A stretch of DNA of 64,000 nucleotides, from contig JAMWBK010000002.1 of NCBI GenBank assembly GCA_029953675.1, positions 1-64,000 on the forward strand. The letters are read 5' to 3'. Numbering within the stretch: the first letter of the stretch is position 1; the number at the start of each line of letters is the position of its first letter. This stretch comes from Rhodosorus marinus CCMP1338 (lineage: Eukaryota > Plantae > Rhodophyta). A program made the translations under genes and the position numbers. The notes beneath the pieces were generated by a model that was not told where the DNA came from, searched no databases, and worked only from the letters and a program-made list of their open reading frames with translations. Shown one piece after another: positions 1-64,000 of the stretch.

Positions 1-72
1 CCGTCGCGTCCTCCATAAGGCGAAAAATCGCCGCCTCTCTCAAGCAGCACAGCACATCCCTTTCGACCCCGC

Positions 73-990
73 TTGCCCCGAGAACTCAACAAACCTGGGA
101 GGTCCTCGAAGCGATGTTCCCGGACGTTCCCGACGCGGTCCAACATCCCCAACTGGAGGAGTGTTTGTCTGCCAGTCTCCATGCTTCTGCACCTCGGCCG
201 GAGTCCCTTATGGGAAGCTCGGCTGGCTTCGGATGAATCGCTACTTGCACTTCTACAACGACTCCCCGCTGGTATAAGCCCTGGCCCGAGTGGCCTTCGG
301 GTAGAGCACCTGCAGGCTCTCGAACACCATGTCCGCCCAGCCATGGTCCGGTTCCTTCGAATGATTATCACGGACCCCGAGAATCTGCCAGAGATCCTAC
401 TCCACAGCCTCCGGAGTAGTCGTATCGTGCCTCTGGCTAAGAACCCCACCTCGGAGTCGAGGACTTCTTCACCCCGCCTACGCCTCATTGGCATTCCCGA
501 GGTGCTGAGCAAGGTTGCTTCACAATGGGTCTTACAGCACGTCGTGCCCCGCGCTCGTGATTTCCTGCTGCCTACTCAACTCGGTGTTGGCGTCTCCGGG
601 GGCTGTGAAGCAGTCCTCCACACGCTCCAGGCTCATCTACACTATGAACCTGACCACATTCTACTGAAAATCGACCTGGAGAACGCGTTTAACCGCATCG
701 ATCGCCGTCTTGCGAAGCGCATCATCGAAGCGCGCTTTCCGGAGTTGCCTCCCCTCTATGTGCTTGGGTATGGTCGTGATTCGGCGGATGGTTCGTACCA
801 CTTCGGCTGGCTTCCTGACGACGGCTCCCCTTCTTCCGCTCGAGACCGCTTCTTATTCCGTACTGGCGTACTGGCGTTCAACAAAGGGATACTCTCGCAC
901 CGGTGCTGCATGCCTTGGCCCTTTCGCCTTTTCTTATGGCGAAGCGCACTCTCTTTCCCCGCATCACGGTGCTCGCGCTCCATGACGACA
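73..990 (+). pseudogene. CRE-like non-LTR retrotransposon RT fragment (family E), frameshifted
   Basis: RT motifs SPGPSGLRVEHLQ, RLIGIPEVL, QLGVGVSGGCE, KIDLENAFNRIDR. An 8-bp tandem duplication (ACTGGCGT at 862-869 and 870-877) breaks the TGVQQGD motif. ALHDD is read downstream in the shifted frame (~975-989). Confidence 0.85.
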
Positions 991-1609
991 TTAGCGTGCA
1001 CCACCAATGAAACCGCACCGAGAGAATAATCGACCACACCCAACCCAAATAGGAAAGGCCCCGCAACACACCCACCCGGAAGACAGAAGTAGTTGCAAAT
1101 GCAAACGACGCACCGCGGAAAATCGAGGGGGAAGGCGTACCAGAGGAAGCGCTTCCCGTAAACGAACACGCTCGCGACCGAAAAAGAAACAAAACCCCGA
1201 AACCATTCGTTCGATCCTCCTCTCCAGCTTTAGCCTCCCAAAGGTCTATAATGAGGCTTCACTAGGCGCTATATCGGTGAAAAGGGGTGAGATAGGGCAT
1301 ATATGGCTTAGAATGGGGGCATATTTCAGGTGTCTATTCGCTACTAGATTGGGACCCCTTCAGTACTGGTGGATCCATAGTGAAAGGCCTGAGCGGGCTC
1401 AGAGGGTGGCTGGTGAGATTGTATTTGCTGGGTCCTTCTTGTTTACTACCGAGGCTCAGATAAAGCTCAGGGAGCTTGGAATCCCCCCACGATGGGTTCT
1501 AATGTGCGTCTACGGCCACATACGTGAGCCTCAGGGGCATGTCAGGTTGCGGCTGGTGATGATTGATTGGATTTGCGATACAGACCCTTTAGATCCATGC
1601 TGAGGACCG

Positions 1610-2640
1610 TTCTGGGGCTCCAAGGAAGTCAGAGTGGCCTCTGAGGTTGGCTGGTTGAGTTTGATTGAGCTTTGGAAATGGAGCAATGGAGGGATCCAAG
1701 AAAGGGGCCAAGGAGGCTCCGATTTGGGGCTCCAGATGAGTCATTTCAGGTGGCTGGAAAGTGCTTTGAAAAGGGGTCGAAGGAGGTTCAAAATGAGGGC
1801 TCAGATGGGGCTCCAAAGGGGTCAAAATGGGGGCCAAAAGAGGGCTAATTTGGGTCCCAGGAGGCCCTTCAAATGGTGGCTATTGATTGGTAGCAGATGA
1901 TGGTTTTGGGGGCCTTGTTTCCTGCTGTGGCGCATGAATGCCGCTTTGATGTTGGAGGCGCGAGTACTTCGCCGCGCTTAGTCTTTTTTTCTCCTCGGGG
2001 TTTTTTTTTTCAGCCTTCGATTAAACCATTCGTTCGCTCGTTCGTTCCAGGTTTCTGTCGATCAGGGGTCAATTTCCGGACATTTTTGCAAGTTTAGCAC
2101 TGAACAGCCTTTTCACGTTCACGACTAAAACGTTGGGACCTGTGTAGGTACCGAACGAATGGTTTAAAAAGGTACCGGGGCAAATCGCAATTTAGTACTG
2201 TACAGCCCTTTTTTTTGTACACGGGGTTTCTCAACGGTTTTTCGAGGTCCAAGGGGTCAAAATGGGGTCCAAAATGGCTTCGAGATTGGGTGGCTGGTGA
2301 GTGGTTTTTGAAGGTCTATTTTGAGGGCTCAGAGGGGTCCTTTTTGGGGGTCCTCAGGGGTCCGATTTGGCGCTCCAAAGGGGTCTCAAAGAAGGCTCCA
2401 AGGAGGCTCCAAGAAGGGGCTCAGATCGAGATCTCAGAGGTCGCAGGAGACCGTTCGAGGCTCCAGATTTTCGAAGGAGGGGGCGGGGCTGAATGGGGTG
2501 GCTGGTTGTGAGCTTTCGTTGACGCTCTTTGGATCGAAAGGGGCAAAATGAGGGGATGTGGCTAGGTAAATATTGCTTCGCAGGGTTCACTACTGATTCA
2601 GATTTGTTCACTACTAAAGTCTTCAGAAGAGGGCACATTT
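1610..2640. repeat. Degenerate G-rich low-complexity repeats (GGGGCTCCAA / GGGGTCAAAATGGGG-like)
   Basis: Many strand-biased GGGG runs at 1610-1900 and 2240-2560. No clear fixed period. Confidence 0.5.
1918..2047 (+). mobile_element. 3' end fragment of family B non-LTR element (TTCG-tailed)
   Basis: Near-identical to 26795-26913: ...ARVLRRA* followed by T8-CCCCTCGGGG-T9-CAGCCTCCGATTAAACCATTCGTTCG. Confidence 0.85.
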
Positions 2641-2835
2641 ATTGCGAAAACAAGCGGGTTTACCCGGTACCTACACGGCTTTTTCAACGACTTTTATGTC
2701 TATGCTGAGCAACGTTCACTACTAAAGTTGACCAATCAGCGCCATATTGGGCGAAAAGGGGGCGAAGAGGAGGGCTGGTTTAGGGCTAGATATACCTAGC
2801 ACTACATGTAGGGTATATAAAATGCTACCCATTCT

Positions 2836-3563
2836 ATGAGTCAGGGTCAGGGGGGTCATCACTGCCCAACATCAACTGGACTGTGGCAACGTAGGCACGA
2901 CGAAATCTGCAGAGAGCTGGCACGGTGGCTGACGAACGAATGGTTTAATCGGAGGCTGAAAAAAAAAACCCCGAGGGGGTTAAGGCGATGGAACTTCATG
3001 GACGTAGAGCAAGAACCTGAGGGGTACTTCGAGAACTACGGACTGCGACCTGATGTCGTTGCTAGGCATCCGAGGACCAAACAAAGGTATGCGCTGGATG
3101 TGACGGTGGTGTCACCATTACAGGGAAAATATTTGCGTCGGAGCCCAGATGATAGCGGATACGCGGCGAGAGCTGCGGAGAAGTGGAAAATCGCTCACTA
3201 CAAAGAAGCGATGGTGATGGAGAAACCGGATGATAAGTTCATCCCGATAGCAATAGAGACGTTTGGGCGTACGGGGCAAATGGCACAGGAGTTCCTCCGG
3301 GACAGCTGCAAGCACTTACTGCACAGGAGTGAGGAGCTGAGAGACGTGAGATCGCAGATAAACCGGCAACTATGGCGAGGTAACGCAGAGATAGCATTAG
3401 GCGCTTTGCGCGTGGACCAGTTGGAGAATCCGCTGGTGCCTGTTTTTTCTTTTGAACGTAGCATGAGACCCCGGTAGCGGGGTTCCAGTAAGTTTCTCCC
3501 TAGATAGGATTAGACATAGTGTTGCGCTGCAGTAGGCAGCTGCCCACTAAAGCTTACGGTTAC
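2836..3563 (+). mobile_element. 5'-truncated family A element (RLE domain + 3' UTR) with a 51-nt antisense family B tail insert
   Basis: HHCPTSTGLWQRRHDE (CCHC end), LRPDVVARHP...YALDVTV (PD-D/ExK), ends MRPR*. The 3' UTR ends AGCTTACGGTTAC. Insert at 2933-2983. Confidence 0.9.
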
Positions 3564-3580
3564 GTTAGTCTGGGGTTACG
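3558..3580 (+). repeat. Telomere-like 16-mer junction tract (GGTTACGTTAGTCTGGGGTTACG)
   Basis: Lies between the 3' end of one family A copy and a 5'-truncated next copy. Confidence 0.75.
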
Positions 3581-3624
3581 CATCAACTGCTCAAAAGAAC
3601 TTCAATCAGTGACAGGACGTCTGA

Positions 3625-4665
3625 ATGAGCTCGCCAAAAAACCGCATATGTGGCAAGACGGACGAGCCACTACGACCCCGCCTCAACCCCCCGCAGCAGC
3701 ACCCGCGGACGGCCGCGGTCAATCAACATGCGGCAGAACCCATCATCAATCAACTTGCGGAGGGGACAGGTGTCCTTGCCTCACTGGACTATGCCACGGC
3801 CTTCCCTGTTGCCGGTACCAGCAGCACACGGCCAACGTACGCTCAGAGGACTGTCCAAAGTACTCCAGCTCGAGAATCAGAGGCTCAACTCCGACCAGCC
3901 GGGCGCCCGGGCCCACAGAGCCAGCAGGCAGCGCTGCGACAGTTGCACGCCACTGTGGGAGGGTCCTCCTGGGGACCTGAGACCAAGCCGGTACTGGCGA
4001 CCCTGAGGAATGTAAGACCGCCACGGTTGGACGAGGTAGCCCCATCGGATTTCACTACGGTTCTTTGCAGAGCCTTGGGGATTCCGAGCTCTTATGTAGC
4101 GCACGTGGACTTCATCGCTTCCCACGCGTGCTTACTCTCACATCCGGACGCGATTCCGATTCTACAAAGCGCCATCTCTCGGGGCGTTTTCAGGACGGGC
4201 ATCTTCGGTTCGTTCACCCAGAGACACCCCGATCGGCAAGTGACTCTCTACACGGGCCAGGCACTGGACACAGACAACCTGTTGGGCTATAATGAACGTC
4301 AGCTCATTGCCCCAGCGAATATCGGGGCTCAGACCCTGAAACGGGCGATTGAACAGACTATCCGGATCCGCGCGCGGCTTCGCAAAAGGCAACTCTCGTT
4401 CAACACACTCGCAGCGATACACGAGTACCTGGAGAGCAGGCTCGGAACCCTACAAGCCACACAACGTACTCAAACGGTACCCGGGGAGAGCGCGGAACCC
4501 CCAGCGCCTGCCGCCGCCACGAGCGCAGACCCTGAAGCCTCGTCCCTCACAGGAGACGCACAGGCAGCCCGTGGGACAGTCGACGCTCCGGGTAATCCCT
4601 TAGAGACTTCCCAAGTACCTGAAGAACCAGCTGCCGAGGATAACCCTCACGCAGAGCTCCTCTGA
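3625..4665 (+). pseudogene. Family A ORF1 (gag-like), 5'-truncated and frameshifted
   Basis: Near-identical to 20844-22082 at the start. A 1-nt deletion near 4663 (CTCTGAACC vs CTCTGCAACC) creates an early stop. Confidence 0.8.
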
Positions 4666-4846
4666 ACCTCCCCGAGCCTCCTCAACACAAGCGGTCGCGA
4701 GTAACCACTGATGGCACAGGCCAGGATACCGAGATGATTCTCGCAGCCCCAGAAGCACCTCAGCGAGATACACATGCCCAGACCCACTCCGCAGCCCACG
4801 ATAATGCGATGGACATCCAGACCAGTCAGGAAGACACAACCCAATA

Positions 4847-6862
4847 ATGCCGAGCCGACATAGGGGAATCAAACGCAGACGGGAAGAACCTCTTTTCTTC
4901 TCCAAGCGACAGGACTGGATTGAACGCTGGAATGTTTTCGTTAACGATATCACGGACAGAGGAAGGTTGTGGACTCGCCTCGCACACTGCCCCGTCCCTA
5001 CTCGACGCTTCGTACCTCGCGCACACGTCAACGACTGGAGCAGACTCCTTCGGGTCGCCCTGGAGCTGACAATGGACCGCGGCGCACCAGTGAATGCTAG
5101 CCTCTTCCTCTCCGGGCTCCCAGGATTGGTTCTCGGGTACACTGCTCTTCCAATCGGCACGCAGTTCACGCACGTACTCGAAGGCGAGTTTCACACGGTC
5201 TGGACTGCGCTCGAGGAATATGCCTCCAACCAGACCCTTCGTACTGCCCTAAGCGGACCTGAAATAGACCAGAAACAGGCGCAAAGGCGGCGAAAACAGG
5301 CCCTGAAATTGGCACATCTCGGACGCCTCTCACACGCGGCCCGCAGACTGCAGGCCACCGAACTGGCTCCATTTACCAACGCTACGTGGCAACAACTGGA
5401 GGAACTCTTTCCGGACCAGACGGAGTGCTCCCTACCGGTGGATGTCGATCAAGCCCTACAAAACCTGCTCTCCAAGGACACCGATAATCTCCGGAGAAGA
5501 TGGAATGCCCGACTAGCAGCAGACGAAGGTATCCTCGCGATAATAGCCCGGCTTCCCCAAGGTACTAGCCCCGGGCCTAGCGGACTCCGAGCAGAACACC
5601 TGCAGGGAGCCACCCAGAACGTCCAAGTGGCTCTAGTCCGCGTTCTCCGGCAACTTGCTACGGCACCAGAGAAGTTTCCACCCCAGATGACCCGGGCAAT
5701 GCGTAGCAGCAGACTACTGCCGTTTGAAAAACCCACGAGCAACACAACCGTTGCAGCGAGACCTGGCATCCGGCCGATCGGAGTCCCCGAAGTCCTCCGA
5801 AAGGTGGCCACACAGTGGATCCTTCGTTCGGTCACCGACCGCGTTAAGGAACTGCTCATACCTCTACAACTGGGCATCGGAGTTAGCGGTGGTTGTGAAC
5901 GATCACTACACGCGATCCAGGCACAGCTCTCGTGCGAACCTGACGCCGTCGTCTTACGGCTCGACCTGGAGAACGCGTTCAACCGCATTGACCGCCGCAT
6001 CGCAAAGCAAATCCTGGACCACCATTTCCCCGAGCTGAAAGCCGTGTACCGGCTTGGCTACGGAAACGACAGCACGGAAGCTCCTACACTCTTCGGATGG
6101 CGTGATAACCACGATGCAGACCAAGACGACACCCACCGCTTGACACTTCGGGCCAGAACGGGAGTTCAACAGGGAGATCCCCTAGGACCGATCCTACATG
6201 CGCTCTCCCTGGCGCCTTTCTTGGAAGCATTGCACAACAAAGCACCTAATTTAACCATTGTGGCAATCCATGACGATATCACCATCGTAGGGCAGCTACC
6301 ACTACTGAAAGACGTACTACACTGGGGACAGGCACTACTACCCTCACTCGGAGCCCGACTGCAGCTTGCCAAGTGCACATTGTACGGCACCTCGATGACC
6401 ACGCCACGACTGGTCAGCCGCGAGATCCCTGGCGTCACGACGACGCGAGACGGAGTTACAATCCATTCCATTCCGATTGGAACTCGCGCTTACATCCAAA
6501 GCGAGTGCCGGCGGCTACAAAACAACCACGAGAAACTATTTAAGGAGATAGTGCACCTGCCCCCTGAAGAACTGACTACGAAACTGGCCCTCTTCCGTTA
6601 TTGTTCTGAACCCCGCCTGGACTACTTTCTACGCTGCCTCGCCTGCCCCTTTGGAAGAACACTTGCACGGGAAGCGGACGCCCTGACGCGTTATCACCTA
6701 GATACACTATTTGGAGGCCTCACTACTACGACCATCGAGGACCCTGACTACGAAAAATCTACGCTAGACCAGATAGCACTCCCCTGTCGCTGGGGAGGAC
6801 TGGGCTTTGCTACGAGACAGCGGATCCAGCCCATCGCCTTCTACTGGACTTTACTAGCATAG
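4847..6862 (+). pseudogene. Family A ORF2 reverse transcriptase, 3'-truncated by an antisense family F insertion
   Basis: SPGPSGLRAEHLQ, RPIGVPEVLRK, RLDLENAFNRIDR, TGVQQGDPLGP, VAIHDDITI, LPCRWGGLG. Homology stops at ~6847. Confidence 0.9.
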
Positions 6863-7790
6863 CCTGAAGCGCTACGCAAGGCGTGAAGATGAACTAATAA
6901 CTAGGGAGGCAAGCATGCAACCCCAGGCGCCGATGGCGCGCCTCGGAAAGCATGTCGCTGGAATATCGCCAAAGGGAGACACTTAAACGCCTCAAGAGCG
7001 CCAAATATTCAGTAGGATGCTCAGCAAAACATTTCCGCAACCACTCTAAACCCGACTTATCCACGTGACCAAAGCTTTCCACAATGAATGGCTGGAACCG
7101 GTGAGAGCGACCCTCAGCGCAAGGCAGACTGGCCATGCTCTCAGCATACCGTCGTTCCTTAACTCTTCGAAGGGCTGAAGCCGCGGCCCCCCGGCGGCGG
7201 GCGGCTGCGGTGAGGTGGGCGCTGGCCACGGGGCAGGTAATCGCAAGGTCCACATATGTTGAGCGTCTGGCAGCAGCGTCGGAGACGAGGAGATCGGCTA
7301 TACAACGGGGCGGTGCAGAGTCCGAGATGGATCTGGGCAGTTCCGACTCAACCTCAACCGTATGCCCTATCCGAGTCAAAGATTCGCTGAGGATGTACTT
7401 GAGGCGAGTGTGACGCCTCGTACGGAGACCTCGCAACAGTCCGCAGGAACCCAGGAAGTGGTAGCCACAAGCGTCAATCCGGCTCTCACATCCCTGACAG
7501 AAAGACGGCCGATTAGAGTGCCACGGAGCCTGTGGCAAACCGAGATAGATCCGTGCGGCAGAACGGAACTGGAAAGCATCGAGACGATGACTCAATGACG
7601 ACGGTAGAGTGGTTAACCACAAGTGCGAGAGGTGGCCTCCCATGCCGCGGAGACGAGCGGCAGTGGTAGGCGGCGTGAGAGGAGAATTGAGCATGACTGT
7701 GTGAGCGGCACTGTGTTGGCCCCAGGTGAGGCTATGTTGAATCACATCAGTGCGGGAGCTCCACAATCGGCTCAAACCCGGGTAGTCTGT
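6845..7790 (-). mobile_element. Family F non-LTR element 3' part (CCHC + RLE + 3' UTR)
   Basis: CQGCESRIDACGYHFLGSC...RRH, IADLLVSD...TYVDLAIT, ends ACLPSY*. Near-identical to 23236-24180 and 27882-28830. Confidence 0.9.
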
Positions 7791-7799
7791 AGTCTACTC

Positions 7800-8380
7800 G
7801 GCCTGGTGCTAGACCTTCAAAGGTAATAACGGGCAATGGCCATATGTCACCAGGGTCGAAGAACAATCCTCTTCGAAAGTGCATGCAGCAACACACGCAC
7901 TGAGGAGAATCCAAAGGTCAACAGCACAGCTTCCCGACCAGATTTGCGAGTCTGCAGCAGCAACACAACGCAGACTGCGACCCGAGGCCCCAGAGCGAAT
8001 CAAGAATTTGGCCACCCTGAAGCCGAGAACCTAACCCGCCCCGGAGCGAATCAAGAATTTGGCCACCCTGAAGCCGAGAACCGAACTCGCCCCAGGAGCA
8101 GAAGAAGCCGATCCCCCAGCTTGGAAACATGGTTCCATTCAACAAACCCTCTCCAGAGAGGCACACCATGCAGCTTTCCAAAGACTGGTTTCGCACGGGC
8201 AAATTTCGGCTGAAGATCGGGCCAGAATTCGGTCCGCAGCCGGAGCTGGCTCAGGAGTGTGGTTACGGGAAATGCCGACGCTCGCGCCGAAAAAAATGAG
8301 TACCGCCGAACTGCAAGTGAATGTAAGACAGCTGTTGGGCTTGCCGATACCGGGAATACGGACGTCGGGGAAATCTACTA
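7800..8380 (+). mobile_element. Rearranged family A ORF2 fragments with an internal tandem duplication
   Basis: DRARIRSAAGAGSGVWLREMPTL...NVRQLLGLPIPG. GAGCGAATCAAGAATTTGGCCACCCTGAAGCCGAGAACC occurs twice (~7993 and ~8044). Confidence 0.75.
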
Positions 8381-8739
8381 GTTGTGGTAGTTCGGCTGGC
8401 GGGGATTCGGTGGATCCGCTCGCTATCAAGCCGAGCCCCCCCGAGGCCTCGGGTGTTCGGCGTCGCGTTGCCGGCTCTTTGGCGGCTGCTTATGCGTCCC
8501 TCTCCTCTCCGCGTCTCCCTCCGCCCAAGCGTCCTCTTTTGAGGCCAGGGGCGGGGGACAATTCTTCTCCTTCCCACCCTGATTCTCATCCCAATGACGC
8601 TTCCTCCGAAGTGAGGGAGCAGGATATCCGAGTCCCTGCGGGATCCTTGCGAGCTCCCTGCTTTTTTCACTCTTCCGGGTAGTTTTTGAGGACTGGCGTT
8701 CTAGCGCGTTTCCCTTCCCCAGGCTAACCTAAGGCATCG

Positions 8740-9150
8740 AGACGGTGACCCGGCGACGAAGGCAGAGTGGCTAACCACAGGTGCCAGAGATGGCCTCACA
8801 TGCCGCGGTGGCGAGCGGCGGTGGCAGGCGGTGTGAAGTGAGAGTTGAGCAAGATTGCGTGAGCGGCACTGTGTCACTCGAAACTCGAATTTTCCAGGTG
8901 GTCAAAGCCTTTCACAATGAACGGCTGAAACCCGTGAGAAACGAGCCGCAATGCAGGGAAGGCTGGACAGGTTCTCAGCGTACCGTCACTCCTTCACTCG
9001 GCGGAGCTGCCCCTGCCCCTTTCGGCGGAGGGCGGCAGAGCTCAGATGGGCGATTACCACAGGGCATGTGACAGCATGGTCCCATAGGCATATGCTGAGC
9101 ACCCTGTTTCTGCTTCGGAGACCAGAATCCACGACGCAGCGGGAGGTCGC
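8740..9150 (-). mobile_element. Degenerate family F-related RLE fragments
   Basis: Diverged matches to 7060-7280 and 7610-7720 (GAGTGGCTAACCACAGGTGC..., AAAGCCTTTCACAATGAA...). Confidence 0.65.
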
Positions 9151-9213
9151 TGGTTGTTTTTTTTTTTATTAGTGGCTCGAGTCTTCCGCGGCTAGGTGCG
9201 GTACGTGCAATGT

Positions 9214-12200
9214 CTAGCAAGATACTACCTTGATACTTGCTGGGCAGCTCTCGGAGACGACGGTAACTTTGGCCTCCCTCATATTTTCACTGAGGACGGC
9301 GGCTGAGAGGTTGAAGATTACAGATTTCTTGTTGGAGCTCACTGCAACGCCTTCCGGTCTCTTCCACTGCGTCCTCTTCGGCTTATCGGACCAATCCCAA
9401 TCCATCTTCATCATCTTTGGCAGATAAACTCCATCGTTTGCTCCGATGGTGATCTCGCACGCGCTGACTTGACCTACTGAGGATTCTGACACAACTCTTT
9501 TTACAGAAGAGCTGTACGAAGCGCAAGCAGTCGATCCTATTTCACTCAACATGGTTTCAGCGGGCACGAAAGCAGATTTTTCCCTGAATTCCTCGAACAG
9601 GGCGGAAGCGCTCGTTCCCTCTTCGTCCGGAGCTGAGGTTGGCGTCGCTTCGACTGACGGCATCGGCGAGGGAGTCGAGGTTGGCGTCGCTTCGTATACC
9701 GGAGTCGGCGAGGGAGTGCTCGTTTCTTCCGGCGAGAACGAGTTGCACATGATCGGTATTTTATCGTCAAGAGGGTCGGCAAAGTTTGACCTCACATAGC
9801 TTCCGGTGAAATAGAGCCGAATATTTGCGATACCTTCGATGTCTATCAACCTCGTATCCAGCCGGTAGTTGCTGAACGGGCTGATATCGAGGTAATTTTC
9901 TTCAGAAAATATGGCGTGCTGTCGAATGAAGTTCGACGCCATCCAATCAGCCAAACTCTGCTCCTCATCATCCGGGGCGCTGCCGTAGTACATAAAAGTA
10001 CGTCGCCTGTTGGTGTGCGAGAACTTCCTCACGTTATACATCGATTCTTCGTCGTCTCCCTCAGCGACCCGCACAATACCGGAGCTGGCCATGTGGGTGA
10101 TATCCAAAACGGGCTCGGCGCTATCGCTGACGCCGTCGAACACGGCATATATACTGTCCAAAGAGATCAGCGGGAAGAAGAGGGGAGATACCAGCCCAGG
10201 TAGGCTATTGAACGCCTTATTTGATGGATCTATGCAGAAGTTCATCGATCCTGTTTTCACGAATTCCGCCCAGTTTTCTTCTCCGATCGTCTCGGCGTTA
10301 AGCTCCACGGGGCCCCAGTAGGCGCCGTATTCCATCAACTGGTGGAGCTCGTAGGTGTTCTCATACCAATTTTTCAACGACTGCCGAAGCTTAAGAATCG
10401 ACTCTGAGGCGCACTGAAAGTACAAGCTCTTGGAGATGTCCAGTAAGGACGCCTCCCACTCGCAGTCGGCGAGGGTGATCGTGTTCAGCCCGGTAGTGGA
10501 AAGTCCCATCATTAGGTACTCCCTCGAGGTAAAAACCAACTCGAGATCCCTGTGGAAGTCGTCTACGAGTGAGTTGTAGTTGCTTTCGTGGGCGATCTTG
10601 ACCGCCGGGGCAGCGGGATTGATCATGTTGTTCTTGATCTCTATGTTCAGAGCGTCAACGACGTTCATAAGGTAGAGCTTCCTCGCCGTAACCTGCTTTA
10701 GGTAAGCCATGTAGCTCGTGTAAAGCGCGATCAGATCATTCTTCTGCTCAACCCACATGTCTGCCGTATCGAAAGCCCTGAGAAAACCGCTTGCCGACGA
10801 GTAGCAGTCTTTCTTCATGAAGCTGACGTAGTCCATTAGCTCCTTCCTATCCATTGCCACCATCGCCGAGCTCATGTTGTCCTGCATCGAGTTCAACTGC
10901 GCAGCGATTGCCATAGCCGCTTCGTAGTCATCGGCCTCGTAAAGACTGTCGAGTGGATCTGCTAGGGTATCGGAAGCTAGATTTCCAATGTCTTCCATGA
11001 TTGCGTCCACGCTTGGAGTGTACGCGGACCAGTCCGCTGAATCTCCCGCGGAAGGAAAGAAGCTGTGGATCTCCTTAGTAAGGTCGGTTATCGCCTTAAA
11101 CTTAAACCCGCTGAAGCCGTCGATACCCTTGAACGCGGTTTTTGCCGCATCGGACTTCGAATTGCTCGACCAGCCCCCAGCCTTTGACAGCACTCGTGTC
11201 ACCGAGAATCCCAGGTCGAAGACGCTCATAGCGAAGCTCGTAAACTCCATTACCGTCTCGAACACCATCTGAGCTTTCACCTTCTCCCAGCACTCGTCCA
11301 TAGCGACCTGCTGCTGGTCCATCTCCCAGTAGTATTGCCTAATGTTCTCCTCTGCGGTGAGGATAGAGCGATTTACCTCCTGCATCTGCACCAGGAGCTC
11401 CTCCTGCTTCGACCGCTGAGCCAAGATGCCGTTCTGTGCGTTGCTAGTCGCGTTGGTGAGCATCTCCATTGAGGCCGCAGCGTCATCAATTGAGTCTCTG
11501 AAAATGTCGTAGTAGATCTCCAGCTCGGCTCCGAGTTCACGTCTGTCCTCAAGGTAGTCCAGAAGATACTCGAAGCTCATCACGCTGACCTCGTTCACGG
11601 GCCTCGTCGTCGAGGTTGTGAGCTGGTTCGCAGCCTGGATGATCGAGATAGCCTGGCCAGCGAGGGAGGTATACTTTTCCCTGACGGTGTCATCGGCAGT
11701 CTGGTTGGCAGCACGCTGCGCATTATAGAGCATATCCGACGTTGAGGCCATGATCATCGCGTAGGCGTTTTGGTTTTGGTCGATGTTGTCATTGAAGAAC
11801 ATGACCCTCAACATTTTCTTCGAAAGGCTGAGACCGAAGTCAATGTAGGCAGGTGGCTGTATGTAGTCTACGTACGCATACTCCTGGGGTTGCTCAAAGT
11901 CGTTGTCATCCCAATCCTCCACTTCAGCGCCAACCACCCCCCGGAATGACTTCTCAAGTGGCAAATGGGAGATCGACCCTCCGCCTCCCCAGCCACCGGA
12001 CCACCCTTGGTCGCCTTGCGGAGGATATCGGAAATCAAATGACTCATAGTAGTTGACGTTCAGGATGATGTTCTTGGTCCATGTTCGAACCCCGCATCTG
12101 TTGGTAAGCGTGCCCCCGCTTCCCCCGTCACCTCCACGCCCACCGGTCCCCCCCGAGCCTGAGATCGATTGGCCAATAAAGAGCGCGCTGGCATCTTCAC

Positions 12201-13137
12201 TAGTTAACTCAACGTTCTCGCCACCCACAACAACATTTGAGTAGATCTTCACCTCTCCAGCCTTTCCACCGTCTCCTCCGGTACCACCCGTGCCTCCGGG
12301 CCCTCCCTGCTGCGGCGCGCCGGGGTTGTAGTACTGACAAATCTTTTTATCGCCATTCCATGCTGCATCAGTCGGACACTGATTACACCACCAGGCTGAG
12401 CACCGGCTTGCTACCCAGTCGTCCTTAAGCCCACAGGGCATACCGTCCACGCCCTGCTGAGCGTTGCCACCCTGTCCACCTATTCCTCCCGTTCCACCTT
12501 CACCTCCATTTGTCGTCACAGTCATTTTGAAGCCGCCCGAGTACAAGCTCGCAACATCCAGGCTCTTGGCGATAAGTGTGAAGTTCCCACCGCTCCTGCC
12601 CTGGTGCCCTTTGTAACCCGTGAAGCCCCATTTGCCCATGTCGCCATTCGGACTATCGGTGTGTGATTGTTGCTTCGGAGGACCTGGCACATCCGGCTGT
12701 TCCGGAGCCTCAGGAGGAAGGGAGGTGAGTTCATTTGCTGTGAGGTTCACTTCGAAGTCTCCATCCGTCTTTATCTCCACGACGCTCCCGATGATCGAGA
12801 GGTTCGTCCCCTGCATCTTCGCAACCGCCCCCGCGGCTCCTTTGATAAGAATGTAGTATCCGTATACAACGACATCTTGATCCGACCCGAAAAGCTTCGT
12901 CGAAGACGTCTCGTCCTCCGAAAAATCGATGACGTAGAAAAACGGTGCGTACACGTTGAAAACACCTCCTTCCTCACCATCGGCGTAGCCAGATGCCACA
13001 TCTTGTGCCATCAAGCATGCCGTACTCGACAATCCCCAGCCTTCACAAACTTCGGAGTCCTCTGCATTTACTGGGCAACTGAAAAGCAGCCCAAAAAGGA
13101 TGCACAGTCCCCATAACACGACTGTTTTAATGTTCAT
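9214..13137 (-). CDS. Large secreted Gly-rich/helical protein, putative Tc(TcA)-like toxin-fold protein, paralogue 1
   Basis: Intact 1307-aa intronless ORF. Signal peptide MNIKTVVLWGLCILFGLLFSCPVNA, GxxG/GGxGG runs with a Cys-rich insert, a long helical region, a C-terminal beta region with YLDISPFSNYRL, a PT/S linker and a terminal domain. Collinear homologue at 53968-57804. The function call is inference. Confidence 0.85.
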   Translation of the reverse strand: MNIKTVVLWGLCILFGLLFSCPVNAEDSEVCEGWGLSSTACLMAQDVASGYADGEEGGVFNVYAPFFYVIDFSEDETSSTKLFGSDQDVVVYGYYILIKGAAGAVAKMQGTNLSIIGSVVEIKTDGDFEVNLTANELTSLPPEAPEQPDVPGPPKQQSHTDSPNGDMGKWGFTGYKGHQGRSGGNFTLIAKSLDVASLYSGGFKMTVTTNGGEGGTGGIGGQGGNAQQGVDGMPCGLKDDWVASRCSAWWCNQCPTDAAWNGDKKICQYYNPGAPQQGGPGGTGGTGGDGGKAGEVKIYSNVVVGGENVELTSEDASALFIGQSISGSGGTGGRGGDGGSGGTLTNRCGVRTWTKNIILNVNYYESFDFRYPPQGDQGWSGGWGGGGSISHLPLEKSFRGVVGAEVEDWDDNDFEQPQEYAYVDYIQPPAYIDFGLSLSKKMLRVMFFNDNIDQNQNAYAMIMASTSDMLYNAQRAANQTADDTVREKYTSLAGQAISIIQAANQLTTSTTRPVNEVSVMSFEYLLDYLEDRRELGAELEIYYDIFRDSIDDAAASMEMLTNATSNAQNGILAQRSKQEELLVQMQEVNRSILTAEENIRQYYWEMDQQQVAMDECWEKVKAQMVFETVMEFTSFAMSVFDLGFSVTRVLSKAGGWSSNSKSDAAKTAFKGIDGFSGFKFKAITDLTKEIHSFFPSAGDSADWSAYTPSVDAIMEDIGNLASDTLADPLDSLYEADDYEAAMAIAAQLNSMQDNMSSAMVAMDRKELMDYVSFMKKDCYSSASGFLRAFDTADMWVEQKNDLIALYTSYMAYLKQVTARKLYLMNVVDALNIEIKNNMINPAAPAVKIAHESNYNSLVDDFHRDLELVFTSREYLMMGLSTTGLNTITLADCEWEASLLDISKSLYFQCASESILKLRQSLKNWYENTYELHQLMEYGAYWGPVELNAETIGEENWAEFVKTGSMNFCIDPSNKAFNSLPGLVSPLFFPLISLDSIYAVFDGVSDSAEPVLDITHMASSGIVRVAEGDDEESMYNVRKFSHTNRRRTFMYYGSAPDDEEQSLADWMASNFIRQHAIFSEENYLDISPFSNYRLDTRLIDIEGIANIRLYFTGSYVRSNFADPLDDKIPIMCNSFSPEETSTPSPTPVYEATPTSTPSPMPSVEATPTSAPDEEGTSASALFEEFREKSAFVPAETMLSEIGSTACASYSSSVKRVVSESSVGQVSACEITIGANDGVYLPKMMKMDWDWSDKPKRTQWKRPEGVAVSSNKKSVIFNLSAAVLSENMREAKVTVVSESCPASIKVVSC

Positions 13138-14959
13138 CGTTGCATCAACGTCTCCTGCTCATTGGTATGTCATCATTTTGACCTTGCTCGGAACTGCACT
13201 CCACAACAACCTCCAAGAAGCGCAAATTTATGTTGTTCAGAATGAACCGAAGGACCGCGGCGTGTTTTCCTGATGGCTGTGCGCAGTGAACTTGAGGGAG
13301 TCGAGTCCCTGCGGATCCAGGGCAAGCGCGGCCTCCGTACGAACCAACTTCGCGCCGCATTAATCTATGATATTGACTAAAACATGGTCATTCTCATTGC
13401 AATCGCGTACACTGCTGGAGACATGACTCGCCGCTTATGTAAACAAATGAAAAATCCGGACTGATGGCTGGGCGGCTTCCAATTATGGATTGGATACGAA
13501 ATAATTGAACTTCCCGCCCAGCTTCGGGACCGAACCTCATATGGAGATGTTCAATGAACGCTCTGCTTGGGAACGTCACCATGTTCACCACGCACAGTCT
13601 TTCACATCTTCGAAGGTGATCCTCTCCGCCACGCAAGAATTCTCGTCTAGTTTTGCTACTATCGGGCATTTCTTATAAGGTCCTCCAATGCATTGCTTTG
13701 GGTCTAATTATGGATTCCTCTCCAGGCGTTGAACCTCGATTCTTGGGAACGAATAATGAAGCCGGGCCTCCATATTGAACGGGAACTCTGGGATTATCAC
13801 CATTTTAGATTGAAATCGAACGACAATAACCCCCCGAGATGCTGCAAATTTCCAAACAGGTGCAGCTTCTAACGGGTAAGCATAATAATCCACTCTAAAT
13901 GCTTTCAAAATTTCAAGGACTTTAATGTCCATGCATCCTTAAAACGAACTGCGTGAAGCTTTCAGTCTCATACTTGCTCTCCCTAAATAAAGTGCGGCTT
14001 TGTCGAAACGGAACCTTCTGTTTTCCTTTTGAATGAGCCTATTTCGTTGTAGAACCTACCATCCTTCTTGTATCCAATCCTCACAGGGTAGGGCGAACAA
14101 TCAGACAGAGCTCATCAACATCAACCCACGCAACGCGGAGCAAACACTGCGGCTTTTTTTTTTCTTGTCCGCAGAATGCGAACTACTCCGCGGATGTTGG
14201 ATATGAGGAATTTCTGGTATTGCGCAAGAAAACTTGACGGTGGGGGAGGTTGACCAGTGTAGCTATTTGTGACCTCTTACTGGGGAACGCCTGGCGTCAG
14301 CCTTCATACGCACACAAACACGAACAAACACTCCAATCGCAACTTGTCGGCCTCGGGCAATCGGTATCAAAAAAAACAAAACACAGTAAAACCACGCCCT
14401 TGAGGGATGCTCTTGAATCAGATTCAAGAATTCAGTCCCCACAGCTGTGGCCAGAACCTATCTTCTCTTCATGCGATCCTCATGTGTAGGTAGTTTCCTA
14501 CTCATCTGCAGACGCCTCTCGTCGTGGATTTTACTCGCATTTCAGGTTTCACGGATCGAGTTCGACGCTCACAACCATCCTTTACACGTAGTAAACCACA
14601 GACTACGTTATCAATTTCCTTTCAGTCGGAGGGCAAGGTGGGCAACAGGTAGAGCGCCCCCCCCAAGACTAGATCACCACAAACGTCAGCGCTGTCAGTT
14701 TCCTCCAAGCAGCATCTCAACGAATGTTGCAGCGTCGAAACGTGCTGATTCATCATCCCTATTAGAAATGTTTCCGAATTTTTAACAATAAAAGTAGCTT
14801 CAAGATGACGTCAGTAACGACAATACATTCTAATTCAACAGTAGCGGGAAAATTACTTATTGCCAATTTATCCGATCGCTTAAACTTATGTCTTTTCTAA
14901 AAAAACAGCTAATCATGCCAATCTGGAAATTCTTCGAAAGATTCCCTTAATTAACCTTG

Positions 14960-15435
14960 CGCAGATCAAATACGCGGGCGCTTTGTCTTCCCCTGTTGTT
15001 GTCCTGGTGATCACCTGTGACGACAGCCGCCGTACCACATACGTTGATCTTGCTGTTCCTAACCCTCAAGCTAGTCGTTATCTCCCGGCTGCGGGGGAGC
15101 GCCGTGGATCTGCCGCCACCAGCATGAGACGCCGCAAAGAGATCAAATACGCGGGGGCTTTGTCTTCCCCTGGTGTTCGTGCTTCGGCATTAGCACATCG
15201 CTTGGTACCCCTGATCATTGAGTGCTTTGGGTTCATGGACTCTGTTGGTTCTCGCTGGCTTCGGGAGTTGTTCCGCGAACGCCCTGACCGTCTTCAATCG
15301 TTGTTTACCCGCTTAAGTTTCCTGCTGTGGCGCATGAATGCCGCTTTGATGTTGGAGGCGCGAGTACTTCGCCGCGCTTAGTCTTTTTTTCCCCTCGGGG
15401 TTTTTTTTTCAGCCTCCGATTAAACCATTCGTTCG
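14960..15435 (+). mobile_element. Family B 3' fragment (RLE + TTCG tail)
   Basis: Essentially identical to 26478-26910 (RRTTYVDLAVP...ARVLRRA*). Confidence 0.9.
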
Positions 15436-15474
15436 TTGTTCGTGCTTCGGCACTAGCACATCGCTTGGTACCCG

Positions 15475-15835
15475 TTTACTGGGCAGCTGCCTACTGCAGC
15501 GCAACACTACGTCTAATCCTATCTAGGGAAAAACTTGCTGGAACCCCGCTACCGGGGTCTCATGCTACGTTCAAAAGAAAAAACAGGCACCAGCGGATTC
15601 TCCAGCTGGTCCACGCGCAAAGCGCCTAATGCTATCTCTGCGTTACCTCGCCATAGTTGCCGGTTTATCTGCGATCTCACGTCTCTCAGCTCCTCACTCC
15701 TGTGCAGTAGGTACTTGCAGCTGTCGCGGAACTCTTGTGCCATTTGCCCCGTACGCCCAAACGTCTCTATCGCTATCGGGATGAACTTATCATCCGGTTT
15801 CTCGATCACCATCGCTTCTTTGTAGTGAGCGATTT
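15475..15835 (-). mobile_element. Family A 3' fragment inserted antisense into a family B copy
   Basis: ...ERSMRPR* plus 3' UTR on the minus strand. B sequence resumes at 15836, with ACCC duplicated (15470-15473 and 15836-15839). Confidence 0.8.
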
Positions 15836-16021
15836 ACCCCTGATAATTGAGTGCTTTGGGTTCATGGACTCTGTTGGTTCTCGCTGGCTTCGGGAGTTGT
15901 TCCGTGAACGCCCTGACCGTCTTCAATCGTTGTTTACCCGCTTAAGGTTCTTCGCCGCACTTCCCGTCTTTTTTTCCCCTCGAGGTTTTCTCTTTCAGCC
16001 TCCGATTAAACCATTCGTTCG
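15836..16021 (+). mobile_element. Family B 3' fragment
   Basis: LIIECFGFMDSVG... followed by the CAGCCTCCGATTAAACCATTCGTTCG tail. Confidence 0.8.
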
Positions 16022-16524
16022 AATTAACCTTTCTGATTGGACTGAGGAAATTCCCTTCAATATTAGAACTGTATGGAGACCGAATCTCTACCAATTAATG
16101 AAAATCAGATTGCCTCTAGATATACACCGATTCCATATTCGAGCTATTTTTTCTTCCAATCATCATCCTGGTGCGGAGCGTACGTAACGTAACCCCAGAC
16201 TAATCATGATGATGATTGGGGTAACGTTCGGAAATTCCTTTCAACATGAGAACTTTGTGGAGACCGAATCTCTACCAATTAACATAAAATCAGATTGCCT
16301 CTAGATATACTCCAATTCCATATTCGGACTGCCTCTAGATATACTCCATTTCCATATTCGAACTATTTTAGGGTTATGTTAGGCTGAGCAAACGCAAACT
16401 TTGACTAAATTTAAGCATGTTTAAAAATGCGAATTTCAGCTAAAAGGGTGGGCTGCTAAGTGCCAAGTGGTGGTTGTACGGACAGTAGAACTGGAGTGTG
16501 TTCCTCTGTCGTTAGTCTGGGGTT

Positions 16525-16926
16525 AGGCTGGAAGAACTCTGGCACGCGAGGCCGACGTGATGACCAGATATCATCTGGAAATTCTATTCGGAGGCCTCGC
16601 TACGACAGCTGTAGAGGACGATGAGTACGCAGAGCTGATCTCGGACCAAATCGCTCTGCCCTGCCGCTGGGGAGGTTTGGGTTTCGCTACTCGAAAGCGC
16701 GTCCAACCCATCGCGTTCTACTGGTCATGGAGAAACACCCTCCGGAACAATGAAGATGAATGGCCATACCTGACTGAACTAGAGCGGGAGGTTACGGCAG
16801 AACGCTCACCAGACACATACGAGCCGATGGAGCAACGATGGTCGACTGCACAGCTGGCGGACCAGATCTGTGCATCGTCGCGAGCAATACAACGGAGGCT
16901 CGGACCAGAAACCCCGCCGCGGATCT
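16525..16926 (+). mobile_element. Internal family A RT-thumb fragment bracketed by telomere-like motifs
   Basis: Matches 46070-46470 (reverse complement). Preceded by CGTTAGTCTGGGGTTA (16510-16524) and followed by TCTGGGGTTA (16924-16933). Confidence 0.85.
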
Positions 16927-16950
16927 GGGGTTAGTAAAGCTTACGGTTAC

Positions 16951-19900
16951 GGCACGAGCGCGACGGGCCGATGGCCATGGGGAAAAACGTCGCAATGCGC
17001 AAGTAATTCGGTTGGCCACCGTTGGCCGACTTTCTGCAGCCGCCCAGAGACTTGAGGCAACGGATCTCGCCCCTCTGAAACCATCCACCTGGCAGGCTCT
17101 CCGGGAGCTTTTCCCCGCTGAGCCAACAACACCGCTACACGAGGAAGTGGAATTGGAGCTCCGACGTATCCGCGAACAAGGCAACACACACCCTCCACGA
17201 GTGTGGAACCCCGCAGCAGCGAGCGAACAGTCCCTTTTCTCTGTGATCAACCGACTTCCAGCCAAAACGAGCCCCGGACCCAGCGGACTGAGAGCAGAGC
17301 ATCTCCACGCCGTTACACCTGCGAATAAGCCCAGATTGGTTAAATTTCTGCGACTCCTAGCAGGGAAACCTGAGTCGTTCCCGTCCATACTTCGTCAGGC
17401 CCTTCGTAGCAACCGGTTGCTTCCGTTTATCAAACCACAAGCAGAAGGAGTGGCGGCTGAGGGACGCTTCCGACTGAGACCGATTGCCGTTCCAGAGGTT
17501 TTGCGCAAGGTCGTTGCGCAGTGGGTAGTAGGAGGAATCTCTGGTCGGCTAAGCGAGTTCCTAGTTCCGCAACAGCTGGGGATTGCCGTTCGGAGCGGAT
17601 GCGAACAAGCGTTACACGCAGTACAGGCCCACCTCTATTACGAACCACAACACGCCTTGCTAAAACTGGACCTGGAGAATGCATTCAATAGGATTGACAG
17701 ACGACTGGCGGCTCAAGTTGCGGCGGCTTCATTTCCAGAGTTACTCCTTATCTTCCAGCTCGCTTACGGCTCATGTGCGAATGAGTCTCCAATGCAGTGC
17801 GGATGGACAGAAATGGCCGAAAGCGCTGGGAGAGTCAAAGACAGGCTGTATCTGAGAGCAAGCACTGGCGTTCAACAAGGAGACCCCGTGGGACCCGTAC
17901 TTCACGCGCTCGCACTGGCCCCGTTCCTTCGGGCCCTGCGACGCAAGTTCCCAGAACTGACGCTGGCGGCAGTACACGACGACATTTCTCTGGTGCGTGA
18001 TTTACAGGTGCTTAAAAGTGCTTTAAATTGGAGTGAAGAGGCACTCATCGGGATAGGAGCGAAGCTACAGCGATCCAAATGCCTCATCTACGCACCGAGA
18101 CTGGACACACCACGTAGGATAAATGTGGATATTCCGGACATTCAGGTCACGCGTGAGGGGACTACCCTGTACTCTATTCCCATTGGAAGGCGCCAATACG
18201 CGGAGGCAACATGCAGGACTATCCAAACACGTCATGCAAAGCTCGTGAACGCACTTCAACGTCTCCCAGAGTCGGAATTGCACGTTAAGTTAGCGATTTT
18301 CCGATACTGTGCGGGAACACGCCTTGATCACCATACCAGAGGCCTGGCGTATCCACTGGGCCGGACCACCGCCAGGGAAGCCGACGGCATCACCCTTGCA
18401 GAACTGGAAGGGTTATGTGGAGGACTGAGACACCATCAAGACATAAGCGGAGTTGAGACACACGTGGTGGAGCAGCAGATTCGACTGCCATGTCGATGGG
18501 GAGGGCTAGGGTTTGCTATGCGGACGAGGATTCAACCGGTCGGTTTTCACGCTGGGTGGAAGCAGAGTCTTCAGCAGAATATCACTCAGTCAGGTTACCT
18601 TAGGGGGCTACTTTTGGACTGTATTTCGCTTGCGGATGGACATCAGCGGTGTGAGATCAGTATGCAGTGGACCACGGACGATCTGGCGGTGCAACTTGTA
18701 GCGGCAAGCCATGCGGTACAGAGGAGGCTATCACCATCGACGAGTGCACGGATCAAGAGGCTAGCGGAATGGCAACCATTAGCAGACTGTGCAAGAGGAA
18801 CTGAGACGGATCCGAGGAGTTCCGGAGGATATGACGGTCCCATTCAAAAAACGCTCTGTCGAGAGTGCCACCGTCACGCCTTCGAGATACTCACGGAGTG
18901 TGCAACGGTGGAGGACGTAGACAGGGCAAGAATCCGGTCGGCGGCAGGGACGGGTTGTGGTGTATGGCTCAGAGACTGCCCTAACGTGGGTCCGCGGAAA
19001 TTAAGTCGGGATGAGATGATCTCGAGCATGAGGATGCTTCTGGGGCTACCCCTACCTGGACTCGGCCGGTCATACAGTTGCACAGTCTGCGAGCAACCAC
19101 ACGATGTGCGTGGGATCCAGCGGCTGCACCACTGCAGGACGTCATCGGGGATACATTAGTCTGGGATGCAACGGTGGAGGACGTAGACAGGGCAAGAATC
19201 CGGTCGGCGGCAGGGACGGGTTGTGTTGTATGGCTAAGAGACTGCCCTAACGTGGGTCCGCGGAAATTAAGTCGGGATGAGATGATCTCGAGCATGAGGA
19301 TGCTTCTGGGGCTACCCCTACCTGGACTCGGCCGGTCATACAGTTGCACAGTCTGCGAGCAACCACACGATGTGCGTTGAATCCAGCGGCTGCACCACTG
19401 CAGGACGTCATCGGGGATGCGCACAAAGAGGCACGACGAGCTGAAAGTCGAACTGAGTCGCTGGCTACACCTATGGAATTTCACAGAGATAGTAGTAGAG
19501 CCTCAGGGGTTCTTTGCTGGGTCCGGAATCCGACCCGATATTGTAGCACGGCACCCGACGAGTGGTTGCGTGTACGTGGTGGACGTGATGGTAACATCGC
19601 CACTTCAAAGGAATCAGTTGAGGCATACGAGTTGGAGCTGCGGATACGCTGCGAAACAAGCAGAACAAGCGAAGGCGTTGCATTGTAAGGAAGTGCTGAG
19701 GGTGGAAAACCGAGACCTAGTTTTTGTGCCGTTCATTTTGGAGACTTTTGGTCGAATGGGAGAGGCAAGCCTGGAATTTCTTCGCAAAGGGACGGCGCAT
19801 CTGCATGATCGTGATTCCCACCTGTCGGCGGTGAGAGGTCAAATCAATCGGATCCTGTGGCAGCAAAATGCTGCTTTAGTTGAACATGCGATGGAGAAAG

Positions 19901-20040
19901 ATCGCGCGGATAGAACAATATTTCCCTTGAGTAGAACTTAGATGAGACCCCTGGACAGGGGGTACCAGTGAGTTTAGAGCGAGCGCATAGTAGTGGTAAT
20001 GCGTTGCGGTAGGTAGCTGCCGAATAAAGGCTACGGGGTA
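16951..20040 (+). mobile_element. 5'-truncated family C non-LTR element (RT + RLE), disrupted by an internal duplication
   Basis: SPGPSGLRAEHL, STGVQQGDPVGP, AVHDDISL, LPCRWGGLG, CTVCEQPH..RLHHC. Sequence ~18900-19150 is repeated at ~19165-19410. RLE IRPDIVARHP..YVVDVMV, ends FPLSRT*. The tail ends CTACGGGGTAAC followed by GTTAGTCTGGG. Confidence 0.9.
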
Positions 20041-20056
20041 ACGTTAGTCTGGGTTA

Positions 20057-20356
20057 TGGGCGTACGGGGCAAATGGCACAGGAGTTCCTCCGGGACAACT
20101 GCAAGCACTTGCTGCACAGGAGTGAGGAGCTGAGAGACGTGAGATCCCAGATAAACCGGCAACTATGGCGAGGTAACGCAGAGATAGCATTAGGCGCTTT
20201 GCGCGTAGACCAGTTGGAGAATCCGCTGGTGCCTGTTTTTACTTTTGAACGTAGCATGAGACCCCGGTAGCGGGGTTCCAGTAAGTTCCTCCCTAGATAG
20301 GATTAGACGTAGTGTTGCGCTGCAGTAGGCAGCGGCCCAGTAAAGCTTACGGTTAC
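20057..20356 (+). mobile_element. Short family A 3' fragment
   Basis: MAQEFLRD...MRPR* plus full 3' UTR, flanked by motif tracts at 20035-20056 and 20351-20370. Confidence 0.88.
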
Positions 20357-20370
20357 GTTATTCTGGGGTT

Positions 20371-20520
20371 GGACCAGTTGGCGAATCCACTGGTCCCTGT
20401 TTTTTCTTTAGAACGTAGCATGAGACCCCGGTAGCGGGGTTTGGGTAGGCTTTTCCCAAGACAGTAGTAGCATTAGTGATACGCTGCAGTAGGCAGCTGC
20501 CCAGTAAAGTTTACGGTTAC
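20371..20520 (+). mobile_element. Family A variant 3' tail
   Basis: GAGACCCCGGTAGCGGGG hairpin and GGCAGCTGCCCAGTAAAGTTTACGGTTAC end. Same variant as 29925-30069. Confidence 0.8.
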
Positions 20521-20843
20521 GCCGTACCCAGAGCCTCTTGTGATCGCGGGCCCACACACCTCGGGTACCCGCGAGATGGAGAGGGAGAAAGAACTGCTAC
20601 AAGAGCAGCAGCAGCAGCAGCAGCAACAGGACCAGCACAAGGGAGCAGCACAGGAAGGAGAGAGGGGAACACCTTGCAACGGAGCAGGCCACAGCAGACC
20701 CAGCTGTCGCCTTTCTCCACCAGCTGCACAGCTACGACCAGTGCTACCAAGCGCTGGGAATCGGCCAGTCGGACATCGCCGACTTCTACCAGGCCGCCTT
20801 CAACCTCTATTCCCGCATCAACTGCTCAAAAGAACTTCAATCA

Positions 20844-22082
20844 GTGACAGGACGTCTGAATGAGCTCGCCAAAAAACCGCATATGTGGCAAGACGGACGA
20901 GCCACTACGACCCCGCCTCAACCCCCGCAGCAGCACCCGCGGACGGCCGCGGTCAATCAACATGCGGCAGAACCCATCATCAATCAACTTGCGGAGGGGA
21001 CAGGTGTCCTTGCCTTACTGGACTATGCCACGGCCTTCCCTGTTGCCGGTACCAGCAGCACACGGCCAACGTACGCTCAGAGGACTGCCCAAAGTACTCC
21101 AGCTCGAGAATCAGAGGCTCAACTCCGACCAGCCGGGCGCCCGGGCCCACAGAGCCAGCAGGCAGCGCTGCGACAGTTGCAGGCCACTGTGGGAGGGTCC
21201 TCCTGGGGACCTGAGACCAAGCCGGTACTGGCGACCCTGAGGAATGTAAGACCGCCACGGATGGACGAGGTAGCCCCATCGGATTTCACCACGGTCCTTT
21301 GCAGAGCCTTGGGGATTCCGAGCTCTTATGTGGCGCACGTGGACTTCATCGCTTCCCATGCGTGCTTACTCTGCCATCCGGACGCGATTCCGATTCTACA
21401 AAGCGCCATCTCTCGGGGCGTTTTCAGGACGGGCATCTTCGGTTCGTTCACCCAGAGACACCCCGATCGGCAAGTGACTCTCTACACGGGCCAGGCACTG
21501 GATACAGACAACGTGTTGGGCTATAATGAACGTCAGCTCATTGCCCCAGCGAATATCGGGGCTCAGACCCTGAAACGGGCGATTGAACAGACTATCCGGA
21601 TCCGCGCGAGACTTCACAGAAGGCAACTCCCGTTCAACACACTCGCAGCGATACACGAGTACCTGGAGAGCAGACTCGGAGCCCTACAAGCCACACAACA
21701 TACTCCAACGGTACCCGGGGAGAGCGCGGAACCCCCAGCGCCTGCAGCCGCCACGAACGCAGACCCTGAAGCCTCGTCCCTTCCAGGGGATGTACAGGCA
21801 GACCGTGGAAGAGTTAACGCCCCGGTTGAGACCAGTGCGACTTCCCAAGTACCTGACAACGCAGCACACGAGGACAATCCCCATGCGGAGCTCCTCTGCA
21901 ACCTTCCGGAGCCACCTCAACAGAAGCGCTCGCGAGTAGCCGCCGATGGCACCGGACCGGATACTGAGATGACTCCGGCAGCCGTGGAGACTCCACAGGA
22001 TACCACTGGGACACAGGTTGCCGTTGACGGCAACCATCACGCGATGGACACGCAGGAGAGCCAGGAAAACCCAGCGCAATAA
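20844..22082 (+). CDS. Family A ORF1 (gag-like), C-terminal 412 aa open; polyQ-containing N-terminus upstream is frameshifted
   Basis: Homologous to 3625-4665 and 48268-49907. Its stop overlaps the ORF2 start (TAATG, 22080-22084). Confidence 0.75.
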   Translation: MTGRLNELAKKPHMWQDGRATTTPPQPPQQHPRTAAVNQHAAEPIINQLAEGTGVLALLDYATAFPVAGTSSTRPTYAQRTAQSTPARESEAQLRPAGRPGPQSQQAALRQLQATVGGSSWGPETKPVLATLRNVRPPRMDEVAPSDFTTVLCRALGIPSSYVAHVDFIASHACLLCHPDAIPILQSAISRGVFRTGIFGSFTQRHPDRQVTLYTGQALDTDNVLGYNERQLIAPANIGAQTLKRAIEQTIRIRARLHRRQLPFNTLAAIHEYLESRLGALQATQHTPTVPGESAEPPAPAAATNADPEASSLPGDVQADRGRVNAPVETSATSQVPDNAAHEDNPHAELLCNLPEPPQQKRSRVAADGTGPDTEMTPAAVETPQDTTGTQVAVDGNHHAMDTQESQENPAQ

Positions 22083-22950
22083 TGCCGAGCAGACGTAGGG
22101 GAATCAAACGACGCCGCGAAGAGCTTCTATTCTTCTCGGATCGTCAAGACTGGATCAGGCGGTGGAGCGTCTTCGTCGACGACGTCACGGAAGGAGGCAG
22201 GCAGTGGACGCGCCTTACACACTGCCCGGTTCCCACACGGCGATTTGTGCCACGCGCCCAGGTTCACACATGGAGCTGCCTCTTCCGTGCTGCATTAGAG
22301 CTCTCTATGGACAGCACCGAACCAGCAAACGCCAGCCTGCTTCTTGTCGGACTTCCAGGTCTTGTCCTTGGACACTCTGCGCTTGATGTTGGCATTCAGG
22401 TATCGCATGTGCTTGAAGGAGAATTCTCTACGGTCTGGAGCGCTCTAGAGGACAAGGCGTCTATGCTGTCGCATACTACCGCACCGCAAGGAGCTGAAGC
22501 GGTTCGACGCAAACATCTCGGGCGCCACAAGCGAGCGCTGAAACTAGCACACCTTGGCCGCATTTCAGATGCAGCTCGGAGCCTACAGGCCACCGAAATG
22601 GCACCTTTTACCGCGGCTACGTGGAGACAACTACAAGCGCTCTTTCCCAACCCGGCGGAAGGGCAAATGGCACAAGAGTTCCTCGGCGACAGCTGCAAAC
22701 ACCTACTGCACAGGAGTGAGGAGCTGAGAGACGTGAGATCCCAGATAAACCGGCAACTATGGCGAGGTAACGCAGAGATAGCATTAGGCGCTTTGCGCGT
22801 GGACCAGCTGGAGAACCCGCTGGTGCCTGTTTTTTCTTTTGAACGTAGCATGAGACCCCGGTAGCGGGGTTCCAGTAAGTTTTTCCCTAGATAGGATTAG
22901 ACGTAGTGTTGCGCTGCAGTAGGCAGCTGCCCAGTAAAGCTTACGGTTAC
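22082..22950 (+). mobile_element. Internally deleted family A ORF2 (RT N-terminus fused in frame to RLE C-terminus) plus 3' UTR
   Basis: ...QALFPNPAEG|QMAQEFL..., junction at ~22662. About 2.3-2.4 kb is missing relative to 45043-49977. Tail followed by GTTAGTCTG. Confidence 0.85.
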
Positions 22951-22959
22951 GTTAGTCTG

Positions 22960-23235
22960 AGACTTTTGGTCGAATGGGCCAGGCAAGCCTTGAATTTCTT
23001 CGAACGGCGAGCGCGCACCTGCATGATCGTGACTCCCATCTATCGTCGGTGAGGGGTCAACTAAACCGCATTTTGTGGCAGCACAATACTGGGCTAGTAG
23101 AGCACGCGATCGAGAAAGATCGCGCAGATAGACCGATATTTCCCCTAAGCAGAATTTAGATGAGACTCCTGGACAGGGAGTCTAGGTTTGGTTAGTGCGT
23201 ACGTAGTGATCGTGTGATGCGCTACATTAGGTGAA
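22960..23235 (+). mobile_element. Family C-related 3' fragment
   Basis: MGQASLEFLR...FPLSRI*, similar to 19740-19941. The 3' UTR begins with an AGACTCCT-GGAC-AGGGAGTCT hairpin. Confidence 0.85.
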
Positions 23236-26200
23236 TTGGACTTTACTAGCATAGCCTGAAGCGCTACGCAAGGCGTGAAGATGAACTAATAACTAGGGAG
23301 GCAAGCATGCAACCCCAGGCGCCGATGGCGCGCCTCGGAAAGCATGTCGCTGGAATATCGCCAAAGGGAGACACTTAAACGCCTCAAGAGCGCCAAATAT
23401 TCAGTAGGATGCTCAGCAAAACATTTCCGCAACCACTCTAAACCCGACTTATCCACGTGACCAAAGCTTTCCACAATGAATGGCTGGAACCGGTGAGAGC
23501 GACCCTCAGCGCAGGGCAGACTGGCCATGCTCTCAGCATACCGTCGTTCCTTAACTCTTCGAAGGGCTGAAGCCGCGGCCCCCCGGCGGCGGGCGGCTGC
23601 GGTGAGGTGGGCGCTGGCCACGGGGCAGGTAATCGCAAGGTCCACATATGTTGAGCGTCTGGCAGCAGCGTCGGAGACGAGGAGATCGGCTATACAACGG
23701 GGCGGTGCAGAGTCCGAGATGGATCTGGGCAGTTCCGACTCAACCTCAACCGTATGCCCTATCCGAGTCAAAAATTCGCTGAGGATGTACTTGAGGCGAG
23801 AGTGACGCCTCGTACGGAGACCTCGCAACAGTCCGCAGGAACCCAGGAAGTGGTAGCCACAAGCGTCAATCCGGCTCTCACATCCCTGACAGAAAGACGG
23901 CCGATTAGAGTGCCACGGAGCCTGTGGCAAACCGAGATAGATCCGTGCGGCAGAACGGAACTGGAAAGCATCGAGACGATGACTCAATGACGACGGTAGA
24001 GTGGTTAACCACAAGTGCGAGAGGTGGCCTCCCATGCCGCGGAGACGAGCGGCAGTGGTCGGCGGCGTGAGAGGAGAATTGAGCATGACTGTGTGAGCGG
24101 CACTGTGTTGGCCCCAGGCGAGGTTATGTTGAATCACATCAGTGCGGGAGCTCCACAATCGGCTCAAACCCGGGTAGTATGCAACAGGGGACCCGGGGCT
24201 AGCCTCTCCGTCATCGGCAAGAACTCGGTCGAGGGGACAATCCTCAATCGCTTCAGCTCGTCCCCATAACAGCTCCCTCCAGGAACGAAAGCGGGACCGA
24301 TTTGCGTCCGGCACGGCGTTGCACCTCCTGAACGTGTGTTGAAGACCATCATAAATTGTCAAAAGCGGGGGCGGCAGGGTCACTGGATCCTCGTTGGTCA
24401 AAGCTCGAGCCAAGAGGGAGGCACTTCGCATCTGGAAGGTCACCAACGTTCGCAGCGCGGTAGCCCAGGAGGCAACCGCCGCTGGCGAGCATACCAGCCC
24501 ACGGTCTGCGACGCCGAATCCCCCTAATCGCAACGGTAGAGCGATCTGTGCACGAATTAAGTCCCTGTCGGGAGCAGCTTCAAGATCGAGGGGCTCATCC
24601 AAGAGCGTTCCCCAGTGTTGCAGGGTCATTTCGTCGGCTTTAGCCGCGATCCACGAGCCCCAAGCTGGAGGCAGGCTGCGCAACCAGTAGTTGAGTCTGG
24701 GACCGGCACAAAAGCGGGAAAGCAAGCAGGCCGATTGCAGCATGCTGTCGGGTAGGTGCTCCATGGCGTCGGTGAGTTGCTTGTGCCGTGCCAAAACTCG
24801 CTCGCAGGATGCTTGGACAAAGTTGTCAGTCCCCAATCCGACGCCGTGGTGTTCGAACCCTTCACGTTCGCTGATTAGTCGCAGAGTGGGTGGCAGAGAG
24901 TTCAGCGACACGTCCCTCGGGGGGAGAAAGCGACATTTTTCTGTTTCCACAGTCAAACCGACGCGACGTGCAATCGCTTCGATCGCGGTCAGTCCCCTAG
25001 CTAGGGTGTCAGGGGTGCCCAGCAATTTTACGTCATCGTGGTACGCGCAGATTCGAAGATCCGAGACCTCAGTCGAAAGACGTAAAAGTACGAGCTGTAG
25101 GGCACAGGCATGAAGAAGAGGTCCGCAAGGGTCGCCTTGTTGGACGCCAGTATGTGCTTGAAAAACAGTGCCCTCCGTTGTCAAGTAGGGAAGGCTCTCC
25201 CCTCCGTAAATACCCGATAGAAACGGCCACGCCTCCGGAAACACACGTCGGAGCACCTCTAGCGCATGCGTCCGCGACACGCTGTTGAATGCGTTCCGGA
25301 AACCAACCACCAAGACTCCCCACTCCGGCCTACTGGCGCGTTCTAGCTCGATCCCATGGGTGATCAGTTCGCAACCCCCAGAAAATCCCACCCCTACTTG
25401 CAAGGGCGCCATAAAAGCTGTGACGCGCTGGCGAAGGCGCTGGCATAGCCAGCGCCTTCGGGGCCGGTGGTTGGCCACTCGTGCGGATGCTGAAAGTTTC
25501 CGTGACCTGGGGTATTTTCTCGATGAAGAGCTGAGCGCTCTGCCGCGACCCACCTGTGATGTTGTGCGCGCCCAGGTAGGCCTCCCATTGCGATTGGGGG
25601 GACTGGGCCTCTGCAATCGTGTTGTGGTCCAACCTGCAGCTGCAGTAGGGGCCTGGGGAACCGCACTTCCCACTTTGAGCAGCTTGGGTATCTCGAAGTT
25701 CCGCAATTTGATGGCGAGCCTCTCGCGGGGTGTCTTGCTTCCCAGCGTACCGGAAAGCGCCCAAGACTTGTTTCTGGAGCTCCAAACCGCCCTGAATTCC
25801 TGTACTAGTCTCCCCGAAACCGTTCAACCCCGTCTTCCTGACTGGCGAGCTGTATTTGACCGCTCTCGAGGCTCCGCCCCGGGGATTCGTCCTGCGCCTG
25901 AACCTGTTCTAGGGGAGATTGACCCAGTGGTTGCCGCAGAAGAAGAAGTTCCAGTTGATCCTCCTGATGATTCCCAGCGCGCTGGGAGCCGAGCTCAAGC
26001 ACGCACGGATGCGCTGCAAAATATCCTTTCTTGGGACTTGCAGCGTGCTGCGTATGGCCGACTCCTCGCGCAGATGGTCTCATCTTCTCGCGCTCGCGCC
26101 CGCCTACGTAGTCTTGGAGGGGTTATTAGCTCTCAGTGGCTCATGACCGTACCAGCCTTTCCGCCACTCACACTGTCGGATTTCGAAGTGCGTACTTCAC

Positions 26201-27860
26201 TGCGCTTATACCTCGGCTTACATCAGCCCCCTTGGCCGTACGAGATGGGTTCGTCGTGCCCTCTCTGCTCTCAGACTGAAGACAACGCAGATTTTGGCGC
26301 CCACCTGCTCGCTAGTTGCCCGGCGGTGAAAGGTGCTCGAACCCGCCGCCACACACGGATCTTGAACCTGTTATACCGGGAACTTCGGCCTATAGTCCGG
26401 CAAGCCGGTCTGGAAATCGAACGTGAGAAACCTTTACCCGTCGCGGACTTTCAAAATGATGAACGCCGTGTAGCCGACCTGGTGATCACCTGTGACGACA
26501 GCCGCCGTACCACATACGTTGATCTTGCTGTTCCTAACCCTCAAGCTAGTCGTTATCTCCCGGCTGCGGGGGAGCGCCGTGGATCTGCCGCCACCAGCAT
26601 GAGACGCCGCAAAGAGATCAAATACGCGGGGGCTTTGTCTTCCCCTGGTGTTCGTGCTTCGGCATTAGCACATCGCTTGGTACCCCTGATCATTGAGTGC
26701 TTTGGGTTCATGGACTCTGTTGGTTCTCGCTGGCTTCGGGAGTTGTTCCGCGAACGCCCTGACCGTCTTCAATCGTTGTTTACCCGCTTAAGTTTCCTGC
26801 TGTGGCGCATGAATGCCGCTTTGATGTTGGAGGCGCGAGTACTTCGCCGCGCTTAGTCTTTTTTTCCCCTCGGGGTTTTTTTTTCAGCCTCCGATTAAAC
26901 CATTCGTTCGTTCGGCATAGCCACCTCCCGGCTAACTTCCGTAGGCTCTCCACCATCCCGATCGGCCGGAGACGCGGGTGGGCCGGCTGGTGGTCAGGTT
27001 TCGTGAGCAAGCAAAGCTGTGCCTGCCGGAGATGTTCCCATGGCGCAGACGCACCCGATACGCCCTGGAACAACTTGTTAAGGATCCTCAGAAGCGCGCT
27101 CTTGCCAGGCTGGCTCAGGGCCTGCAATAGCTCTGTTCTTAGTCCGGAGGGTCCGGGACAGCGTCCCCGACACGAGGTACGAAGCAAATCCTCCAGGTCA
27201 GACTCACTGAGCGTCAGATCGATGCGAAACCTGGCCAACTCCGGACGGTCCAAGAATACCTCGAATTCAGGGGACAAATCCACGTCGGACTCAGGGAACA
27301 AAGACGACACCGTCTGGGCGAGACTATCATCGTAGCGGAGGACAGGCGCCTGGCCCTCCAAAACCCGCGCCGCTCGACTTAAATCGCCCACTGCTACCAA
27401 TTTCTGTACTCGAGCCGGCACGGGCGACACTGTGCCATGCCGAGTCCGACGGGCGGATGGTGCTGACGACCCCAAATAGCTGCGCTGTAGTACTTCGAAG
27501 TCTCCCTTCAAGAACAGGGCCAGTCGGTCTCGTACTCGCCATCTGCGCTCCGATGTGTGAATGGGGGCCAGAATCAGGCGCGGCATGACCCCCAGAAAAA
27601 CCCAAATGACTGTGTCCCGAATGTTGCGAGCCAGGCTCGTGAAGATGAAATCGAGAATGGTTCCAGCTACTAGAAGGTCTCCACGAGGAAGGACGACTGG
27701 GGGAATGCCCCCACGAGGGGAAGCGAGCCTCCTTCCAAAGAAATCCACCGCCGGAGCCAACTCCGAAAACGCGTACGCCAAATGCCCCAGTCTCCGCCCT
27801 CCTTCAGGACATAAGACTGTAGATCCATAGGCTGCAACCTCGCAGCCGTGCCTGGAGCGC
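23236..27860 (-). mobile_element. Family F non-LTR element (RT-CCHC-RLE) interrupted by an antisense family B insertion
   Basis: RT N-part 26924-27781 (CPGPSGLRTELL, RLRPIGMVESLRKLAGRWLC) continues after the insert as WLCQRL..PLQVGVG, FRNAFN, TGVQQGDPCGP, AYHDDV, then RLE, ACLPSY*. Confidence 0.9.
25452..26913 (+). mobile_element. 5'-truncated family B element with a 10-bp target-site duplication
   Basis: TSD GGCATAGCCA at 25442-25451 and 26914-26923. GLPLRLGGLG, CPLC...H...C..RRH, VADLVIT..TYVDLAV, ends with a TTCG tail. Confidence 0.9.
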
Positions 27861-27881
27861 TAATCGTGCTTCTCCCCCTCA

Positions 27882-29075
27882 CTGGACTTTACTAGCATAG
27901 CCTGAAGCGCTACGCAAGGCGTGAAGATGAACCAATAACTAGGGAGGCAAGCATGCAACCCCAGGCGCCGATGGCGCGCCTCGGAAAGCATGTCGCTGGA
28001 ATATCGCCAAAGGGAGACACTTAAACGCCTCAAGAGCGCCAAATATTCAGTAGGATGCTCAGCAAAACATTTCCGCAACCACTCTAAACCCGACTTATCC
28101 ACGTGACCAAAGCTTTCCACAATGAATGGCTGGAACCGGTGAGAGCGACCCTCAGCGCAGGGCAGACTGGCCATGCTCTCAGCATACCGTCGTTCCTTAA
28201 CTCTTCGAAGGGCTGAAGCCGCGGCCCCCCGGCGGCGGGCGGCTGCGGTGAGGTGGGCGCTGGCCACGGGGCAGGTAATCGCAAGGTCCACATATGTTGA
28301 GCGTCTGGCAGCAGCGTCGGAGACGAGGAGATCGGCTATACAACGGGGCGGTGCAGAGTCCGGAGATGGATCTGGGCAGTTCCGACTCAACCTCAACCGT
28401 ATGCCCTATCCGAGTCAAAGATTCGCTGAGGATGTACTTGAGGCGAGTGTGACGCCTCGTACGGAGACCTCGCAACAGTCCGCAGGAACCCAGGAAGTGG
28501 TAGCCACAAGCGTCAATCCGGCTCTCACATCCCTGACAGAAAGACGGCCGATTAGAGTGCCACGGAGCCTGTGGCAAACCGAGATAGATCCGTGCGGCAG
28601 AACGGAACTGGAAAGCATCGAGACGATGACTCAATGACGACTGTAGAGTGGTTAACCACAAGTGCGAGAGGTGGCCTCCCATGCCGCGGAGACGAGCGGC
28701 AGTGGTAGGCGGCGTGAGAGGAGAATTGAGCATGACTGTGTGAGCGGCACTGTGTTGGCCCCAGGTGAGGCTATGTTGAATCACATCAGTGCGGGAGCTC
28801 CACAATCGGCTCAAACCCGGGTAGTCTGCAACAGGGGACCCGGGGCTAGCCTCTCCGTCATCGGCAAGAACTCGGTCGAGGGGACAATCCTCAATCGCTT
28901 CAGCTCGTCCCCATAACAGCTCCCTCCAGGAACGAAAGCGGGACCGATTTGCGTCCGGCACGGCGTTGCACCTCCTGAACGCGTGTTGAAGACCATCATA
29001 AATTGTCAAAAGCGGGGGCGGCAGGGTCACTGGATCCTCGTTGGTCAAAGCTCGAGCCAAGAGGCAGGCACAACC
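27882..29075 (-). mobile_element. Third family F 3' copy, frameshifted
   Basis: Near-identical to 23236-24415, with a 1-nt insertion near 28362. Confidence 0.88.
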
Positions 29076-29149
29076 TCCCTTCACTAAGGCTACCTGGAGC
29101 CAACTCCAAGGACTGGGGTTGCGGGTTTACGTTAGTCTGGGGTTAGACT

Positions 29150-30069
29150 ACGGAGGAGTGTACTCGATGCCGTGGTAAACACGGTGCAAATGGAGTACAA
29201 CGCTTTCATCATTGCCCCACGTCGACTGGGCTGTGGCAACGTAGGCATGACGAGATATGCACGGAGATCGCAAGGTGGCTGAACAGCTGGAACTTTCTAG
29301 ACATCGAACAGGAGCCAGAGAAGTACTTTGAAAAGTACGGGCTACGGCCAGACATCATTGCTACGCATCCGAGGACGTTGCAACGGTATGCGCTGGACGT
29401 GACGGTTGTGTCTCCTCTGCAAGGGAAGTATCTGAGGCGTAGGGAGGGGGAGAATGGATATGCAGCAAGATGTGCAGAGAGCTGGACGAAAGCGCACTAC
29501 AAGGAGGCGATGAAGATAGAGCACCCGGATGACAAGTTGATCCCATTTGCGGTAGAAAGGTTTGGGCGGACGGGAAAGATGGCGCAGGAGTTTCTGCGGG
29601 ACAGCTGCAAACACCTATTGCGCAGGAGCGAGGAGCTGAGCGATGTAAGATTGCAGATCAACCGGCAACTTTGGCGAGGTAATGCGGAGATAGCGATAGG
29701 CCTCAAAACCAACAGCATACACCCTGCTATCTTCAAATACCCTGTTCTCAATGAATGCTGCTACCCCAGACTAACGTTTCTGGGGTTGTAGGGTAAGAAT
29801 TTCTACGAGATAGCTGCAAGCATTTGTTGCACCGGAGCCTAGAACTGAGCGATGTTCGGGCTCAAATCAACAAGAAATTATGGCAGGGGAACGCGGAGAT
29901 AGCGATAGGCGCTGTCCGAGTGGACCAGTTGGCGAATCCACTGGTCCCTGTTTTTTTCTTTAGAACGTAGCATGAGACCCCGGTAGCGGGGTTAGCGTAA
30001 GCTTTTTCCTCGATAGTAGTAGCACTAGTGACTCGCTCCAGTAGGCAGCTGCCCAGTAAAGTTTACGGT
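29150..30069 (+). mobile_element. Family A-related RLE fragments and variant 3' tail
   Basis: YALDVTVVSPLQGKYLRR, QEFLRDSCKHLL, tail ...CAGTAAAGTTTACGGT. Preceded by a motif tract at 29127-29145. Confidence 0.8.
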
Positions 30070-30101
30070 AACCGTAACCTTTACTGGGCAGCTGCCTACT
30101 G
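30039..30101. repeat. Inverted repeat formed by two family A tails joined tail-to-tail
   Basis: 31-bp arms (one mismatch) around a single A at 30070. Confidence 0.9.
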
Positions 30102-30169
30102 CAGCGCAGCACGGATTCTATCACGATCTACCCCCAGACTAACGGACAACACAGCCGGCCTCTCCTGGA

Positions 30170-30360
30170 GTACGGATCCAGAGAAGCCTCTTCCGAAGCA
30201 GATCGACATCCAGTATCAGTACGCCAGACAGCAGCACGACCGGAGCAGCTGCCAATTCCTCTACATCCCGACCCAGGAACAAGTCGCGGACATACTCACC
30301 AAGGCGCTAGAGACAACGAAATTGAACGAGCACCGGACCAAGCCAAGAATCATGAATTAA
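30170..30360 (+). pseudogene. Ty1/Copia RNase H C-terminal fragment
   Basis: KQIDIQYQYARQ...LYIPTQEQVADILTKAL is a typical Copia RNase H ending. Confidence 0.8.
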
Positions 30361-30662
30361 TGCACGTCTCTGCGAGGAGGAGAGTTAACAAATGCAAGAC
30401 GTTGATGCGAAGAGACTCCGAAGCCAAATGAAGATATGTGGACATACTGACGCCAGTAGCCACTGAAGATATGCGGAGACACTGACGCCAGTAGCCAATG
30501 AAGATATGTGGCGACAATGAGGCCAGTTCCATCAATATAATCTTTCTGCCTTTTAGGAAGCTGGAGAGCGATGAGAATCACGACATGATAATCGTCCCAA
30601 GTGTATATGAAGGCTCAGTCAAGTCTCTAGTTAGAGGGGATGCTTGAAGAGACAGGACACAT

Positions 30663-30831
30663 ATAAAATAAGGGATCACATAACTGATCAATGTCAACGG
30701 GGACAAATAAAATAAGGGATCCCATACCTGAACAACGTCAACAGGGACATGTAAAAGAAGGGATCACATACCTGATCAATGTCAACAGGGACATATAAAG
30801 TAAGGGGATCACATACCTCATCAATGTCAAC
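30663..30831. repeat. 44-bp tandem repeat, about 4 copies (possibly within a Copia LTR)
   Basis: ATAAAATAAGGGATCACATAACTGATCAATGTCAACGGGGACAA-type units. A separate ~33-bp repeat lies at 30425-30510. Confidence 0.75.
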
Positions 30832-31906
30832 AGCTTACGAGCCGAGGATAACGCAACAAAGATGGTGGACGCAGTGACGAGTTTTTTGAGACGTCCTAAG
30901 CTCACCGGACCGGATGTTACAAAGACTGGCCGGCGAGCATCGTCGAGAGGCTTAAGCTCGCCGCGCTCTATGATGCTGTGTTCGGCGACGAAGACAACGA
31001 ATCGAAACCAATACGGTCAGCTGCGCTCATTAAACTCAACATTGGAGCGGAAGACATGCTGGCAGCTGAACAAACGTCAGACGCAAAAGAGTTGATGAAC
31101 AAACCGGAGACTAAATACGTAACCGTAACCAAAACGATAGCAGCCCAGATCGACAGACGGGTCGAACTCTGGTACTTGAAAGGGAAGAAATGCTAAGATT
31201 CCAACGAGTACTTTACGAGGATGGAATTACACGAAACTACCTTTCAGTATCGCAGATGACTGCACACGGAGCAGCAGTTATAATGGGAGCTAATGTTGCG
31301 TTGATCAACTCCCAACGGTAAGCTGTGGCCCCTCGACAAGCTACTTTGTATTGTTTGAAATACAGCAATAGAGGCGAGTCTTTAGCCCAATACAATAGCC
31401 CTTTGTACAACATGCGAATTTCTTGCATCCTATTGAATACCCCCCTGGTACGTGAATGTTTGCATTCAGACGTTTCTATTATCAGTCCAGTCCCAGCACA
31501 ACCACAGGCCAATCCACGGCCGGGGTAACCTATGACGTTCCCGATATTAATCGAGCTTGCAGATTGGGAACTGAGGGGGTAGCATTGTTGGACAGAGTCG
31601 ACTACTAACACTGAGGACTCATAAGCACTAGATGTGATTGGGATTCGTAGTTTGTCAGCTACTAGAGCAATAAGGATCAAGCCTGGGTAGGACTAGGGTT
31701 TTTGCACACTTGCACCTGATGAACGTTTTCCCTAACTCCAAAGATCTCAGAGACTGGTATTGCATAATAGTTATCCTAGAAGCCTTCAATTACTGGTTGG
31801 TTCGGTATAAAGTGGTGTATGAGCTGAGGAGATATGACACTCATAAACCTAGCTTTGTTTAACCCTTGCGCCTCGCCGCTTTCGAGAATCTATTATGGTC
31901 TGCAAG

Positions 31907-32107
31907 AATCGGGAGGATAATATGGAGGATAAATCGGGAGGATAAATCGGGAGGGTAAATCGGGAGGATAAATCGGGAGGATAAATCGGGAGGATAAATC
32001 GGGAGGATATATCGGGAGGATATATCGGGAGGATAAATCGGGAGGATAATCGGGAGAATAATCGGGAGGATAATCGGGAGGATAATCGGGAGGATAATCG
32101 GGAGGAT
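31907..32107. repeat. Minisatellite of 13-bp (GGAGGATAAATCG) then 12-bp (GGAGGATAATCG) units
   Basis: Read directly from the sequence. It explains the PPDY and ILPI low-complexity ORFs. Confidence 0.9.
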
Positions 32108-32642
32108 AGCCTGTGGGATAATCGGCAGCATAGAAAAAAAAAAATCGCCCCTGATTTAAGAATGTCCCATCTTTACTTTTCATTTGACATTGATCCAAAA
32201 CTTTTTTGTCGAGAATCTAATTCATTCAATCATATTGCCTTTCTCTTGAAATCGTGAGCTAATTTCGGTGGTATGTACCCTTAAAATCGAGAAAGCATAG
32301 AAAAAAGAAATACGTGCATGTTCCAATACCAAAGCAATGCACGCCTATTCTCGGAGTTAATATCATTAAACAAAAACAACGTTTGTATCATTAAAATTAT
32401 TTGTACGGCGGTCCTAATCCCCGTTTTCTCCGAAATATTTTGTAATCCAATCGTTTTCAGGAACCTCCGACAAGAAAAGTGAATTGGTTTTATCAATTAT
32501 GCTTTTCTGATTTTGTGCTGATTTTGAGCTTCGGTAAGTTTCGTATCCAAACTGCCGCTGAAGGCTTGCATTCAACTCACCGCTCCCGTTGAAACAGAAA
32601 CTGTTCCAGAAGGACTCTGTTTCAGTCCTGCTACATTTCGTG

Positions 32643-33009
32643 GAAGAAAAATTGCTGTATAATTTCCCCTCAAATCATTTTTTAGATTAACAAACCTATT
32701 TTTCGTATGGGTTAGCTCAACATTGACTGCACGGAGCCACACGGACAATTGTTTTGTTCGTTGCGCTTCCAACGGGTTGGGTGGGGGGGGGAGATTGATG
32801 AGGTACAATTGACGGCAGTGGAGTAAGCTCGAAGAAAAATTGCTGTATAATTTCCCCTCAAATCATTTTTTAGATTAACAAACCTATTTTTCGTATGGGT
32901 TAGCTCAACATTGACTGCACGGAGCCACACGGACAATTGTTTTGTTCGTTGCGCTTCCAACGGGTTGGGTGGGGGAGATTGATGAGGTACAATTGACGGC
33001 AGTGGAGTA
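32643..33009. repeat. Tandem duplication of a ~180-bp AT-rich segment
   Basis: 32643-32824 is repeated at 32831-33009. Confidence 0.9.
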
Positions 33010-34115
33010 GGCTCTGCGGACCGGGGATCAATCGTATTGCGATTCCTCCTGTTTTTTTTAACCCTCACTCAAGCCATCTGAAATCCTATATACATCCCCA
33101 AAATCTACGCCAGACTATAATAGGGGAAAGGAAGCGCGTCGGTATGGAATCCAGCGTTGCGGTTGGAAAAACACGGATCCTCTAGCAGGCCCTAGCAGAA
33201 TGAATGTTTTAATCCGATAAACCCCCCCCACGAGGTCGGCAACTCGGCGTTCGTCATTTTCGCAGTCAGCAATAGGCAGAGGTTTTTCACGTTCGATTTC
33301 AAGACCAGATTGCCGTACGATGGGGTACAGCTCGCGATACAGCAGGTTCAGGATCCGTGTATGTTGGCGAGTGGGAGCTCCTTCGGGCAGCTAGCGAGCA
33401 AGTGAGCTCCAAAATCCGCGGGAGCTTCGTAGCTGGAGGCTTAGAGGGCATGGCGAGCCCCTCTCGGAGGGCCATGGAAGAGCGGGCTATTCATAAAAAT
33501 AATTATATGCAAATATATATGCATCTATATAGCACACTCTGATGCATGAAGAATTCTCTGCAAACCTTTTTGCGCATCCGCATCTTGGGACGAGATCACT
33601 ACTGCAATAAATCAGATGGCACCTCGCCATGCGGAATTGGAACCTTTTGTTACTGAACGATTCGCTACGGTCAAATCAAGGGATCGTTCACGCCCGCACT
33701 CTATGTCTCTATGTCCTGACAACACTTTTCCCTGGCACATTTAGCTTTGCTGATTTTAACCGTTAGAAAGAATCGGATCCCCTGACCTTCGAGGCTCCTT
33801 TATCTTTGGTTTGTTTTGCGGAATCTCTAGCCCCACACTGGCTGAAGCGAGGCAACGCGAAGGCCCAAACAGTGTAAACAGTGAAGGAATGCACACAGGC
33901 GGGAAATGGACCTTGAAACATGGAAAGTCGGCAAAAATCGAACAGCCCTCGTGCCCACCGCCAAATCCACCCATGCTCGTCGAAATTGCACAACTCTACT
34001 CAAGAGAATAAGTAAGCCTCTTGTTAATGCTCAGTGAAGTCGAGAGCGGAGTCTTGGTAGATTCGGGGGTTTGTAGGAGAAAGAAGTTGGACACGGAGAC
34101 AGGGGTTGAGGAGGG

Positions 34116-35907
34116 ATGGGGTCTTGCGCACTTGTAGCATTCGTACTGGCCGCGGTCCTTGCTGTCGTTCAATGTCAGGACTGCTCTAGTGATCCACGAA
34201 GCGGAGCGTTTGAATATTCAGAGTTTTGTAGACCACTCCGTGACAGGAATGGGGTCCGATATGGTGAAGTGTGTGCGGACACAAAGTTAAACGACAATAT
34301 TGTGGCCGAGTTCCCCCCGAGCTGTATGAGACTCAAGTTCAGAGCTGATGAAGGATATCAACTCAATAAGCTGCGAGGAGGGGCGCACTTTGGTGAGCCT
34401 CCTGAAAAGCAGGATAGATTTACGTCCTACCGGGACATCGATAGTTGGAAGTCATTAAATTGGATAGTAGACCCGGTCACGGTAGCCAGGATTCTCATCT
34501 GTCCGGAGGAATTAGCCGGAATGTCTGAGTGCTGCGGAGGAACTGTCAATGCAGTCGCGTACGCCATAGTCAGTTCAATCCCCGATGGTGAGGAAATCCG
34601 TGCTTTTCTCGGTGCCAACGAAGATACGGACGACCTATGTACGACACGAGAGGCAGACAACACGACCTCCTGTACCGTTGAGATTCAGTGTGAGGCTTGC
34701 GCAGGGGATCAGTGCCGAGGGTTAGGGGGTGTTTGTTCGGCGATTGACGACTTTCTCTGCCCCGCTGCAAGGGTATGTCGTTCTTTAATGCGCTAAACGT
34801 TTAGAACGAATCACGGAGGCCTTGAGTCCATCAGGACTGGTTTTCCTTCAGAAAAACGCGCTTGGGGTTATTCCATGCTTTACAATCGGAGGGATAGTGA
34901 GCGTGTTGCAAACGGCTGACAAGTTGCACCAACCTCTCTGACGTGATAGGTACCATACCTTCCAGAAGGTGATGAGTTCTGCGCATGTTGTGGAGAGGAC
35001 TCGTGCTTGGATGGCTTCGACTGCGTTGGACTTGACGAACCTGTTTGCCCGGGCGCTTCCGTAAGTACTAGTCCACCTTCTGAATCAGCCTCTCCTTCCC
35101 TGGGACATTGCAAACAAGCTGAGACGAGACCGTCCCCGGGTCTAACAACGCCAGGTGCTGCTTAATCAAGACGGGGCATGTACTTGCGCGTGCGTGGCTG
35201 AGGGTACATGCTTTGCGGAGACAGAGAACGTCTGCGTCACTTATTATGCATATGGGCTATTGAATTGCGACGGCGCGACTGAGCCCTTCAGAGACGAAAA
35301 TGGTTTCTGTGCTTGCGGATGCACGGCTACGGATACATGCGTTTTGGAGGGCTCTACCGACTGTATTAAAACTGCGGAATTCAACTGTTCTGATTCCGCA
35401 GAGGTAAGTTCCGATAAACCCCTGATTGGAAATGCCGCGAACGAAGATTTGTAAACCATTTGCAGCTGGCTTACTTCGTCCCGGCTGTACGTCTTATAAC
35501 TGCGTTCTCCATGGTAGGATCCCGTCAGAGCTGATGACGGAACATGCTCTTGTGAGATCCAGTGCCCGTTGGGTACCTGCTTTGTCGTGAACTTTGGGTG
35601 CATCAACACTGGAGGATCCTGCAACAACAACAGCGTAAGTCCAAGGAAAAGCTCAAGCTCCGTTTCCAGAACAATTCTGACAGAAGAGTGCATCCCTTTC
35701 TACTTGGACCTCGCGGGCATCTGTGCGTCTACTAACCTCGTCTAGGCTGGATTTTCGGGCTTTCTGGGAAGAGGTGCGGACGGGTTAATATGCGATTGCT
35801 GCAATCCGGCGACCTCGTGTATTGACGAACAGACTGACGTGTGTGTCCTCCTTAGCGAATTTGCTTGCCCAAGCCCATCTGTACGTGATGAACCTCCGAC
35901 TTTATGA
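34116..35907 (+). CDS. Spliced secreted Cys-rich modular protein (5 predicted exons)
   Basis: Signal peptide MGSCALVAFVLAAVLAVVQC. Predicted exons 34116-34772, 34950-35060, 35155-35403, 35518-35634 and 35746-35907 (or a further donor GTACGT at 35881). Introns start GTATGT/GTAAGT and end YAG, with CTGAC/CTAAC 7-9 nt upstream in three of four. All are phase 0 and keep the frame open. Confidence 0.8.
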
Positions 35908-36496
35908 CACTCCTGCTCACGATTTTGCTCTCGTTGTGGACGCACTTTTCTTCCACCTTCGACGAGAACGGACTCAGCCCTTTTTCTTCCTATCCCTCTG
36001 CCTTAGGTTGTATTCGCCGGGAACGGAGGATCCTGCACGTGCGCTCTGCCTTAGGTTGCATTCGCCGGGAACGGAGGATCCTGCACGTGCCCCTCGTAAA
36101 ACTTCACTTGGCAGCTGCCTACTGCAGACTAGCGTTTACGACTAGCGTAAAACTGTACGTTCTACGTATGCGGAAACACTCCAAAACAATGCAGTTGGTT
36201 TCGTAGGTAGATCAAGAAAGCCGTGGAGTGTATTTCTTCACCCGTAGGAGCTACTAAAGTGACTTCCATTTGCACAAGAAGATACAAGTGTGTTCAAGGG
36301 GCCCCTATTGCTACAAGAAAGCATCCGAGATAGAGACTTGTTTAGAGATGAGAGAGTTTGTCCTAAACAAGAACAACACAGCCAACACATGGCATTGGCT
36401 ATGGTTGCCATTTCAATCCGATAAAAAGTCAACCGATTGCTTGCTGTAAGTATGGGACCTGAATGTCGTAATACATGTGTAACTGTAGTCTTTGCA

Positions 36497-36895
36497 GTAA
36501 CCGTAAGCTTTACTGGGCAGCTGCCTACTGCAGCGCAACACTACGTCTCATCCTATCTAGGGTGAAACTTACGGGAACCCCGCTACCGGGGTCTCATGCT
36601 ACGTTCAAAAGAAAAAACAGGCACCAGCGGATTCTCCAGCTGGTCCACGCGCAAAGCGCCTAATGCTATCTCTGCGTTACCTCGCCATAGTTGCCGGTTT
36701 ATCTGGGATCTCACGTCTCTCAGCTCCTCACTCCTGTGCAGCAGGTGTTTGCAGCTGTCCCGGAGGAACTCTTGTGCCATTTGCCCCGTACGCCCAAACG
36801 TCTCTATCGCTATCGGGATGAACTTATCATCCGGTTTCTCGATCACCATCGCTTCTTTGTAGTGAGCGATTTTCCACTTCTCCGCAGCCCTCGCC
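36497..36895 (-). mobile_element. Family A 3' fragment
   Basis: ...ERSMRPR* and the full 3' UTR on the minus strand, ending in GTAACCGTAAGCTTTACT (reverse complement). Confidence 0.9.
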
Positions 36896-37203
36896 GGACT
36901 AGCGTAACACCAGACTTATATCACCGCCGCTTAATCCTCTGGCAGTCAACCTTGCAAGTTGTGGAATCGATACACTAGAGTTATATCGCCGCCGCTTCAT
37001 ACTGTGCCATCCACGTATCCTGGTCGTCGGACCGTGATTGATGTCCAACTCGACCAAGAAAAAGCCGTTTCGTACAGAAAATACGGAATAGATAGCGACT
37101 TGGTCAAGCCGCTTGATATTGACTGAACTTGCAATCCTTACAATTCTCGCTAGATTGAATGAATTTGCTAGATTTGGGCAAGGCAGGAGCGTACCCACAA
37201 ATC

Positions 37204-37231
37204 GGGGTTACGTTAGTCTGGGGTTACGTTA
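37204..37231 (+). repeat. Longest telomere-like tract, 1.75 units of GGGGTTACGTTAGTCT
   Basis: GGGGTTACGTTAGTCT-GGGGTTACGTTA. Other full or partial copies at 3558, 16185(rc), 16510, 16924, 20035, 20351, 22945, 29127, 29763(rc), 30131(rc), 45021(rc), 50491(rc), 58194, 58382, 58417 and 63245. Confidence 0.75.
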
Positions 37232-37399
37232 AGGGGGAGGTTGGGAAGAAGATGGACCTGCTTGTATGATTGAGAAACCAAGATAGAACACTTCGTGGAC
37301 CCCTGTTCTGTCGTATTCCGGACGAGTTTAAGGGCTGGGGCTTGGGGGGGGGTTAGCGCTGGGAAGGTTGTGTGAAAGTTTTTGCAGTGGGAACAAAGG

Positions 37400-37987
37400 A
37401 GGTTAGGGGAAAGGCAAGTTACTGTTAGATGCGCGTCGTTCGAGGTAACCCAGAAGGTTGTCTGGGTCCAGCGCCTGGCCAGTGTAAAGGCTTACTTGTC
37501 GATCGGCGTGTCGTTGTGTGAAGGATCCGAAAATCCCAGTCCGGAAAACTCCTCGGGAGATGGCACTTTGGAGAATCGGAATTGCATCTGGATGGCACAG
37601 CAGGCAGGCATGCGAGGCAATAAAGTCCACATGCACCACAAAAGAGCTGGGCATACCCAGTGCTCTGCAAAGAACCGTTGCAAAGTCCTCAGGGGCCACC
37701 TCATCCAGCCTTGGGGGTCGGACATTCCGTAGCGTCGCGAGGATTGGAGCAACATCGGGTCCCCAGCCAGACCCCCCGACCGTAGCGTGCAGTTGCCGCA
37801 GGGCAGCCTGCTGGGTCTGGGGTCCGGGGCGTCCAGAAGTTCTGGAACGAGCATCTCCTCCTCTCCCTGGTTCTTTCTGAGCTGCAAACTCGGCGAAGGT
37901 TGGCCTTGTAGGGCCCTCCCCGATGGCTGGGAATGCCTCCGCCTAGTGTCCTAGTTCCCGGACACCTGTCCGTCCCTGGGGCGCGGG
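37400..37987 (-). mobile_element. Family A ORF1 fragment, downstream part of an element split by LTR insertions
   Basis: Near-identical to 48810-49365. Its upstream continuation resumes after the LTR block at 39941 and 44286. Confidence 0.85.
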
Positions 37988-39634
37988 TGTGACGTAACCA
38001 CCTACCAGCAATGTCCGGCTATGCAAAATTATGCTCGGGCTGTGCCAAAATCTCTGGAGGTGCAACACCCTTTTGAGCTTAATAGTTATTGCACATCCCG
38101 ATGGAGCAAGAGTATAAGTACGATGGGCAAACTCGATATTTCCCAGGTTAGCTGGAGAGAAGAGAGACAAGATAGAGAAGAACAAGATAGAATTGGGATA
38201 TATTACCTAATTTGGGAGTAATTAGGGGGGAATAAAACACGAAATATGGAATAATTTGAGTAATACCCAGCTGGCAGTTTGAGATGTAAAATCTGGTCTC
38301 ATCGCATGATTGCGATTGAGGAACCGACCCGGAGCCAGAGAACTTGAAGGACCACGAAAATGAGCCCACAACCAAAAAACCTGAGAACCTGTTTTGCAGG
38401 CTACCGCGGACGATAGTCTCCGATCGAGATTCCAAGTTTACCGGGCTCTTTTGGCAGCAACTAATGAGGATGCTTAAGGTCAAGACTCACCTAAGTACGG
38501 CCTATCACCCGCAGACGGACGTACAAACAGAGCGGGTCAACCAAACCTTGGAGACTTACCTCCGGTGTAACAGTAGCCAAGCGTCATGGGACTCTGATCT
38601 TCCCATGGCGGAGTTGGTCTACAACACGCGGATTTCGGAGTCTACTAAGTATTCGCCCTTCGAACTTCTGTACGAACGAAACCCTGAGCAACCGGGATCC
38701 TTAATAGTACCACGTGCAGAAGAAGCTACCCCTACGCCTTTACCCGATGCAGCGGAAGTTCTTCTACAACATCAACACGACCAATACCTGGAGGCGCGGA
38801 ACAACATGCTTTACGCTAAGCAAATACAGAAGATGCGGTATGATGCGAGGCGGCGAAACCCTGACTTTACCCCCGACGAGCTGGTATTATTATCGACCAG
38901 AAACCTGCCGTTGCAAGACTCTAAACCGTTTCGACCGCGGTACATCGGCCCTTTTCGCATCAAACGGAAGATAAATGATGCCGCCTATACGTTAACGTTG
39001 CCAGCAGGGATGAAGATACATCCAACGTTCCACGTTTCCCTGCTGAAGAAATTTAGGGGAAACCCCAACAACGTTCAACTCAACATACCCGATTTTGCAG
39101 CTGAAGTAACGGGAGGCGAAATCAAATCCGTACTTGGTCATCAGATGAAACCAGAGGGAACCAGCGAAGATATGGTATACTTCGAGGGGGAAACAGTAGC
39201 TAATGCTCGATGGATTGCAGCTCACCAGTTGCCACAAACCTCTGCTACAAAAAGGCAAATTCGCTACTACATGAACTTTCATCGTGCTGCTGAATCTGCC
39301 CGACCCCGCGTTTCTTCTTCGGTGGGTGCCATGTGACGTCTCCACCTTCCAGCAATGTCCGGCTATGCAAAATTATGCTCGGACTGTGCCAAAATCTCTG
39401 GAGGTGCAACACCCTTTTGAGCTTAATAGTTATTGCACATCCCGATGGAGCGAGAGTATAAATACGATGGGCAAACTCGATATTTCCCAGGTTAGCTGGA
39501 GAGAAGAGAGACAAGATAGAGAAGAACAAGATAGAATTGGGATATATTACCTAATTTGGGAGTAATTAGGGGGAATAAAACTCGAAATATGGAATAATTT
39601 GAGTAATACCCAGCTGGCAGTTTGAGATGTAAAA
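37988..39634 (+). mobile_element. Internally deleted Ty3/Gypsy (chromovirus-like) LTR element
   Basis: Direct ~303-bp LTRs at 37988-38291 and 39332-39634 (TGTGACGT...GATGTAAAA). PBS TGGTCTCATCGC at 38294-38305. Flanks GCGGG and GCAGG. Confidence 0.85.
38344..39336 (+). pseudogene. pol: Gypsy integrase C-half plus putative chromodomain
   Basis: IVSDRDSKFT, STAYHPQTDVQTERVNQTLE, RPRYIGPFRI, IHPTFHVSLLK, and a chromodomain-like IKSVLGH...RWI segment. Confidence 0.88.
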
Positions 39635-39639
39635 GCAGG

Positions 39640-39940
39640 TGTGACGTCCTGACATGACATCTGGCTAAACATATTGGTGAGCTAAAAATAACCACCATGG
39701 GTACAAAATATAGTAAGTCTATGATGCGCCCAGTCGGCAAGATATTGTATGGACAGGGCTAATAATAGTAGTCTAACATACCGAAGTCATGAACCCGAAG
39801 GCTATAAATACGGAAGTTACGAGCTTCCTCCTTAAGATTAGAGTAGAGGGAGGTATCCAAGATAGAGAAAAGATAAAAACATAAAAAGGGATTTGAAAGC
39901 TATTTTGGCTCAAAGACACACGTTAACGCGGAACGTGTCA
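39640..39940 (+). mobile_element. Solo LTR of a second family with a 5-bp TSD
   Basis: TGTGACGTCC...GAACGTGTCA (TG...CA), flanked by GCAGG at 39635-39639 and 39941-39945. Duplicated at 43990-44285; related fragment at 58094-58175. Confidence 0.85.
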
Positions 39941-40043
39941 GCAGGGAGCCGGGTTCCTAAATCATGGACGTCATAAGTTCTTGGCAGGACCGTTACGAAC
40001 GAATGGTTTAATGGGTTTCGGGGCCGAGGTGGTTGCCTACGGC

Positions 40044-40139
40044 CTCTACTACGAATTCTGCACCATCTCCGCATGATCGCGGGATCTCCCGCGGGATCTC
40101 CCGCGATCATGCGGAGATGGTGCAGAATTCGTAGTAGAG
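40044..40139. repeat. 96-bp near-perfect palindrome within family A ORF1 sequence
   Basis: 41-bp perfect arms (40044-40084 and 40099-40139) with a largely self-complementary centre. Confidence 0.9.
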
Positions 40140-40469
40140 ATCATGCGCTGTTGGAATTTTCAAGGATTCCCAACCTTGACCAAAGTCCCGTCAGCCAAAC
40201 TTCGATGGTTTCTTTATTGTTTTCCCTGACCCTTGCGTTCGATATCTACCACTTAAGTATCCTACTATACTGTGGGGAAGATCGATACCTTGTACTGTTC
40301 AAACTACTTCACATGTTTGAACCTCTACATGGTTTGTCTACCGTATACTGTTCGCACATCGGTCCTACCGTATATGTGACCGTGTGTGAATCACCCTCCT
40401 AGATGCTGAGAGCGTATCGTCACCGTTCATCGCGTGACCGTTTCAACACTCCCTCTCGCTCTCATGCCA

Positions 40470-42257
40470 CTAGGATGGTCGATCTACAACACCCAGGCCA
40501 GGTGTAAGGGCCATCATCCTTTCCTTCGTGAGCGCCTTGGTTAGCATATCTGCTGTCATCTCATCGGTGCTCAGATACCTTAGCTGCACTTCTTCCGATG
40601 TGCATCTCTCACGGGCGTATTGCAGCTTAACAGATACGTGACGCGACATCCTGCTATCTTCAGATGTCGCCCATCGCAAACACGACACGTTGTCTGTGTA
40701 CGCCACCAATGGCATGCTTGTATTCCTCCCGGTCTCAGTGATGAGCTCCTGAACCCACCGTTAGGTCGTCAACATATCCCCTAACGCCTGGTATTCTGCT
40801 TCCGCCGTCGACTGAGCAACGGCCCTCTGCTTCCACGACCTATACGCCACCGGCGATCCGTTGATCATTATCAGTGACCCTGTAGTGCTCTTGCTGTCTT
40901 CGTGGCTTGCCCAGCTCGCGTCTGAATATCCGGTAACTTGATATCTGAATCCCCCCTGTTCGCCATCCTGCGGCGGTTCTTCGCCATCTGGAGCTACTTT
41001 CGAAACACCGCCCAATTTCATGACTTTGCCTTGTGTTCCCGCCAAATATCTCAGGATCCGCCGCGCTCTTTCAAAATCTCCAAGTCGATAATCTGACATT
41101 TTTCGCGCGATCTGGCCAACTGCAAAACTTATATCTGGTCGCGTTCTGGTACTTAGGAAAAGGAGGGATCCAGTTAGCTCCTGAAATGGTGATGTGGTCA
41201 TTTCCATCGATGTCTCTTTAGTAGAAGGTGTGACGGTGCATGGCGTGGATATGGTGCGGCAGCCCTTCAATCCGTATGTCGTGGTAAGTTTACGGATGTA
41301 ATCTCCGTGCGAGAGGTAGATTTCCTGTTTCCTCCTGTCTCGCTCGATTCTCACACCAAGGAAATCTCGTGCCTCTCCTAGGTGTTTGATGTCGTATAAG
41401 TTGGACAACATCAGCTTCGCCGTCTCCACCTCCGTACGGCTCCCGATGATTAGCATATCATCCACGTATACCGCGATCAGGCACTTCTCTCTGCGGTAGA
41501 CGCAACTCTCGGTACGTAGTTTATGAAATCCTTCTGCGACGAGGTCTTTGATGAGCTTCTTGTGCCATTCTCTTCCCGCTTGTTTCAAACCGTATATACT
41601 TCTTCGTAGGCGGCACACGTGCTCCGCTCTTCCCGGCTCCTCCAGGCCTCGCGGTTGCATCATATAGAGGTCCTCGTTCAAACTCGCGTTCAGGTACGCT
41701 GTTTTCACATCAGCTTGCTCCACTTCGAGATTTTCCACAGCTGCTATAGTCAGGAGCACTCGAACGCTGGAGAAGTCGACTGTAGGAGCGAATACCTCCT
41801 CATAGTCGATCCCTTGTCTTTGTGCGAAACCTCTCGCAACAAGTCGAGCCTTGAAACGTTGGACTGATCCATCTCCGTTTCTTTCCACCTTGAGAATCAG
41901 TCTAGACCCTAGTATTCTCGCAGACTTAGGGACCTCTTCCCGTGGTATCAGTTCCCACGTTTGATTTGCTGGTAGTGAGCCGAGCTCCTCCGATGCGGCG
42001 CGCTTCCAATCTTCCGCGTATGCTCCATTCATCGCCTCACTCCATGATTCCGGATCTGGTACGTCATATAGCGAATCTCCTTTGCGCATCAAGTTCACGG
42101 ACACCTCTCTCTGGTTCCGTTGCTCCCTTTCAAGTCCGTTGACACTCATCTCCTTTGCAGGGAAAACGTTCTCAAACACCCGCCAGTGTCGTGATTCCCT
42201 GAATCCACCATTCGCGGGGTCGTAGATGCGTGCCACATGGGATTCTCGAACACACAT
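40470..42257 (-). pseudogene. pol: Copia reverse transcriptase and RNase H
   Basis: RFKARLVARGFAQRQGIDYEEVFAPT, QADVKTAYLNA, LRRSIYGLKQA, IAVYVDDML, GYSDASWA, QSTAEAEY, ADMLTKAL. A stop at ~40761 splits the RNase H. Confidence 0.93.
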
Positions 42258-43461
42258 GAGGATCCCCTTGGCCTACCGGCTCTCCAAATTCCCCAGCTTT
42301 AAAAACTTGGATACCGTCCTTTTCTATGGTCAATGTTTTTCCATCTAAAGATCTAATGGAGAAACCGTTTTCCATTAATCTACTAAGACTGACTACATTC
42401 AATGAGCCGCCTGGAAGGTAGATAGTGTCCTTCAGCGACAACATATCTCCTTTTAGCGTCTTCAGATCGACCGTACCCATCTTGCCGAGTGTCTTCGTTG
42501 TCCCGTCCCGGAATGTGACGTCACTGTCAACCATCCTTGTGGGACCTGAGAATGCACTCTCCGAAGTGCAGATGTGATCCGTTGCCCCAGAGTCCAGCAC
42601 GAACCTCGCTGGAGCTCTGACCGCCGTCATTCCTGCGTGGAATCTTCGCGGTTCCGGCCTATTTTCCTCCTTGTCCTGCTCTTCAGGACAGTTGGCTCGG
42701 ATGTGTCCGGGTTTCTTGCACCCGTAACACAGAAATCCCCTGGGGGTCTTCTTCTTCTTCTTCTTCTGCACCGTTGTGACGTGGTGCGCGCTGGAATCCG
42801 TTTTAGGCTTGAATTGCTTGGATCCTCGAAGTCGGTCCAGCTCCTCGAAGTCATTACAGAAGCCCGTCCAGTCTAAAGTTTTATCCTTCGCCGCGTAGAA
42901 TAGGAACTCCGCGTACTCGTCGCCCCTCACCTCCAAAATCTTCCGGAGGACCCGACGTTTTTCTTCATCCGTGGGTGCCACGCCCGTTATCTCCCTGATC
43001 TCTGCAAACTGGGTTTGTAGCTAGTTCACCAGAGAGCGGGGCGACTCGTTGGTGTGCATCTCGCGCCGATACACCTTACCCCATACGCTGTCGGCCGTCT
43101 CGCGGGAGGAGGGCTCATATCTAGCCCGAAGCGCCGCCCATACTTGCTCTGGCGCTGCCTCTCTCGAAGAGGCAAAGGCTGTGTCCAGCGCCGGCCCATC
43201 CAGCACTCTGGAGAACACCGCGGAGACTTACTGTCTCTCCGCTTCCGTCGCGTCTATAGGGTTGTCGATTGCATCCCTAAGACCTTTGACGGTCAGGTAG
43301 CACTCTACCTGGTGTCTCCAGTTCCGGAAGGATAGGAACGAGTCCTGATCCCCGGTGAACACTGACGGTAGCGCGAAGTCCTTCAGGCGCGCGTCATGTT
43401 CTGCTACACTCCCCCTGGTCCTCGCCGCCATACTCTGAAAAACCCGATCTTTAAAAACCAA
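42172..43461 (-). pseudogene. gag: Copia gag (broken) with zinc knuckle and aspartic protease
   Basis: CYGCKKPGHIRANC (CCHC) and FVLDSGATDHIC (protease). Stops or frameshifts in the gag N-terminus. Confidence 0.88.
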
Positions 43462-43858
43462 TCCTTAAAGAATAAACGCTTCTCTCTCGGAATCGCACCA
43501 AGCAATATCCTTAAGTTGCACCAAGCAACGTCTTAAATCGCACCGAGCGATGAGACCATGTTGGAATTTTCAAGGATTCCCAACCTTGACCAAAGTCCCG
43601 TCAGCCAAACTTCGATGGTTTCTTTATTGTTTTCCCTGACCCTTGCGTTCGATATCTACCACTTAAGTATCCTACTATACTGTGGGGAAGATCGATACCT
43701 TGTACTGTTAAAACTACTTCAAATGTTTGAACCTCTACATGGTTTGTCTACCGTATACTGTTCGCACATCGGTCCTACCGTATATGTGACCGTGTGTGAA
43801 TCACCCTCCTAGATGCTGAGAGCGTATCGTCACCGTTCATCGCGTGACCGTTTCAACA

Positions 43859-44572
43859 GAGAAGAACAGAATTGGTAGATATGGATTGGTGTATATTACC
43901 TAATTTGGGAGTAATTAGGGGGGAATAAAACTCGAAATATGGAATAATTTGAGTAATACCCAGCTGGCAGTTTGAGATGTAAAAGCAGGTGTGACGTCCT
44001 GACATGACATCTGGCTAAACATATTGGTGAGCTAAAAATAACCACCATGGGTACAAAATATAGTAAGTCTATGATGCGCCCAGTGGGCAAGATATTGTAT
44101 GGACAGGGCTAATAATATTAGTCTAACATACCGAAGTCATGAACCCGAAGGCTATAAATACGGAAGTTACGAGCTTCCTCCTTAAGATTGAGTAGAGGTA
44201 TCCAAGATAGAGAAAAGATAAAAACATAGAAAGGGATTTGAAAGCTATTTTGGATCAAAGACACACGTTAACGCGGAACGTGTCAGCAGGGAGCCGGGTT
44301 CCTAAATCATGGACGTCATAAGTTCCTGGCAGACGACCGTTACGAACGAATGGTTTAACGGGTTTCGGGGCCGAGGTGGTTGCCTACGGCCTCTACTACG
44401 AATTCTGCACCATCTCCGCATGATCGCGGGAACTCCAGAGATCCCTCCAGAGATCCCTCCAGAGATCCCGCGATCATGCGGAGATGGTGCAGAATTCGTA
44501 GTAGAGATCATGCGGAGATGGTGCAGAATTCGTAGTAGAGATCATGCGGAGATGGTGCAGAATTCGTAGTAG
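43859..44572. repeat. Direct duplication of the ~39510-40148 block (LTR1 end + GCAGG + solo LTR2 + family A segment + hairpin), with expanded 34-bp repeats
   Basis: Same sequence order on both sides of the Copia element. Here the hairpin loop has 3x CTCCAGAGATCC and the right arm is followed by two more 34-bp units. Confidence 0.85.
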
Positions 44573-45020
44573 CGGCTCCACCTTCCCACATACCCGGTTT
44601 CCGGGACAACTCCGTAAGGCGTCCGGTGACGCCTTGCAGCTCTTGCGAGCTGTTGACCCTCGAGTACAGTTGAAAAACGGCTTTGTAGAAGTCTGTAATT
44701 TCGGACGCAGCGATGCCCAGGTCCTGGTAGCATCTGTCGAAGCTACGCAGTTGATGCAAGAATGTGGCTGCCGGGTCGGTTGCGGCTGCAGACTCGGTCC
44801 GCGTTCTCGCTTGAACATCGCCTGCTTGTGGTTCCTTCGGTGCCTCCTGCACGTCGCCATCAGACTGGTGCTGGTGCCTTTGCAAAACTTCCCGGGTGCC
44901 CGAGGGGTCCGGGCCCTGAATGACAAGCGGTTCGGGGTACGGCCGGCGTACCTCCCTCACAATCATCTTCAGACTCTCTTACGAACTTTTCCTTTTGTCT
45001 TCCTTACGAACTTTTCCTTT
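44286..45020 (-). mobile_element. 5' end and ORF1 N-terminus of a family A element
   Basis: MIVREVRRPYPEPLVIQGP... near-identical to 49360-49960. Begins right after the motif tract at 45021-45048. Confidence 0.88.
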
Positions 45021-45042
45021 AACCCCAGACCCCCAGACTAAT

Positions 45043-48000
45043 GTAACCGTAAGCTTTAATGGGCAGCTGCCTACTGCAGCGCAACACTACGTCTAATCCT
45101 ATCTAGGGAAAAACTTACTGGAACCCCGCTACCGGGGTCTCATGCTACGTTCAAAAGAAAAAATAGGCACCAGCGGAGTCTCCAGCTGGTCCACGCGCAA
45201 AGCGCCTAATGCTATCTCCGCGTTACCTCGCCATAGTTGCCGGTTTATCTGGGATCTCACGTCTCTCAGCTCCTCACTCCTGTGCAGTAGGTGTTTGCAG
45301 CTGTCGCGGAGGAACTCTTGTGCCATTTGCCGCGTACGCCCAAACGTCTCTGTCGCTATCAGGATGAACTTGTCATCCGGTTTCTCGATCACCATCGCTT
45401 CCTTGTAGTGAGCGATTTTCCACTTCTCTGCAGCTCTCGCCGCGTATCCGCTATCATCTTGGCTCCGCCGCAAATATTTTCCCAGTAATGGTGACACCAC
45501 CGTCACGTCCAGCGCATACCTTTGTTTGGTCCTCGGATGCCTAGCAACGATATCAGGTCGCAGTCCGTAGTTCTCGAAGTACCCCTCAGGTTCTTGCTCT
45601 ACGTCCATGAAGTTCCATCGCCTCAGCCACCGTGCCAGCTCTCTGCAGATTTCGTCGTGCCTACGTTGCCACAGTCCAGTTGATGTTGGGCAGTGATGAA
45701 ACCGTTGTACCCCAGTCCTTCCGTGTTTACTCCGGCAACTAGTGCACTTCTCGGTGGTCCGCAATCCCGGAATTGGCAGCCCCAGCAGTTGTCGAACGTT
45801 TACCTGCATCCCAACCGCACTCAATTTTTTCGGTGTCAGCGTTGGTATTTCACGCAGCCAGACTCCCGACCCGGATCCCGCGGCGGACCGTATTCGAGCT
45901 CGGTTTTCAGGGGAGATTCGTGGGTTGGTGACCAAGCTTTGGAATGCACAATGGTGTGCCTCTCGAGAGAGGGTTTGTTGTATTGAACCATTATTCCAAG
46001 CTGCAGTCTCGCCCGGTGCGCTTCGAAGAGATGTTTCGCGCGGTTGTTGCAGGGTGGTCAGTGCCAAGATCCGCGGCGGGGTTTCTGGTCCGAGCCTCCG
46101 TTGTATTGCTCGCGACGATGCACAGATCTGGTCCGCCAGCTGTGCAGTCGACCATCGTTGCTTTGTCGGCTCGTATGTGTCTGGTGAGCGTTCTGCCGAA
46201 ACCTCCCGCTCTAGTTCAGTCAGGTATGGCCATTCATCTTCATTGTTCCGGAAGGTGTTTCTCCATGACGAGTAAAACGCGATGGGTTGGACGCGCTTTC
46301 GAGTAGCGAAACCCAACCCCCCCACCGGCAGGGCAGAGCGATTTGGTCCGAGATCAGCTCTGCGTACTCGTCGTCCTCTACAGCTGTCGTAGCGAGGCCT
46401 CCGAATAGAATTTCCAGATGATATCTGGTCATCACATCCGCCTCGCGTGCCAGATTTCTTCCAAACTCGTATGCGAGGCATCGTAGAACATAGTCTAGCC
46501 GCGTTTCCGCACAGAACCTGAAGAGGGCAATTTGCGTCGTAAGCTCCGGTTGTGGGAGCTTGGCAATTTCCTCAAAGACTTTCTCATGCTTATTTTGCAG
46601 CCCGCGGCACTCCTGTTCGATAAATTCTCCGCTGCCTATCGGTATCGAGTGGATGGTGACTCCGTCTCTGGTCACTTGGACTCCAGGAATCTCATGGTTG
46701 ACCACTCGCGTGGTAGTCAGTGTTCGCCCGTACACAGTGCACTTGCCGAGTTGCAGGCGTGCTCCAAGAGAGGGGAGCACAGTTTTTGCCCATGCCAGGG
46801 ATGCCTTCAAGGCTTGTAGCGACCCGACAATCGTGATATCGTCGTGGATAGCAACAATAGTTTCGTTGGGGAACTTGGCTCGCAACGCTCTTAGAAAGGG
46901 CGCCAGGGATAGTGCATGTAGTGCCGGCCCCAGTGGATCTCCCTGTTGGACTCCTGTAGCTGCTTGGAGTGTCAGGCGAGAGGTGTCGGTTTCGTTCTGC
47001 CCAGGGGAAGATCGCCAGCCACGGAGCGTCGGTGAGTCCGCGTTGTCGCTTCCATAGCCAAGTCTATACACTGGTGCAAGCTCCGGGAAGTGCTCGTCCA
47101 CCAGTTGCTTAGCAAGGCGTCGGTCGATGCGGCTAAAGGCATTCTCCAGGTCTAGCCGAAGGACCGCCGAATCGGGTTCGCATGACAAATGGGCCTGGAT
47201 CGCGTGAAGTGAGCGTTCGCACCCGCCACTTACTCCAATACCCAGTTGTAAGGGCACCACGAGCTCACGCACCCTGTCCATAACCGCGTGAAGAGTTCAT
47301 TGCGTTGCTACCTTGCGCAAAAATTCTGGTACTCCGATAGGGCGAACTCCGGGATGTTCCTGCGGCACTGAACCCTTGTTGGGCTTCGCGAAGGGCAGGA
47401 GTCGACTGCTGCGAAGGGCGCGGGTCAGAGCCGGGGAAAATTTCTCCGGAGCGGTCGCGAGTTGTCGCAATAAACGAATCAACGCCACTTGCGTCTGTTG
47501 AGTTGCACCTTGGAGGTGTTCCGCTCGGAGACCTCTAGGGCCTGGGCTCTTGCCCTGAGGAAGACGTGCCACGATCGACATGAGGCCCTCGTCGGCCGCT
47601 TTTCTTGAATTCCACCTCCGCTTAAGTGTTTCGGTATTCAGAGCGAGCAAAGATTCCAGGGCTTGTGCAATCTCGTCTGGTAAGTCACCTTCCGCCGGGT
47701 CGGGAAAGAGCGCTTGTAGTTGTTTCCACGTAGCCGCGGTAAAAGGTGCCATTTCGGTGGCCTGTAGGCTCCGAGCTGCATCTGAAAGGCGGCCAAGGTG
47801 TGCTAGTTTCAACGCTCGCTTGTGGCGCCCGAGATGTTTGCGTCGAACCGCTTCAGCTCCTTGCGGTGCGGTAGTATGCGACAGCATAGACGCCTTGTTC
47901 TCTAGAGCGCTCCGGACCGTAGAGAATTCTCCTTCAAGCACGTGCGATACCTGAATGCCAACATCAAGTGCAGAGTGTCCAAGGACAAGGCCTGGAAGTC

Positions 48001-49977
48001 CGACAAGAAGCAGGCTGGCGTTTGTTGGTGCGGTGCTGTCCATACTGAGCTCTAATGCAGCACGGAAGAGGCAGCTCCATGTATGGACCTGGCCGCGTGG
48101 CACAAATCGCCGTGTGGGAACCGGGCAGTGTGTAAGGCGCGTCCACTGCCTGCCTCCCTCGGTGACGTCGTCGACGAAGACGCTCCACCGTCTGATCCAG
48201 TCTTGACGATCCGAGAAGAACAGAGGCTCGTCGCGGCGTCGTTTGATTCCCCTACGTCTGCTCGGCATTATTGCGCTGGGTTTTCCTGGCTCTCCTGCGT
48301 GTCCATCGCGTGATGGTTGCCGTCTAGGGCAATCTGTGTCACAGTGGTATCATGTGCAGTCTCCACGGCTGCCGGAGTCATCTCAGTATCCGGTCCGGTG
48401 CCATCGGCGGATACTCGCGAGCGCTTCTGTTGAGGTGGCTCCGGGAGGTTGCAGAGGAGCTCCGCATGGGGGTTGTCCTCGTGTACTGCGTTCTCAGGTA
48501 CTTGGGAAGTCGCGCTGGTCTCAACCGGGGCGTCAACTGTCCCACGGTCTGCCTGTACATCCCCTGGAAGGGACGAGGCTTCAGGGTCTGCGTTCGAAGC
48601 GGCTGCAGGCCCAGGGGGTTCCGCGCGCTCGCCGGGTACCTCCTGCGGATGTTGTCTGGCTTTTAGGAGCTCTAGTCGTCCCTCCAGATACTCGTAGAGC
48701 GCTGCGAGAGTGTGGAAGGAGAATTGTCTCCTGCGGATCCTCGAGCGAATGCGGATAAGCTGCTCGATGGCCCGCTTCAGCGTGTGGGCAGCGATATCCC
48801 CGGGAGCGATGGTCTGACGTTCGAGGTAACCCAGAAGGTTGTCTGGGTCCAGCGCCTGGCCAGTGTAAAGGCTTACTTGTCGATCGGGGTGTCGTTGTGT
48901 GAAGGATCCGAAAATCCCAGTCCGGAAAACTCCTCGGGAGATGGCACTTTGGAGAATCGGAATTGCGTCTGGATGGCACAGCAGGCAGGCATGGGAGGCA
49001 ATAAAGTCCACATGCACCACATAAGAGCTGGGCATACCCAGTGCTCTGCAAAGAACCGTTGCAAAGTCCGCAGGGGCCACCTCATCCAGCCTTGGGGGTC
49101 GGACATTCCGTAGCGTCGCGAGGACTGGAGCAACATCGGGTCCCAACCAGACCCCCCGACCGTAGCGTGCAGTTGCCGCAGGGCAGCCTGCTGGGTTTGG
49201 GGTCCGGGGCGTCCAAAAGTTCTGGAACGAGCATCTCCTTCTCTCCCTGGTTCTTTCTGAGCTGCAAACTCGGCGCAGGTTGGCCTTGTAGGGCCCTCCC
49301 CGATGGCTGGGAATGCCTCCGCATAGTGTCCTAGATCTCGGACACCTGTCCCTCCCTGGGGCGCAGGGAGCCGGGTTCCTAAATCATGGACGTCATAACT
49401 TCCTGGCAGTCGACCGTTACGGTAACCGGTTTCGGGGGCGAGGTGGTTGCCTACGGCCTGTCGCGGGAGATCATGCGGAGATGGTGCAGAATTCGTAGTA
49501 GAATTCGTAGTAGCGGCTCCACCTTCCCACATACCCGGTTTCCGGGACAACTCCGTAAGGCGCCCGGTGACGCCTTGCAGCTCTTGAGAGCTGTTGACCC
49601 GCGAGTACAGTTGAAAAAAGGCTTTGTAGAAGTCTGTAATTTCGGACGCAGCGATGCCCAGGTCCTGGTAGCATCTGTCGAAGCTACGCAGTCGATGCAA
49701 GAATGTGGCTGCCGGGTCGGTTGTGGCTCCAGACTCGGTCCGCGTTCTTGCTTGAACATCGCCTGCTTGTGGTTCCGTCGGTGCCTCCTGCACGTCGCCA
49801 TCAGACTGGTGCTGGTGCCTTTGCAAAACTTCCCGGGTGCCCGAGGGGTCCGGGCCCTGAATGACAAGCGGTTCGGGGTACGGCCCGCGTACCTCCCTCA
49901 CAATCATCTTCGGACTCTCTTACGAACTTTTCCTTTTGTCTTCCTTACGAACTTTTTCCTTTTTACCCCGTAAACCG
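45043..49977 (-). mobile_element. Near full-length (~4.9 kb) family A CRE-like element, two ORFs, three inactivating lesions
   Basis: ORF1 49907-48268 (1-nt deletion near 49141). TAATG overlap into ORF2 48268-45129, which has TGG>TGA at 47297-47299 and a 1-nt deletion near 46320. RT VAIHDDI, CTSCRSKH..FHHC, RLE, and the conserved tail. Confidence 0.92.
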
Positions 49978-50490
49978 GTAACCGTAAGCTTTACTGGGCA
50001 GCTGCCTACTGCAGCGCAACACTACGTCTAATCCTATCTAGGGAAAAACTTACTGGAACCCCGCTACCGGGGTCTCATGCTACGTTCAAAAGTAAAGACA
50101 GGCACCAGCGGATTCTCCAACTGGTCCACGCGCAAAGCGCCTAGTGCTATCTCTGCGTTACCTCGCCATAGTTGCCGGTTTATCTTTAACGTCTCTATCG
50201 CTATCGGGATGAACTTGTCATCCGGTTTCTCGATCACCATCGCTTCCTTGTAGTGAGCGATTACTTCTCCGCAGCTCTCGCCGCGTATCCGCTATCATCT
50301 TGGCTCCGCCGAAAATATTTTCCCTGTAATGGTGACACCACGGTCACATCCAGCGCATACCTTTGTTTGGTCCTCGGATGCCTAGCAACGATATCAGGTC
50401 GCAGTCCGTAGTTCTCGAAGTACCCCTCAGGTTCTTGCTCTACGTCCATGAAGTTCCATCGCCTCAGCCACCGTGCCAGCTCTCTGCAGA
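49978..50490 (-). mobile_element. 5'-truncated family A 3' fragment, head-to-tail with the previous copy
   Basis: RLE and tail. Its 5' junction abuts the motif tract TAACCCAGACTAATGTAACCCCAG (50491-50514). Confidence 0.88.
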
Positions 50491-50781
50491 TAACCCAGAC
50501 TAATGTAACCCCAGTGATCGTAAGGGCCGCTGGGGTAGAATTTTCCCCACACGTATATTGTTGAATCTACTGAATATTTGCATCTGGTAAAATGGGAAAA
50601 CCTGCGCTTGTCGGACTTACTCCATATATTGTTGAATCTACTGAATGTTTGCATCTGGTAAAATAGGGAAAACGTCCTCCTGTTGGCGCATGGTTGTAGC
50701 CGGACAGAACGACACCAGCAGGGCCTGGCCGACAACGGAGAAAGCCAGGAGACGTCAGGCTAGGCGAGACCAAGGGGTAAC

Positions 50782-52695
50782 TGTAGCCAACCGTGACACC
50801 AAAAATAGAACATAGATGACTACCAAAAATAGCAGTGTGTCTAGATGAGAGAAAGTAGAGGCCTAGTCTGAGGGTGTAAATAGGCTAGGACGGAGTAGAA
50901 TATGATAGGGCTTAGCAAAGAGAAGTCAAGGGGAAAAATTCTTTGGACTTATCAAGCAACTCTTCGTGAGGGGGTTACTTAGACGAAAAGATCCAATATT
51001 TGGTGGATTTCCGGGGCTGAAGCCGCTGGAACCTGGTGATTGAAGAAAAATGGAACCCGTCCTCCTCCGGGTGCGTGGATGCGCGCGGTTGCTCAACTAC
51101 TAGAGCAACAACAGCGGATGACGGAGCTGCTTGTGCAAGCGCTACAGGAACAGCTACAACAACAACAGCAGCAGTAACAGCTACACAACAGCAACAGCTA
51201 TAACAACAGCAAGGAGCTCGATCGGGACGACTACCAAAGAAATATGAGTCCCCGACATTCGACGGTACATCAGACGTCGAGACATTTATAAGCGAGCTCG
51301 AGCACCTGAAGGCCGTTTATGTCCTCGAGGAGGACAGTGATTTGCTTTCCATCGCGGTTCCAGGGCTTGCGAAGACCGTTACCGAACGGTACCGCACTCT
51401 CCCCTTGGCACAACGGACAACGTGGGCAGCGTTACAAAATGCCCTGCGAACGCGATTCGCCAGTCACAATCAGAATGTGGACTTGGCGACAAAGCTGACG
51501 AGGATGCGTCAACGGGAAGGGGCAACGGTTAATGAATCTGCACCGGAGTTTGAATCCACATTGGATCATCTTCGTAGGTATGACCCTGAGTGTCTTTGCG
51601 AATTCATGCAGATTCAGCTGTTTGTGCCGGGGTTGCGGACTCATGAACAACGTAGGTTTCTACGTCAGTGCACTGCGACGAAAGACACTGCAACACTCCA
51701 TAGAATTGGCAGTGTCAATTCCCGAGGACATATCGGGACCCAGGCGGAAGATGACGAAGACGCGAGGTAGAAACGAACGGACGGCCCGGCCGAGTCATGA
51801 TCAGCACAAGATCGTCTCCCAACCGCCACCTCACCTGGATGCACCAGTACGAATGGCGGTTGGAACGGTGCGCGGGCCGCGGCAACGACGTCAGAGCCAG
51901 AAAAGTAGGGTGAACATCGTGGAGGCACCGTCTGGCAAGAAAGATGGGAGTGAAGACCCGGCAACCCGGGTATTGAGCATCTTGCAGGAACTGACGTCCC
52001 CGACCAACCGCTGCTGCGGATTCCGGCAGAAGTAGGCGGCGTCAATGTCCATGCGATCGTGGACAACGGAGCGCAGGTGAACCTCATGACGACCGCGGCA
52101 GCCGCGAAGATGAAAATTACGGTGCCTAAGGAGACCGAATCGCTGGGTGCAGCGTTCGGACAGGCATTCCGAGTAGGTATAGTCAGGAGGATTACGGTGG
52201 AGTGTACACCCAAGTGGCGCAGTCAGGAAACGTTCCGAGTCGCGGAACGGGGAGTGCCCGAAGTCATCCTGGGATTACCCTGGTTAAAACGCAACCGGGT
52301 AATAATTCATCCGACGGGTTGGTGACGGCGGTCAACGATCTAGGGCAGGACGAATCACTACGGTGCCTCAAACTTCAGCCTACGCCGAGTAATATCACGG
52401 AGGTGCTCCTGGTCGGACGAAAGGAAGTAACAGTCAACGGTGATGAGAACATCGGTGTTCTCCAAATCCGCGAAATGGAAAATCCTGGAACGACGAAGGA
52501 AGTGAGCGCAGCCGACTACCAAAACTAGCAGTGTGTCTAGATGAGAGAAAGTAGAGGCCTAGTCTGAGGGTGTAAATAGGCTAGGACGGAGCAGAATATG
52601 ATAGGGCTTAGTGAAGGGCAGCCAGGGGGAAAAATTCTTTGGAATTATCAAGCAACTCTTCGTTAGGGGGTTACTTAGGCGAAAAGATCCACTAC
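50782..52695 (+). mobile_element. Ty3/Gypsy remnant (LTR-PBS-gag-protease-partial LTR)
   Basis: Direct repeats ~50817-50995 and 52514-52691. PBS TGGTGGATTTCCGGGG (51001-51016, tRNA-Ala-like 3' end with U70). Gag TWAALQNALRTRF; protease HAIVDNGAQVNLM. Confidence 0.8.
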
Positions 52696-53039
52696 TTCTA
52701 TTGGACTTGCTCCGTGTATTGTTGAATCTACTGAATATTTGCATCACTGAATCCAGCTTTTCTCACAGGCGCGGGGTCTTCCATACAGTTTCCGCAAAGA
52801 ATTTTTTCCTTCTCCCATGATTTTGGTAGTTCTCGGAAGTTCTCCACCTTTCTCGACTTCATCAGTGCTGACTATAATGGAGTGCTTCCATAGATTTCAA
52901 AACCTAAACACTCTCTCAACCACTGCCGACTGACTCGCACGCTCTGAAAACCACAGCTCTGTTATTTCTCTAAATTTCTTCGTGCAACATTTTCCCTCCC
53001 TAGTTCTTAGTTCTCTCTCACTGGTTCCAGCAAATCATT

Positions 53040-53230
53040 GTGGAAAGCTTTGGTCACGTAAGTAAGTCGGGTTTGGAGTGGTAGCGGAGTAGCGCTTCAG
53101 GCTATGCTAGTGAAGCCCAGTAAAGTCCAGTAAACCAACTGCACCCCTCGTTTCCCTCTTGCAGCATAAAACATTTCACGCCTTGCGTAGCGTTGCTACA
53201 TAGCACTTCAGGCAATTTTAGTAAAGTCCC
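53040..53230 (+). mobile_element. Shuffled family F 3' fragments
   Basis: GGAAAGCTTTGGTCACG..., GTAGCGCTTCAGGCTATGCTAGT..., and AGTAAAGTCCAGTA match the family F RLE and tail. Confidence 0.7.
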
Positions 53231-53967
53231 ATTTCGTAGACCTCAGCTCTTTGTTTATTTTTCTACTATTTCCTACGCGACTACCCTTTCTCGTATCCCA
53301 AAACCAGGATTATTTCGACGCCAGATTGTCCTTTCGATAAAGTCGTCACAGCCATGTTCCCGCTCCGCAAACACGATGGCTCAGAACCAATGAAAATCGA
53401 GGTTTCTAAAAATAGAATTGACATAAGTTCGTCGAACAAAATGCGTCCCAACTGAATGCTAAGGAATTAGTTGATGACTGAACAGCGAACCTAGAGGAGA
53501 AAGAACTTTCAGTCCTTCAGCATCCGCTTAAACCATTGATTCATAGTTTGAGTTTGAGAGAAAAGGGTCTGAAGAAAAGCAAAGACTACGTGGGGTTACC
53601 ATGTCGTGCCTCGAACATCAACGCCAGGTTCATACAAACCACATTAAGGAAACCCCCTTCGACGGATTGACCGCGCATCGTAGCGAAAACATTCCATCGG
53701 TGGTGTCGAGGAGAAAATCGATTTTCTTCCCCAAGCTGAAAGATGCTTTTGTCGTGAACTTTGATCAGTTTCCGCGGACGCGGGAGCTCTAGCTTCCTTA
53801 AAAGCGGTTTTGTTTGTGGAGAGTTAGACACGGTGTATGTGTATAAGAAGAGTCGCTGGGTGGATACGGGGTGTTGGGATTGATTGAGCGAGCCGTGAGT
53901 GCTGTGAATAGAAGAGATCTTTGTAAGGTATAGTATTGCTATAGACGGGATTATTAAGTTGGAGAAG

Positions 53968-56900
53968 ATGTTACGTTTGAAGATGTTGCAGGCTGCTGTC
54001 TGCTGTGCGACGGTGTTGTGGGTTTCGATGCACCCTGGGGTCGTGGGGGGGGTTGTGACAAACCCGTCTTCAACTGATGCCTGCGACGGTTGGGGACTGT
54101 CTAGTGAGATCTGCGCTATGGCAGTAGACATTAAGTATTCGGTGGTCACTACGGATTCGCAGAGCACTGTGAAAATCTATGCACCGTACTTCTACATCCT
54201 CGACTTCACAAAGAATGACACTGATACCACAATGTTTATGGGAACTAACACGACGGTGCATATCTACGGATTCTACGTTCTGATAAAGGGAAAGGCTGGA
54301 GTGAGCGCGAACATTCGAGGTTCCAATCTAATCATTTTGGCCTCAATCATCGACGTCCAGACGGACGGATCGTTCTCTCTGGATATGAGAGGGCCTCCAC
54401 GTGAAGTCGACCCTCCCTTGGTTCCACATAAAATCCCACCTCCCCCGCCTAGAGAACGTTTCCTGGGACAACAGGGAATTAATGGTACACAAGGGGCTCC
54501 CGGATTGCCTGGAACGGAGGGCTGGCCCGGTGGGACAGTTGTCTTCGTATCAAAGCAACTCAACCTGACCTCGTTGCACCAGGGGGGGCACAAAATGCTG
54601 TTCCTCGACGACGGAAGCCCTGGGACACCGGGTGGAAAAGGGGGTCCAGGACAGCAAGGAGGACAGGGATCTGACGGAATCAGCTGCAGTTTCCACAGGA
54701 CTGCTAGTGGTTCATCGAACGACAGGAATTGCTGCTACGAATGTGACCCTATGGACATTCATCCTTTTAACGGCTATAAAAGATGTCGAAGCTACCAGGC
54801 CGGTAAGGCGGGATCTGGAGGCCCAGGAGGTCCTGGTGGACCAGGTGGCGATGGTGGACCTCCTGGATGGCTATCTGTGTATGCAAATTCAGCGGGTGAA
54901 GCGGGAGGCAAGCCGATAAGCAACGAGGAAGCGTTGAAAATACTCGAATCGTCGTCGAACTATGGACAAGGGGGTTCAGGAGGACTTGGCGGTGACGGTG
55001 GAGGTGGTGGTGTAAATAAACCGGACGCGCTCTGCACGACGTATAAGAAAGACAATTTTTTTTGGGTTGAATATAAAGGCGACAAGGCCGTCAAGCCCGT
55101 TGGTGTGCAAGGCTCCCAAGGTTCTCAAGGGGCCAAGGGAAAAGATAGCGGCTGGACCAGACCGACGTTCATACGAGCGACGACAAACGCTACAGGGCAC
55201 CCATCAGATCTGAACAAATTCGAAAACCCGCAGCAATGGGCCGACTTCGACCCTGAGCCAGCGGAGTACCTTCAATTCGGACTCGAACTTTCGGAGAACA
55301 TGCTCAATTCGCTGGCCTTCATGGACGACGATGAGGCGGCTCAGAACGCGTACAGCATAATCCTTCAATCTGTGAGCGATATAATGTACAATGCCCAGCT
55401 GTGGGCCAATCGGGCCAATCCGGAGGATAAGAAGGTGTTCTCCTCCTACGTGAACAAGGCCAGAACATTGATCAAGAGCATCAACAGGGTGAGCACACCT
55501 AGCGGATCATCTCTCGGCGAAGTGTCAGTGAAGAGCTTCGAGTCACAGCTCGATGATTTGGACAGCTTTCGAGTACTCGCCCAGGAGGTGGAAGGTTACT
55601 ATGATGAATACGCGAAGAATGTAAACGATACCAAGACGTCTGAAAAGATTCTCGCAGAATCCACTAAGAGCTCTCTGGTAGGAGTTCAGGCTCAGACGAG
55701 ACTGCAGAATGAGCTCCTCACAGCGCTACAACAGATGAATAAGACGTTGGATGAGGTTGCTCTGAATATTCATCTGGTCCAGATGAAGCTCGGAGATAGT
55801 GAGTTCGAGTTGGATGCGTGCTGGGAGAAAGCTCAAGCGATCCTCAAGTTCAAGACCATGATGGAGTTCGTCTCTTTCTTCACTAGCGTGGCTGACTTTG
55901 GATTTGGAGCGACCAAGCTGCTCGGGAAGGCCTCCGATGTGCTGTCCAAAGATGAAGGCTGGTTCAAAGGAATCGAGGCTGCATCGGGGTACAAGTTCGC
56001 CTATATTCCGGGAATGATCAACAACCTTGAAAAGCTTATACCTGGAACAGGACAAAGCGCAAACTGGGCACCGTACGAGTCGAGCATGAAGCTCATCAGT
56101 GGAGATCAGAGTTCTCTGGACGGTTACACCGGGGATCTACAGAACGTGCTGGCGGGAATATACCGCGCAAAAGACTATGATGATGCTCAGGGAGTTTACG
56201 AAAAGATGAAGAAGGCGCAGGATGACTACAAGAATGCAAAAATCAACATGGCCAAGTCTGAGATTACCAACAAGGTTAACGGCATGAAATCTGCGTGCCC
56301 CGGGCAGGCGCAAAACTTTTTCCGCAACTTCGACACGCTCCAGATGTGGGTCAACCAACGTAACGACCTGCTTGCTGTATACACGGCAATTAAGGTATAC
56401 TTTGACCGAGTCACCGCGAAGAAGCTTTACTTGAGGAATGTTGCGCAGAGGCTTCTGACCCAGCTTCAACAGAACATCGTCAACCCTGCATCGATCGCCG
56501 TGGCTACCGTGCACCAAGAAACATACAACATGATGGTTGACGAGTTCTCGAAGAAGCTCGGTCTCGTCCTCAACGCACGGAGCTACCTCATGATGGGAGC
56601 GGATAAAGATACGTTGCCCAAGTTGGCCTTTGCAAACTGCCGGTGGGAGACATCGATTCTCAAGAACTCGGGTAACATGTTCTTCAAGTGCTCAGCGGAC
56701 GCTATTTTGCAGCTGAAGAATTCACTGTCTCATTGGCACACGAGCGTTTACACTGAAAAGCAATTGGCGCACTGGTTGTCATACTGGGGCCCAATAGAGT
56801 TGAACGAGAAGACCGTGGGTGCTGGTCGATGGCAGGATTTCAAGACGACTGGCATCATCAACTTCTGTATGGATCCCACTGAACCGATCTTTAACCGGGG

Positions 56901-57804
56901 ACCAGGCGATAATAGCGAACAGTTCTTCCCGCTGATCAGCATAGACAGTATTTACGTCGTTCTAGATGGGGCACCAGAGAACTCAGGCAAACGAGTTGAT
57001 ATTATACATCAGGCCACTTCTGGGATAGTTCGAGCGATGGAGAACCCAGACTACAAGACCGGAAAGGACTCAATGCACCCCTACAGCACGAAGAAGTTTA
57101 CGCACGCGGACCGCAACCTACGGTTCATCTACAAAGGCGCAGCTCCTCCAGATGAGCACGAGAAGGTCAAGAGCTGGATGCATTCTACGAACATCGCGCT
57201 GAAGGCAGATCTCGGCAGCGCAAATACGTACCTGAGGGTAAGTCCCTTCAGCAACTACAGGGTTGCGGCAGATATAAGCCTACTCGAGCAGGTGGACAAC
57301 GTTCGAGTGTACTTCACGGGATACTACGTACCAGCCGCGGACTTTCACATAGCGCCGATCTCTAGTCTCCCCGATCCCGTCTTTTGCTCCTCGACCATTG
57401 GAAAGTCAACATCTACCACTCATCCATCAAGCAAAAACTTGTCCGTTGAGGAAGCAAAGGGATTGAAGTGTTCGTCATACTCCGTATCAGCGGAGCGCCT
57501 GGACGATTACGTCAAGAAGGATGGGACCCGGACCAAGGCATGCAAAATTAGCATCAAGTACCCTACCGAAAACCAACCGAAGCTTCCAGAGAAGATCCGA
57601 GTCGAGTGGGAGTGGGCTGAATATCACGACGACATCGATGGCGAGCATAGCAACGGAATTACGATGGCCATCAACGCCTCCAAAGCCATATTGAGTATCA
57701 AGCATACATACGGTAAACCGCCGCCCACGGAAACGGTTTTGCTGACGAAAACGTGTCCCTCCAAACTTCGAGTAGCTAGCACCTACCCTGACGACTGCCA
57801 ATAA
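53968..57804 (+). CDS. Large secreted Gly-rich/helical protein, putative Tc(TcA)-like toxin-fold protein, paralogue 2
   Basis: Intact ORF (first ATG 53968; the ORF track starts at TTG 53959). Hydrophobic N-terminus and the same domain order as 9214-13137, with shared blocks CDGWGLSS, YAPYFYILDF, CWEKA, DTLQMWV, YLMMG, YWGPIELN, FFPLISIDSIY, YLRVSPFSNYR. Confidence 0.85.
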   Translation: MLRLKMLQAAVCCATVLWVSMHPGVVGGVVTNPSSTDACDGWGLSSEICAMAVDIKYSVVTTDSQSTVKIYAPYFYILDFTKNDTDTTMFMGTNTTVHIYGFYVLIKGKAGVSANIRGSNLIILASIIDVQTDGSFSLDMRGPPREVDPPLVPHKIPPPPPRERFLGQQGINGTQGAPGLPGTEGWPGGTVVFVSKQLNLTSLHQGGHKMLFLDDGSPGTPGGKGGPGQQGGQGSDGISCSFHRTASGSSNDRNCCYECDPMDIHPFNGYKRCRSYQAGKAGSGGPGGPGGPGGDGGPPGWLSVYANSAGEAGGKPISNEEALKILESSSNYGQGGSGGLGGDGGGGGVNKPDALCTTYKKDNFFWVEYKGDKAVKPVGVQGSQGSQGAKGKDSGWTRPTFIRATTNATGHPSDLNKFENPQQWADFDPEPAEYLQFGLELSENMLNSLAFMDDDEAAQNAYSIILQSVSDIMYNAQLWANRANPEDKKVFSSYVNKARTLIKSINRVSTPSGSSLGEVSVKSFESQLDDLDSFRVLAQEVEGYYDEYAKNVNDTKTSEKILAESTKSSLVGVQAQTRLQNELLTALQQMNKTLDEVALNIHLVQMKLGDSEFELDACWEKAQAILKFKTMMEFVSFFTSVADFGFGATKLLGKASDVLSKDEGWFKGIEAASGYKFAYIPGMINNLEKLIPGTGQSANWAPYESSMKLISGDQSSLDGYTGDLQNVLAGIYRAKDYDDAQGVYEKMKKAQDDYKNAKINMAKSEITNKVNGMKSACPGQAQNFFRNFDTLQMWVNQRNDLLAVYTAIKVYFDRVTAKKLYLRNVAQRLLTQLQQNIVNPASIAVATVHQETYNMMVDEFSKKLGLVLNARSYLMMGADKDTLPKLAFANCRWETSILKNSGNMFFKCSADAILQLKNSLSHWHTSVYTEKQLAHWLSYWGPIELNEKTVGAGRWQDFKTTGIINFCMDPTEPIFNRGPGDNSEQFFPLISIDSIYVVLDGAPENSGKRVDIIHQATSGIVRAMENPDYKTGKDSMHPYSTKKFTHADRNLRFIYKGAAPPDEHEKVKSWMHSTNIALKADLGSANTYLRVSPFSNYRVAADISLLEQVDNVRVYFTGYYVPAADFHIAPISSLPDPVFCSSTIGKSTSTTHPSSKNLSVEEAKGLKCSSYSVSAERLDDYVKKDGTRTKACKISIKYPTENQPKLPEKIRVEWEWAEYHDDIDGEHSNGITMAINASKAILSIKHTYGKPPPTETVLLTKTCPSKLRVASTYPDDCQ

Positions 57805-58211
57805 ACATGGTGCTGTTCAAAGCTGTCCCTAAATACCGACCCATCACCAAATATGAATCATCAACCCGCTATCTTTGGTAGCAACTCAACGCCTACCTCG
57901 CCCTTCCGTGCTCTGTGGCTTCACCTGCATGGGACGCAAATCCACCGTTCTTAGCCTTCAACCGGGACAAAAGCGCGCTGAACTTTTTGAATGAATGTTT
58001 TCTTATTCGAAGACTGAGTAGAAGGCCTTCGGTTTTGGCCCACACTCGCCATCGCCGCCTGGGCTTGCACGTTTTTTACCCTCCTACAGTCCCTGTGACG
58101 TCCTGACATGACATCTGGCTCAACGTATCGGTGAGCTAAAAATAACCATCGTGCATACACATTATAGTACGGCCTAGATGGCCGACTGTTGGCTTACGTT
58201 AGTCTGGGGTT

Positions 58212-58381
58212 TGAGACACCATCAAGACATCACCGGTCTTGAGGTAAAAGTGGTTGAGCAGCAGGTTCGACTGCCCTGCCGATGGGGAGGACTTGGGTTT
58301 GCTCTGCGGACGCGGCTCCAACCGGTAGCATTTCACGCTGGGTGGAAACAGAGTCTTGAGGAGAATATTACACAGTCTTGT
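58212..58381 (+). mobile_element. Internal family C-related RT-thumb fragment bracketed by telomere-like motifs
   Basis: RHHQDITG..QVRLPCRWGGLG similar to 18425-18595. Motif tracts at 58194-58211 and 58382-58395. Confidence 0.85.
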
Positions 58382-58497
58382 GGTTACGTTAGTCTCGGCT
58401 AAGAGATTTGCCACAATTAGTCTGGGGTTGGACTTTGGAGTTTATCGTGGTGATAAAGTTACGCTTTCATTCTTTCTACGAACGCTTATCGAGTGAT

Positions 58498-60018
58498 ATG
58501 ACTACTCTCGAGCCCGTGCCTCCGGATGGGGGGGGCTTTTGCACAGACGCAACGATGGAAGACCTCCCGGCCGTTAGCCTGAGGGCAGACGGACCCGAGC
58601 CTCTGCCAGTACCTGTTTCTGAGCCTACAACTGCATCTGCACTTGACAACGACGTACCTACTCCCTTGGCAATTGACCTGAGCTGCGGAGCGCTGAAGCT
58701 GCATCTCGACGCGCCCAAGCATAAGACCCCGCTCTACAATGGGCTTATGCTGCGGTTTATGGGTCTCTTAGCCCAGGCACACGCCAATGGCACCGAGGCT
58801 CAACTCCTTCACAATCTGACTACGACGCCACAACAAGCTGCACCGAGGGCACAACGCCCCCTCCCTGTCTACGAACCAGCAAACTACGCCACTGCAGCAG
58901 CCCGCCCGCGATCTCCCGAGACACGTGATCTCGATTCCAATGCATTCCCAGATCTCGCAACGGCCAATGAGCAAGCACGGACAAGGACTCGAGCTCAACC
59001 TCAACCAATGAGCTGGACGACACGTGTCCGCGCCAACCAGATCCCAGCAGCTGCCAATCGCTCGTTTTTCGCGAGCATTCATGGGCTGCAGTACCAGAGC
59101 CAGAAGGACGTTGATGCATTTGTGCTACTCAATGCTCGACCTCGGGACTCCACCAGAAGCAAGGCCCATCATGCTTGGGATATCGAGCGCCTAGCCGGCC
59201 TTCAGAAAAATTCGCTGCTCCAGCTGGACTACTTTGATCATCATGTACACGTCATCGCTCATCATACCGCCTTCCAACTACTCCGCGACGCTACCAACGC
59301 AGGGGCCTTCGAACCCACCAGAGGAGCACACCTGCCTCCTGATCAACGTATCCAAGCTGTCAAGCTCTCTCCAACGTCACACGAATACCTGAGCATGAGG
59401 GAAAAGCTCCGTCACCAACCGGCAGACTATCCCCGCGCTGCACTGATCCACAACCTGCTCCGCTACCGACGGATCCAGCGGATTGTTACAAATCGCAGGA
59501 GTCTCCCACCCAACAACCGAGAGGCACTCCTGGGCCACGTCAGGGCCGAGCTCGATCGCACCCTGGCCAGCCTCCACGCTCAAGCTCAACGAGCACCCGA
59601 CAGTTGCCTGCGCGTGCCATTCTCCGACCCTGAGCTTCCAGAGCACTCGACAACAACCGAGCGCAGAGAGCCACGCTCTCTGGACCGAACCCGGGTAGCT
59701 GACCCTCAACCGGCGGCACTGGAGAGGGAGAGTGCGGAACCCCTCGCAGCGACTACGCATAGCGCTGATTCTGCCCAAGTCCCAGCCGCTCGGGAGGACA
59801 ACACGCATGAGACGCCTGCCGCGACAGCCCGTGATCCACTAGACTCGGAGCCTGACCCCTCCACCACTAGCGATCAACCAGTGACCCCTGCAGAGCCGAT
59901 GCAAGGACTTTCGACGGCCCAAGACAAGAGACAAGTGGCTCCACCCACTAAGCGCCCTAAGCCTGCCAACGCCGTCGACGACCTCACGCCCGACTCCCTC
60001 TCGTCGACTCAATCATGA
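58498..60018 (+). CDS. Family D ORF1 (gag-like, homologous to family A ORF1)
   Basis: Open frame (ATG 58498). LLNARPR...LDYFDHHVHVIAHH..FQLLRDA..GAF aligns with family A LRNVRPP...VDFIASHACLLSH..IPILQSA..GVF. ATGA overlap with ORF2. Confidence 0.75.
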   Translation: MTTLEPVPPDGGGFCTDATMEDLPAVSLRADGPEPLPVPVSEPTTASALDNDVPTPLAIDLSCGALKLHLDAPKHKTPLYNGLMLRFMGLLAQAHANGTEAQLLHNLTTTPQQAAPRAQRPLPVYEPANYATAAARPRSPETRDLDSNAFPDLATANEQARTRTRAQPQPMSWTTRVRANQIPAAANRSFFASIHGLQYQSQKDVDAFVLLNARPRDSTRSKAHHAWDIERLAGLQKNSLLQLDYFDHHVHVIAHHTAFQLLRDATNAGAFEPTRGAHLPPDQRIQAVKLSPTSHEYLSMREKLRHQPADYPRAALIHNLLRYRRIQRIVTNRRSLPPNNREALLGHVRAELDRTLASLHAQAQRAPDSCLRVPFSDPELPEHSTTTERREPRSLDRTRVADPQPAALERESAEPLAATTHSADSAQVPAAREDNTHETPAATARDPLDSEPDPSTTSDQPVTPAEPMQGLSTAQDKRQVAPPTKRPKPANAVDDLTPDSLSSTQS

Positions 60019-63000
60019 GCAGCTCCTCAGACGAATATACTCCGAACCGCTCTCGCTCATCCCGCCGTGCTCGTGCTCGTCGCCAACGACCTCCCACTTC
60101 GACGCAGTCACTCTTCGAGACCGACTCGAACGCCTGGCTCTCGTCTCTGCACGACTTCACTCTCAACGTAACCGATAATGGCAACCGCTGGTGGCAGCTG
60201 ACTCAGGCTCCGACGCCTACTCGCCAATTCGTCCCCGATAACCTGAAAACACGCTGGAACCATCTCATGTCGAAAGCCCTGGAACTTGCCCTTGATACGT
60301 CAGCGCCGAACCTGTCACGCCTGTTCATCTTCGCTCTCCCTAGTCTCGCACTCGGCTACACACGCGACCTGGCCCCTTCTGCGCAGATGCTCGCCGTTAT
60401 GGACGGAAGGTTCTCCACGGTGTGGGAACACCTTACTGCTCACAGCAAAACCCTTGACACCAACTGTATCGTACCTCCGCCGCCTCAGACCCGCCACCGA
60501 CAGAAACGAGCCCTACAACTCGCCAAAGCTCAACGTATGTCCCAGTCTAGCCAACTCCTACTGGCCACCGATCTTGCCTCGAAGACTCCTGCCACCTGGC
60601 GCGTTCTGACTACGCTCTTCCCTGAGTACGAGGCCGCAACACTCTCCTCGGAGCTTGAAGACGCCCTACAGGCAAAGCTCAACGGACTGCAACGCAAGAT
60701 ATGGAACCCGACTTTGGCCTCTGACGAGAGCCTCCTGTCAACGCTGGAACACCTACCGTACGCCACAGCCCCCGGGCCGAGTGGACTCAAAGCCGAACAT
60801 CTGCGAAGTCTCACCATGACAACGCAACCGGTACTTGTACGCTTCCTTCGCAAGCTTGCCACCACTCCGGAGAGCTTCCCTGACGTGTTTCTCGAAGCCA
60901 TGCGCAGCAACCGACTCCTCGCGAAAGACAAGCGAACGTCTGCCGAAGCTAGACAAGGGTACCCTCTTCGCCTACGACCGCTAGGGATTCCTGAGGTACT
61001 GCGGAAGGCCGTCACCCAATGGACACTTCGCGCTGTCGCCACGCCCCTTCGCGACTTTCTGCTCCCGGAACAACTCGGCATCTCGGTCAGCGGCGGCTGC
61101 GAACACGCCATCCACCTCGCGGAAGCCCACCTCGCAGCGCGCCCAAATGACGTGCTCCTCAAACTTGATCTCGCAAACGCGTTCAACAGAATCGACCGAC
61201 GCCTCGCAAACCGTATCATCGAGCTAGCTTTCCCCGAATTGAAGTCGCTTATGACAATGAGCTACGGACCACGAGGCGAGAGCGCCCCACGCCAATTCGG
61301 ATGGCGAGACAGCGATGTCGATGACTGGCTCCAGCTCCGAGCCTGGACTGGAGTCCAACAAGGCGATCCGTTCTGACCTGCTTTACACGCGCTCGCCCTT
61401 TCCCCACTCCTACGAGCACTACGAGACCGGTTTCCGAGGATCACCCTTAGCGCAATCCACGACGACCTCACCTTACTTGGCCCTCTGAAGGACGTGAAAG
61501 AAGCGCTACACTGGAGCGAGCACCACCTCCCCGAAATAGGCGCACAACTTCAAAGGACGAAATGCGAGCTTTTTGGACTCCAACTGCCGACGACCAGACT
61601 CGTCAACAGGGAAATTCCCGACGTACATGTCACCCGGGACGGAATCCAACTTTATTCCATCCCTATTGGCACACGGACCTACGTCCAAGACGCGAACAGG
61701 AAGCTACAACGAGAACATGAAAAACTCGTCCAAGAGGTCATCCGTCTACCGACCACTGAGCTACCAATTAAACTGTGCCTATTCCGCTACTGCGCAGGAC
61801 CGCGTCTAGACTTTGCTCTACGCACGCTCGCCCTACAATACGGAGCCACTCTCGCACGCGAAGCCGATCGCATCTCGCTCCTGGAACTCGACAAACTGTG
61901 CGGCTCGCTCCTCGAAGGCCAGGGCCTCACAGGACCCGCAAAAGACGTGGTCGAAGCGCAGATCCAGCTCCCTTGCCGATGGGGTGGCGCAGGCCTAGCG
62001 ATGAGAACACGAATACAACCCCTCGCCTTCTTCAGCAGTTGGCGACAGACTCTGAAGCTCAATTGGACTGGATCTAGCCACCTAGGAGCGCTACTCGATG
62101 CCTGCACATCGACGAACCTGACCGAGCACCACCACATTCGACCCCTGCTCCACTCGACGGATCAACTTGGAGCACAACTAATCGAAGCGAGCCTCCACTC
62201 AAAACGCTGCCTGGCACGAGGAACACCGGCCCCCATACTCCGCCTAACAGAATGGCAATCGTTGGAGAGCCAAGAACAAGCAGAGAACCCGCACACACCA
62301 CCCGACAGGCCCTTGATCGGTTCAACCCAAAAACTCCTCTCCAACTGGAGTCACCGACGGGCATTCGAGGAAATGGTGGAGAACGCGGAGATCAGCGAGA
62401 CGGCACGTGCGCGAATACGCTCCTGCAAGGGATCAGGAGGCGGTACTTGGCTGCGAGACTTGCCAAGGAAACACGGACGCGGCCTAAGTAGCGGAGAACT
62501 GAACCTGAGCTTTCGACAACTGTTGGGATTGCCCCTGCCGAGCGTACGAATACTTAGTACGTGTACGATATGTTCCCAACCACACGACGCTGCAGGCATT
62601 CAACGCCTCACCACTGCACCAGCTCTACCGGGAGCTGGACAATTCGGCATAACATGGTCAGGGACGCCCTGGCGACAGTGCTGAGACAATGGCGACTAGA
62701 AGTGACAATAGAACCGACCGGACACTACCAAGGCAGTCGGCTTCGGCCTGACATTCTAGCCCGACACCCACGAACAGGCAAGCTCTACGTGATCGATGTG
62801 AAGGTGACCTCGCCTTTGCAAAGAACACACCTACACAAAGCGTCTTGGGAGACCGGGTATGCGGCACGGAAAGCGGAAAAGTTTAAAGAGTCCAAATACC
62901 GTGACAGTATCGGAGAACATAACGACGACATCTTCGTCCCCTTCTGCCTGGAAACATTTGGGCAGATGGGACAACAAGCGAATGAGTTCCTCAAGGAAGC

Positions 63001-63166
63001 GACTATACACCTGGATCAGCGGGCAACGCAAGTAAGTGAGGCTCGGGCGATCTTGAACCGCACTTTGTGGAAAGGAAACGCTATCCTTGCCACCCAGGCT
63101 CGTCGTGTCGACGAAGCAGACTATGACATCGTCCTTATCTTAGAACGTAGCCACACAACCCATTAG
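60015..63166 (+). pseudogene. Family D ORF2 (RT-CCHC-RLE) with one nonsense codon and one frameshift
   Basis: APGPSGLKAEHL, KLDLANAFN, TGVQQGDPF*P (TGA 61374-61376), AIHDDL, LPCRWGG, CTICSQPH, frameshift near 62610, LRPDILARHP..YVIDVKV. Confidence 0.9.
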
Positions 63167-63339
63167 GGGTTTCTTTGCTGACCAATAGGATCCTTATTGC
63201 TTCTTAATGGGCTCCAATAGGGAGTTCTTCAGTAAAGTGTACGCGGTTACGTTAGTCTGCATTTCGCATGAACACCGGACGCGAATTCGATCGGCCGCCG
63301 GGTCAGGTTCGGGGATATGGCTGCGGGAGCTGCCGCTGC

Positions 63340-64000
63340 TGGAGCCCAAAAAGCTGACATCGAACCAATTACAGGTAAATGTCCGTCAACTCTTGGGATT
63401 GCCGATCCCTGGATTAAGGACGACGGAGAAGTGTAGCAGTTGTCGGCGTCCCCACGGTGCCAATGGGGTACAACGCTTTCAACACTGCCCTACGTCAACT
63501 GGGCTATGGCAGAGGAGACACGATGAGATCTGCACGGAATTGGCGAGATGGCTGAACCGTTGGAACTTTTTAGACATACAACAGGAGCCTACATCCTATT
63601 TCGAGAACTACCAGCTACGACCAGATATTATCGCGACCCACCCGAAGACGTTCCAGAGGTACGCTCTGGACGTGACGGTGACTTCACCGCTCCAGGATAA
63701 GTACTTGAGGCGCGGGAGTGGGGAGAGCGGGTATGCAGCGAAGATGGCGGAGAATTATAAATTGGCACACTACAAGGAAGCAATGGCGGTGGAGAAACCC
63801 AGCGACAAATTCGTCCCGATTGCGATTGAGACGTTTGGGCGGACAGGGAAGTTGGCACAAGATTTTTTACGGGATGGCTGCAAGCACCTCCTACATCGTA
63901 GCGAGGAGTTGAGCGACGTACGCGCTCAGCTAAACAGGCACCTTTGGCAGGGGAACGCAGAAGTCGCACTAGGCGCTCTGCGTGTGGACCAGCTGGACAA
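63340..64000 (+). mobile_element. Family A-related CCHC/RLE fragment, frameshifted, running off the window
   Basis: NVRQLLGLPIPG, CSSCRRPH..FQHCPTSTGLWQRRHDE, LRPDIIATHP, DKFVPIAIETFGR. Confidence 0.85.

Follow-up and report, generated by a model that had tools for sequence, protein, structure and literature searches.

MoTeR1 and MoTeR2 of Magnaporthe oryzae and FoTeR of Fusarium oxysporum are non-LTR retrotransposons with a reverse transcriptase (RT) and a C-terminal restriction-like endonuclease (RLE), which insert into the 6-nt telomeric repeat TTAGGG and occur as many 5′-truncated copies with short interstitial repeat tracts between them; the 3′ flank of FoTeR is TAACCC, the C strand (PMC12857005). 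SART1 and TRAS1 of Bombyx mori (R1 clade) likewise enter telomeric repeats with base specificity, through target-primed reverse transcription, and their arrays coexist with telomerase repeats (PMC10088271). LINE arrays at protist and algal chromosome ends are formed by GilM/GilT of Giardia, assigned to the CRE clade (PMC10088271), and by L1-like Zepp of Chlorella. The spliced-leader RNA gene is the target of CRE1, CRE2, SLACS and CZAR of trypanosomatids, site-specific non-LTR elements in which the RLE lies C-terminal to the RT. Telomeric repeats of yeasts consist of 8-26 nt units in budding yeasts and of GGTTAC(A)G0-6 in fission yeast. In Archaeplastida, telomeres of the TTTAGGG or TTAGGG types and AATGGGGGG are known, a long unit of the kind described below is unreported, and red-algal telomeres outside Cyanidiophyceae have been reported as unknown (PMC3622300; PMC7046594). 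Telomeres were marked on 12 contigs in the genome paper of Rhodosorus marinus, with the sequence not given.

The DNA analysed here (the window) was a stretch of 64,000 nt from R. marinus CCMP1338 (GCA_029953675.1, contig JAMWBK010000002.1, positions 1 to 64,000). The identity of its elements as RT- and RLE-encoding non-LTR retrotransposons, proposed in a preliminary description made from the letters alone, was borne out by a domain scan, by RLE motifs and by Foldseek. At least three diverged families were distinguished, namely A (with subfamilies, of which A2 is 70% identical to A), C and D, whose RTs are about 45-50% identical between families, and the encoded protein runs from the RT through a CCHC motif to the RLE. 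The RLE motifs (C-x2-C-x12-HHC-x9-RHD-x20-E-x10-RPD-x14-D) follow the order of MoTeR/FoTeR (CCHC - RHD - E - R/KPD - D/E), and the C-x9-RHD-x20-E spacing is identical to the MoTeR1 formula, whereas E and RPD are separated by 10 residues here and by 49 in MoTeR1 (PMC12857005). The CRE-clade membership first proposed is tentative, the likeness to MoTeR1 lying in this motif spacing. The best Foldseek matches of the modelled endonuclease were R2 proteins, with a model of low confidence (pLDDT 49.7). RVT_1 was the sole Pfam domain in the scanned ORFs, which therefore carry no AP endonuclease.

SART1 has the G-strand orientation seen in the R. marinus elements; SART1 and TRAS1 have an AP-type endonuclease and poly(A) tails, whereas an RLE and a repeat-mimicking 3′ end without poly(A) were found here. 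MoTeR and FoTeR are fungal, whereas at least three diverged families share one site in this red alga, in a 16-nt unit with one putative fixed nick site, and the G-rich strand rather than the C strand follows the 3′ end, so that the orientation is opposite to that of FoTeR. GilM/GilT and Zepp are not red-algal, and insertion at one fixed position within a long repeat unit is unreported for them; unlike the CRE/SLACS group, the present elements are found at a telomere-like repeat. This repeat, GGGGTTACGTTAGTCT, which includes a GGGTTA core and a GGTTAC unit of the fission-yeast type, resembles yeast telomeres in its long unit, C in the G strand, shortened variant units and both cores, although the long and irregular yeast repeats belong to fungal lineages.

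Seventeen full or partial copies of the motif were counted in the window, in agreement with the preliminary estimate: 14 sites with the core TTAGTCTGGGG and three with GTTAGTCT alone (22951, 58388 and 63251). The core occurred 15 times with at most one mismatch, including one match at 8727 (-) that looks like chance and was removed. The exact 16-mer was found once, at 37204, and sites with up to two mismatches numbered 10 (nine on the plus strand, one on the minus), versus 0.03 expected from shuffles. At least 12 of the 17 copies adjoin elements of families A, C and D, and the motif strand was the element sense strand wherever the adjoining element could be assigned, as had been claimed. No tandem run longer than 1.75 units (37204-37231) was found in the window, and the sequence preceding that run is unique within it. 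The features are collected in Table 1; no intact element copy was found within the window.

Table 1. Element copies and motif sites in the window, with strand.
Position	Strand	Feature
2856..3563	+	Family A 3′ fragment (A positions 4264-4920), end ..TAAAGCTTACGGTTAC
3564..3579	+	Motif GTTAGTCTGGGGTTAC, between A 3′ end and 5′-truncated A2
3580..6845	+	A2 element, 5′-truncated; RT 4892-6859; cut at 6845 by family G insertion
15475..15841	-	A 3′ fragment
16511..16528	+	Motif GTTAGTCTGGGGTTAGGC, upstream of 5′-truncated A fragment 16529-16950
16951..19152	+	Family C element directly after GGTTAC of A fragment; RT ORF 16838-19159; stops at internal GGGGAT, therefore 3′-truncated
19153..19166	+	Motif ACATTAGTCTGGGA, joined to 3′-truncated C copy by GGGG(A)T microhomology
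19167..20042	+	C 3′ part (CCHC, RLE, 3′ UTR), end ..GGCTACGGGGTAAC
20043..20052	+	Motif GTTAGTCTGG
20053..20356	+	A 3′ fragment
20357..20369	+	Motif variant GTTATTCTGGGGT; 20370 also T
20370..20521	+	A 3′ fragment, 151 nt
20522..22950	+	A2 with internal deletion, exactly between GGTTAC and GTTAGTCT
22951..22958	+	Motif GTTAGTCT, then C-like fragment 22959-23181
29123..29146	+	GGGTTTACGTTAGTCTGGGGTTAG, upstream of 5′-truncated A3 fragment (aligned 29146-29701; 1-base overlap at 29146)
29764..29775	-	GTTAGTCTGGGG, head to head with plus-strand GTTTCTGGGGTT
29795..30128	.	Two A-type 3′ ends, tail to tail: plus to ~30069, minus 30070-30128
30132..30143	-	Motif GTTAGTCTGGGG, upstream of 59-nt minus-strand A 3′ fragment
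36497..36896	-	A 3′ fragment
37204..37231	+	GGGGTTACGTTAGTCTGGGGTTACGTTA, 1.75 units; only exact 16-mer and only tandem run of the window
44504..45020	-	Second family A copy, 5′ end (A positions 1-496)
45021..45042	-	Variant tract ATTAGTCTGGGGGTCTGGGGTT between full-length A 3′ end and next A 5′ end; two A's after the tract assignable to it or to the downstream element
45043..49962	-	Full-length family A, 4920 bp: long N-terminal region, RT, CCHC, RLE; frame broken by frameshifts
49963..49977	-	Degenerate tract CGGTTTACGGGGTAA between A 3′ end and full-length A 5′ end
49978..50491	-	Two A 3′ fragments, 49978-50185 and 50188-50491
50493..50512	-	GGGGTTACATTAGTCTGGGT, upstream of A fragment
58190..58211	+	TGGCTTACGTTAGTCTGGGGTT (then TGAGAC..), first junction past host gene
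58212..58387	+	C-like internal RT fragment (alignment from 58212), 3′-truncated at its own internal GGTTAC
58388..58429	+	GTTAGTCT, 21-nt filler and TTAGTCTGGGGTT, directly upstream of full-length D
58430..63250	+	Full-length family D, 4821 bp; one stop and frameshifts
63251..63258	+	Motif GTTAGTCT, past D 3′ end
63261..64000	+	A-like 5′-truncated element (from A position 4046), running past window end

The junctions were as first described: A and D end in ..TAC(GC)GGTTAC and C in ..CTACGGGGTAAC, each followed by GTTAGTCT, and full-length copies begin directly after ..TCTGGGGTT(A) (A at 45020 (-) and 49962 (-), D at 58430). In an alignment of seven junctions, drawn from three data sets and representing three families, the columns T-AC-(G/A)TTAGTCTG were invariant and the 3′ UTRs diverged. 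All families share the insertion point TTAC^GTTAGTCT, for which they may compete.

It had been noted that the motif might be part of the 3′ end of the elements themselves, and the junctions speak against this. Four A 3′ ends, at 16950, 20521, 36497 (-) and 49978 (-), are without a motif next to them, and at three of these a whole later insertion lies exactly between GGTTAC and (G/A)TTAGTCT, with the motif at its own 3′ end (16950 to 19153, 20521 to 22951 and 49978 to 45042). The motif is also carried by a C copy broken at the internal site 19152, where the native sequence is catcGGGGATGCGCAC, and by a C-like fragment broken at 58387, where it is AGGTTACCTTAGGGGG. Although GTTAGTCT comes after GGTTAC at most 3′ junctions and TTAGTCTGGGGTT(A) stands ahead of every full-length 5′ end, it is very improbable that the 3′ UTR ends in GTTAGTCT.. 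or the 5′ UTR starts with TTAGTCTGGGGTT, given the motif-less ends, the motif after 3′-truncated copies and non-LINE sequence, its presence ahead of 5′-truncated copies, which could not have brought a 5′ UTR, and its identity across families with differing UTRs. The motif originates from the target.

Most RLE clades target multicopy genes (PMC4640811). The motif is loosely like a tRNA D-arm, and it could lie in a gene for spliced-leader RNA, snRNA, tRNA or rRNA, in the manner of CRE/SLACS, Utopia or R2; yet no Rfam family or tRNA was found in the window, the conserved flank never extends past the 16-nt period, and the motif occurs in tandem with that period, which makes such a target scarcely credible. 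The window is repeat-rich and includes a 435-bp duplicate (15003-15437 and 26478-26912, 100% identical). Chimeric joins of such repeats during assembly would be a hardly tenable explanation of the junctions, which are base-precise across families and recur in the window, in the R. marinus long-read assembly and in a transcriptome contig.

The window had been taken for one telomeric array, which did not hold: at least five clusters, oriented either way, form a mosaic and are kept apart by two intact host ORFs, by LTR elements and by the non-specific LINE family G. In a subtelomeric locus, GCA_029953675.1 JAMWBK010000007.1:2188318-2210882, which reaches to 1917 nt before the end of a 2.2-Mb contig, host genes extend to about 8 kb and transposable elements alone lie beyond. 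Window copies are closely related to those at this locus (G copies 97.6-98.8% identical, full-length D copy 99.55%), and all five of its TTAGTCTGGGG cores are on the strand running 5′ to 3′ toward the contig end. A tandem array of the 16-mer was present 3.6 kb from the end, the terminal 1917 nt lying outside the locus. With a period of 16, it comprises GGGGTTACGTTAGTCT twice and then GGGGTTAGTTTGTCT, GGGGTTATCT and GGGGTTA (positions 20866-20936 of the locus), that is, two perfect and three shortened units in phase, with the G-rich strand toward the contig end. It begins at the truncated end of the second copy of M, a non-LINE repeat (copy 1, ..AAGTACCTGGAGGCC..; copy 2, ..AAGTACCTGG|GGTTACGTTAGTCT..); the join has CTGG microhomology, is preceded by no element 3′ end, and looks like de novo telomere addition, as when telomerase heals a break. 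Past the array, the same families all face outward: an A-like 5′ end starts directly after GGGGTTA, this copy is 3′-truncated and capped by 1.75 units, and a 5′-truncated D copy follows, with its end predicted about 500 nt before the contig end.

The array, the outward G strand and the healing-type join lend further support to the preliminary proposal of a telomeric repeat, and from them we infer synthesis by telomerase: GGGGTTACGTTAGTCT, with irregular shortened variants (GGGGTTATCT, TCTGGGG), is most likely the telomerase-made repeat of R. marinus. With it, ordinary red algae (those not from hot springs) would have a workable telomere sequence for the first time. The element endonuclease would nick the C-rich strand at TTAC^GTTAGTCT, and the freed 3′-OH would then act as primer for reverse transcription of the RNA, the last bases of which (..TACGGTTAC) resemble the repeat's left half; the sense strand would therefore be continuous with the G-rich strand, with the element 3′ end toward the chromosome end. 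Incomplete reverse transcription would give 5′-truncated copies, and full-length copies would be attached to the target immediately past GGGGTT(A). New insertions would use the first repeat unit beside the resident element, therefore leaving 0-16 nt of repeat between elements. Since the elements have their 3′ ends toward the outside, a chromosome end that erodes would lose the 3′ portion of its outermost element first; re-capping of the stump by telomerase would then yield 3′-truncated copies with the motif after them. The window clusters are best explained as internalised or interstitial relics of this process, with no live chromosome end. To this explanation as a whole, from a telomeric 16-mer and RT and RLE families at one site to erosion, re-capping and relic clusters, a probability of roughly 0.78 was assigned.

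Several points count against a telomeric repeat. The longest array seen is about 4.5 units and interstitial, clusters in both orientations between intact genes are unlike a simple chromosome end, a 16-nt unit and two C's in the G strand are unusual outside yeasts, and the telomeres marked in the genome paper could consist of some other repeat. If each insertion duplicated its target site over a variable 0-16 bp, one copy of the motif would likewise be restored every time, with no need of a tandem array. The target might be non-telomeric and self-propagating: the endonuclease would recognise the resident 3′ end plus GTTAGTCTGGGG, and since each insertion would duplicate 0-16 bp, the motif would be regenerated and arrays would grow wherever a seed copy lies, short tandem runs being by-products or a subtelomeric satellite. 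Spacers before 5′-truncated downstream copies are indeed always 16 nt or less, gene-adjoining clusters occur in both orientations in the window, and half of the site is supplied by the element 3′ end GGTTAC. Such a target is nevertheless unlikely, since the subtelomeric array comes after a non-LINE sequence that is truncated, no element 3′ end lying ahead of the array, and holds two perfect and three shortened in-phase units, every motif at that locus faces the contig end, and the full-length A copy has flanks that do not duplicate each other. The motif has also been kept while the elements diverge by at least 25%: in a JGI transcriptome contig of a relative, the elements are 72-76% identical, and the junction reads ..AAAGCTTACCGTTAC|GTTAGTCTGGGGTTA| followed by a 5′-truncated copy, with an identical junction motif.

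The exact 16-mer GGGGTTACGTTAGTCT occurred once in the window, at 37204, and sites with up to two mismatches to it numbered 10 against 0.03 expected from dinucleotide shuffles. When one mismatch was allowed, the core TTAGTCTGGGG was found at 15 sites in the window, one of which (8727) resembles chance, and GTTAGTCT alone was kept at three more; these core and partial sites match the total of about 17 copies counted in the preliminary description. The motif strand was the sense strand of the element at every site where a neighbour could be assigned, as had been described. The longest tandem run in the window was 1.75 units (37204-37231), and dimers of canonical telomere repeats (TTAGGG, TTTAGGG, AATGGGGGG and similar units) were absent from it.

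Seven RT-bearing copies were located in the window by tblastn with the homologues found, and families were delimited by self-comparison and by mapping of reference copies. Pfam RVT_1 was detected in the C, A2, A and G ORFs (E 4e-11 to 2e-7) and was the sole Pfam domain in the element ORFs scanned, so that no AP endonuclease was found in them. In each family the residues C-x2-C-x12-HHC-x9-RHD-x20-E-x10-RPD-x14-D lie 3' of the RT, and the CCHC and PD-(D/E)XK-type nuclease residues C-terminal to the RT were invariant in six sequences. The best Foldseek matches of the RLE model, a poor AlphaFold model (pLDDT 49.7), were the R2 proteins 9dou, 9nl2, and 8gh6 (E 3.6e-4 to 3.3e-3); a PDB sequence search with the RLE domain gave no meaningful match, and the RT matched L1 ORF2 (1e-4) and R2 (0.19) weakly in PDB. 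LTRs were lacking, and many fragments shared a common 3' end with varied 5' starts, the 5'-truncated form found in the RLE group, so that the RT-RLE description first made from the sequence holds. RLE elements are divided into five clades by RT phylogeny (PMC4640811), and the spacing C-x9-RHD-x20-E equals that of MoTeR1 in the formula quoted in the FoTeR paper (PMC12857005), a likeness that is no more than suggestive of membership in the CRE clade. Nothing on record matched the window ORF 16838-19159 exactly, and the relatives returned by a metagenome profile search had at most 35% identity and carried no motif. A conserved 3'-UTR hairpin, GC-GCTGC-AGTAG-GCAGC-T-GC, lies about 25 nt before each A, C, and D 3' end in four distinct sequences, with two compensatory pair changes in D and G-U changes in C, and may be an RNA element recognised by the RT.

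Coordinates of elements, repeats, and host ORFs in the window and in the contig-end locus L083
Feature	Region	Positions	Strand	Remarks
Family A, full-length	window	49962->45043	-	4920 bp
Family A, subfamilies A2 and A3				70-88% identity
Family C	window	16951-20042		
Family D, full-length	window	58430-63250		
3'-UTR hairpin, examples	window	3524-3543, 20003-20022, 63211-63230		
LINE family G	window	6843-7789, 23237-~27400, 27881-29071	-	
LINE family G	L083	13165-16334, 16335-16919, 19067-19743		
Repeat M	window	997-1198, ~2010, ~2150, ~15410, ~16000		unclassified
Repeat M	L083	11550-13164, 19782-20866		
Paralogous ORF, ~1300 aa	window	9214-13137	-	intact
Paralogous ORF, ~1300 aa	window	53959-57804	+	intact
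LTR-retrotransposon remains	window	38344-39336	+	Tf2-type integrase SH3 domain
Copia-type remains	window	40761-42981	-	gag, zinc knuckle, RVT_2
Direct repeats	window	39529-40147, 43877-44514		~620 bp
Minisatellite-rich region	window	30422-33014		35-mer x3, 44-mer x4, 188-mer x2
(AATCGGGAGGATA)x16	window	31907-32108		
Duplicate	window	15003-15437, 26478-26912		435 bp, 100% identity, 11.5 kb apart

The A and D elements end in ..TAAAG(N2-3)TAC(GC)GGTTAC and the C elements in ..GGCTACGGGGTAAC, and in most copies GTTAGTCT follows directly. When seven junctions were aligned (A, A2, C, D, the full-length A copy, and two external copies), T-AC-(G/A)TTAGTCTG was invariant with diverging UTRs, and one specific site, TTAC followed by GTTAGTCT, was common to A, A2, C, D, and the copies of L082 (a JGI transcriptome contig from a relative) and L083 (the R. 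marinus locus JAMWBK010000007.1:2188318-2210882). Four A 3' ends had no motif after them. At the A 3' ends at 16950, 20521, and 49978 (-), a complete later insertion lay exactly after GGTTAC, and its own 3' end was followed by (G/A)TTAGTCT; because these insertions sit exactly between the two sequences, the priming nick is placed at TTAC^GTTAGTCT. Full-length copies start directly after GGGGTT(A), and 5'-truncated copies have 8-16 nt of GTTAGTCT(GGGGTTAC) left in front of them.

Two breaks separate the motif from the element ends. At 19143-19166 a C copy breaks off at an internal GGGGAT, with ACATTAGTCTGGG next to it in place of the native catcGGGGATGCGCAC, which is seen 266 nt later. At 58380-58395 an internal C-like fragment breaks off at its own GGTTAC, and GTTAGTCT stands in place of the native AGGTTACCTTAGGGGG. 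The motif is thus present also after copies that lost the 3' UTR; it derives from the target and is not the elements' own 3' end, which the preliminary description had named as a way in which its reading could fail. As for another multicopy target such as an snRNA gene, the window gave no match in Rfam and tRNA scans, and a tRNA D-arm was rejected as the target since no tRNA remnant adjoins any junction.

The nearest named relative of the window RT was a Rhodosorus marinus protein, a longer isoform of which, taken from the cluster listing, maps to JAMWBK010000007.1:2198318-2200882 (GCA_029953675.1), on a contig of 2,212,799 bp whose end is 12 kb away. L083, the locus around it, stops 1917 nt before the contig end and contains ordinary host genes to about 8 kb and transposable elements only thereafter. 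Identity between the window and L083 was 97.6-98.8% for family G and 99.55% over 1117 nt for family D, which assigns the window to R. marinus or to a strain very near it. All window copies are damaged by frameshifts or stops; family D was recently active, since its L083 copy has an open frame in the part that a stop interrupts in the window copy. The A-like, A2-like, G, and D elements of L083 are all oriented toward the contig end, and in all five TTAGTCTGGGG cores and in a motif array the G-rich strand runs 5'->3' toward that end, the orientation expected of a telomeric repeat.

The array (L083 20866-20936; period 16, 3.6 copies, 95% matches by Tandem Repeats Finder) reads ctGGGGTTACGTTAGTCT GGGGTTACGTTAGTCT GGGGTTAGTTTGTCT GGGGTTATCT GGGGTTA and passes directly into the 5' end of the A-like element; near the end of this 2.2-Mb contig, tandem motif was seen as a 4.5-unit array 3.6 kb away and a 1.75-unit tract 3.1 kb away. 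The array starts at the point where copy 2 of the 1.1-kb non-LINE repeat M ends. Copy 1 of M reads ..GCCGCCAAGTACCTGGAGGCCTTG.. and goes on into unrelated sequence, and copy 2 reads ..GCCGCCAAGTACCTGG and then GGTTACGTTAGTCT.., being broken at ..CCTGG and continued by the motif in phase. This join has a 4-nt microhomology and no element 3' end before the array, and from its sequence it looks like telomerase healing of a broken end, not like a product of target-primed reverse transcription. The motif also caps three further 3'-truncated elements, which fits de novo addition to broken ends. The A-like element beyond the array ends after about 475 nt, where TTAGTCTGGGGTTACGTTAGTCTGGGG caps it, and beyond this come a 10-nt inverted motif piece (L083 21432-21448) and a 5'-truncated D copy; the predicted end of the outer D copy lies about 500 nt before the contig end. 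Internal priming alone was rejected for the 3'-truncated copies, since the sequence joined to the 70-nt array at the M junction is non-LINE. In the genome paper of R. marinus a telomere is reported on 12 contigs, and the repeat sequence is given in neither text nor supplements.

With a probability of roughly 70%, R. marinus and its relatives have a 16-nt irregular telomerase-made repeat, (GGGGTTACGTTAGTCT)n, and chromosome ends built by erosion, healing, and at least three outward-facing RLE LINE families that cut the same phosphodiester bond. Several such families would nick the C strand at one bond in the somewhat irregular repeat, and their 3' ends, which mimic its left half, would pair with the nicked target. 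Element 3' ends would face the chromosome end because the sense strand would be continuous with the G strand, an orientation opposite to that of FoTeR, whose 3' flank is TAACCC (PMC12857005). Terminal erosion and healing would leave 3'-truncated copies with repeat caps. In the main rival reading, the site is not telomeric and each insertion renews it by a target-site duplication of variable length (0-16 bp); this accounts for the single-unit spacers, but it leaves unaccounted for the M junction, the shortened in-phase variants, and the outward direction shared by the elements and motifs close to the end of the contig. If the repeat is telomerase-made, the telomerase RNA template would hold about 1.2-1.5 units of AGACTAACGTAACCCC.

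The transcriptome contig L082, reached via the RLE homologue P0020, reads ..AATAAAGCTTACCGTTAC, then GTTAGTCTGGGGTTA, then a 5'-truncated copy, and has no close match to L083. Its motif is identical at 15 of 15 bases and its elements are 72-76% identical to those of the window, so the target is conserved well beyond the elements. Scans for tandem and junction patterns returned 0 hits in metagenome, GTDB, and viral contigs, sets not expected to include this alga; the metagenome contig set did not return the related JGI transcriptome contigs, so the JGI sample is evidently missing from it. A transcript of a family F relative (L001, JGI Ga0186194_100135, 4100-4187; 83% to window 1-995) has the 3' end ..AATAAAGCTCAC followed by AGTCTCCCCCGAGG and not by the motif; family F may have another insertion site or lack one.

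The preliminary description had taken the window for a single telomeric array. This did not stand: elements and motifs lie on both strands in at least five clusters, between which are two intact host ORFs, LTR-element fragments, and the non-specific LINE family G. None of the window clusters is terminal; they may be seeds of interstitial repeat or former ends that became internal. Two A 3' ends are fused tail to tail at 30057-30083, the motif meets its reverse complement head to head at 29764-29790, and inverted motif pieces lie within the inverted repeat CCAATCATCATC..GATGATGATTGG at 16158-16231. The first two palindromic junctions hint at fold-back rearrangements; fold-back repair or template switching may be the origin of the palindromic joins of the window and of L083 21432-21448.

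Long telomere units are known in yeasts; if the present reading is true, long, complex units would reach beyond yeasts; mesophilic red algae would have their first usable telomere sequence, and Archaeplastida their first unit of this kind. The literature searched contains no report of a red-algal unit of 16 nt or of RLE LINE families that share a site within it, and a search with the motif in all rotations found no relevant paper. Knowledge of red-algal telomeres has a recognised gap beyond the hot-spring Cyanidiophyceae: in three red-algal classes no success was had with known probes in telomerase (TRAP) assays, dot blots, or BAL31 digests (PMC3622300), and the information was still called 'missing or fragmentary' in a 2020 review (PMC7046594). 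The 16-nt candidate makes the question testable, as a probe, as a telomerase assay primer, and in a telomerase RNA search. To the telomere-specific LINEs already known (SART/TRAS, MoTeR, FoTeR, GilM/T, and Zepp; PMC10088271) it would add a red-algal instance, in which several diverged families at one nick site offer an unusually clean system for target reading by the RLE, together with a record from which erosion and healing of chromosome ends can be read.

Family G is not motif-specific, because the flanks of its three window copies all differ, and it accumulates in the same regions as the motif-inserted elements. Its RT is about 32% identical to the others, its copies are 98-99.6% identical, and its 3' end, ..CTAGTAAAGTCCAGT, is followed in L083 by (AGTAAAGTCC)n. 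Repeat M has ends like TTAAACCATTCGTTCG and interrupts the RT genes of two different LINE copies, and one R. marinus M copy is the sequence truncated and capped by the 16-mer array. The two ORFs of about 1300 aa are 34% identical end to end, each with a start resembling a signal peptide and a Gly-rich collagen-like stretch. They had no Pfam domain and no match among 5.8 billion clusters, and when 1.84 billion representatives were scanned in full with HMMER, only four relatives came up (best 39% identity). By these sequence features they are a putative orphan secreted family between the element clusters. The direct repeats flanking the copia-type remains include part of the 5' region of family A, and the 435-bp duplicate is either a true duplication of very recent date or an assembly error (collapse or expansion).

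Follow-up and report, generated by a model that had tools for sequence, protein, structure and literature searches.

Can a reading frame that stays open for 3.9 kb among decayed retroelements of a red algal genome encode a functional protein, and is this protein related to the TcA subunits of Tc toxins? The window analysed here, comprising the first 64,000 nucleotides of contig JAMWBK010000002.1 of Rhodosorus marinus CCMP1338, raises this question twice. Its first long gene, named pA, was read as a stop-free and intronless ORF of 1307 codons, the probability of which, as calculated from base composition, is about 7e-25; it lies on the minus strand, which the initial annotation had not stated. 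The second gene, pB, had escaped that annotation altogether; it aligns collinearly with pA from end to end, at 34% identity. The remaining long ORFs of the window either derive from transposons or gave no match. Transposon families held in common with Rhodosorus, at 96-98% identity, assign the window to this genus or to a very close relative of it. The surroundings are as decayed as had been described: 10-11 fragments of RVT_1-type reverse transcriptases from several families reach at most 87% coverage of a reference ORF of 963 aa, several of them being split over two or three frames, with 0-2 internal stops each, and are accompanied by one copia-type and one Ty3-type remnant.

In such a setting, pA could be a transposable-element gene, i.e., an env-like or accessory gene of a surrounding retroelement, and it does lie between retroelement fragments, one of which has its end about 130 bp past the stop codon of pA. 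However, the stretches at 7.8-15.0 kb and 52.7-58.2 kb, harboring pA and pB, are the only sizeable ones of the window without repetition at the DNA level, and while the surrounding elements are 84-99% identical, the two genes have diverged to the 34% given above. Two further intact paralogues were identified in the R. marinus CCMP1338 genome, at the loci L001 and L002; the flanks of the four copies share nothing consistent, and the L001 copy resides in a non-repetitive context. As the islands with the gene are unique within the window and the flanks vary from copy to copy, with no fixed position inside a repeated element, we rejected a retroelement-borne gene and regard this origin as extremely improbable.

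The four Rhodosorus paralogues, sharing 34-80% identity, are under purifying selection. For pB and the L001 copy, the sole pair with unsaturated synonymous sites, a dN/dS of 0.27 was obtained at a dS of 0.42, and older pairs displayed values of 0.15-0.20. Cysteine positions are conserved across the copies, and each of the four proteins opens with a comparable hydrophobic leader. A complete transcript ORF of 1264 aa, belonging to the L002-type paralogue, is present in MMETSP; for pA itself, no transcript is on record. Taken as a whole, these features are consistent with pA being a nuclear gene that is functional in a red alga of the Rhodosorus type.

The layout of pA is given in Table 1; every feature listed in the initial annotation, from the signal peptide to the Cys-flanked end, could be located. 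The signal peptide represents the most hydrophobic 19-residue window of the protein (Kyte-Doolittle value of 2.21) and ends in a small-residue cleavage motif, in agreement with the secretion that had been proposed. Downstream of it, a Kyte-Doolittle scan revealed no segment of transmembrane-grade hydrophobicity, and since pA lacks a hydrophobic tail, it has no membrane or GPI anchor. The Rhodosorus paralogues have kept the beta-rich domain that comes next, and a protein of the jakobid Andalucia godoyi, described below, shows partial conservation of it. In the Gly-rich region, GGxGG runs flank a loop with five cysteines (C235-C267) on either side, and an alignment showed glycines that are invariant in all five family members. 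This region also carries six to seven collagen-like G-X-Y triplets in a row (residues 165-184); as the run comprises no more than these and no Pfam Collagen match was obtained, a collagen-like protein was rejected.

Table 1. Positions in the window of pA, its predicted domains and its paralogue pB.
Feature	Position	Strand	Basis
pA, whole gene: intact intronless ORF, 1307 aa plus stop	9214..13137	-	ORF scan; stop statistics
Signal peptide, residues 1-25	13063..13137	-	Sequence reading; hydropathy
Beta-rich domain at the N-terminus, residues 26-137, with the conserved Cys pair C31/C41	12727..13062	-	AF2 strands, pLDDT 57-81
Pro-rich linker, residues 138-163	12649..12726	-	Sequence
Gly-rich region, residues 164-395, 25% Gly	11953..12648	-	Sequence; AF2 pLDDT partly 65-82
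Helical region, residues 396-875, predicted all-alpha, one helix of ~70-100 residues	10513..11952	-	DSSP, both AF2 models, pLDDT 30-45
Conserved hydrophobic Gly-containing segment, residues 621-650, candidate membrane-active tip	11188..11277	-	Hydropathy, alignment, AF2 model
C-terminal alpha/beta region, residues 876-1122, 3 conserved Cys	9772..10512	-	Alignments; strands in both models
Pro/Thr/Ser-rich linker, residues 1123-1195	9553..9771	-	Sequence
C-terminal domain, 4 Cys, residues 1196-1307	9217..9552	-	Sequence; paralogue model
pB, paralogue: intact ORF, 1278 aa from first ATG	53968..57804	+	Sequence comparison

An all-helical stretch of about 460 residues (about 417-875) was predicted for the helical region, which shows conserved Cys, Trp and Pro positions and is not a low-complexity coiled coil. 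The hydrophobic stretch noticed before is present at residues 626-646, but with a Kyte-Doolittle value of about 1.2 it stays below transmembrane level. According to a local model of low confidence, the segment that includes it (residues 621-650) is placed where the longest predicted helix ends, with a Gly/Ser-rich loop after it; this segment is 33-50% identical among the paralogues and has a hydrophobic counterpart in Andalucia. The alpha/beta region, in which the previously quoted SPF and IRLYFTG motifs lie at residues 1086-1093 and 1106-1112, is the best-conserved part, with 43-45% identity among the paralogues and 23% to Andalucia. The Pro/Thr/Ser-rich linker, long in pA and short or absent in the paralogues, is probably O-glycosylated, and the terminal domain was predicted in a paralogue to be an eight-stranded all-beta sandwich.

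How widely this arrangement occurs was addressed by an exhaustive HMM search of 1.84 billion representative proteins, which recovered only the Rhodosorus copies and one protein of Andalucia godoyi (E-values of 0, 3e-194 and, for Andalucia, 1e-14), bearing out the suggestion of an undescribed eukaryotic family. In the Andalucia protein, ANDGO_06449, the whole module is collinear at about 20% identity, with retention of several cysteines, of the C-terminal alpha/beta region and of the glycines that do not vary in the family. Unlike pA, this protein continues after the module with several FN3 domains, beyond which come a transmembrane segment and a cytoplasmic tail that is short and basic; it is therefore membrane-anchored and not secreted. 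Its gene model displays no visible signal peptide.

A further, probable relative was met in a fold search of viral structures with the pA model, in which A0A481Z1I0 matched over the full length (E 1.3e-22, probability 1.00, 1183 aligned columns); collagen-like and C1q-domain proteins were returned as well. A0A481Z1I0 is an uncharacterised protein of 1032 aa from LCMiAC02, a Mimiviridae bin of the Loki's Castle sediment metagenome (PMC6401483). It differs from the other members in belonging to a viral genome bin, in sharing just 14% identity with pA and in not being recovered by the HMM search, and on the basis of the modelled fold it is probably a true member. Full-length alignments, together with this full-length fold match, confirmed a collinear module of about 1100 residues, running from the beta domain through the Gly/Cys-rich region and the helical region with its hydrophobic loop to the alpha/beta domain with conserved cysteines. 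We describe a new family of extracellular proteins, including Rhodosorus pA-pD, Andalucia ANDGO_06449 and, probably, A0A481Z1I0 of LCMiAC02. No additional relatives were seen: word-indexed protein searches with the whole of pA, with its residues 400-1125 and with residues 400-1140 of the Andalucia protein returned nothing besides the query, pattern scans of viral contigs, metagenome contigs and bacterial or archaeal genomes were empty, and pA, pB and the Andalucia protein, looked up by exact sequence in public assemblies, gave no match. The sole PHROGs match was a low-complexity one to the PT linker, and nothing relevant was found in the literature on the Andalucia locus tag, on DUF7932 or on Tc-like proteins of giant viruses.

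The match to A0A481Z1I0, the extremely patchy distribution, limited to a single red-algal genus, one jakobid and a viral bin, and the location of the genes amid mobile elements in the window would fit an origin or spread via giant viruses. In that case, Rhodosorus and Andalucia would long ago have acquired a gene for a surface or entry protein of the nucleocytoviricota, or a virus would have taken up the gene of a protist. However, no viral hallmark genes were found beside pA, pB or the two other R. marinus loci, so that an endogenous giant-virus island around the genes was rejected, and the GC content of the genes matches that of their surroundings. Since the paralogues are saturated at synonymous sites and under purifying selection, residence in the alga is old. 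Moreover, A0A481Z1I0 could stem from a mis-binned eukaryotic contig of the metagenome, and no relative was retrieved from the viral contig collection. Involvement of giant viruses, compatible with either functional reading discussed below, thus appears unlikely to us.

With regard to function, the initial annotation had proposed a likeness to TcA. At the sequence level, this likeness could not be recovered by any method. No Tc family was found in Pfam at E<=1 with the whole proteins or at E<=10 with pieces and with all five family members, pA had no match in NCBIfam, and when all PDB sequences were searched at E<=10, by phmmer and with two profiles, no TcA chain was retrieved; the PDB sequence matches were Gly/Pro linker alignments only. 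At the fold level, the picture was different. AlphaFold monomer models of pA and of a 34%-identical paralogue (mean pLDDT 45-46, pTM 0.29-0.38), which are not fully independent because both were built on one alignment of five sequences, were compared with the PDB, and with both models TcA subunits came out on top over 740-860 aligned columns, including YenA2, TcdA1, XptA1/2, TcaA-TcaB and TcdA4. TcA chains made up 20 of the 28 top matches in the first search (best E 6.2e-4) and all 22 in the second (best E 1.3e-4, probability 0.96), where the next family followed at E 0.14. In both searches, TcA was about 1000-fold ahead, by E-value, of every other helical family, including dynein, SMC/Rad50-type coiled coils and ALIX. 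The best matches were chains of YenA2, which belongs to YenTcA, a TcA of the split (type II) kind, and the helical region of pA forms part of the TcA-aligned stretch. With a pLDDT of about 45 and TM-scores to TcA of just 0.09-0.18, the match is a lead, not a proof; the TcA-like reading is hence partly supported, at the level of the modelled fold only. The other pore-formers that had been considered fared worse: ClyA/YaxAB/Hbl-type toxins share a long helical body and a hydrophobic segment with pA, but YaxAB appeared in only one fold search at E 0.54 and rank 44, there were no sequence matches, and Vip3 was absent from the fold searches, so that both types were rejected.

By modelled fold, the nearest known proteins are the TcA subunits, which assemble as pentamers, of Yersinia entomophaga (YenA2), Photorhabdus (TcdA1/TcdA4), Xenorhabdus (XptA1/XptA2) and Y. 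pseudotuberculosis (TcaA-TcaB). In these, an alpha-pore-forming domain precedes the TcB-binding domain, and the hydrophobic tip of the channel is formed by loops at the ends of antiparallel helices (PMC11435725). The predicted order of elements in pA, in which long helices lead to a hydrophobic loop at the end of one of them and further helices precede a beta-rich C-terminal domain, resembles this layout, and both kinds of protein are extracellular. In comparison with TcA, however, pA is half as long and shows neither detectable sequence similarity nor a Tc Pfam signature. The alpha-helical shell with its Ig-like receptor-binding domains and the neuraminidase-like domain were not detected in its 1307 residues; its N-terminal 400 residues are instead beta/Gly/Cys-rich (26-395), a region not known from TcA. 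In addition, pA possesses a eukaryotic signal peptide, conserved disulfide cysteines and, after the supposed TcB-binding-like domain, a PT linker and a beta-sandwich. No TcB/TcC-like gene, i.e., no RHS/YD-repeat cocoon, was seen beside pA in the window or in the L001 and L002 loci. Lacking the TcA shell, the receptor-binding and neuraminidase-like domains and a TcB/TcC partner in view, pA is not classifiable as a TcA. A eukaryotic precedent for Tc components is the Tc complex of the fungus Metarhizium, whose A subunit has 2882 aa and the standard TcA InterPro signatures, with TcB/TcC-like partners identified on other chromosomes (PMC13236867); unlike this complex, pA reveals neither such signatures nor that size nor, in the window and at L001 and L002, partners.

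Our tentative preference, which we hold with somewhat less than even confidence, is that pA encodes a secreted protein of a new family, the rear two-thirds of whose module would correspond, in very divergent form, to the C-terminal half of TcA, comprising the alpha-pore-forming helices and the capping beta-rich domain. The product would be a disulfide-bonded and probably glycosylated extracellular protein, oligomerising via its long helices, with the conserved hydrophobic loops gathered at one end, where they might bind to a foreign membrane or enter it. Rhodosorus would release the module into its wall or the medium; on the surface of the Andalucia cell, the FN3 stalk would keep it attached. 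The protein may act in defence or when other cells are contacted.

This evidence can also be read in another way, as that of a structural or adhesive glycoprotein of the extracellular matrix or cell surface, in which the Gly-rich, collagen-like head and the long helices would mediate oligomerisation and spacing and the glycosylated PT linker would form a hinge, the TcA matches being an artefact of low-confidence long-helix models compared with the largest helical proteins of the PDB. The signal peptide, conserved cysteines, PT linker, G-X-Y triplets and C-terminal beta-sandwich would all be at home in such a protein, as would the adhesion-receptor layout of the Andalucia homologue (head module, FN3, transmembrane segment, short tail), the collagen-like and C1q-domain proteins among the viral fold matches and the lack of transmembrane-grade hydrophobicity past the signal peptide; the low model confidence and the TM-scores not exceeding 0.18 point the same way. 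On the other hand, an artefact of this kind is difficult to reconcile with the lead of TcA over other helical families in both searches and with a helical region that is not low-complexity, and no adhesion, collagen or lectin domain of Pfam was detected in the Rhodosorus proteins. We consider such a glycoprotein a real possibility.

Going beyond the preferred TcA-channel counterpart, it is conceivable, if rather doubtful, that the module is truly related to the TcA translocation channel, though extremely diverged from it, and that this single-chain, shell-less protein occurs in eukaryotes (secreted in the red alga, FN3-anchored in the jakobid) and in a giant virus, having been moved by virus-host gene exchange. 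If so, a eukaryotic relative of the TcA channel would parallel the teneurins, which are the counterpart for the Tc B/C cocoon. With the fold link being true, the Tc channel would not be confined to bacteria and a few fungi with acquired whole Tc loci, but would exist in a stripped-down form in deep-branching protists and giant viruses, providing a new entry point to the evolution of Tc toxins and to the means by which membranes are breached or sensed by algae, by heterotrophic flagellates and by the viruses of both. With the fold link being false, there remains a conserved extracellular module of 1100 residues without known relatives, which a red alga and a jakobid have in common with a Mimiviridae bin; such a distribution points either to transfer by viruses or to an ancient inheritance followed by massive loss.

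Two minor observations concern existing annotations of the family: the public gene models of its R. marinus members are truncated, and the name 'Twitchin' given to ANDGO_06449 reflects its FN3 repeats only.

The gene under study, pA, occupies window 9214-13137 on the minus strand and consists of 1307 codons without interruption, a stop-free run with a chance probability of about 7e-25 as estimated from base composition, in agreement with the intact frame described in the initial annotation. All features listed there were recovered, namely the signal peptide, the beta domain, the glycine runs round a cysteine loop, the helices, the hydrophobic stretch, the quoted motifs, the PT linker and the Cys-bearing terminal domain (see table; domain limits are good to about 10 residues only). 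The stretch called "amphipathic or hydrophobic" is, given its hydropathy, amphipathic and below transmembrane grade. As pA carries no C-terminal hydrophobic tail, its predicted protein should be released rather than anchored.

Coordinates of pA domains, further family copies and the short repeat of the window
Feature	Location	Strand	Remarks
pA signal peptide	residues 1-25		
pA beta-rich domain	residues 26-137		
pA Pro-rich linker	between beta-rich domain and Gly-rich region		
pA Gly-rich region	residues 164-395		25% Gly; 6-7 G-X-Y triplets; GGxGG runs flanking five-Cys loop
pA helical stretch	residues ~417-875		predicted; ~460 residues
pA hydrophobic stretch	residues 626-646		hydropathy ~1.2
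pA alpha/beta region	residues 876-1122		holds both motifs quoted in the initial annotation
pA PT-rich linker	residues 1123-1195		
pA C-terminal domain	residues 1196-1307		four Cys
L001 copy	L001:9596-13408	+	intact intronless ORF, 1270 aa
L002 copy	L002:10001-13792	+	intact intronless ORF, 1263 aa
300-400-bp unit	window 3164-3563, 15475-15841, 20057-20370, 22661-22959, 36497-36896, 45043-45442, 49978-50185		

The pA family is a real, constrained gene family. Its second member in the window, pB (53968-57804, plus strand), is an intact full-length paralogue of 1278 aa with 34% identity, collinear with pA from the signal peptide through the last cysteine; the link between the two had not been made in the initial annotation. 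Two further intact intronless copies are present in the R. marinus CCMP1338 assembly GCA_029953675.1 (PMC10250338), one at each of the loci L001 and L002. The deposited models, KAJ8905592.1 (657 aa, L001) and KAJ8904482.1 (328 aa, L002), are shorter than these ORFs and cover just parts of them, so that public annotation truncates the family. None of the four Rhodosorus copies is disrupted, and their cysteine positions are conserved; between pB and the L001 copy, which share 80% identity, dN/dS is 0.27 (dS 0.42), and older paralogue pairs show a dN/dS of 0.15-0.20 at saturated dS. A complete 1264-aa transcript ORF of the L002 type, 92% identical to the genomic copy, is contained in MMETSP, while neither a pA transcript nor an exact product of pA or pB is on record.

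Among 1.84 billion representative proteins, searched exhaustively by HMMER with a profile of the pA/pB helical-plus-beta region, only three matched: an MMETSP transcript ORF and an NCBI gene model, both of Rhodosorus marinus, and one protein of the jakobid Andalucia godoyi. Neither word-indexed searches of 5.8 billion proteins nor pattern scans of contigs from viruses, metagenomes and prokaryotes found any relatives. Pfam gave no match for the complete proteins, for fragments (E<=10) or for any of the five members (the four Rhodosorus copies and the Andalucia protein), NCBIfam and PHROGs returned weak chance or low-complexity matches only, and in the PDB sequences as a whole, phmmer and two profile searches hit low-complexity linkers only. 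The proposal of an undescribed secreted eukaryotic family is supported. In the Andalucia protein ANDGO_06449 (2055 aa), the whole module of about 1100 residues aligned at about 20% identity, with the invariant glycines and several cysteines in common, and leads into FN3 domains, then a transmembrane segment and finally a short basic tail; judged by this domain order, the module is the putative distal head of a surface-anchored protein. The source name "Twitchin" is owed to the FN3 repeats alone, the N-terminal 1140 residues being the new module, and the gene model, which begins without a signal peptide, is probably truncated at its 5' end.

The initial annotation had also likened pA to TcA, the channel subunit of bacterial Tc toxins, a resemblance that the negative Pfam, NCBIfam and PDB searches do not support at the sequence level and that reappeared at the fold level. 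AlphaFold2 models of pA residues 25-1130 and pB residues 397-1278, built from the same five-sequence alignment, were poor (mean pLDDT 45.2 and 45.6, pTM 0.38 and 0.29, respectively), with pLDDT values of 65-80 reached only in the N-terminal beta/Gly region and in places within the beta domains, and values of 30-45 in the helical region. The order of secondary structures agrees between these low-confidence models: several helices lead to a helix of 70-100 residues ending in a conserved hydrophobic Gly-containing segment, after which come a loop of 30 residues, some shorter helices, a pair of helices of about 40 residues and an alpha/beta domain, and the pB model ends in an eight-stranded beta sandwich. 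In fold searches of the PDB, TcA subunits made up 20 of the 28 top matches of the pA model (best YenA2, E 6.2e-4, 753 columns) and all of the top 22 of the pB model (best YenA2, E 1.3e-4, probability 0.96; TcdA1, 3.6e-4; also XptA1/2, TcaA-TcaB and TcdA4), the first non-TcA protein there appearing at E 0.14. TM-scores to TcA were only 0.09-0.18, values that models with incorrect global packing would be expected to give. That the matches are an artefact of poor helical models, and the protein a structural or adhesive surface glycoprotein, is the main rival reading and a possible one.

TcA ends in antiparallel pore-forming helices with hydrophobic loops at the channel tip and then a C-terminal TcB-binding domain (PMC11435725), and the models predict, at low confidence, the same order of helices and hydrophobic segment before a C-terminal domain. 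In contrast, the TcA shell and the receptor-binding and neuraminidase-like domains are missing from pA, and TcA signatures and sequence similarity from its family, and no TcB/TcC-like partner gene was seen in the window or at L001 and L002; whereas a Metarhizium TcA is caught by standard signatures (PMC13236867), the Rhodosorus family was negative in every sequence-based test. Because the models share one alignment and the sequence tests were all negative, we consider the fold matches a repeatable lead, not proof, and do not claim membership in TcA proper. Our tentative preference is for a shell-less, highly diverged TcA-channel-like protein, whose long helices would oligomerise, and the oligomer would expose the conserved hydrophobic loops.

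Fold search of BFVD, a set of predicted viral structures, and this search only, gave a full-length match of the pA model to A0A481Z1I0, an uncharacterised protein of 1032 aa, over 1183 columns (E 1.3e-22, probability 1.00), every other match having an E of 2e-4 or worse. It belongs to LCMiAC02, a Mimiviridae bin that resembles klosneuviruses and stems from sediment at Loki's Castle (PMC6401483). Exchange with giant viruses, on which this match bears, seems an unlikely origin of the family and would fit a TcA-like protein and a surface glycoprotein alike. The known members of this new extracellular module come from a single red-algal genus, with at least four copies, from one jakobid and from one giant-virus bin.

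Outside pA and pB, the window consists of nested retroelement debris, sizeable unique DNA being limited to 7.8-15.0 kb and 52.7-58.2 kb; no tRNA genes were found in the window. RVT_1 matches occur in seven ORFs (two of them under the Pfam gathering score), besides a single gag/RT remnant of copia type and a single integrase remnant of Ty3 type. With a 963-aa RT ORF as reference, the census came to 10-11 RT fragments, which cover at most 87% of that ORF and of which several are split across two or three frames, with 0-2 internal stops each; this upholds the earlier view that the elements around pA are broken. Many repeat copies are 95-99% identical, and the transposon families share 96-98% identity with their counterparts at L002, which assigns the window to Rhodosorus or a very close relative. 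Amid such surroundings pA might be taken for a TE-borne gene, a highly improbable reading that we rejected: the pA and pB stretches are unique DNA, flanks differ from one family copy to the next and the DNA around the L001 copy is non-repetitive, and the family genes are therefore not part of transposons.

Window 1-5635 is 97.4% identical to L002:15378-21096 (contig JAMWBK010000005.1), a stretch beginning 1.6 kb downstream of the L002 paralogue, and represents either a shared transposon or synteny with a different strain, in which case three members of the family would lie in a cluster. The 300-400-bp unit occurs at least seven times, in both orientations and with 94-97% identity, and probably represents an LTR or else a short non-autonomous element. 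An RT-bearing segment is present in three 99%-identical copies (window 6843-7789, 23237-24424 and 27881-29071), one ending near the pA 3' end; this identity suggests that the element was active very recently or that gene conversion took place. The copia-type remnant (window 39518-44514, minus strand) is flanked on both sides by direct repeats, each about 0.9 kb long and with 92-99% identity, and carries Gag (zinc knuckle) with a Pol beta-barrel domain, and RT, on two overlapping ORFs in different frames; among its long ORFs, neither an integrase nor an RNase H match was found. Two local tandem duplications, at window 18901-19418 and 32643-33014, have units of about 250 bp and 185 bp, respectively, with 97-98% identity.

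Follow-up and report, generated by a model that had tools for sequence, protein, structure and literature searches.

Collectins and class A scavenger receptors are built from a collagen-like segment, an alpha-helical coiled coil and a globular recognition domain, and collagen-like Gly-X-Y proteins are common in mimiviruses. In the T-even phage adhesin gp38, glycine-rich motifs are reported to alternate with hypervariable segments, in a polyglycine-II sandwich (PMC3157838, PMC12892980). We compared with these systems two large genes, A and B, of the window (the whole stretch of 64,000 nucleotides analysed), together with their relatives. The closest relative of A is O, an intact ORF at 9596-13408 of locus L001 of Rhodosorus marinus CCMP1338. 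The features of the window are as follows (aa numbers are those of A, except for the linker of B):

53968-57804, + strand: gene A (ORF 53959/53968-57804), intact, intronless, 1278 aa plus stop, 80% aa identity to O
9214-13137, - strand: gene B, intact, intronless, 1307 aa plus stop, deep paralogue of A
9628-9735, - strand: Pro/Thr-rich linker of B (aa 1135-1170), with a 42-bp tandem duplication inside, at 9635-9717
52876-53967, + strand: region upstream of A, alignable in patches (72-77%) with the sequence upstream of O; a probable promoter and 5' UTR
53968-54048, + strand: signal-peptide-like N-terminus, aa 1-27; basic start, then hydrophobic core, the sole stretch of A with Kyte-Doolittle >1.4
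54049-54387, + strand: N-terminal domain, aa 28-140; Cys39-Cys49 pair (CxGWGLSSxxCxMAxD), and predicted beta strands in succession
54388-54462, + strand: Pro-rich segment, aa 141-165; P150, P153, P159 and P161 invariant in 6/6 members
54463-55140, + strand: glycine-triplet region, aa 166-391; five Gly-X-Y segments parted by loops of 24-41 aa
55258-56607, + strand: predicted alpha-helical region of ~450 aa (aa 431-880); hydrophobic periodicity 3.35-3.55 in most helices, omega 0.18
55837-55917, + strand: conserved hydrophobic segment following CWEK, aa 624-650, rich in Gly, Ala and Phe and lying within the long helix; hydrophobic in Andalucia too
56608-57372, + strand: C-terminal alpha/beta domain, aa 881-1135, carrying the CxWE, FCxDP and SPF motifs; conservation with Andalucia godoyi is highest here
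57373-57468, + strand: short Ser/Thr-rich linker, aa 1136-1167; a longer Pro/Thr linker stands here in B
57469-57801, + strand: small Cys-bounded beta domain, aa 1168-1278, Rhodosorus-specific; replaced in Andalucia by fn3 repeats, a transmembrane helix and a tail

The likeness of A to collectins and class A scavenger receptors is one of plan: Gly-X-Y repeats follow a Pro-rich stretch, the long helices are heptad-like, a globular domain is C-terminal and the protein is predicted to be secreted or surface-exposed. However, there is no sequence homology, Collagen, lectin and SRCR domains are lacking, and the Gly-X-Y runs of A comprise 5-8 triplets each, are interrupted by loops with structure of their own and are Gly-rich at X and Y. 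The Pfam Collagen model matched no protein of the family, in which no long uninterrupted Gly-X-Y run was found. A resembles gp38, as described in the two reports, in alternating conserved glycine-rich motifs with its least constrained loops, but differs in that its segments are longer and keep a strict triplet register, and the two share no sequence match; searches of PHROGs and Pfam returned no match to gp38 or other phage adhesin families.

The sole sequence homologue found outside Rhodosorus is ANDGO_06449 of the jakobid Andalucia godoyi (EukProt EP00762_P005661), an uncharacterised protein whose automatic name, 'Twitchin', reflects its fn3 repeats only. It matches the family profile at E=1.7e-14, collinear with aa 80-1140. 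Over ~1150 aa it keeps the same Gly-triplet register, 7 Cys in common, the FCxDP and SPF motifs and the hydrophobic segment, but identity is only 22%, and fn3 repeats (Pfam 1.4e-23), a transmembrane helix and a basic, cytoplasmic tail take the place of the Rhodosorus linker and beta domain. In A. godoyi, the ~1150-aa module is the outermost part of a type I membrane protein, carried on an fn3 stalk. The Rhodosorus proteins have no fn3, transmembrane or tail parts, and the jakobid analogy shows topology only.

Two paralogues and their family

The DNA is that of Rhodosorus marinus or of a species very near to it. Genes A and B lie head to head with 40.8 kb between them. BLASTP of A against B gave a single alignment, collinear from end to end (453/1326 identities, 34%; 52% positives; E = 0), which bears out the first-pass annotation of A as a collinear but diverged paralogue on the opposite strand, ~41 kb away. 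Every conserved block quoted there is present in both proteins (CxGWGLSSxxCxMAxD, CWEK, FxRxFDTxxMWVxQxNDL, CxWExSxL, NFCxDP and SPFSNYR), and the two frames, described there as intact, are open for 1278 codons in A, counted from the first ATG, and 1307 in B; ORFs of more than 1200 codons cannot have arisen by chance in DNA of ~52% GC. The differences that it listed were also found: the Cys-rich loop of the Gly-rich region is unlike in length and Cys number between A and B, and B alone carries the Pro/Thr linker. No third copy was found within the 64-kb window by tblastn.

We define the family by a ~1150-aa module comprising a beta-rich head, a Pro-rich stretch, five Gly-X-Y segments in fixed register, a helical region that includes CWEK and the hydrophobic segment, and a C-domain marked by CxWE, FCxDP and SPF. 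Over this module, from one end to the other, A can be aligned to B, O, C, D/P0001 and the Andalucia protein, with ~100 invariant columns. At least five full-length paralogues are intact (A, B, O, C and D), and about 5-6 members were found; of these, R. marinus CCMP1338 contributes no fewer than three beside A and B, namely O, C and D. At each of the loci NDN08_002099, NDN08_004889 and NDN08_001000 there is an intact ORF (1263-1270 aa), with identities to A of 80%, 59% and 58%, yet their GenBank models are fragments of 657, 500+132 and 328 aa with spurious introns; O, C and D are each mis-modelled in this way. Every member is either split or cut short in the reference annotation of R. marinus, which makes the family invisible to ordinary protein searches, and a literature search for the NDN08 locus tags returned no mention of them. 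The NDN08 proteins and the MMETSP0315 transcripts are paralogues distinct from A and B. All paralogues are intronless; the Rhodosorus genome has about 3 introns per gene (PMC10250338).

The view of O as A's orthologue from a different strain was considered and dropped: element copies in the window and in CCMP1338 are 98.3-99.0% identical, against 83.5% between A and O at the nucleotide level, and D shows 92.6% identity between MMETSP0315 and CCMP1338. On these sequence comparisons, O is more likely a paralogue.

An HMMER profile scan of 1.84 billion proteins matched Rhodosorus proteins and the one Andalucia godoyi protein only. When A, its non-Gly part or a profile served as the query, word-indexed protein searches returned P0001 and P0002 alone each time; in the search with A, Gly-rich words probably saturated the candidate list. 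JGI metagenome contigs, IMG/VR and GTDB genomes were scanned with patterns, and no relative emerged. Neither Pfam, NCBIfam, PHROGs and PDB sequences nor a C-domain profile yielded a match to a characterised family; the sole value below 0.001 was that of phrog_15511 (unknown function; E=7.3e-4), on the low-complexity Pro/Thr linker of B. By these searches, the family is small and lineage-restricted, and has no detectable relative in any curated family.

Protein layout and probable site of action

The module, of about 1270-1310 aa in its proteins, is of unusual design, with five short Gly-X-Y segments in invariant register, interleaved loops that are structured but under weaker constraint, and a long helical rod. 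In A the segments occupy aa 166-189, 214-237, 279-300, 333-347 and 379-391, the variable Cys loop corresponding to aa 238-278. The Gly register is invariant across six proteins, from Rhodosorus to Andalucia, and the period is 3.0 in 5/5 segments. The predicted secondary structure begins with a beta-rich head, continues through long helices and an alpha/beta domain, and closes with a beta tail. Two AlphaFold2 runs on shallow alignments (3-4 sequences) reached a pLDDT of 42-44; as both models are poor, no fold is established. The N-terminal model (pLDDT 43.6) found no match with Foldseek. In practice the family is of modest use, as a candidate new fold for structural studies and as a set of markers for how unicellular red algae build and use their cell surface.

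Several features point outside the cell. The hydrophobic leader of A, called as a signal peptide by eye and hydropathy only, is likewise present in B, O, C and P0008, and no further stretch of transmembrane grade is seen in the hydropathy of the family members. Eighteen Cys columns are common to the Rhodosorus members (at least three), and 10 N-glycosylation sequon columns are conserved in at least three members. The best reading of the protein is that of a secreted, disulphide-rich, elongated cell-surface or matrix protein. More specifically, and tentatively, we give a probability of roughly 45% to A and B being functional representatives of a small, lineage-restricted Rhodosorus family of large secreted glycoproteins that act at the surface or in the wall/mucilage matrix as elongated, probably oligomeric, adhesion, recognition or matrix-organising proteins.

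In such a protein, the five Gly-X-Y segments would adopt polyproline-II or collagen-like helices, packed within or between chains, and would display the variable loops. With their period near 3.5, the amphipathic helices may build a coiled-coil or helical-bundle rod; together with the Gly-X-Y segments they make some oligomer formation plausible. Attachment to the wall or to a partner could be the role of the globular domain at the C-terminus, of the Ser/Thr/Pro linker and of the small beta domain, and the paralogues may be alternative versions, differently expressed. The hydrophobic segment in the rod and weak Foldseek matches to the pore-forming Tc toxin A subunits speak against this reading, and leave some room for a membrane-active role.

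Viral origin and membrane activity as alternatives

That the family derived from giant viruses (Nucleocytoviricota) or was exchanged with them, a viral surface or fibre-type protein having been captured and then duplicated in Rhodosorus, is unlikely. This idea concerns origin, and fits a matrix protein as well as a toxin. The single strong Foldseek match of the predicted model, an outlier in BFVD, is to A0A481Z1I0, an uncharacterised 1032-aa protein of Mimivirus LCMiAC02, a metagenomic member of the Mimiviridae (E=1.4e-11, prob 1.00, 824 columns, covering 824/879 residues; next match 5e-3). However, the query model is poor, identity is 14%, the TM-score is 0.16 and the likeness is seen in predicted models only. 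The very patchy spread (of 1.84 billion proteins, only those of a single red-algal genus and one from a jakobid matched), the absence of introns from the paralogues in a genome of the intron density given above, the position of the loci amid mobile elements and the frequency of collagen-like Gly-X-Y proteins in mimiviruses are consistent with capture. On the other side, the HMMER scan included no viral protein among its matches and the IMG/VR scan none either, no giant-virus hallmark gene was seen among the scanned ORFs of the window, and GC and GC3 are similar in all four genes compared and near those of the surroundings. Any viral transfer must be old, given the depth of the A-B split. With one red-algal genus, one jakobid and perhaps one mimivirid, the spread makes the family a candidate for virus-mediated gene exchange between distant protists.

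The first-pass annotation had called the proteins toxin-like, and nothing in the analysis shows a toxin: no sequence match to any toxin family was obtained, and the Foldseek matches are weak. A membrane-active pore-forming toxin or defence protein, in which helices with a hydrophobic tip would insert in the manner of TcA or ClyA while the head and loops bind the target, is distinctly unlikely. For the C-terminal model, each of the six best PDB matches is a Tc toxin A subunit, a fold with a helical shell around a channel of long helices that end in a hydrophobic tip (E=8.9e-4 to 1.7e-1), the best being 9cbc_B (E=8.9e-4, prob 0.77, 761 columns); but the pLDDT of the query is 42, TM-scores are 0.10-0.12 and the rmsd is about 50 Å, so the long predicted helices alone may produce the match. 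A shares with the Tc toxin A subunits (TcdA1, XptA2, YenA2) long helices, predicted in A, and a hydrophobic segment, the latter conserved and lying within a predicted helix of ~100 residues, and it is predicted to be secreted and soluble. However, aa 624-650 reaches a Kyte-Doolittle value of just 1.46-1.53 and contains charged residues, A is half as large as TcA, and the jakobid homologue is anchored in its own membrane by the fn3 stalk. Even at E<=10, none of the six members matched a toxin family in Pfam, NCBIfam or PDB sequences: TcA signatures (Pfam TcA/VRP1-type, pore-forming and TcB-binding) were not found, no TcA chain was matched among PDB sequences, and no match was obtained to the Pfam families of ClyA/Hbl/Xax-type alpha-pore-forming toxins. 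A TcB/TcC-like (RHS/YD-repeat) partner is missing too: the 20 window ORFs of at least 200 aa gave only reverse-transcriptase and Tf2 SH3 domains, and the L001-L003 flanks contain nothing but transposable elements.

A combination of the two ideas is highly improbable. In it, eukaryotes and giant viruses would share a counterpart of helical pore-forming or entry machines: a viral protein of great age, serving as a fibre or in membrane penetration, with a Gly-triplet binding head and a hydrophobic-tipped rod for insertion into membranes. It would have passed among Mimiviridae, a jakobid and a red alga, and would have been domesticated and duplicated in Rhodosorus for secreted defence or competition.

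Selection, expression and genomic setting

Constraint and transcription count in favour of the extracellular reading. Between A and O, dN/dS is 0.27 overall and 0.18-0.47 by segment; it peaks in the glycine-triplet region and loops (0.37-0.47) and is 0.18-0.28 elsewhere. The A-C and O-C comparisons gave 0.13-0.35. Between A and B, synonymous sites are saturated, so dN/dS per domain is not estimable for this pair. No segment is near 1, and none of the five ORFs, ~3.8 kb each, has a premature stop. As judged from these ratios, the family is under purifying selection, a conclusion that is independent of O being an orthologue or a paralogue. Full-length MMETSP0315 transcripts exist for type D (P0001/P0008; UniRef A0A7S0G5F2) and fragments for a B-like type; a search for transcripts of A or B themselves found none. 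Type D is thus transcribed, and the proposal of an old multigene family kept by selection stands, on the saturation of A-B, the A-O ratio, the intact paralogues and the transcribed type D. The suggestion that variable loops set target specificity fared less clearly: the loops are the least constrained part, which is compatible with it, but there is no sign of positive selection at per-segment resolution.

The interval between A and B is rich in retroelements (RVT_1, RVT_2 and Tf2-type ORFs), 37.5% of the window is repeated within the window, and 4/5 family loci sit amid retrotransposons, in agreement with the setting described earlier. The subtelomeric location proposed with it was not borne out: the window contains no telomere-like array, and in CCMP1338, whose assembly is near chromosome level, one relative is found 0.80 Mb into a 3.19-Mb contig, another 0.41 Mb into a 1.16-Mb contig and a third 73 kb from a contig end, so that one of three at best is near an end. 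Nor does the family look like contingency or effector genes, which would be telomere-adjacent with many variable or broken copies: it is small, has no broken and no near-identical copies, and every full-length locus examined is intact.

That the ORFs are retroelement cargo (an env-like gene) or decaying pseudogenes is effectively refuted: A and B are indeed intronless, embedded among LINE-like, copia-type and Ty3-type elements and, for B, followed by an A11 run, but the gene regions (~8385-15002 and 52876-57951) are unique in the window while nearby elements recur at 84-99.6% identity, the flanking elements vary in kind and orientation from locus to locus, element copies are ~99% identical against 34-83% for the genes, and the omega of 0.27 and the five uninterrupted ORFs speak against decay. 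Nor is a retrocopy origin supported: a poly(A) tail is lacking from A, O, C and D alike. The A11 run of B lies 45 nt past its stop. Downstream of A, nucleotide homology with O stops at 57951; upstream, the homology between A and O argues for duplication at the DNA level.

Two collinear genes and the parts of their products

Two genes of the family lie head to head, with 40.8 kb between them:

53968-57804 (+), gene A, 1278 open codons counted from the first ATG
9214-13137 (-), gene B, 1307 open codons

A single BLASTP alignment, collinear from end to end, covers both proteins at 34% identity and 52% positives (E = 0); tblastn found no third copy within the window. The first-pass annotation had described a diverged, collinear pair with a common set of motif blocks, and both proteins carry every block. 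In B, aa 1135-1170 form a Pro/Thr-rich linker with a 42-bp tandem duplication inside; the corresponding part of A is just a short run of Ser/Thr. An A11 run (9157-9167, minus strand) lies 45 nt past the B stop codon, right after an AATAAA-like sequence; it is either where polyadenylation takes place or what is left of a retrocopy tail, and nothing comparable was found at A or at its paralogues O, C and D. Alignment of six family proteins gave the following order of parts.

Parts of the protein, in A numbering

aa 1-27: hydrophobic leader
aa 28-140: beta-rich domain with a Cys pair
aa 141-165: Pro-rich stretch, several prolines invariant
aa 166-189, 214-237, 279-300, 333-347 and 379-391: five Gly-X-Y segments
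about 450 aa: predicted helices, most with a hydrophobic period of 3.35-3.55
inside the helical region: CWEK motif, then a conserved hydrophobic Gly/Ala/Phe segment (aa 624-650)
aa 881-1135: alpha/beta domain with CxWE, FCxDP and SPF
next: Ser/Thr(/Pro) linker
last part, 110 aa: Cys-bounded beta domain

The glycine register of the Gly-X-Y segments (period 3.0) is invariant from Rhodosorus to the jakobid Andalucia, and the intervening loops measure 24-41 aa, one of them holding 4-6 cysteines. The Rhodosorus members keep 18 Cys columns, and 10 N-glycosylation sequon columns are common to at least three members; besides the leader, no transmembrane-grade segment was found.

Family members in Rhodosorus and Andalucia

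Close database relatives of A and B came from Rhodosorus marinus only, and neither exact product, that of A or that of B, occurs in the collections searched. When 1.84 billion representative proteins were scanned in full with HMMER, a profile of the non-glycine part returned five matches: four Rhodosorus proteins or fragments, and ANDGO_06449 of Andalucia godoyi. The loci behind the Rhodosorus matches hold at least three intact, intronless paralogues in R. marinus CCMP1338 (GCA_029953675.1), which GenBank models as fragments with invented introns.

Paralogues of A and the GenBank models at their loci

O: contig 4, 0.80 Mb into 3.19 Mb (locus L001, 9596-13408); 1270 aa, 80% identity to A; NDN08_002099, 657 aa
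C: contig 12, 0.41 Mb into 1.16 Mb (locus L002, 6593-10396); about 1267 aa, 59% identity to A; a 500-aa model and NDN08_004889, 132 aa
D: contig 5, about 73 kb from the contig start (locus L003, 10001-13789); 1263 aa, 58% identity to A; NDN08_001000, 328 aa

The subtelomeric bias proposed by the first-pass annotation is not seen in these positions, and the window contains no telomere-like array. We considered and rejected that O might be A's orthologue from a different strain: the window's retroelement copies match those of CCMP1338 at 98.3-99.0% nucleotide identity (including 4.7 kb at 99.0%), whereas A and O are just 83.5% identical (dS 0.42), and protein D differs by 7% between two sampled strains. 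From these sequence comparisons, the window most likely belongs to R. marinus or a strain very close to it, and O is most likely a paralogue of A. The intact members of the species would then number at least five (A, B, O, C and D), with a B-like sixth besides. D is 92.6% identical to a transcript of MMETSP0315 (P0001/P0008), which is complete and also bears out the intronless gene structure; the same source holds B-like transcript fragments with the Pro/Thr linker (P0004/P0006).

No relatives turned up when JGI metagenome contigs, IMG/VR and GTDB prokaryote genomes were scanned for patterns. Pfam gave no significant match for any of the six members at E<=10, nor did NCBIfam, a PDB sequence search with three profiles or sequences, or a C-domain profile search. 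The sole PHROGs match under 0.001 (phrog_15511, function unknown, E=7.3e-4) fell on B's Pro/Thr linker, which is of low complexity. No paper found in the literature search cites the locus tags. The family is new in the sense that it fits no family described so far and the literature searched does not mention it.

The Andalucia protein (2055 aa) is collinear with A between residue 80 and about residue 1140 and has the glycine register and seven cysteines in common with it. It differs in what comes after this module, namely fn3 repeats (Pfam E=1.4e-23), a transmembrane helix, a basic stretch and a cytoplasmic tail, an order which indicates that the module is displayed on a stalk outside the cell. 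By homology, this topology would say more than any other single finding about where the Rhodosorus proteins act. The gene model is probably 5'-truncated, since it starts at the match to A residue 80 and has no leader peptide; its name, 'Twitchin', reflects the fn3 repeats only.

Constraint and possible function

Overall dN/dS between A and O is 0.27 (Nei-Gojobori), and varies along the protein.

dN/dS of A versus O by part

Helical region: 0.18
Tail domain: 0.19
C-domain: 0.26
N-terminal domain: 0.28
Loops between glycine segments: 0.37
Glycine segments: 0.45
Cys loop: 0.47

For A-C and O-C the values are 0.13-0.35; between A and B synonymous sites are saturated, so this pair yields no domain-wise dN/dS. 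No stop or frameshift was found in any member examined. Of the outcomes which the first-pass annotation said would refute its reading, dN/dS near 1 and a lack of expression are thus not what was found.

We consider it somewhat short of an even chance (about 0.45) that the family consists of elongated extracellular proteins, secreted, disulphide-bonded and glycosylated, that belong to the cell surface or matrix. The evidence supports secretion, conservation and, for the homologue, a topology that faces outwards; we infer fibre or oligomer formation and a role in adhesion or matrix. The glycine-triplet region and the less constrained loops would form a variable face, and the helical region a rod or oligomerisation element. 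The proposal that variable loops determine specificity agrees with the relaxed constraint, and is compatible but unproven.

Two AlphaFold2 runs, on alignments of just 3-4 sequences, reached pLDDT 43.6 and 42.0, and only their secondary structure is usable. The N-terminal model had no Foldseek match. Against BFVD, the sole clear outlier for the C-terminal model was a 1032-aa uncharacterised protein of the metagenomic Mimivirus LCMiAC02 (E=1.4e-11, probability 1.00, 824 columns; next match 5e-3), a comparison of predicted structures only. An origin in giant viruses, which would fit either a surface or a toxin function, is unlikely. Slightly less probable again is a membrane-active toxin or defence protein: the top six PDB matches of the C-terminal model are Tc toxin A subunits, at a best E of 8.9e-4 with TM 0.10-0.12 and rmsd about 50 Å; this predicted likeness is a lead at most. 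The toxin-like and contingency or effector-like character initially suggested is not supported. For the extracellular protein favoured here, function is predicted only, and orphan secreted families are common among protists; of moderate interest are the unusual glycine architecture, the distribution over a red alga, a jakobid and possibly a mimivirid, and the systematic mis-annotation.

Retroelement surroundings

Retroelements crowd the A-B interval and both outer flanks:

4847-6862, LINE-like RVT_1 ORF
16838-19159, LINE-like RVT_1 ORF
23286-25706 (-), LINE-like RVT_1 ORF
38344-39336, Tf2-type ORF
40761-42257 (-), copia-type RVT_2 ORF
46220-47281 (-), LINE-like RVT_1 ORF

Self-repeated sequence (70-99.6% identity) makes up 37.5% of the window, but the A and B gene regions are unique within it. 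This uniqueness, the flanks that differ between loci and the dN/dS values effectively refute retroelement cargo or pseudogenes. An old, selected multigene family in retrotransposon-rich DNA, as first suggested, is the right description.

The LINE-like elements are very young, as their copies are 99.1-99.6% identical inside the window and 98.3-99.0% identical to those elsewhere in CCMP1338:

971-5635, versus L003 16420-21096
6846-7789, 23238-24598 and 27884-29071, versus L002 14113-16611

From 600 bp past the A stop codon, four long ORFs follow in a row (58408-63166, plus strand; 536, 453, 396 and 201 aa). They have no Pfam match at 1e-3, and in tblastx they are 30-45% similar to the LINE-like elements in the reverse-transcriptase part; the run is probably a diverged non-LTR element. 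Just 5' of the conserved, putative promoter region of A, a 184-nt direct repeat (50818-51001 and 52514-52697; 93% identical, 1.7 kb apart) may represent the ends of a small LTR-type insertion. A 13-bp minisatellite, AATCGGGAGGATA, occupies 31907-32108 (16 copies, 93% matches) in a stretch at 30-34 kb of low GC (45-47%) without repeats elsewhere in the window. At the 3' end of the LINE-like ORF 16838-19159, a 266-bp unit is duplicated in tandem (18901-19418; 98% identical).
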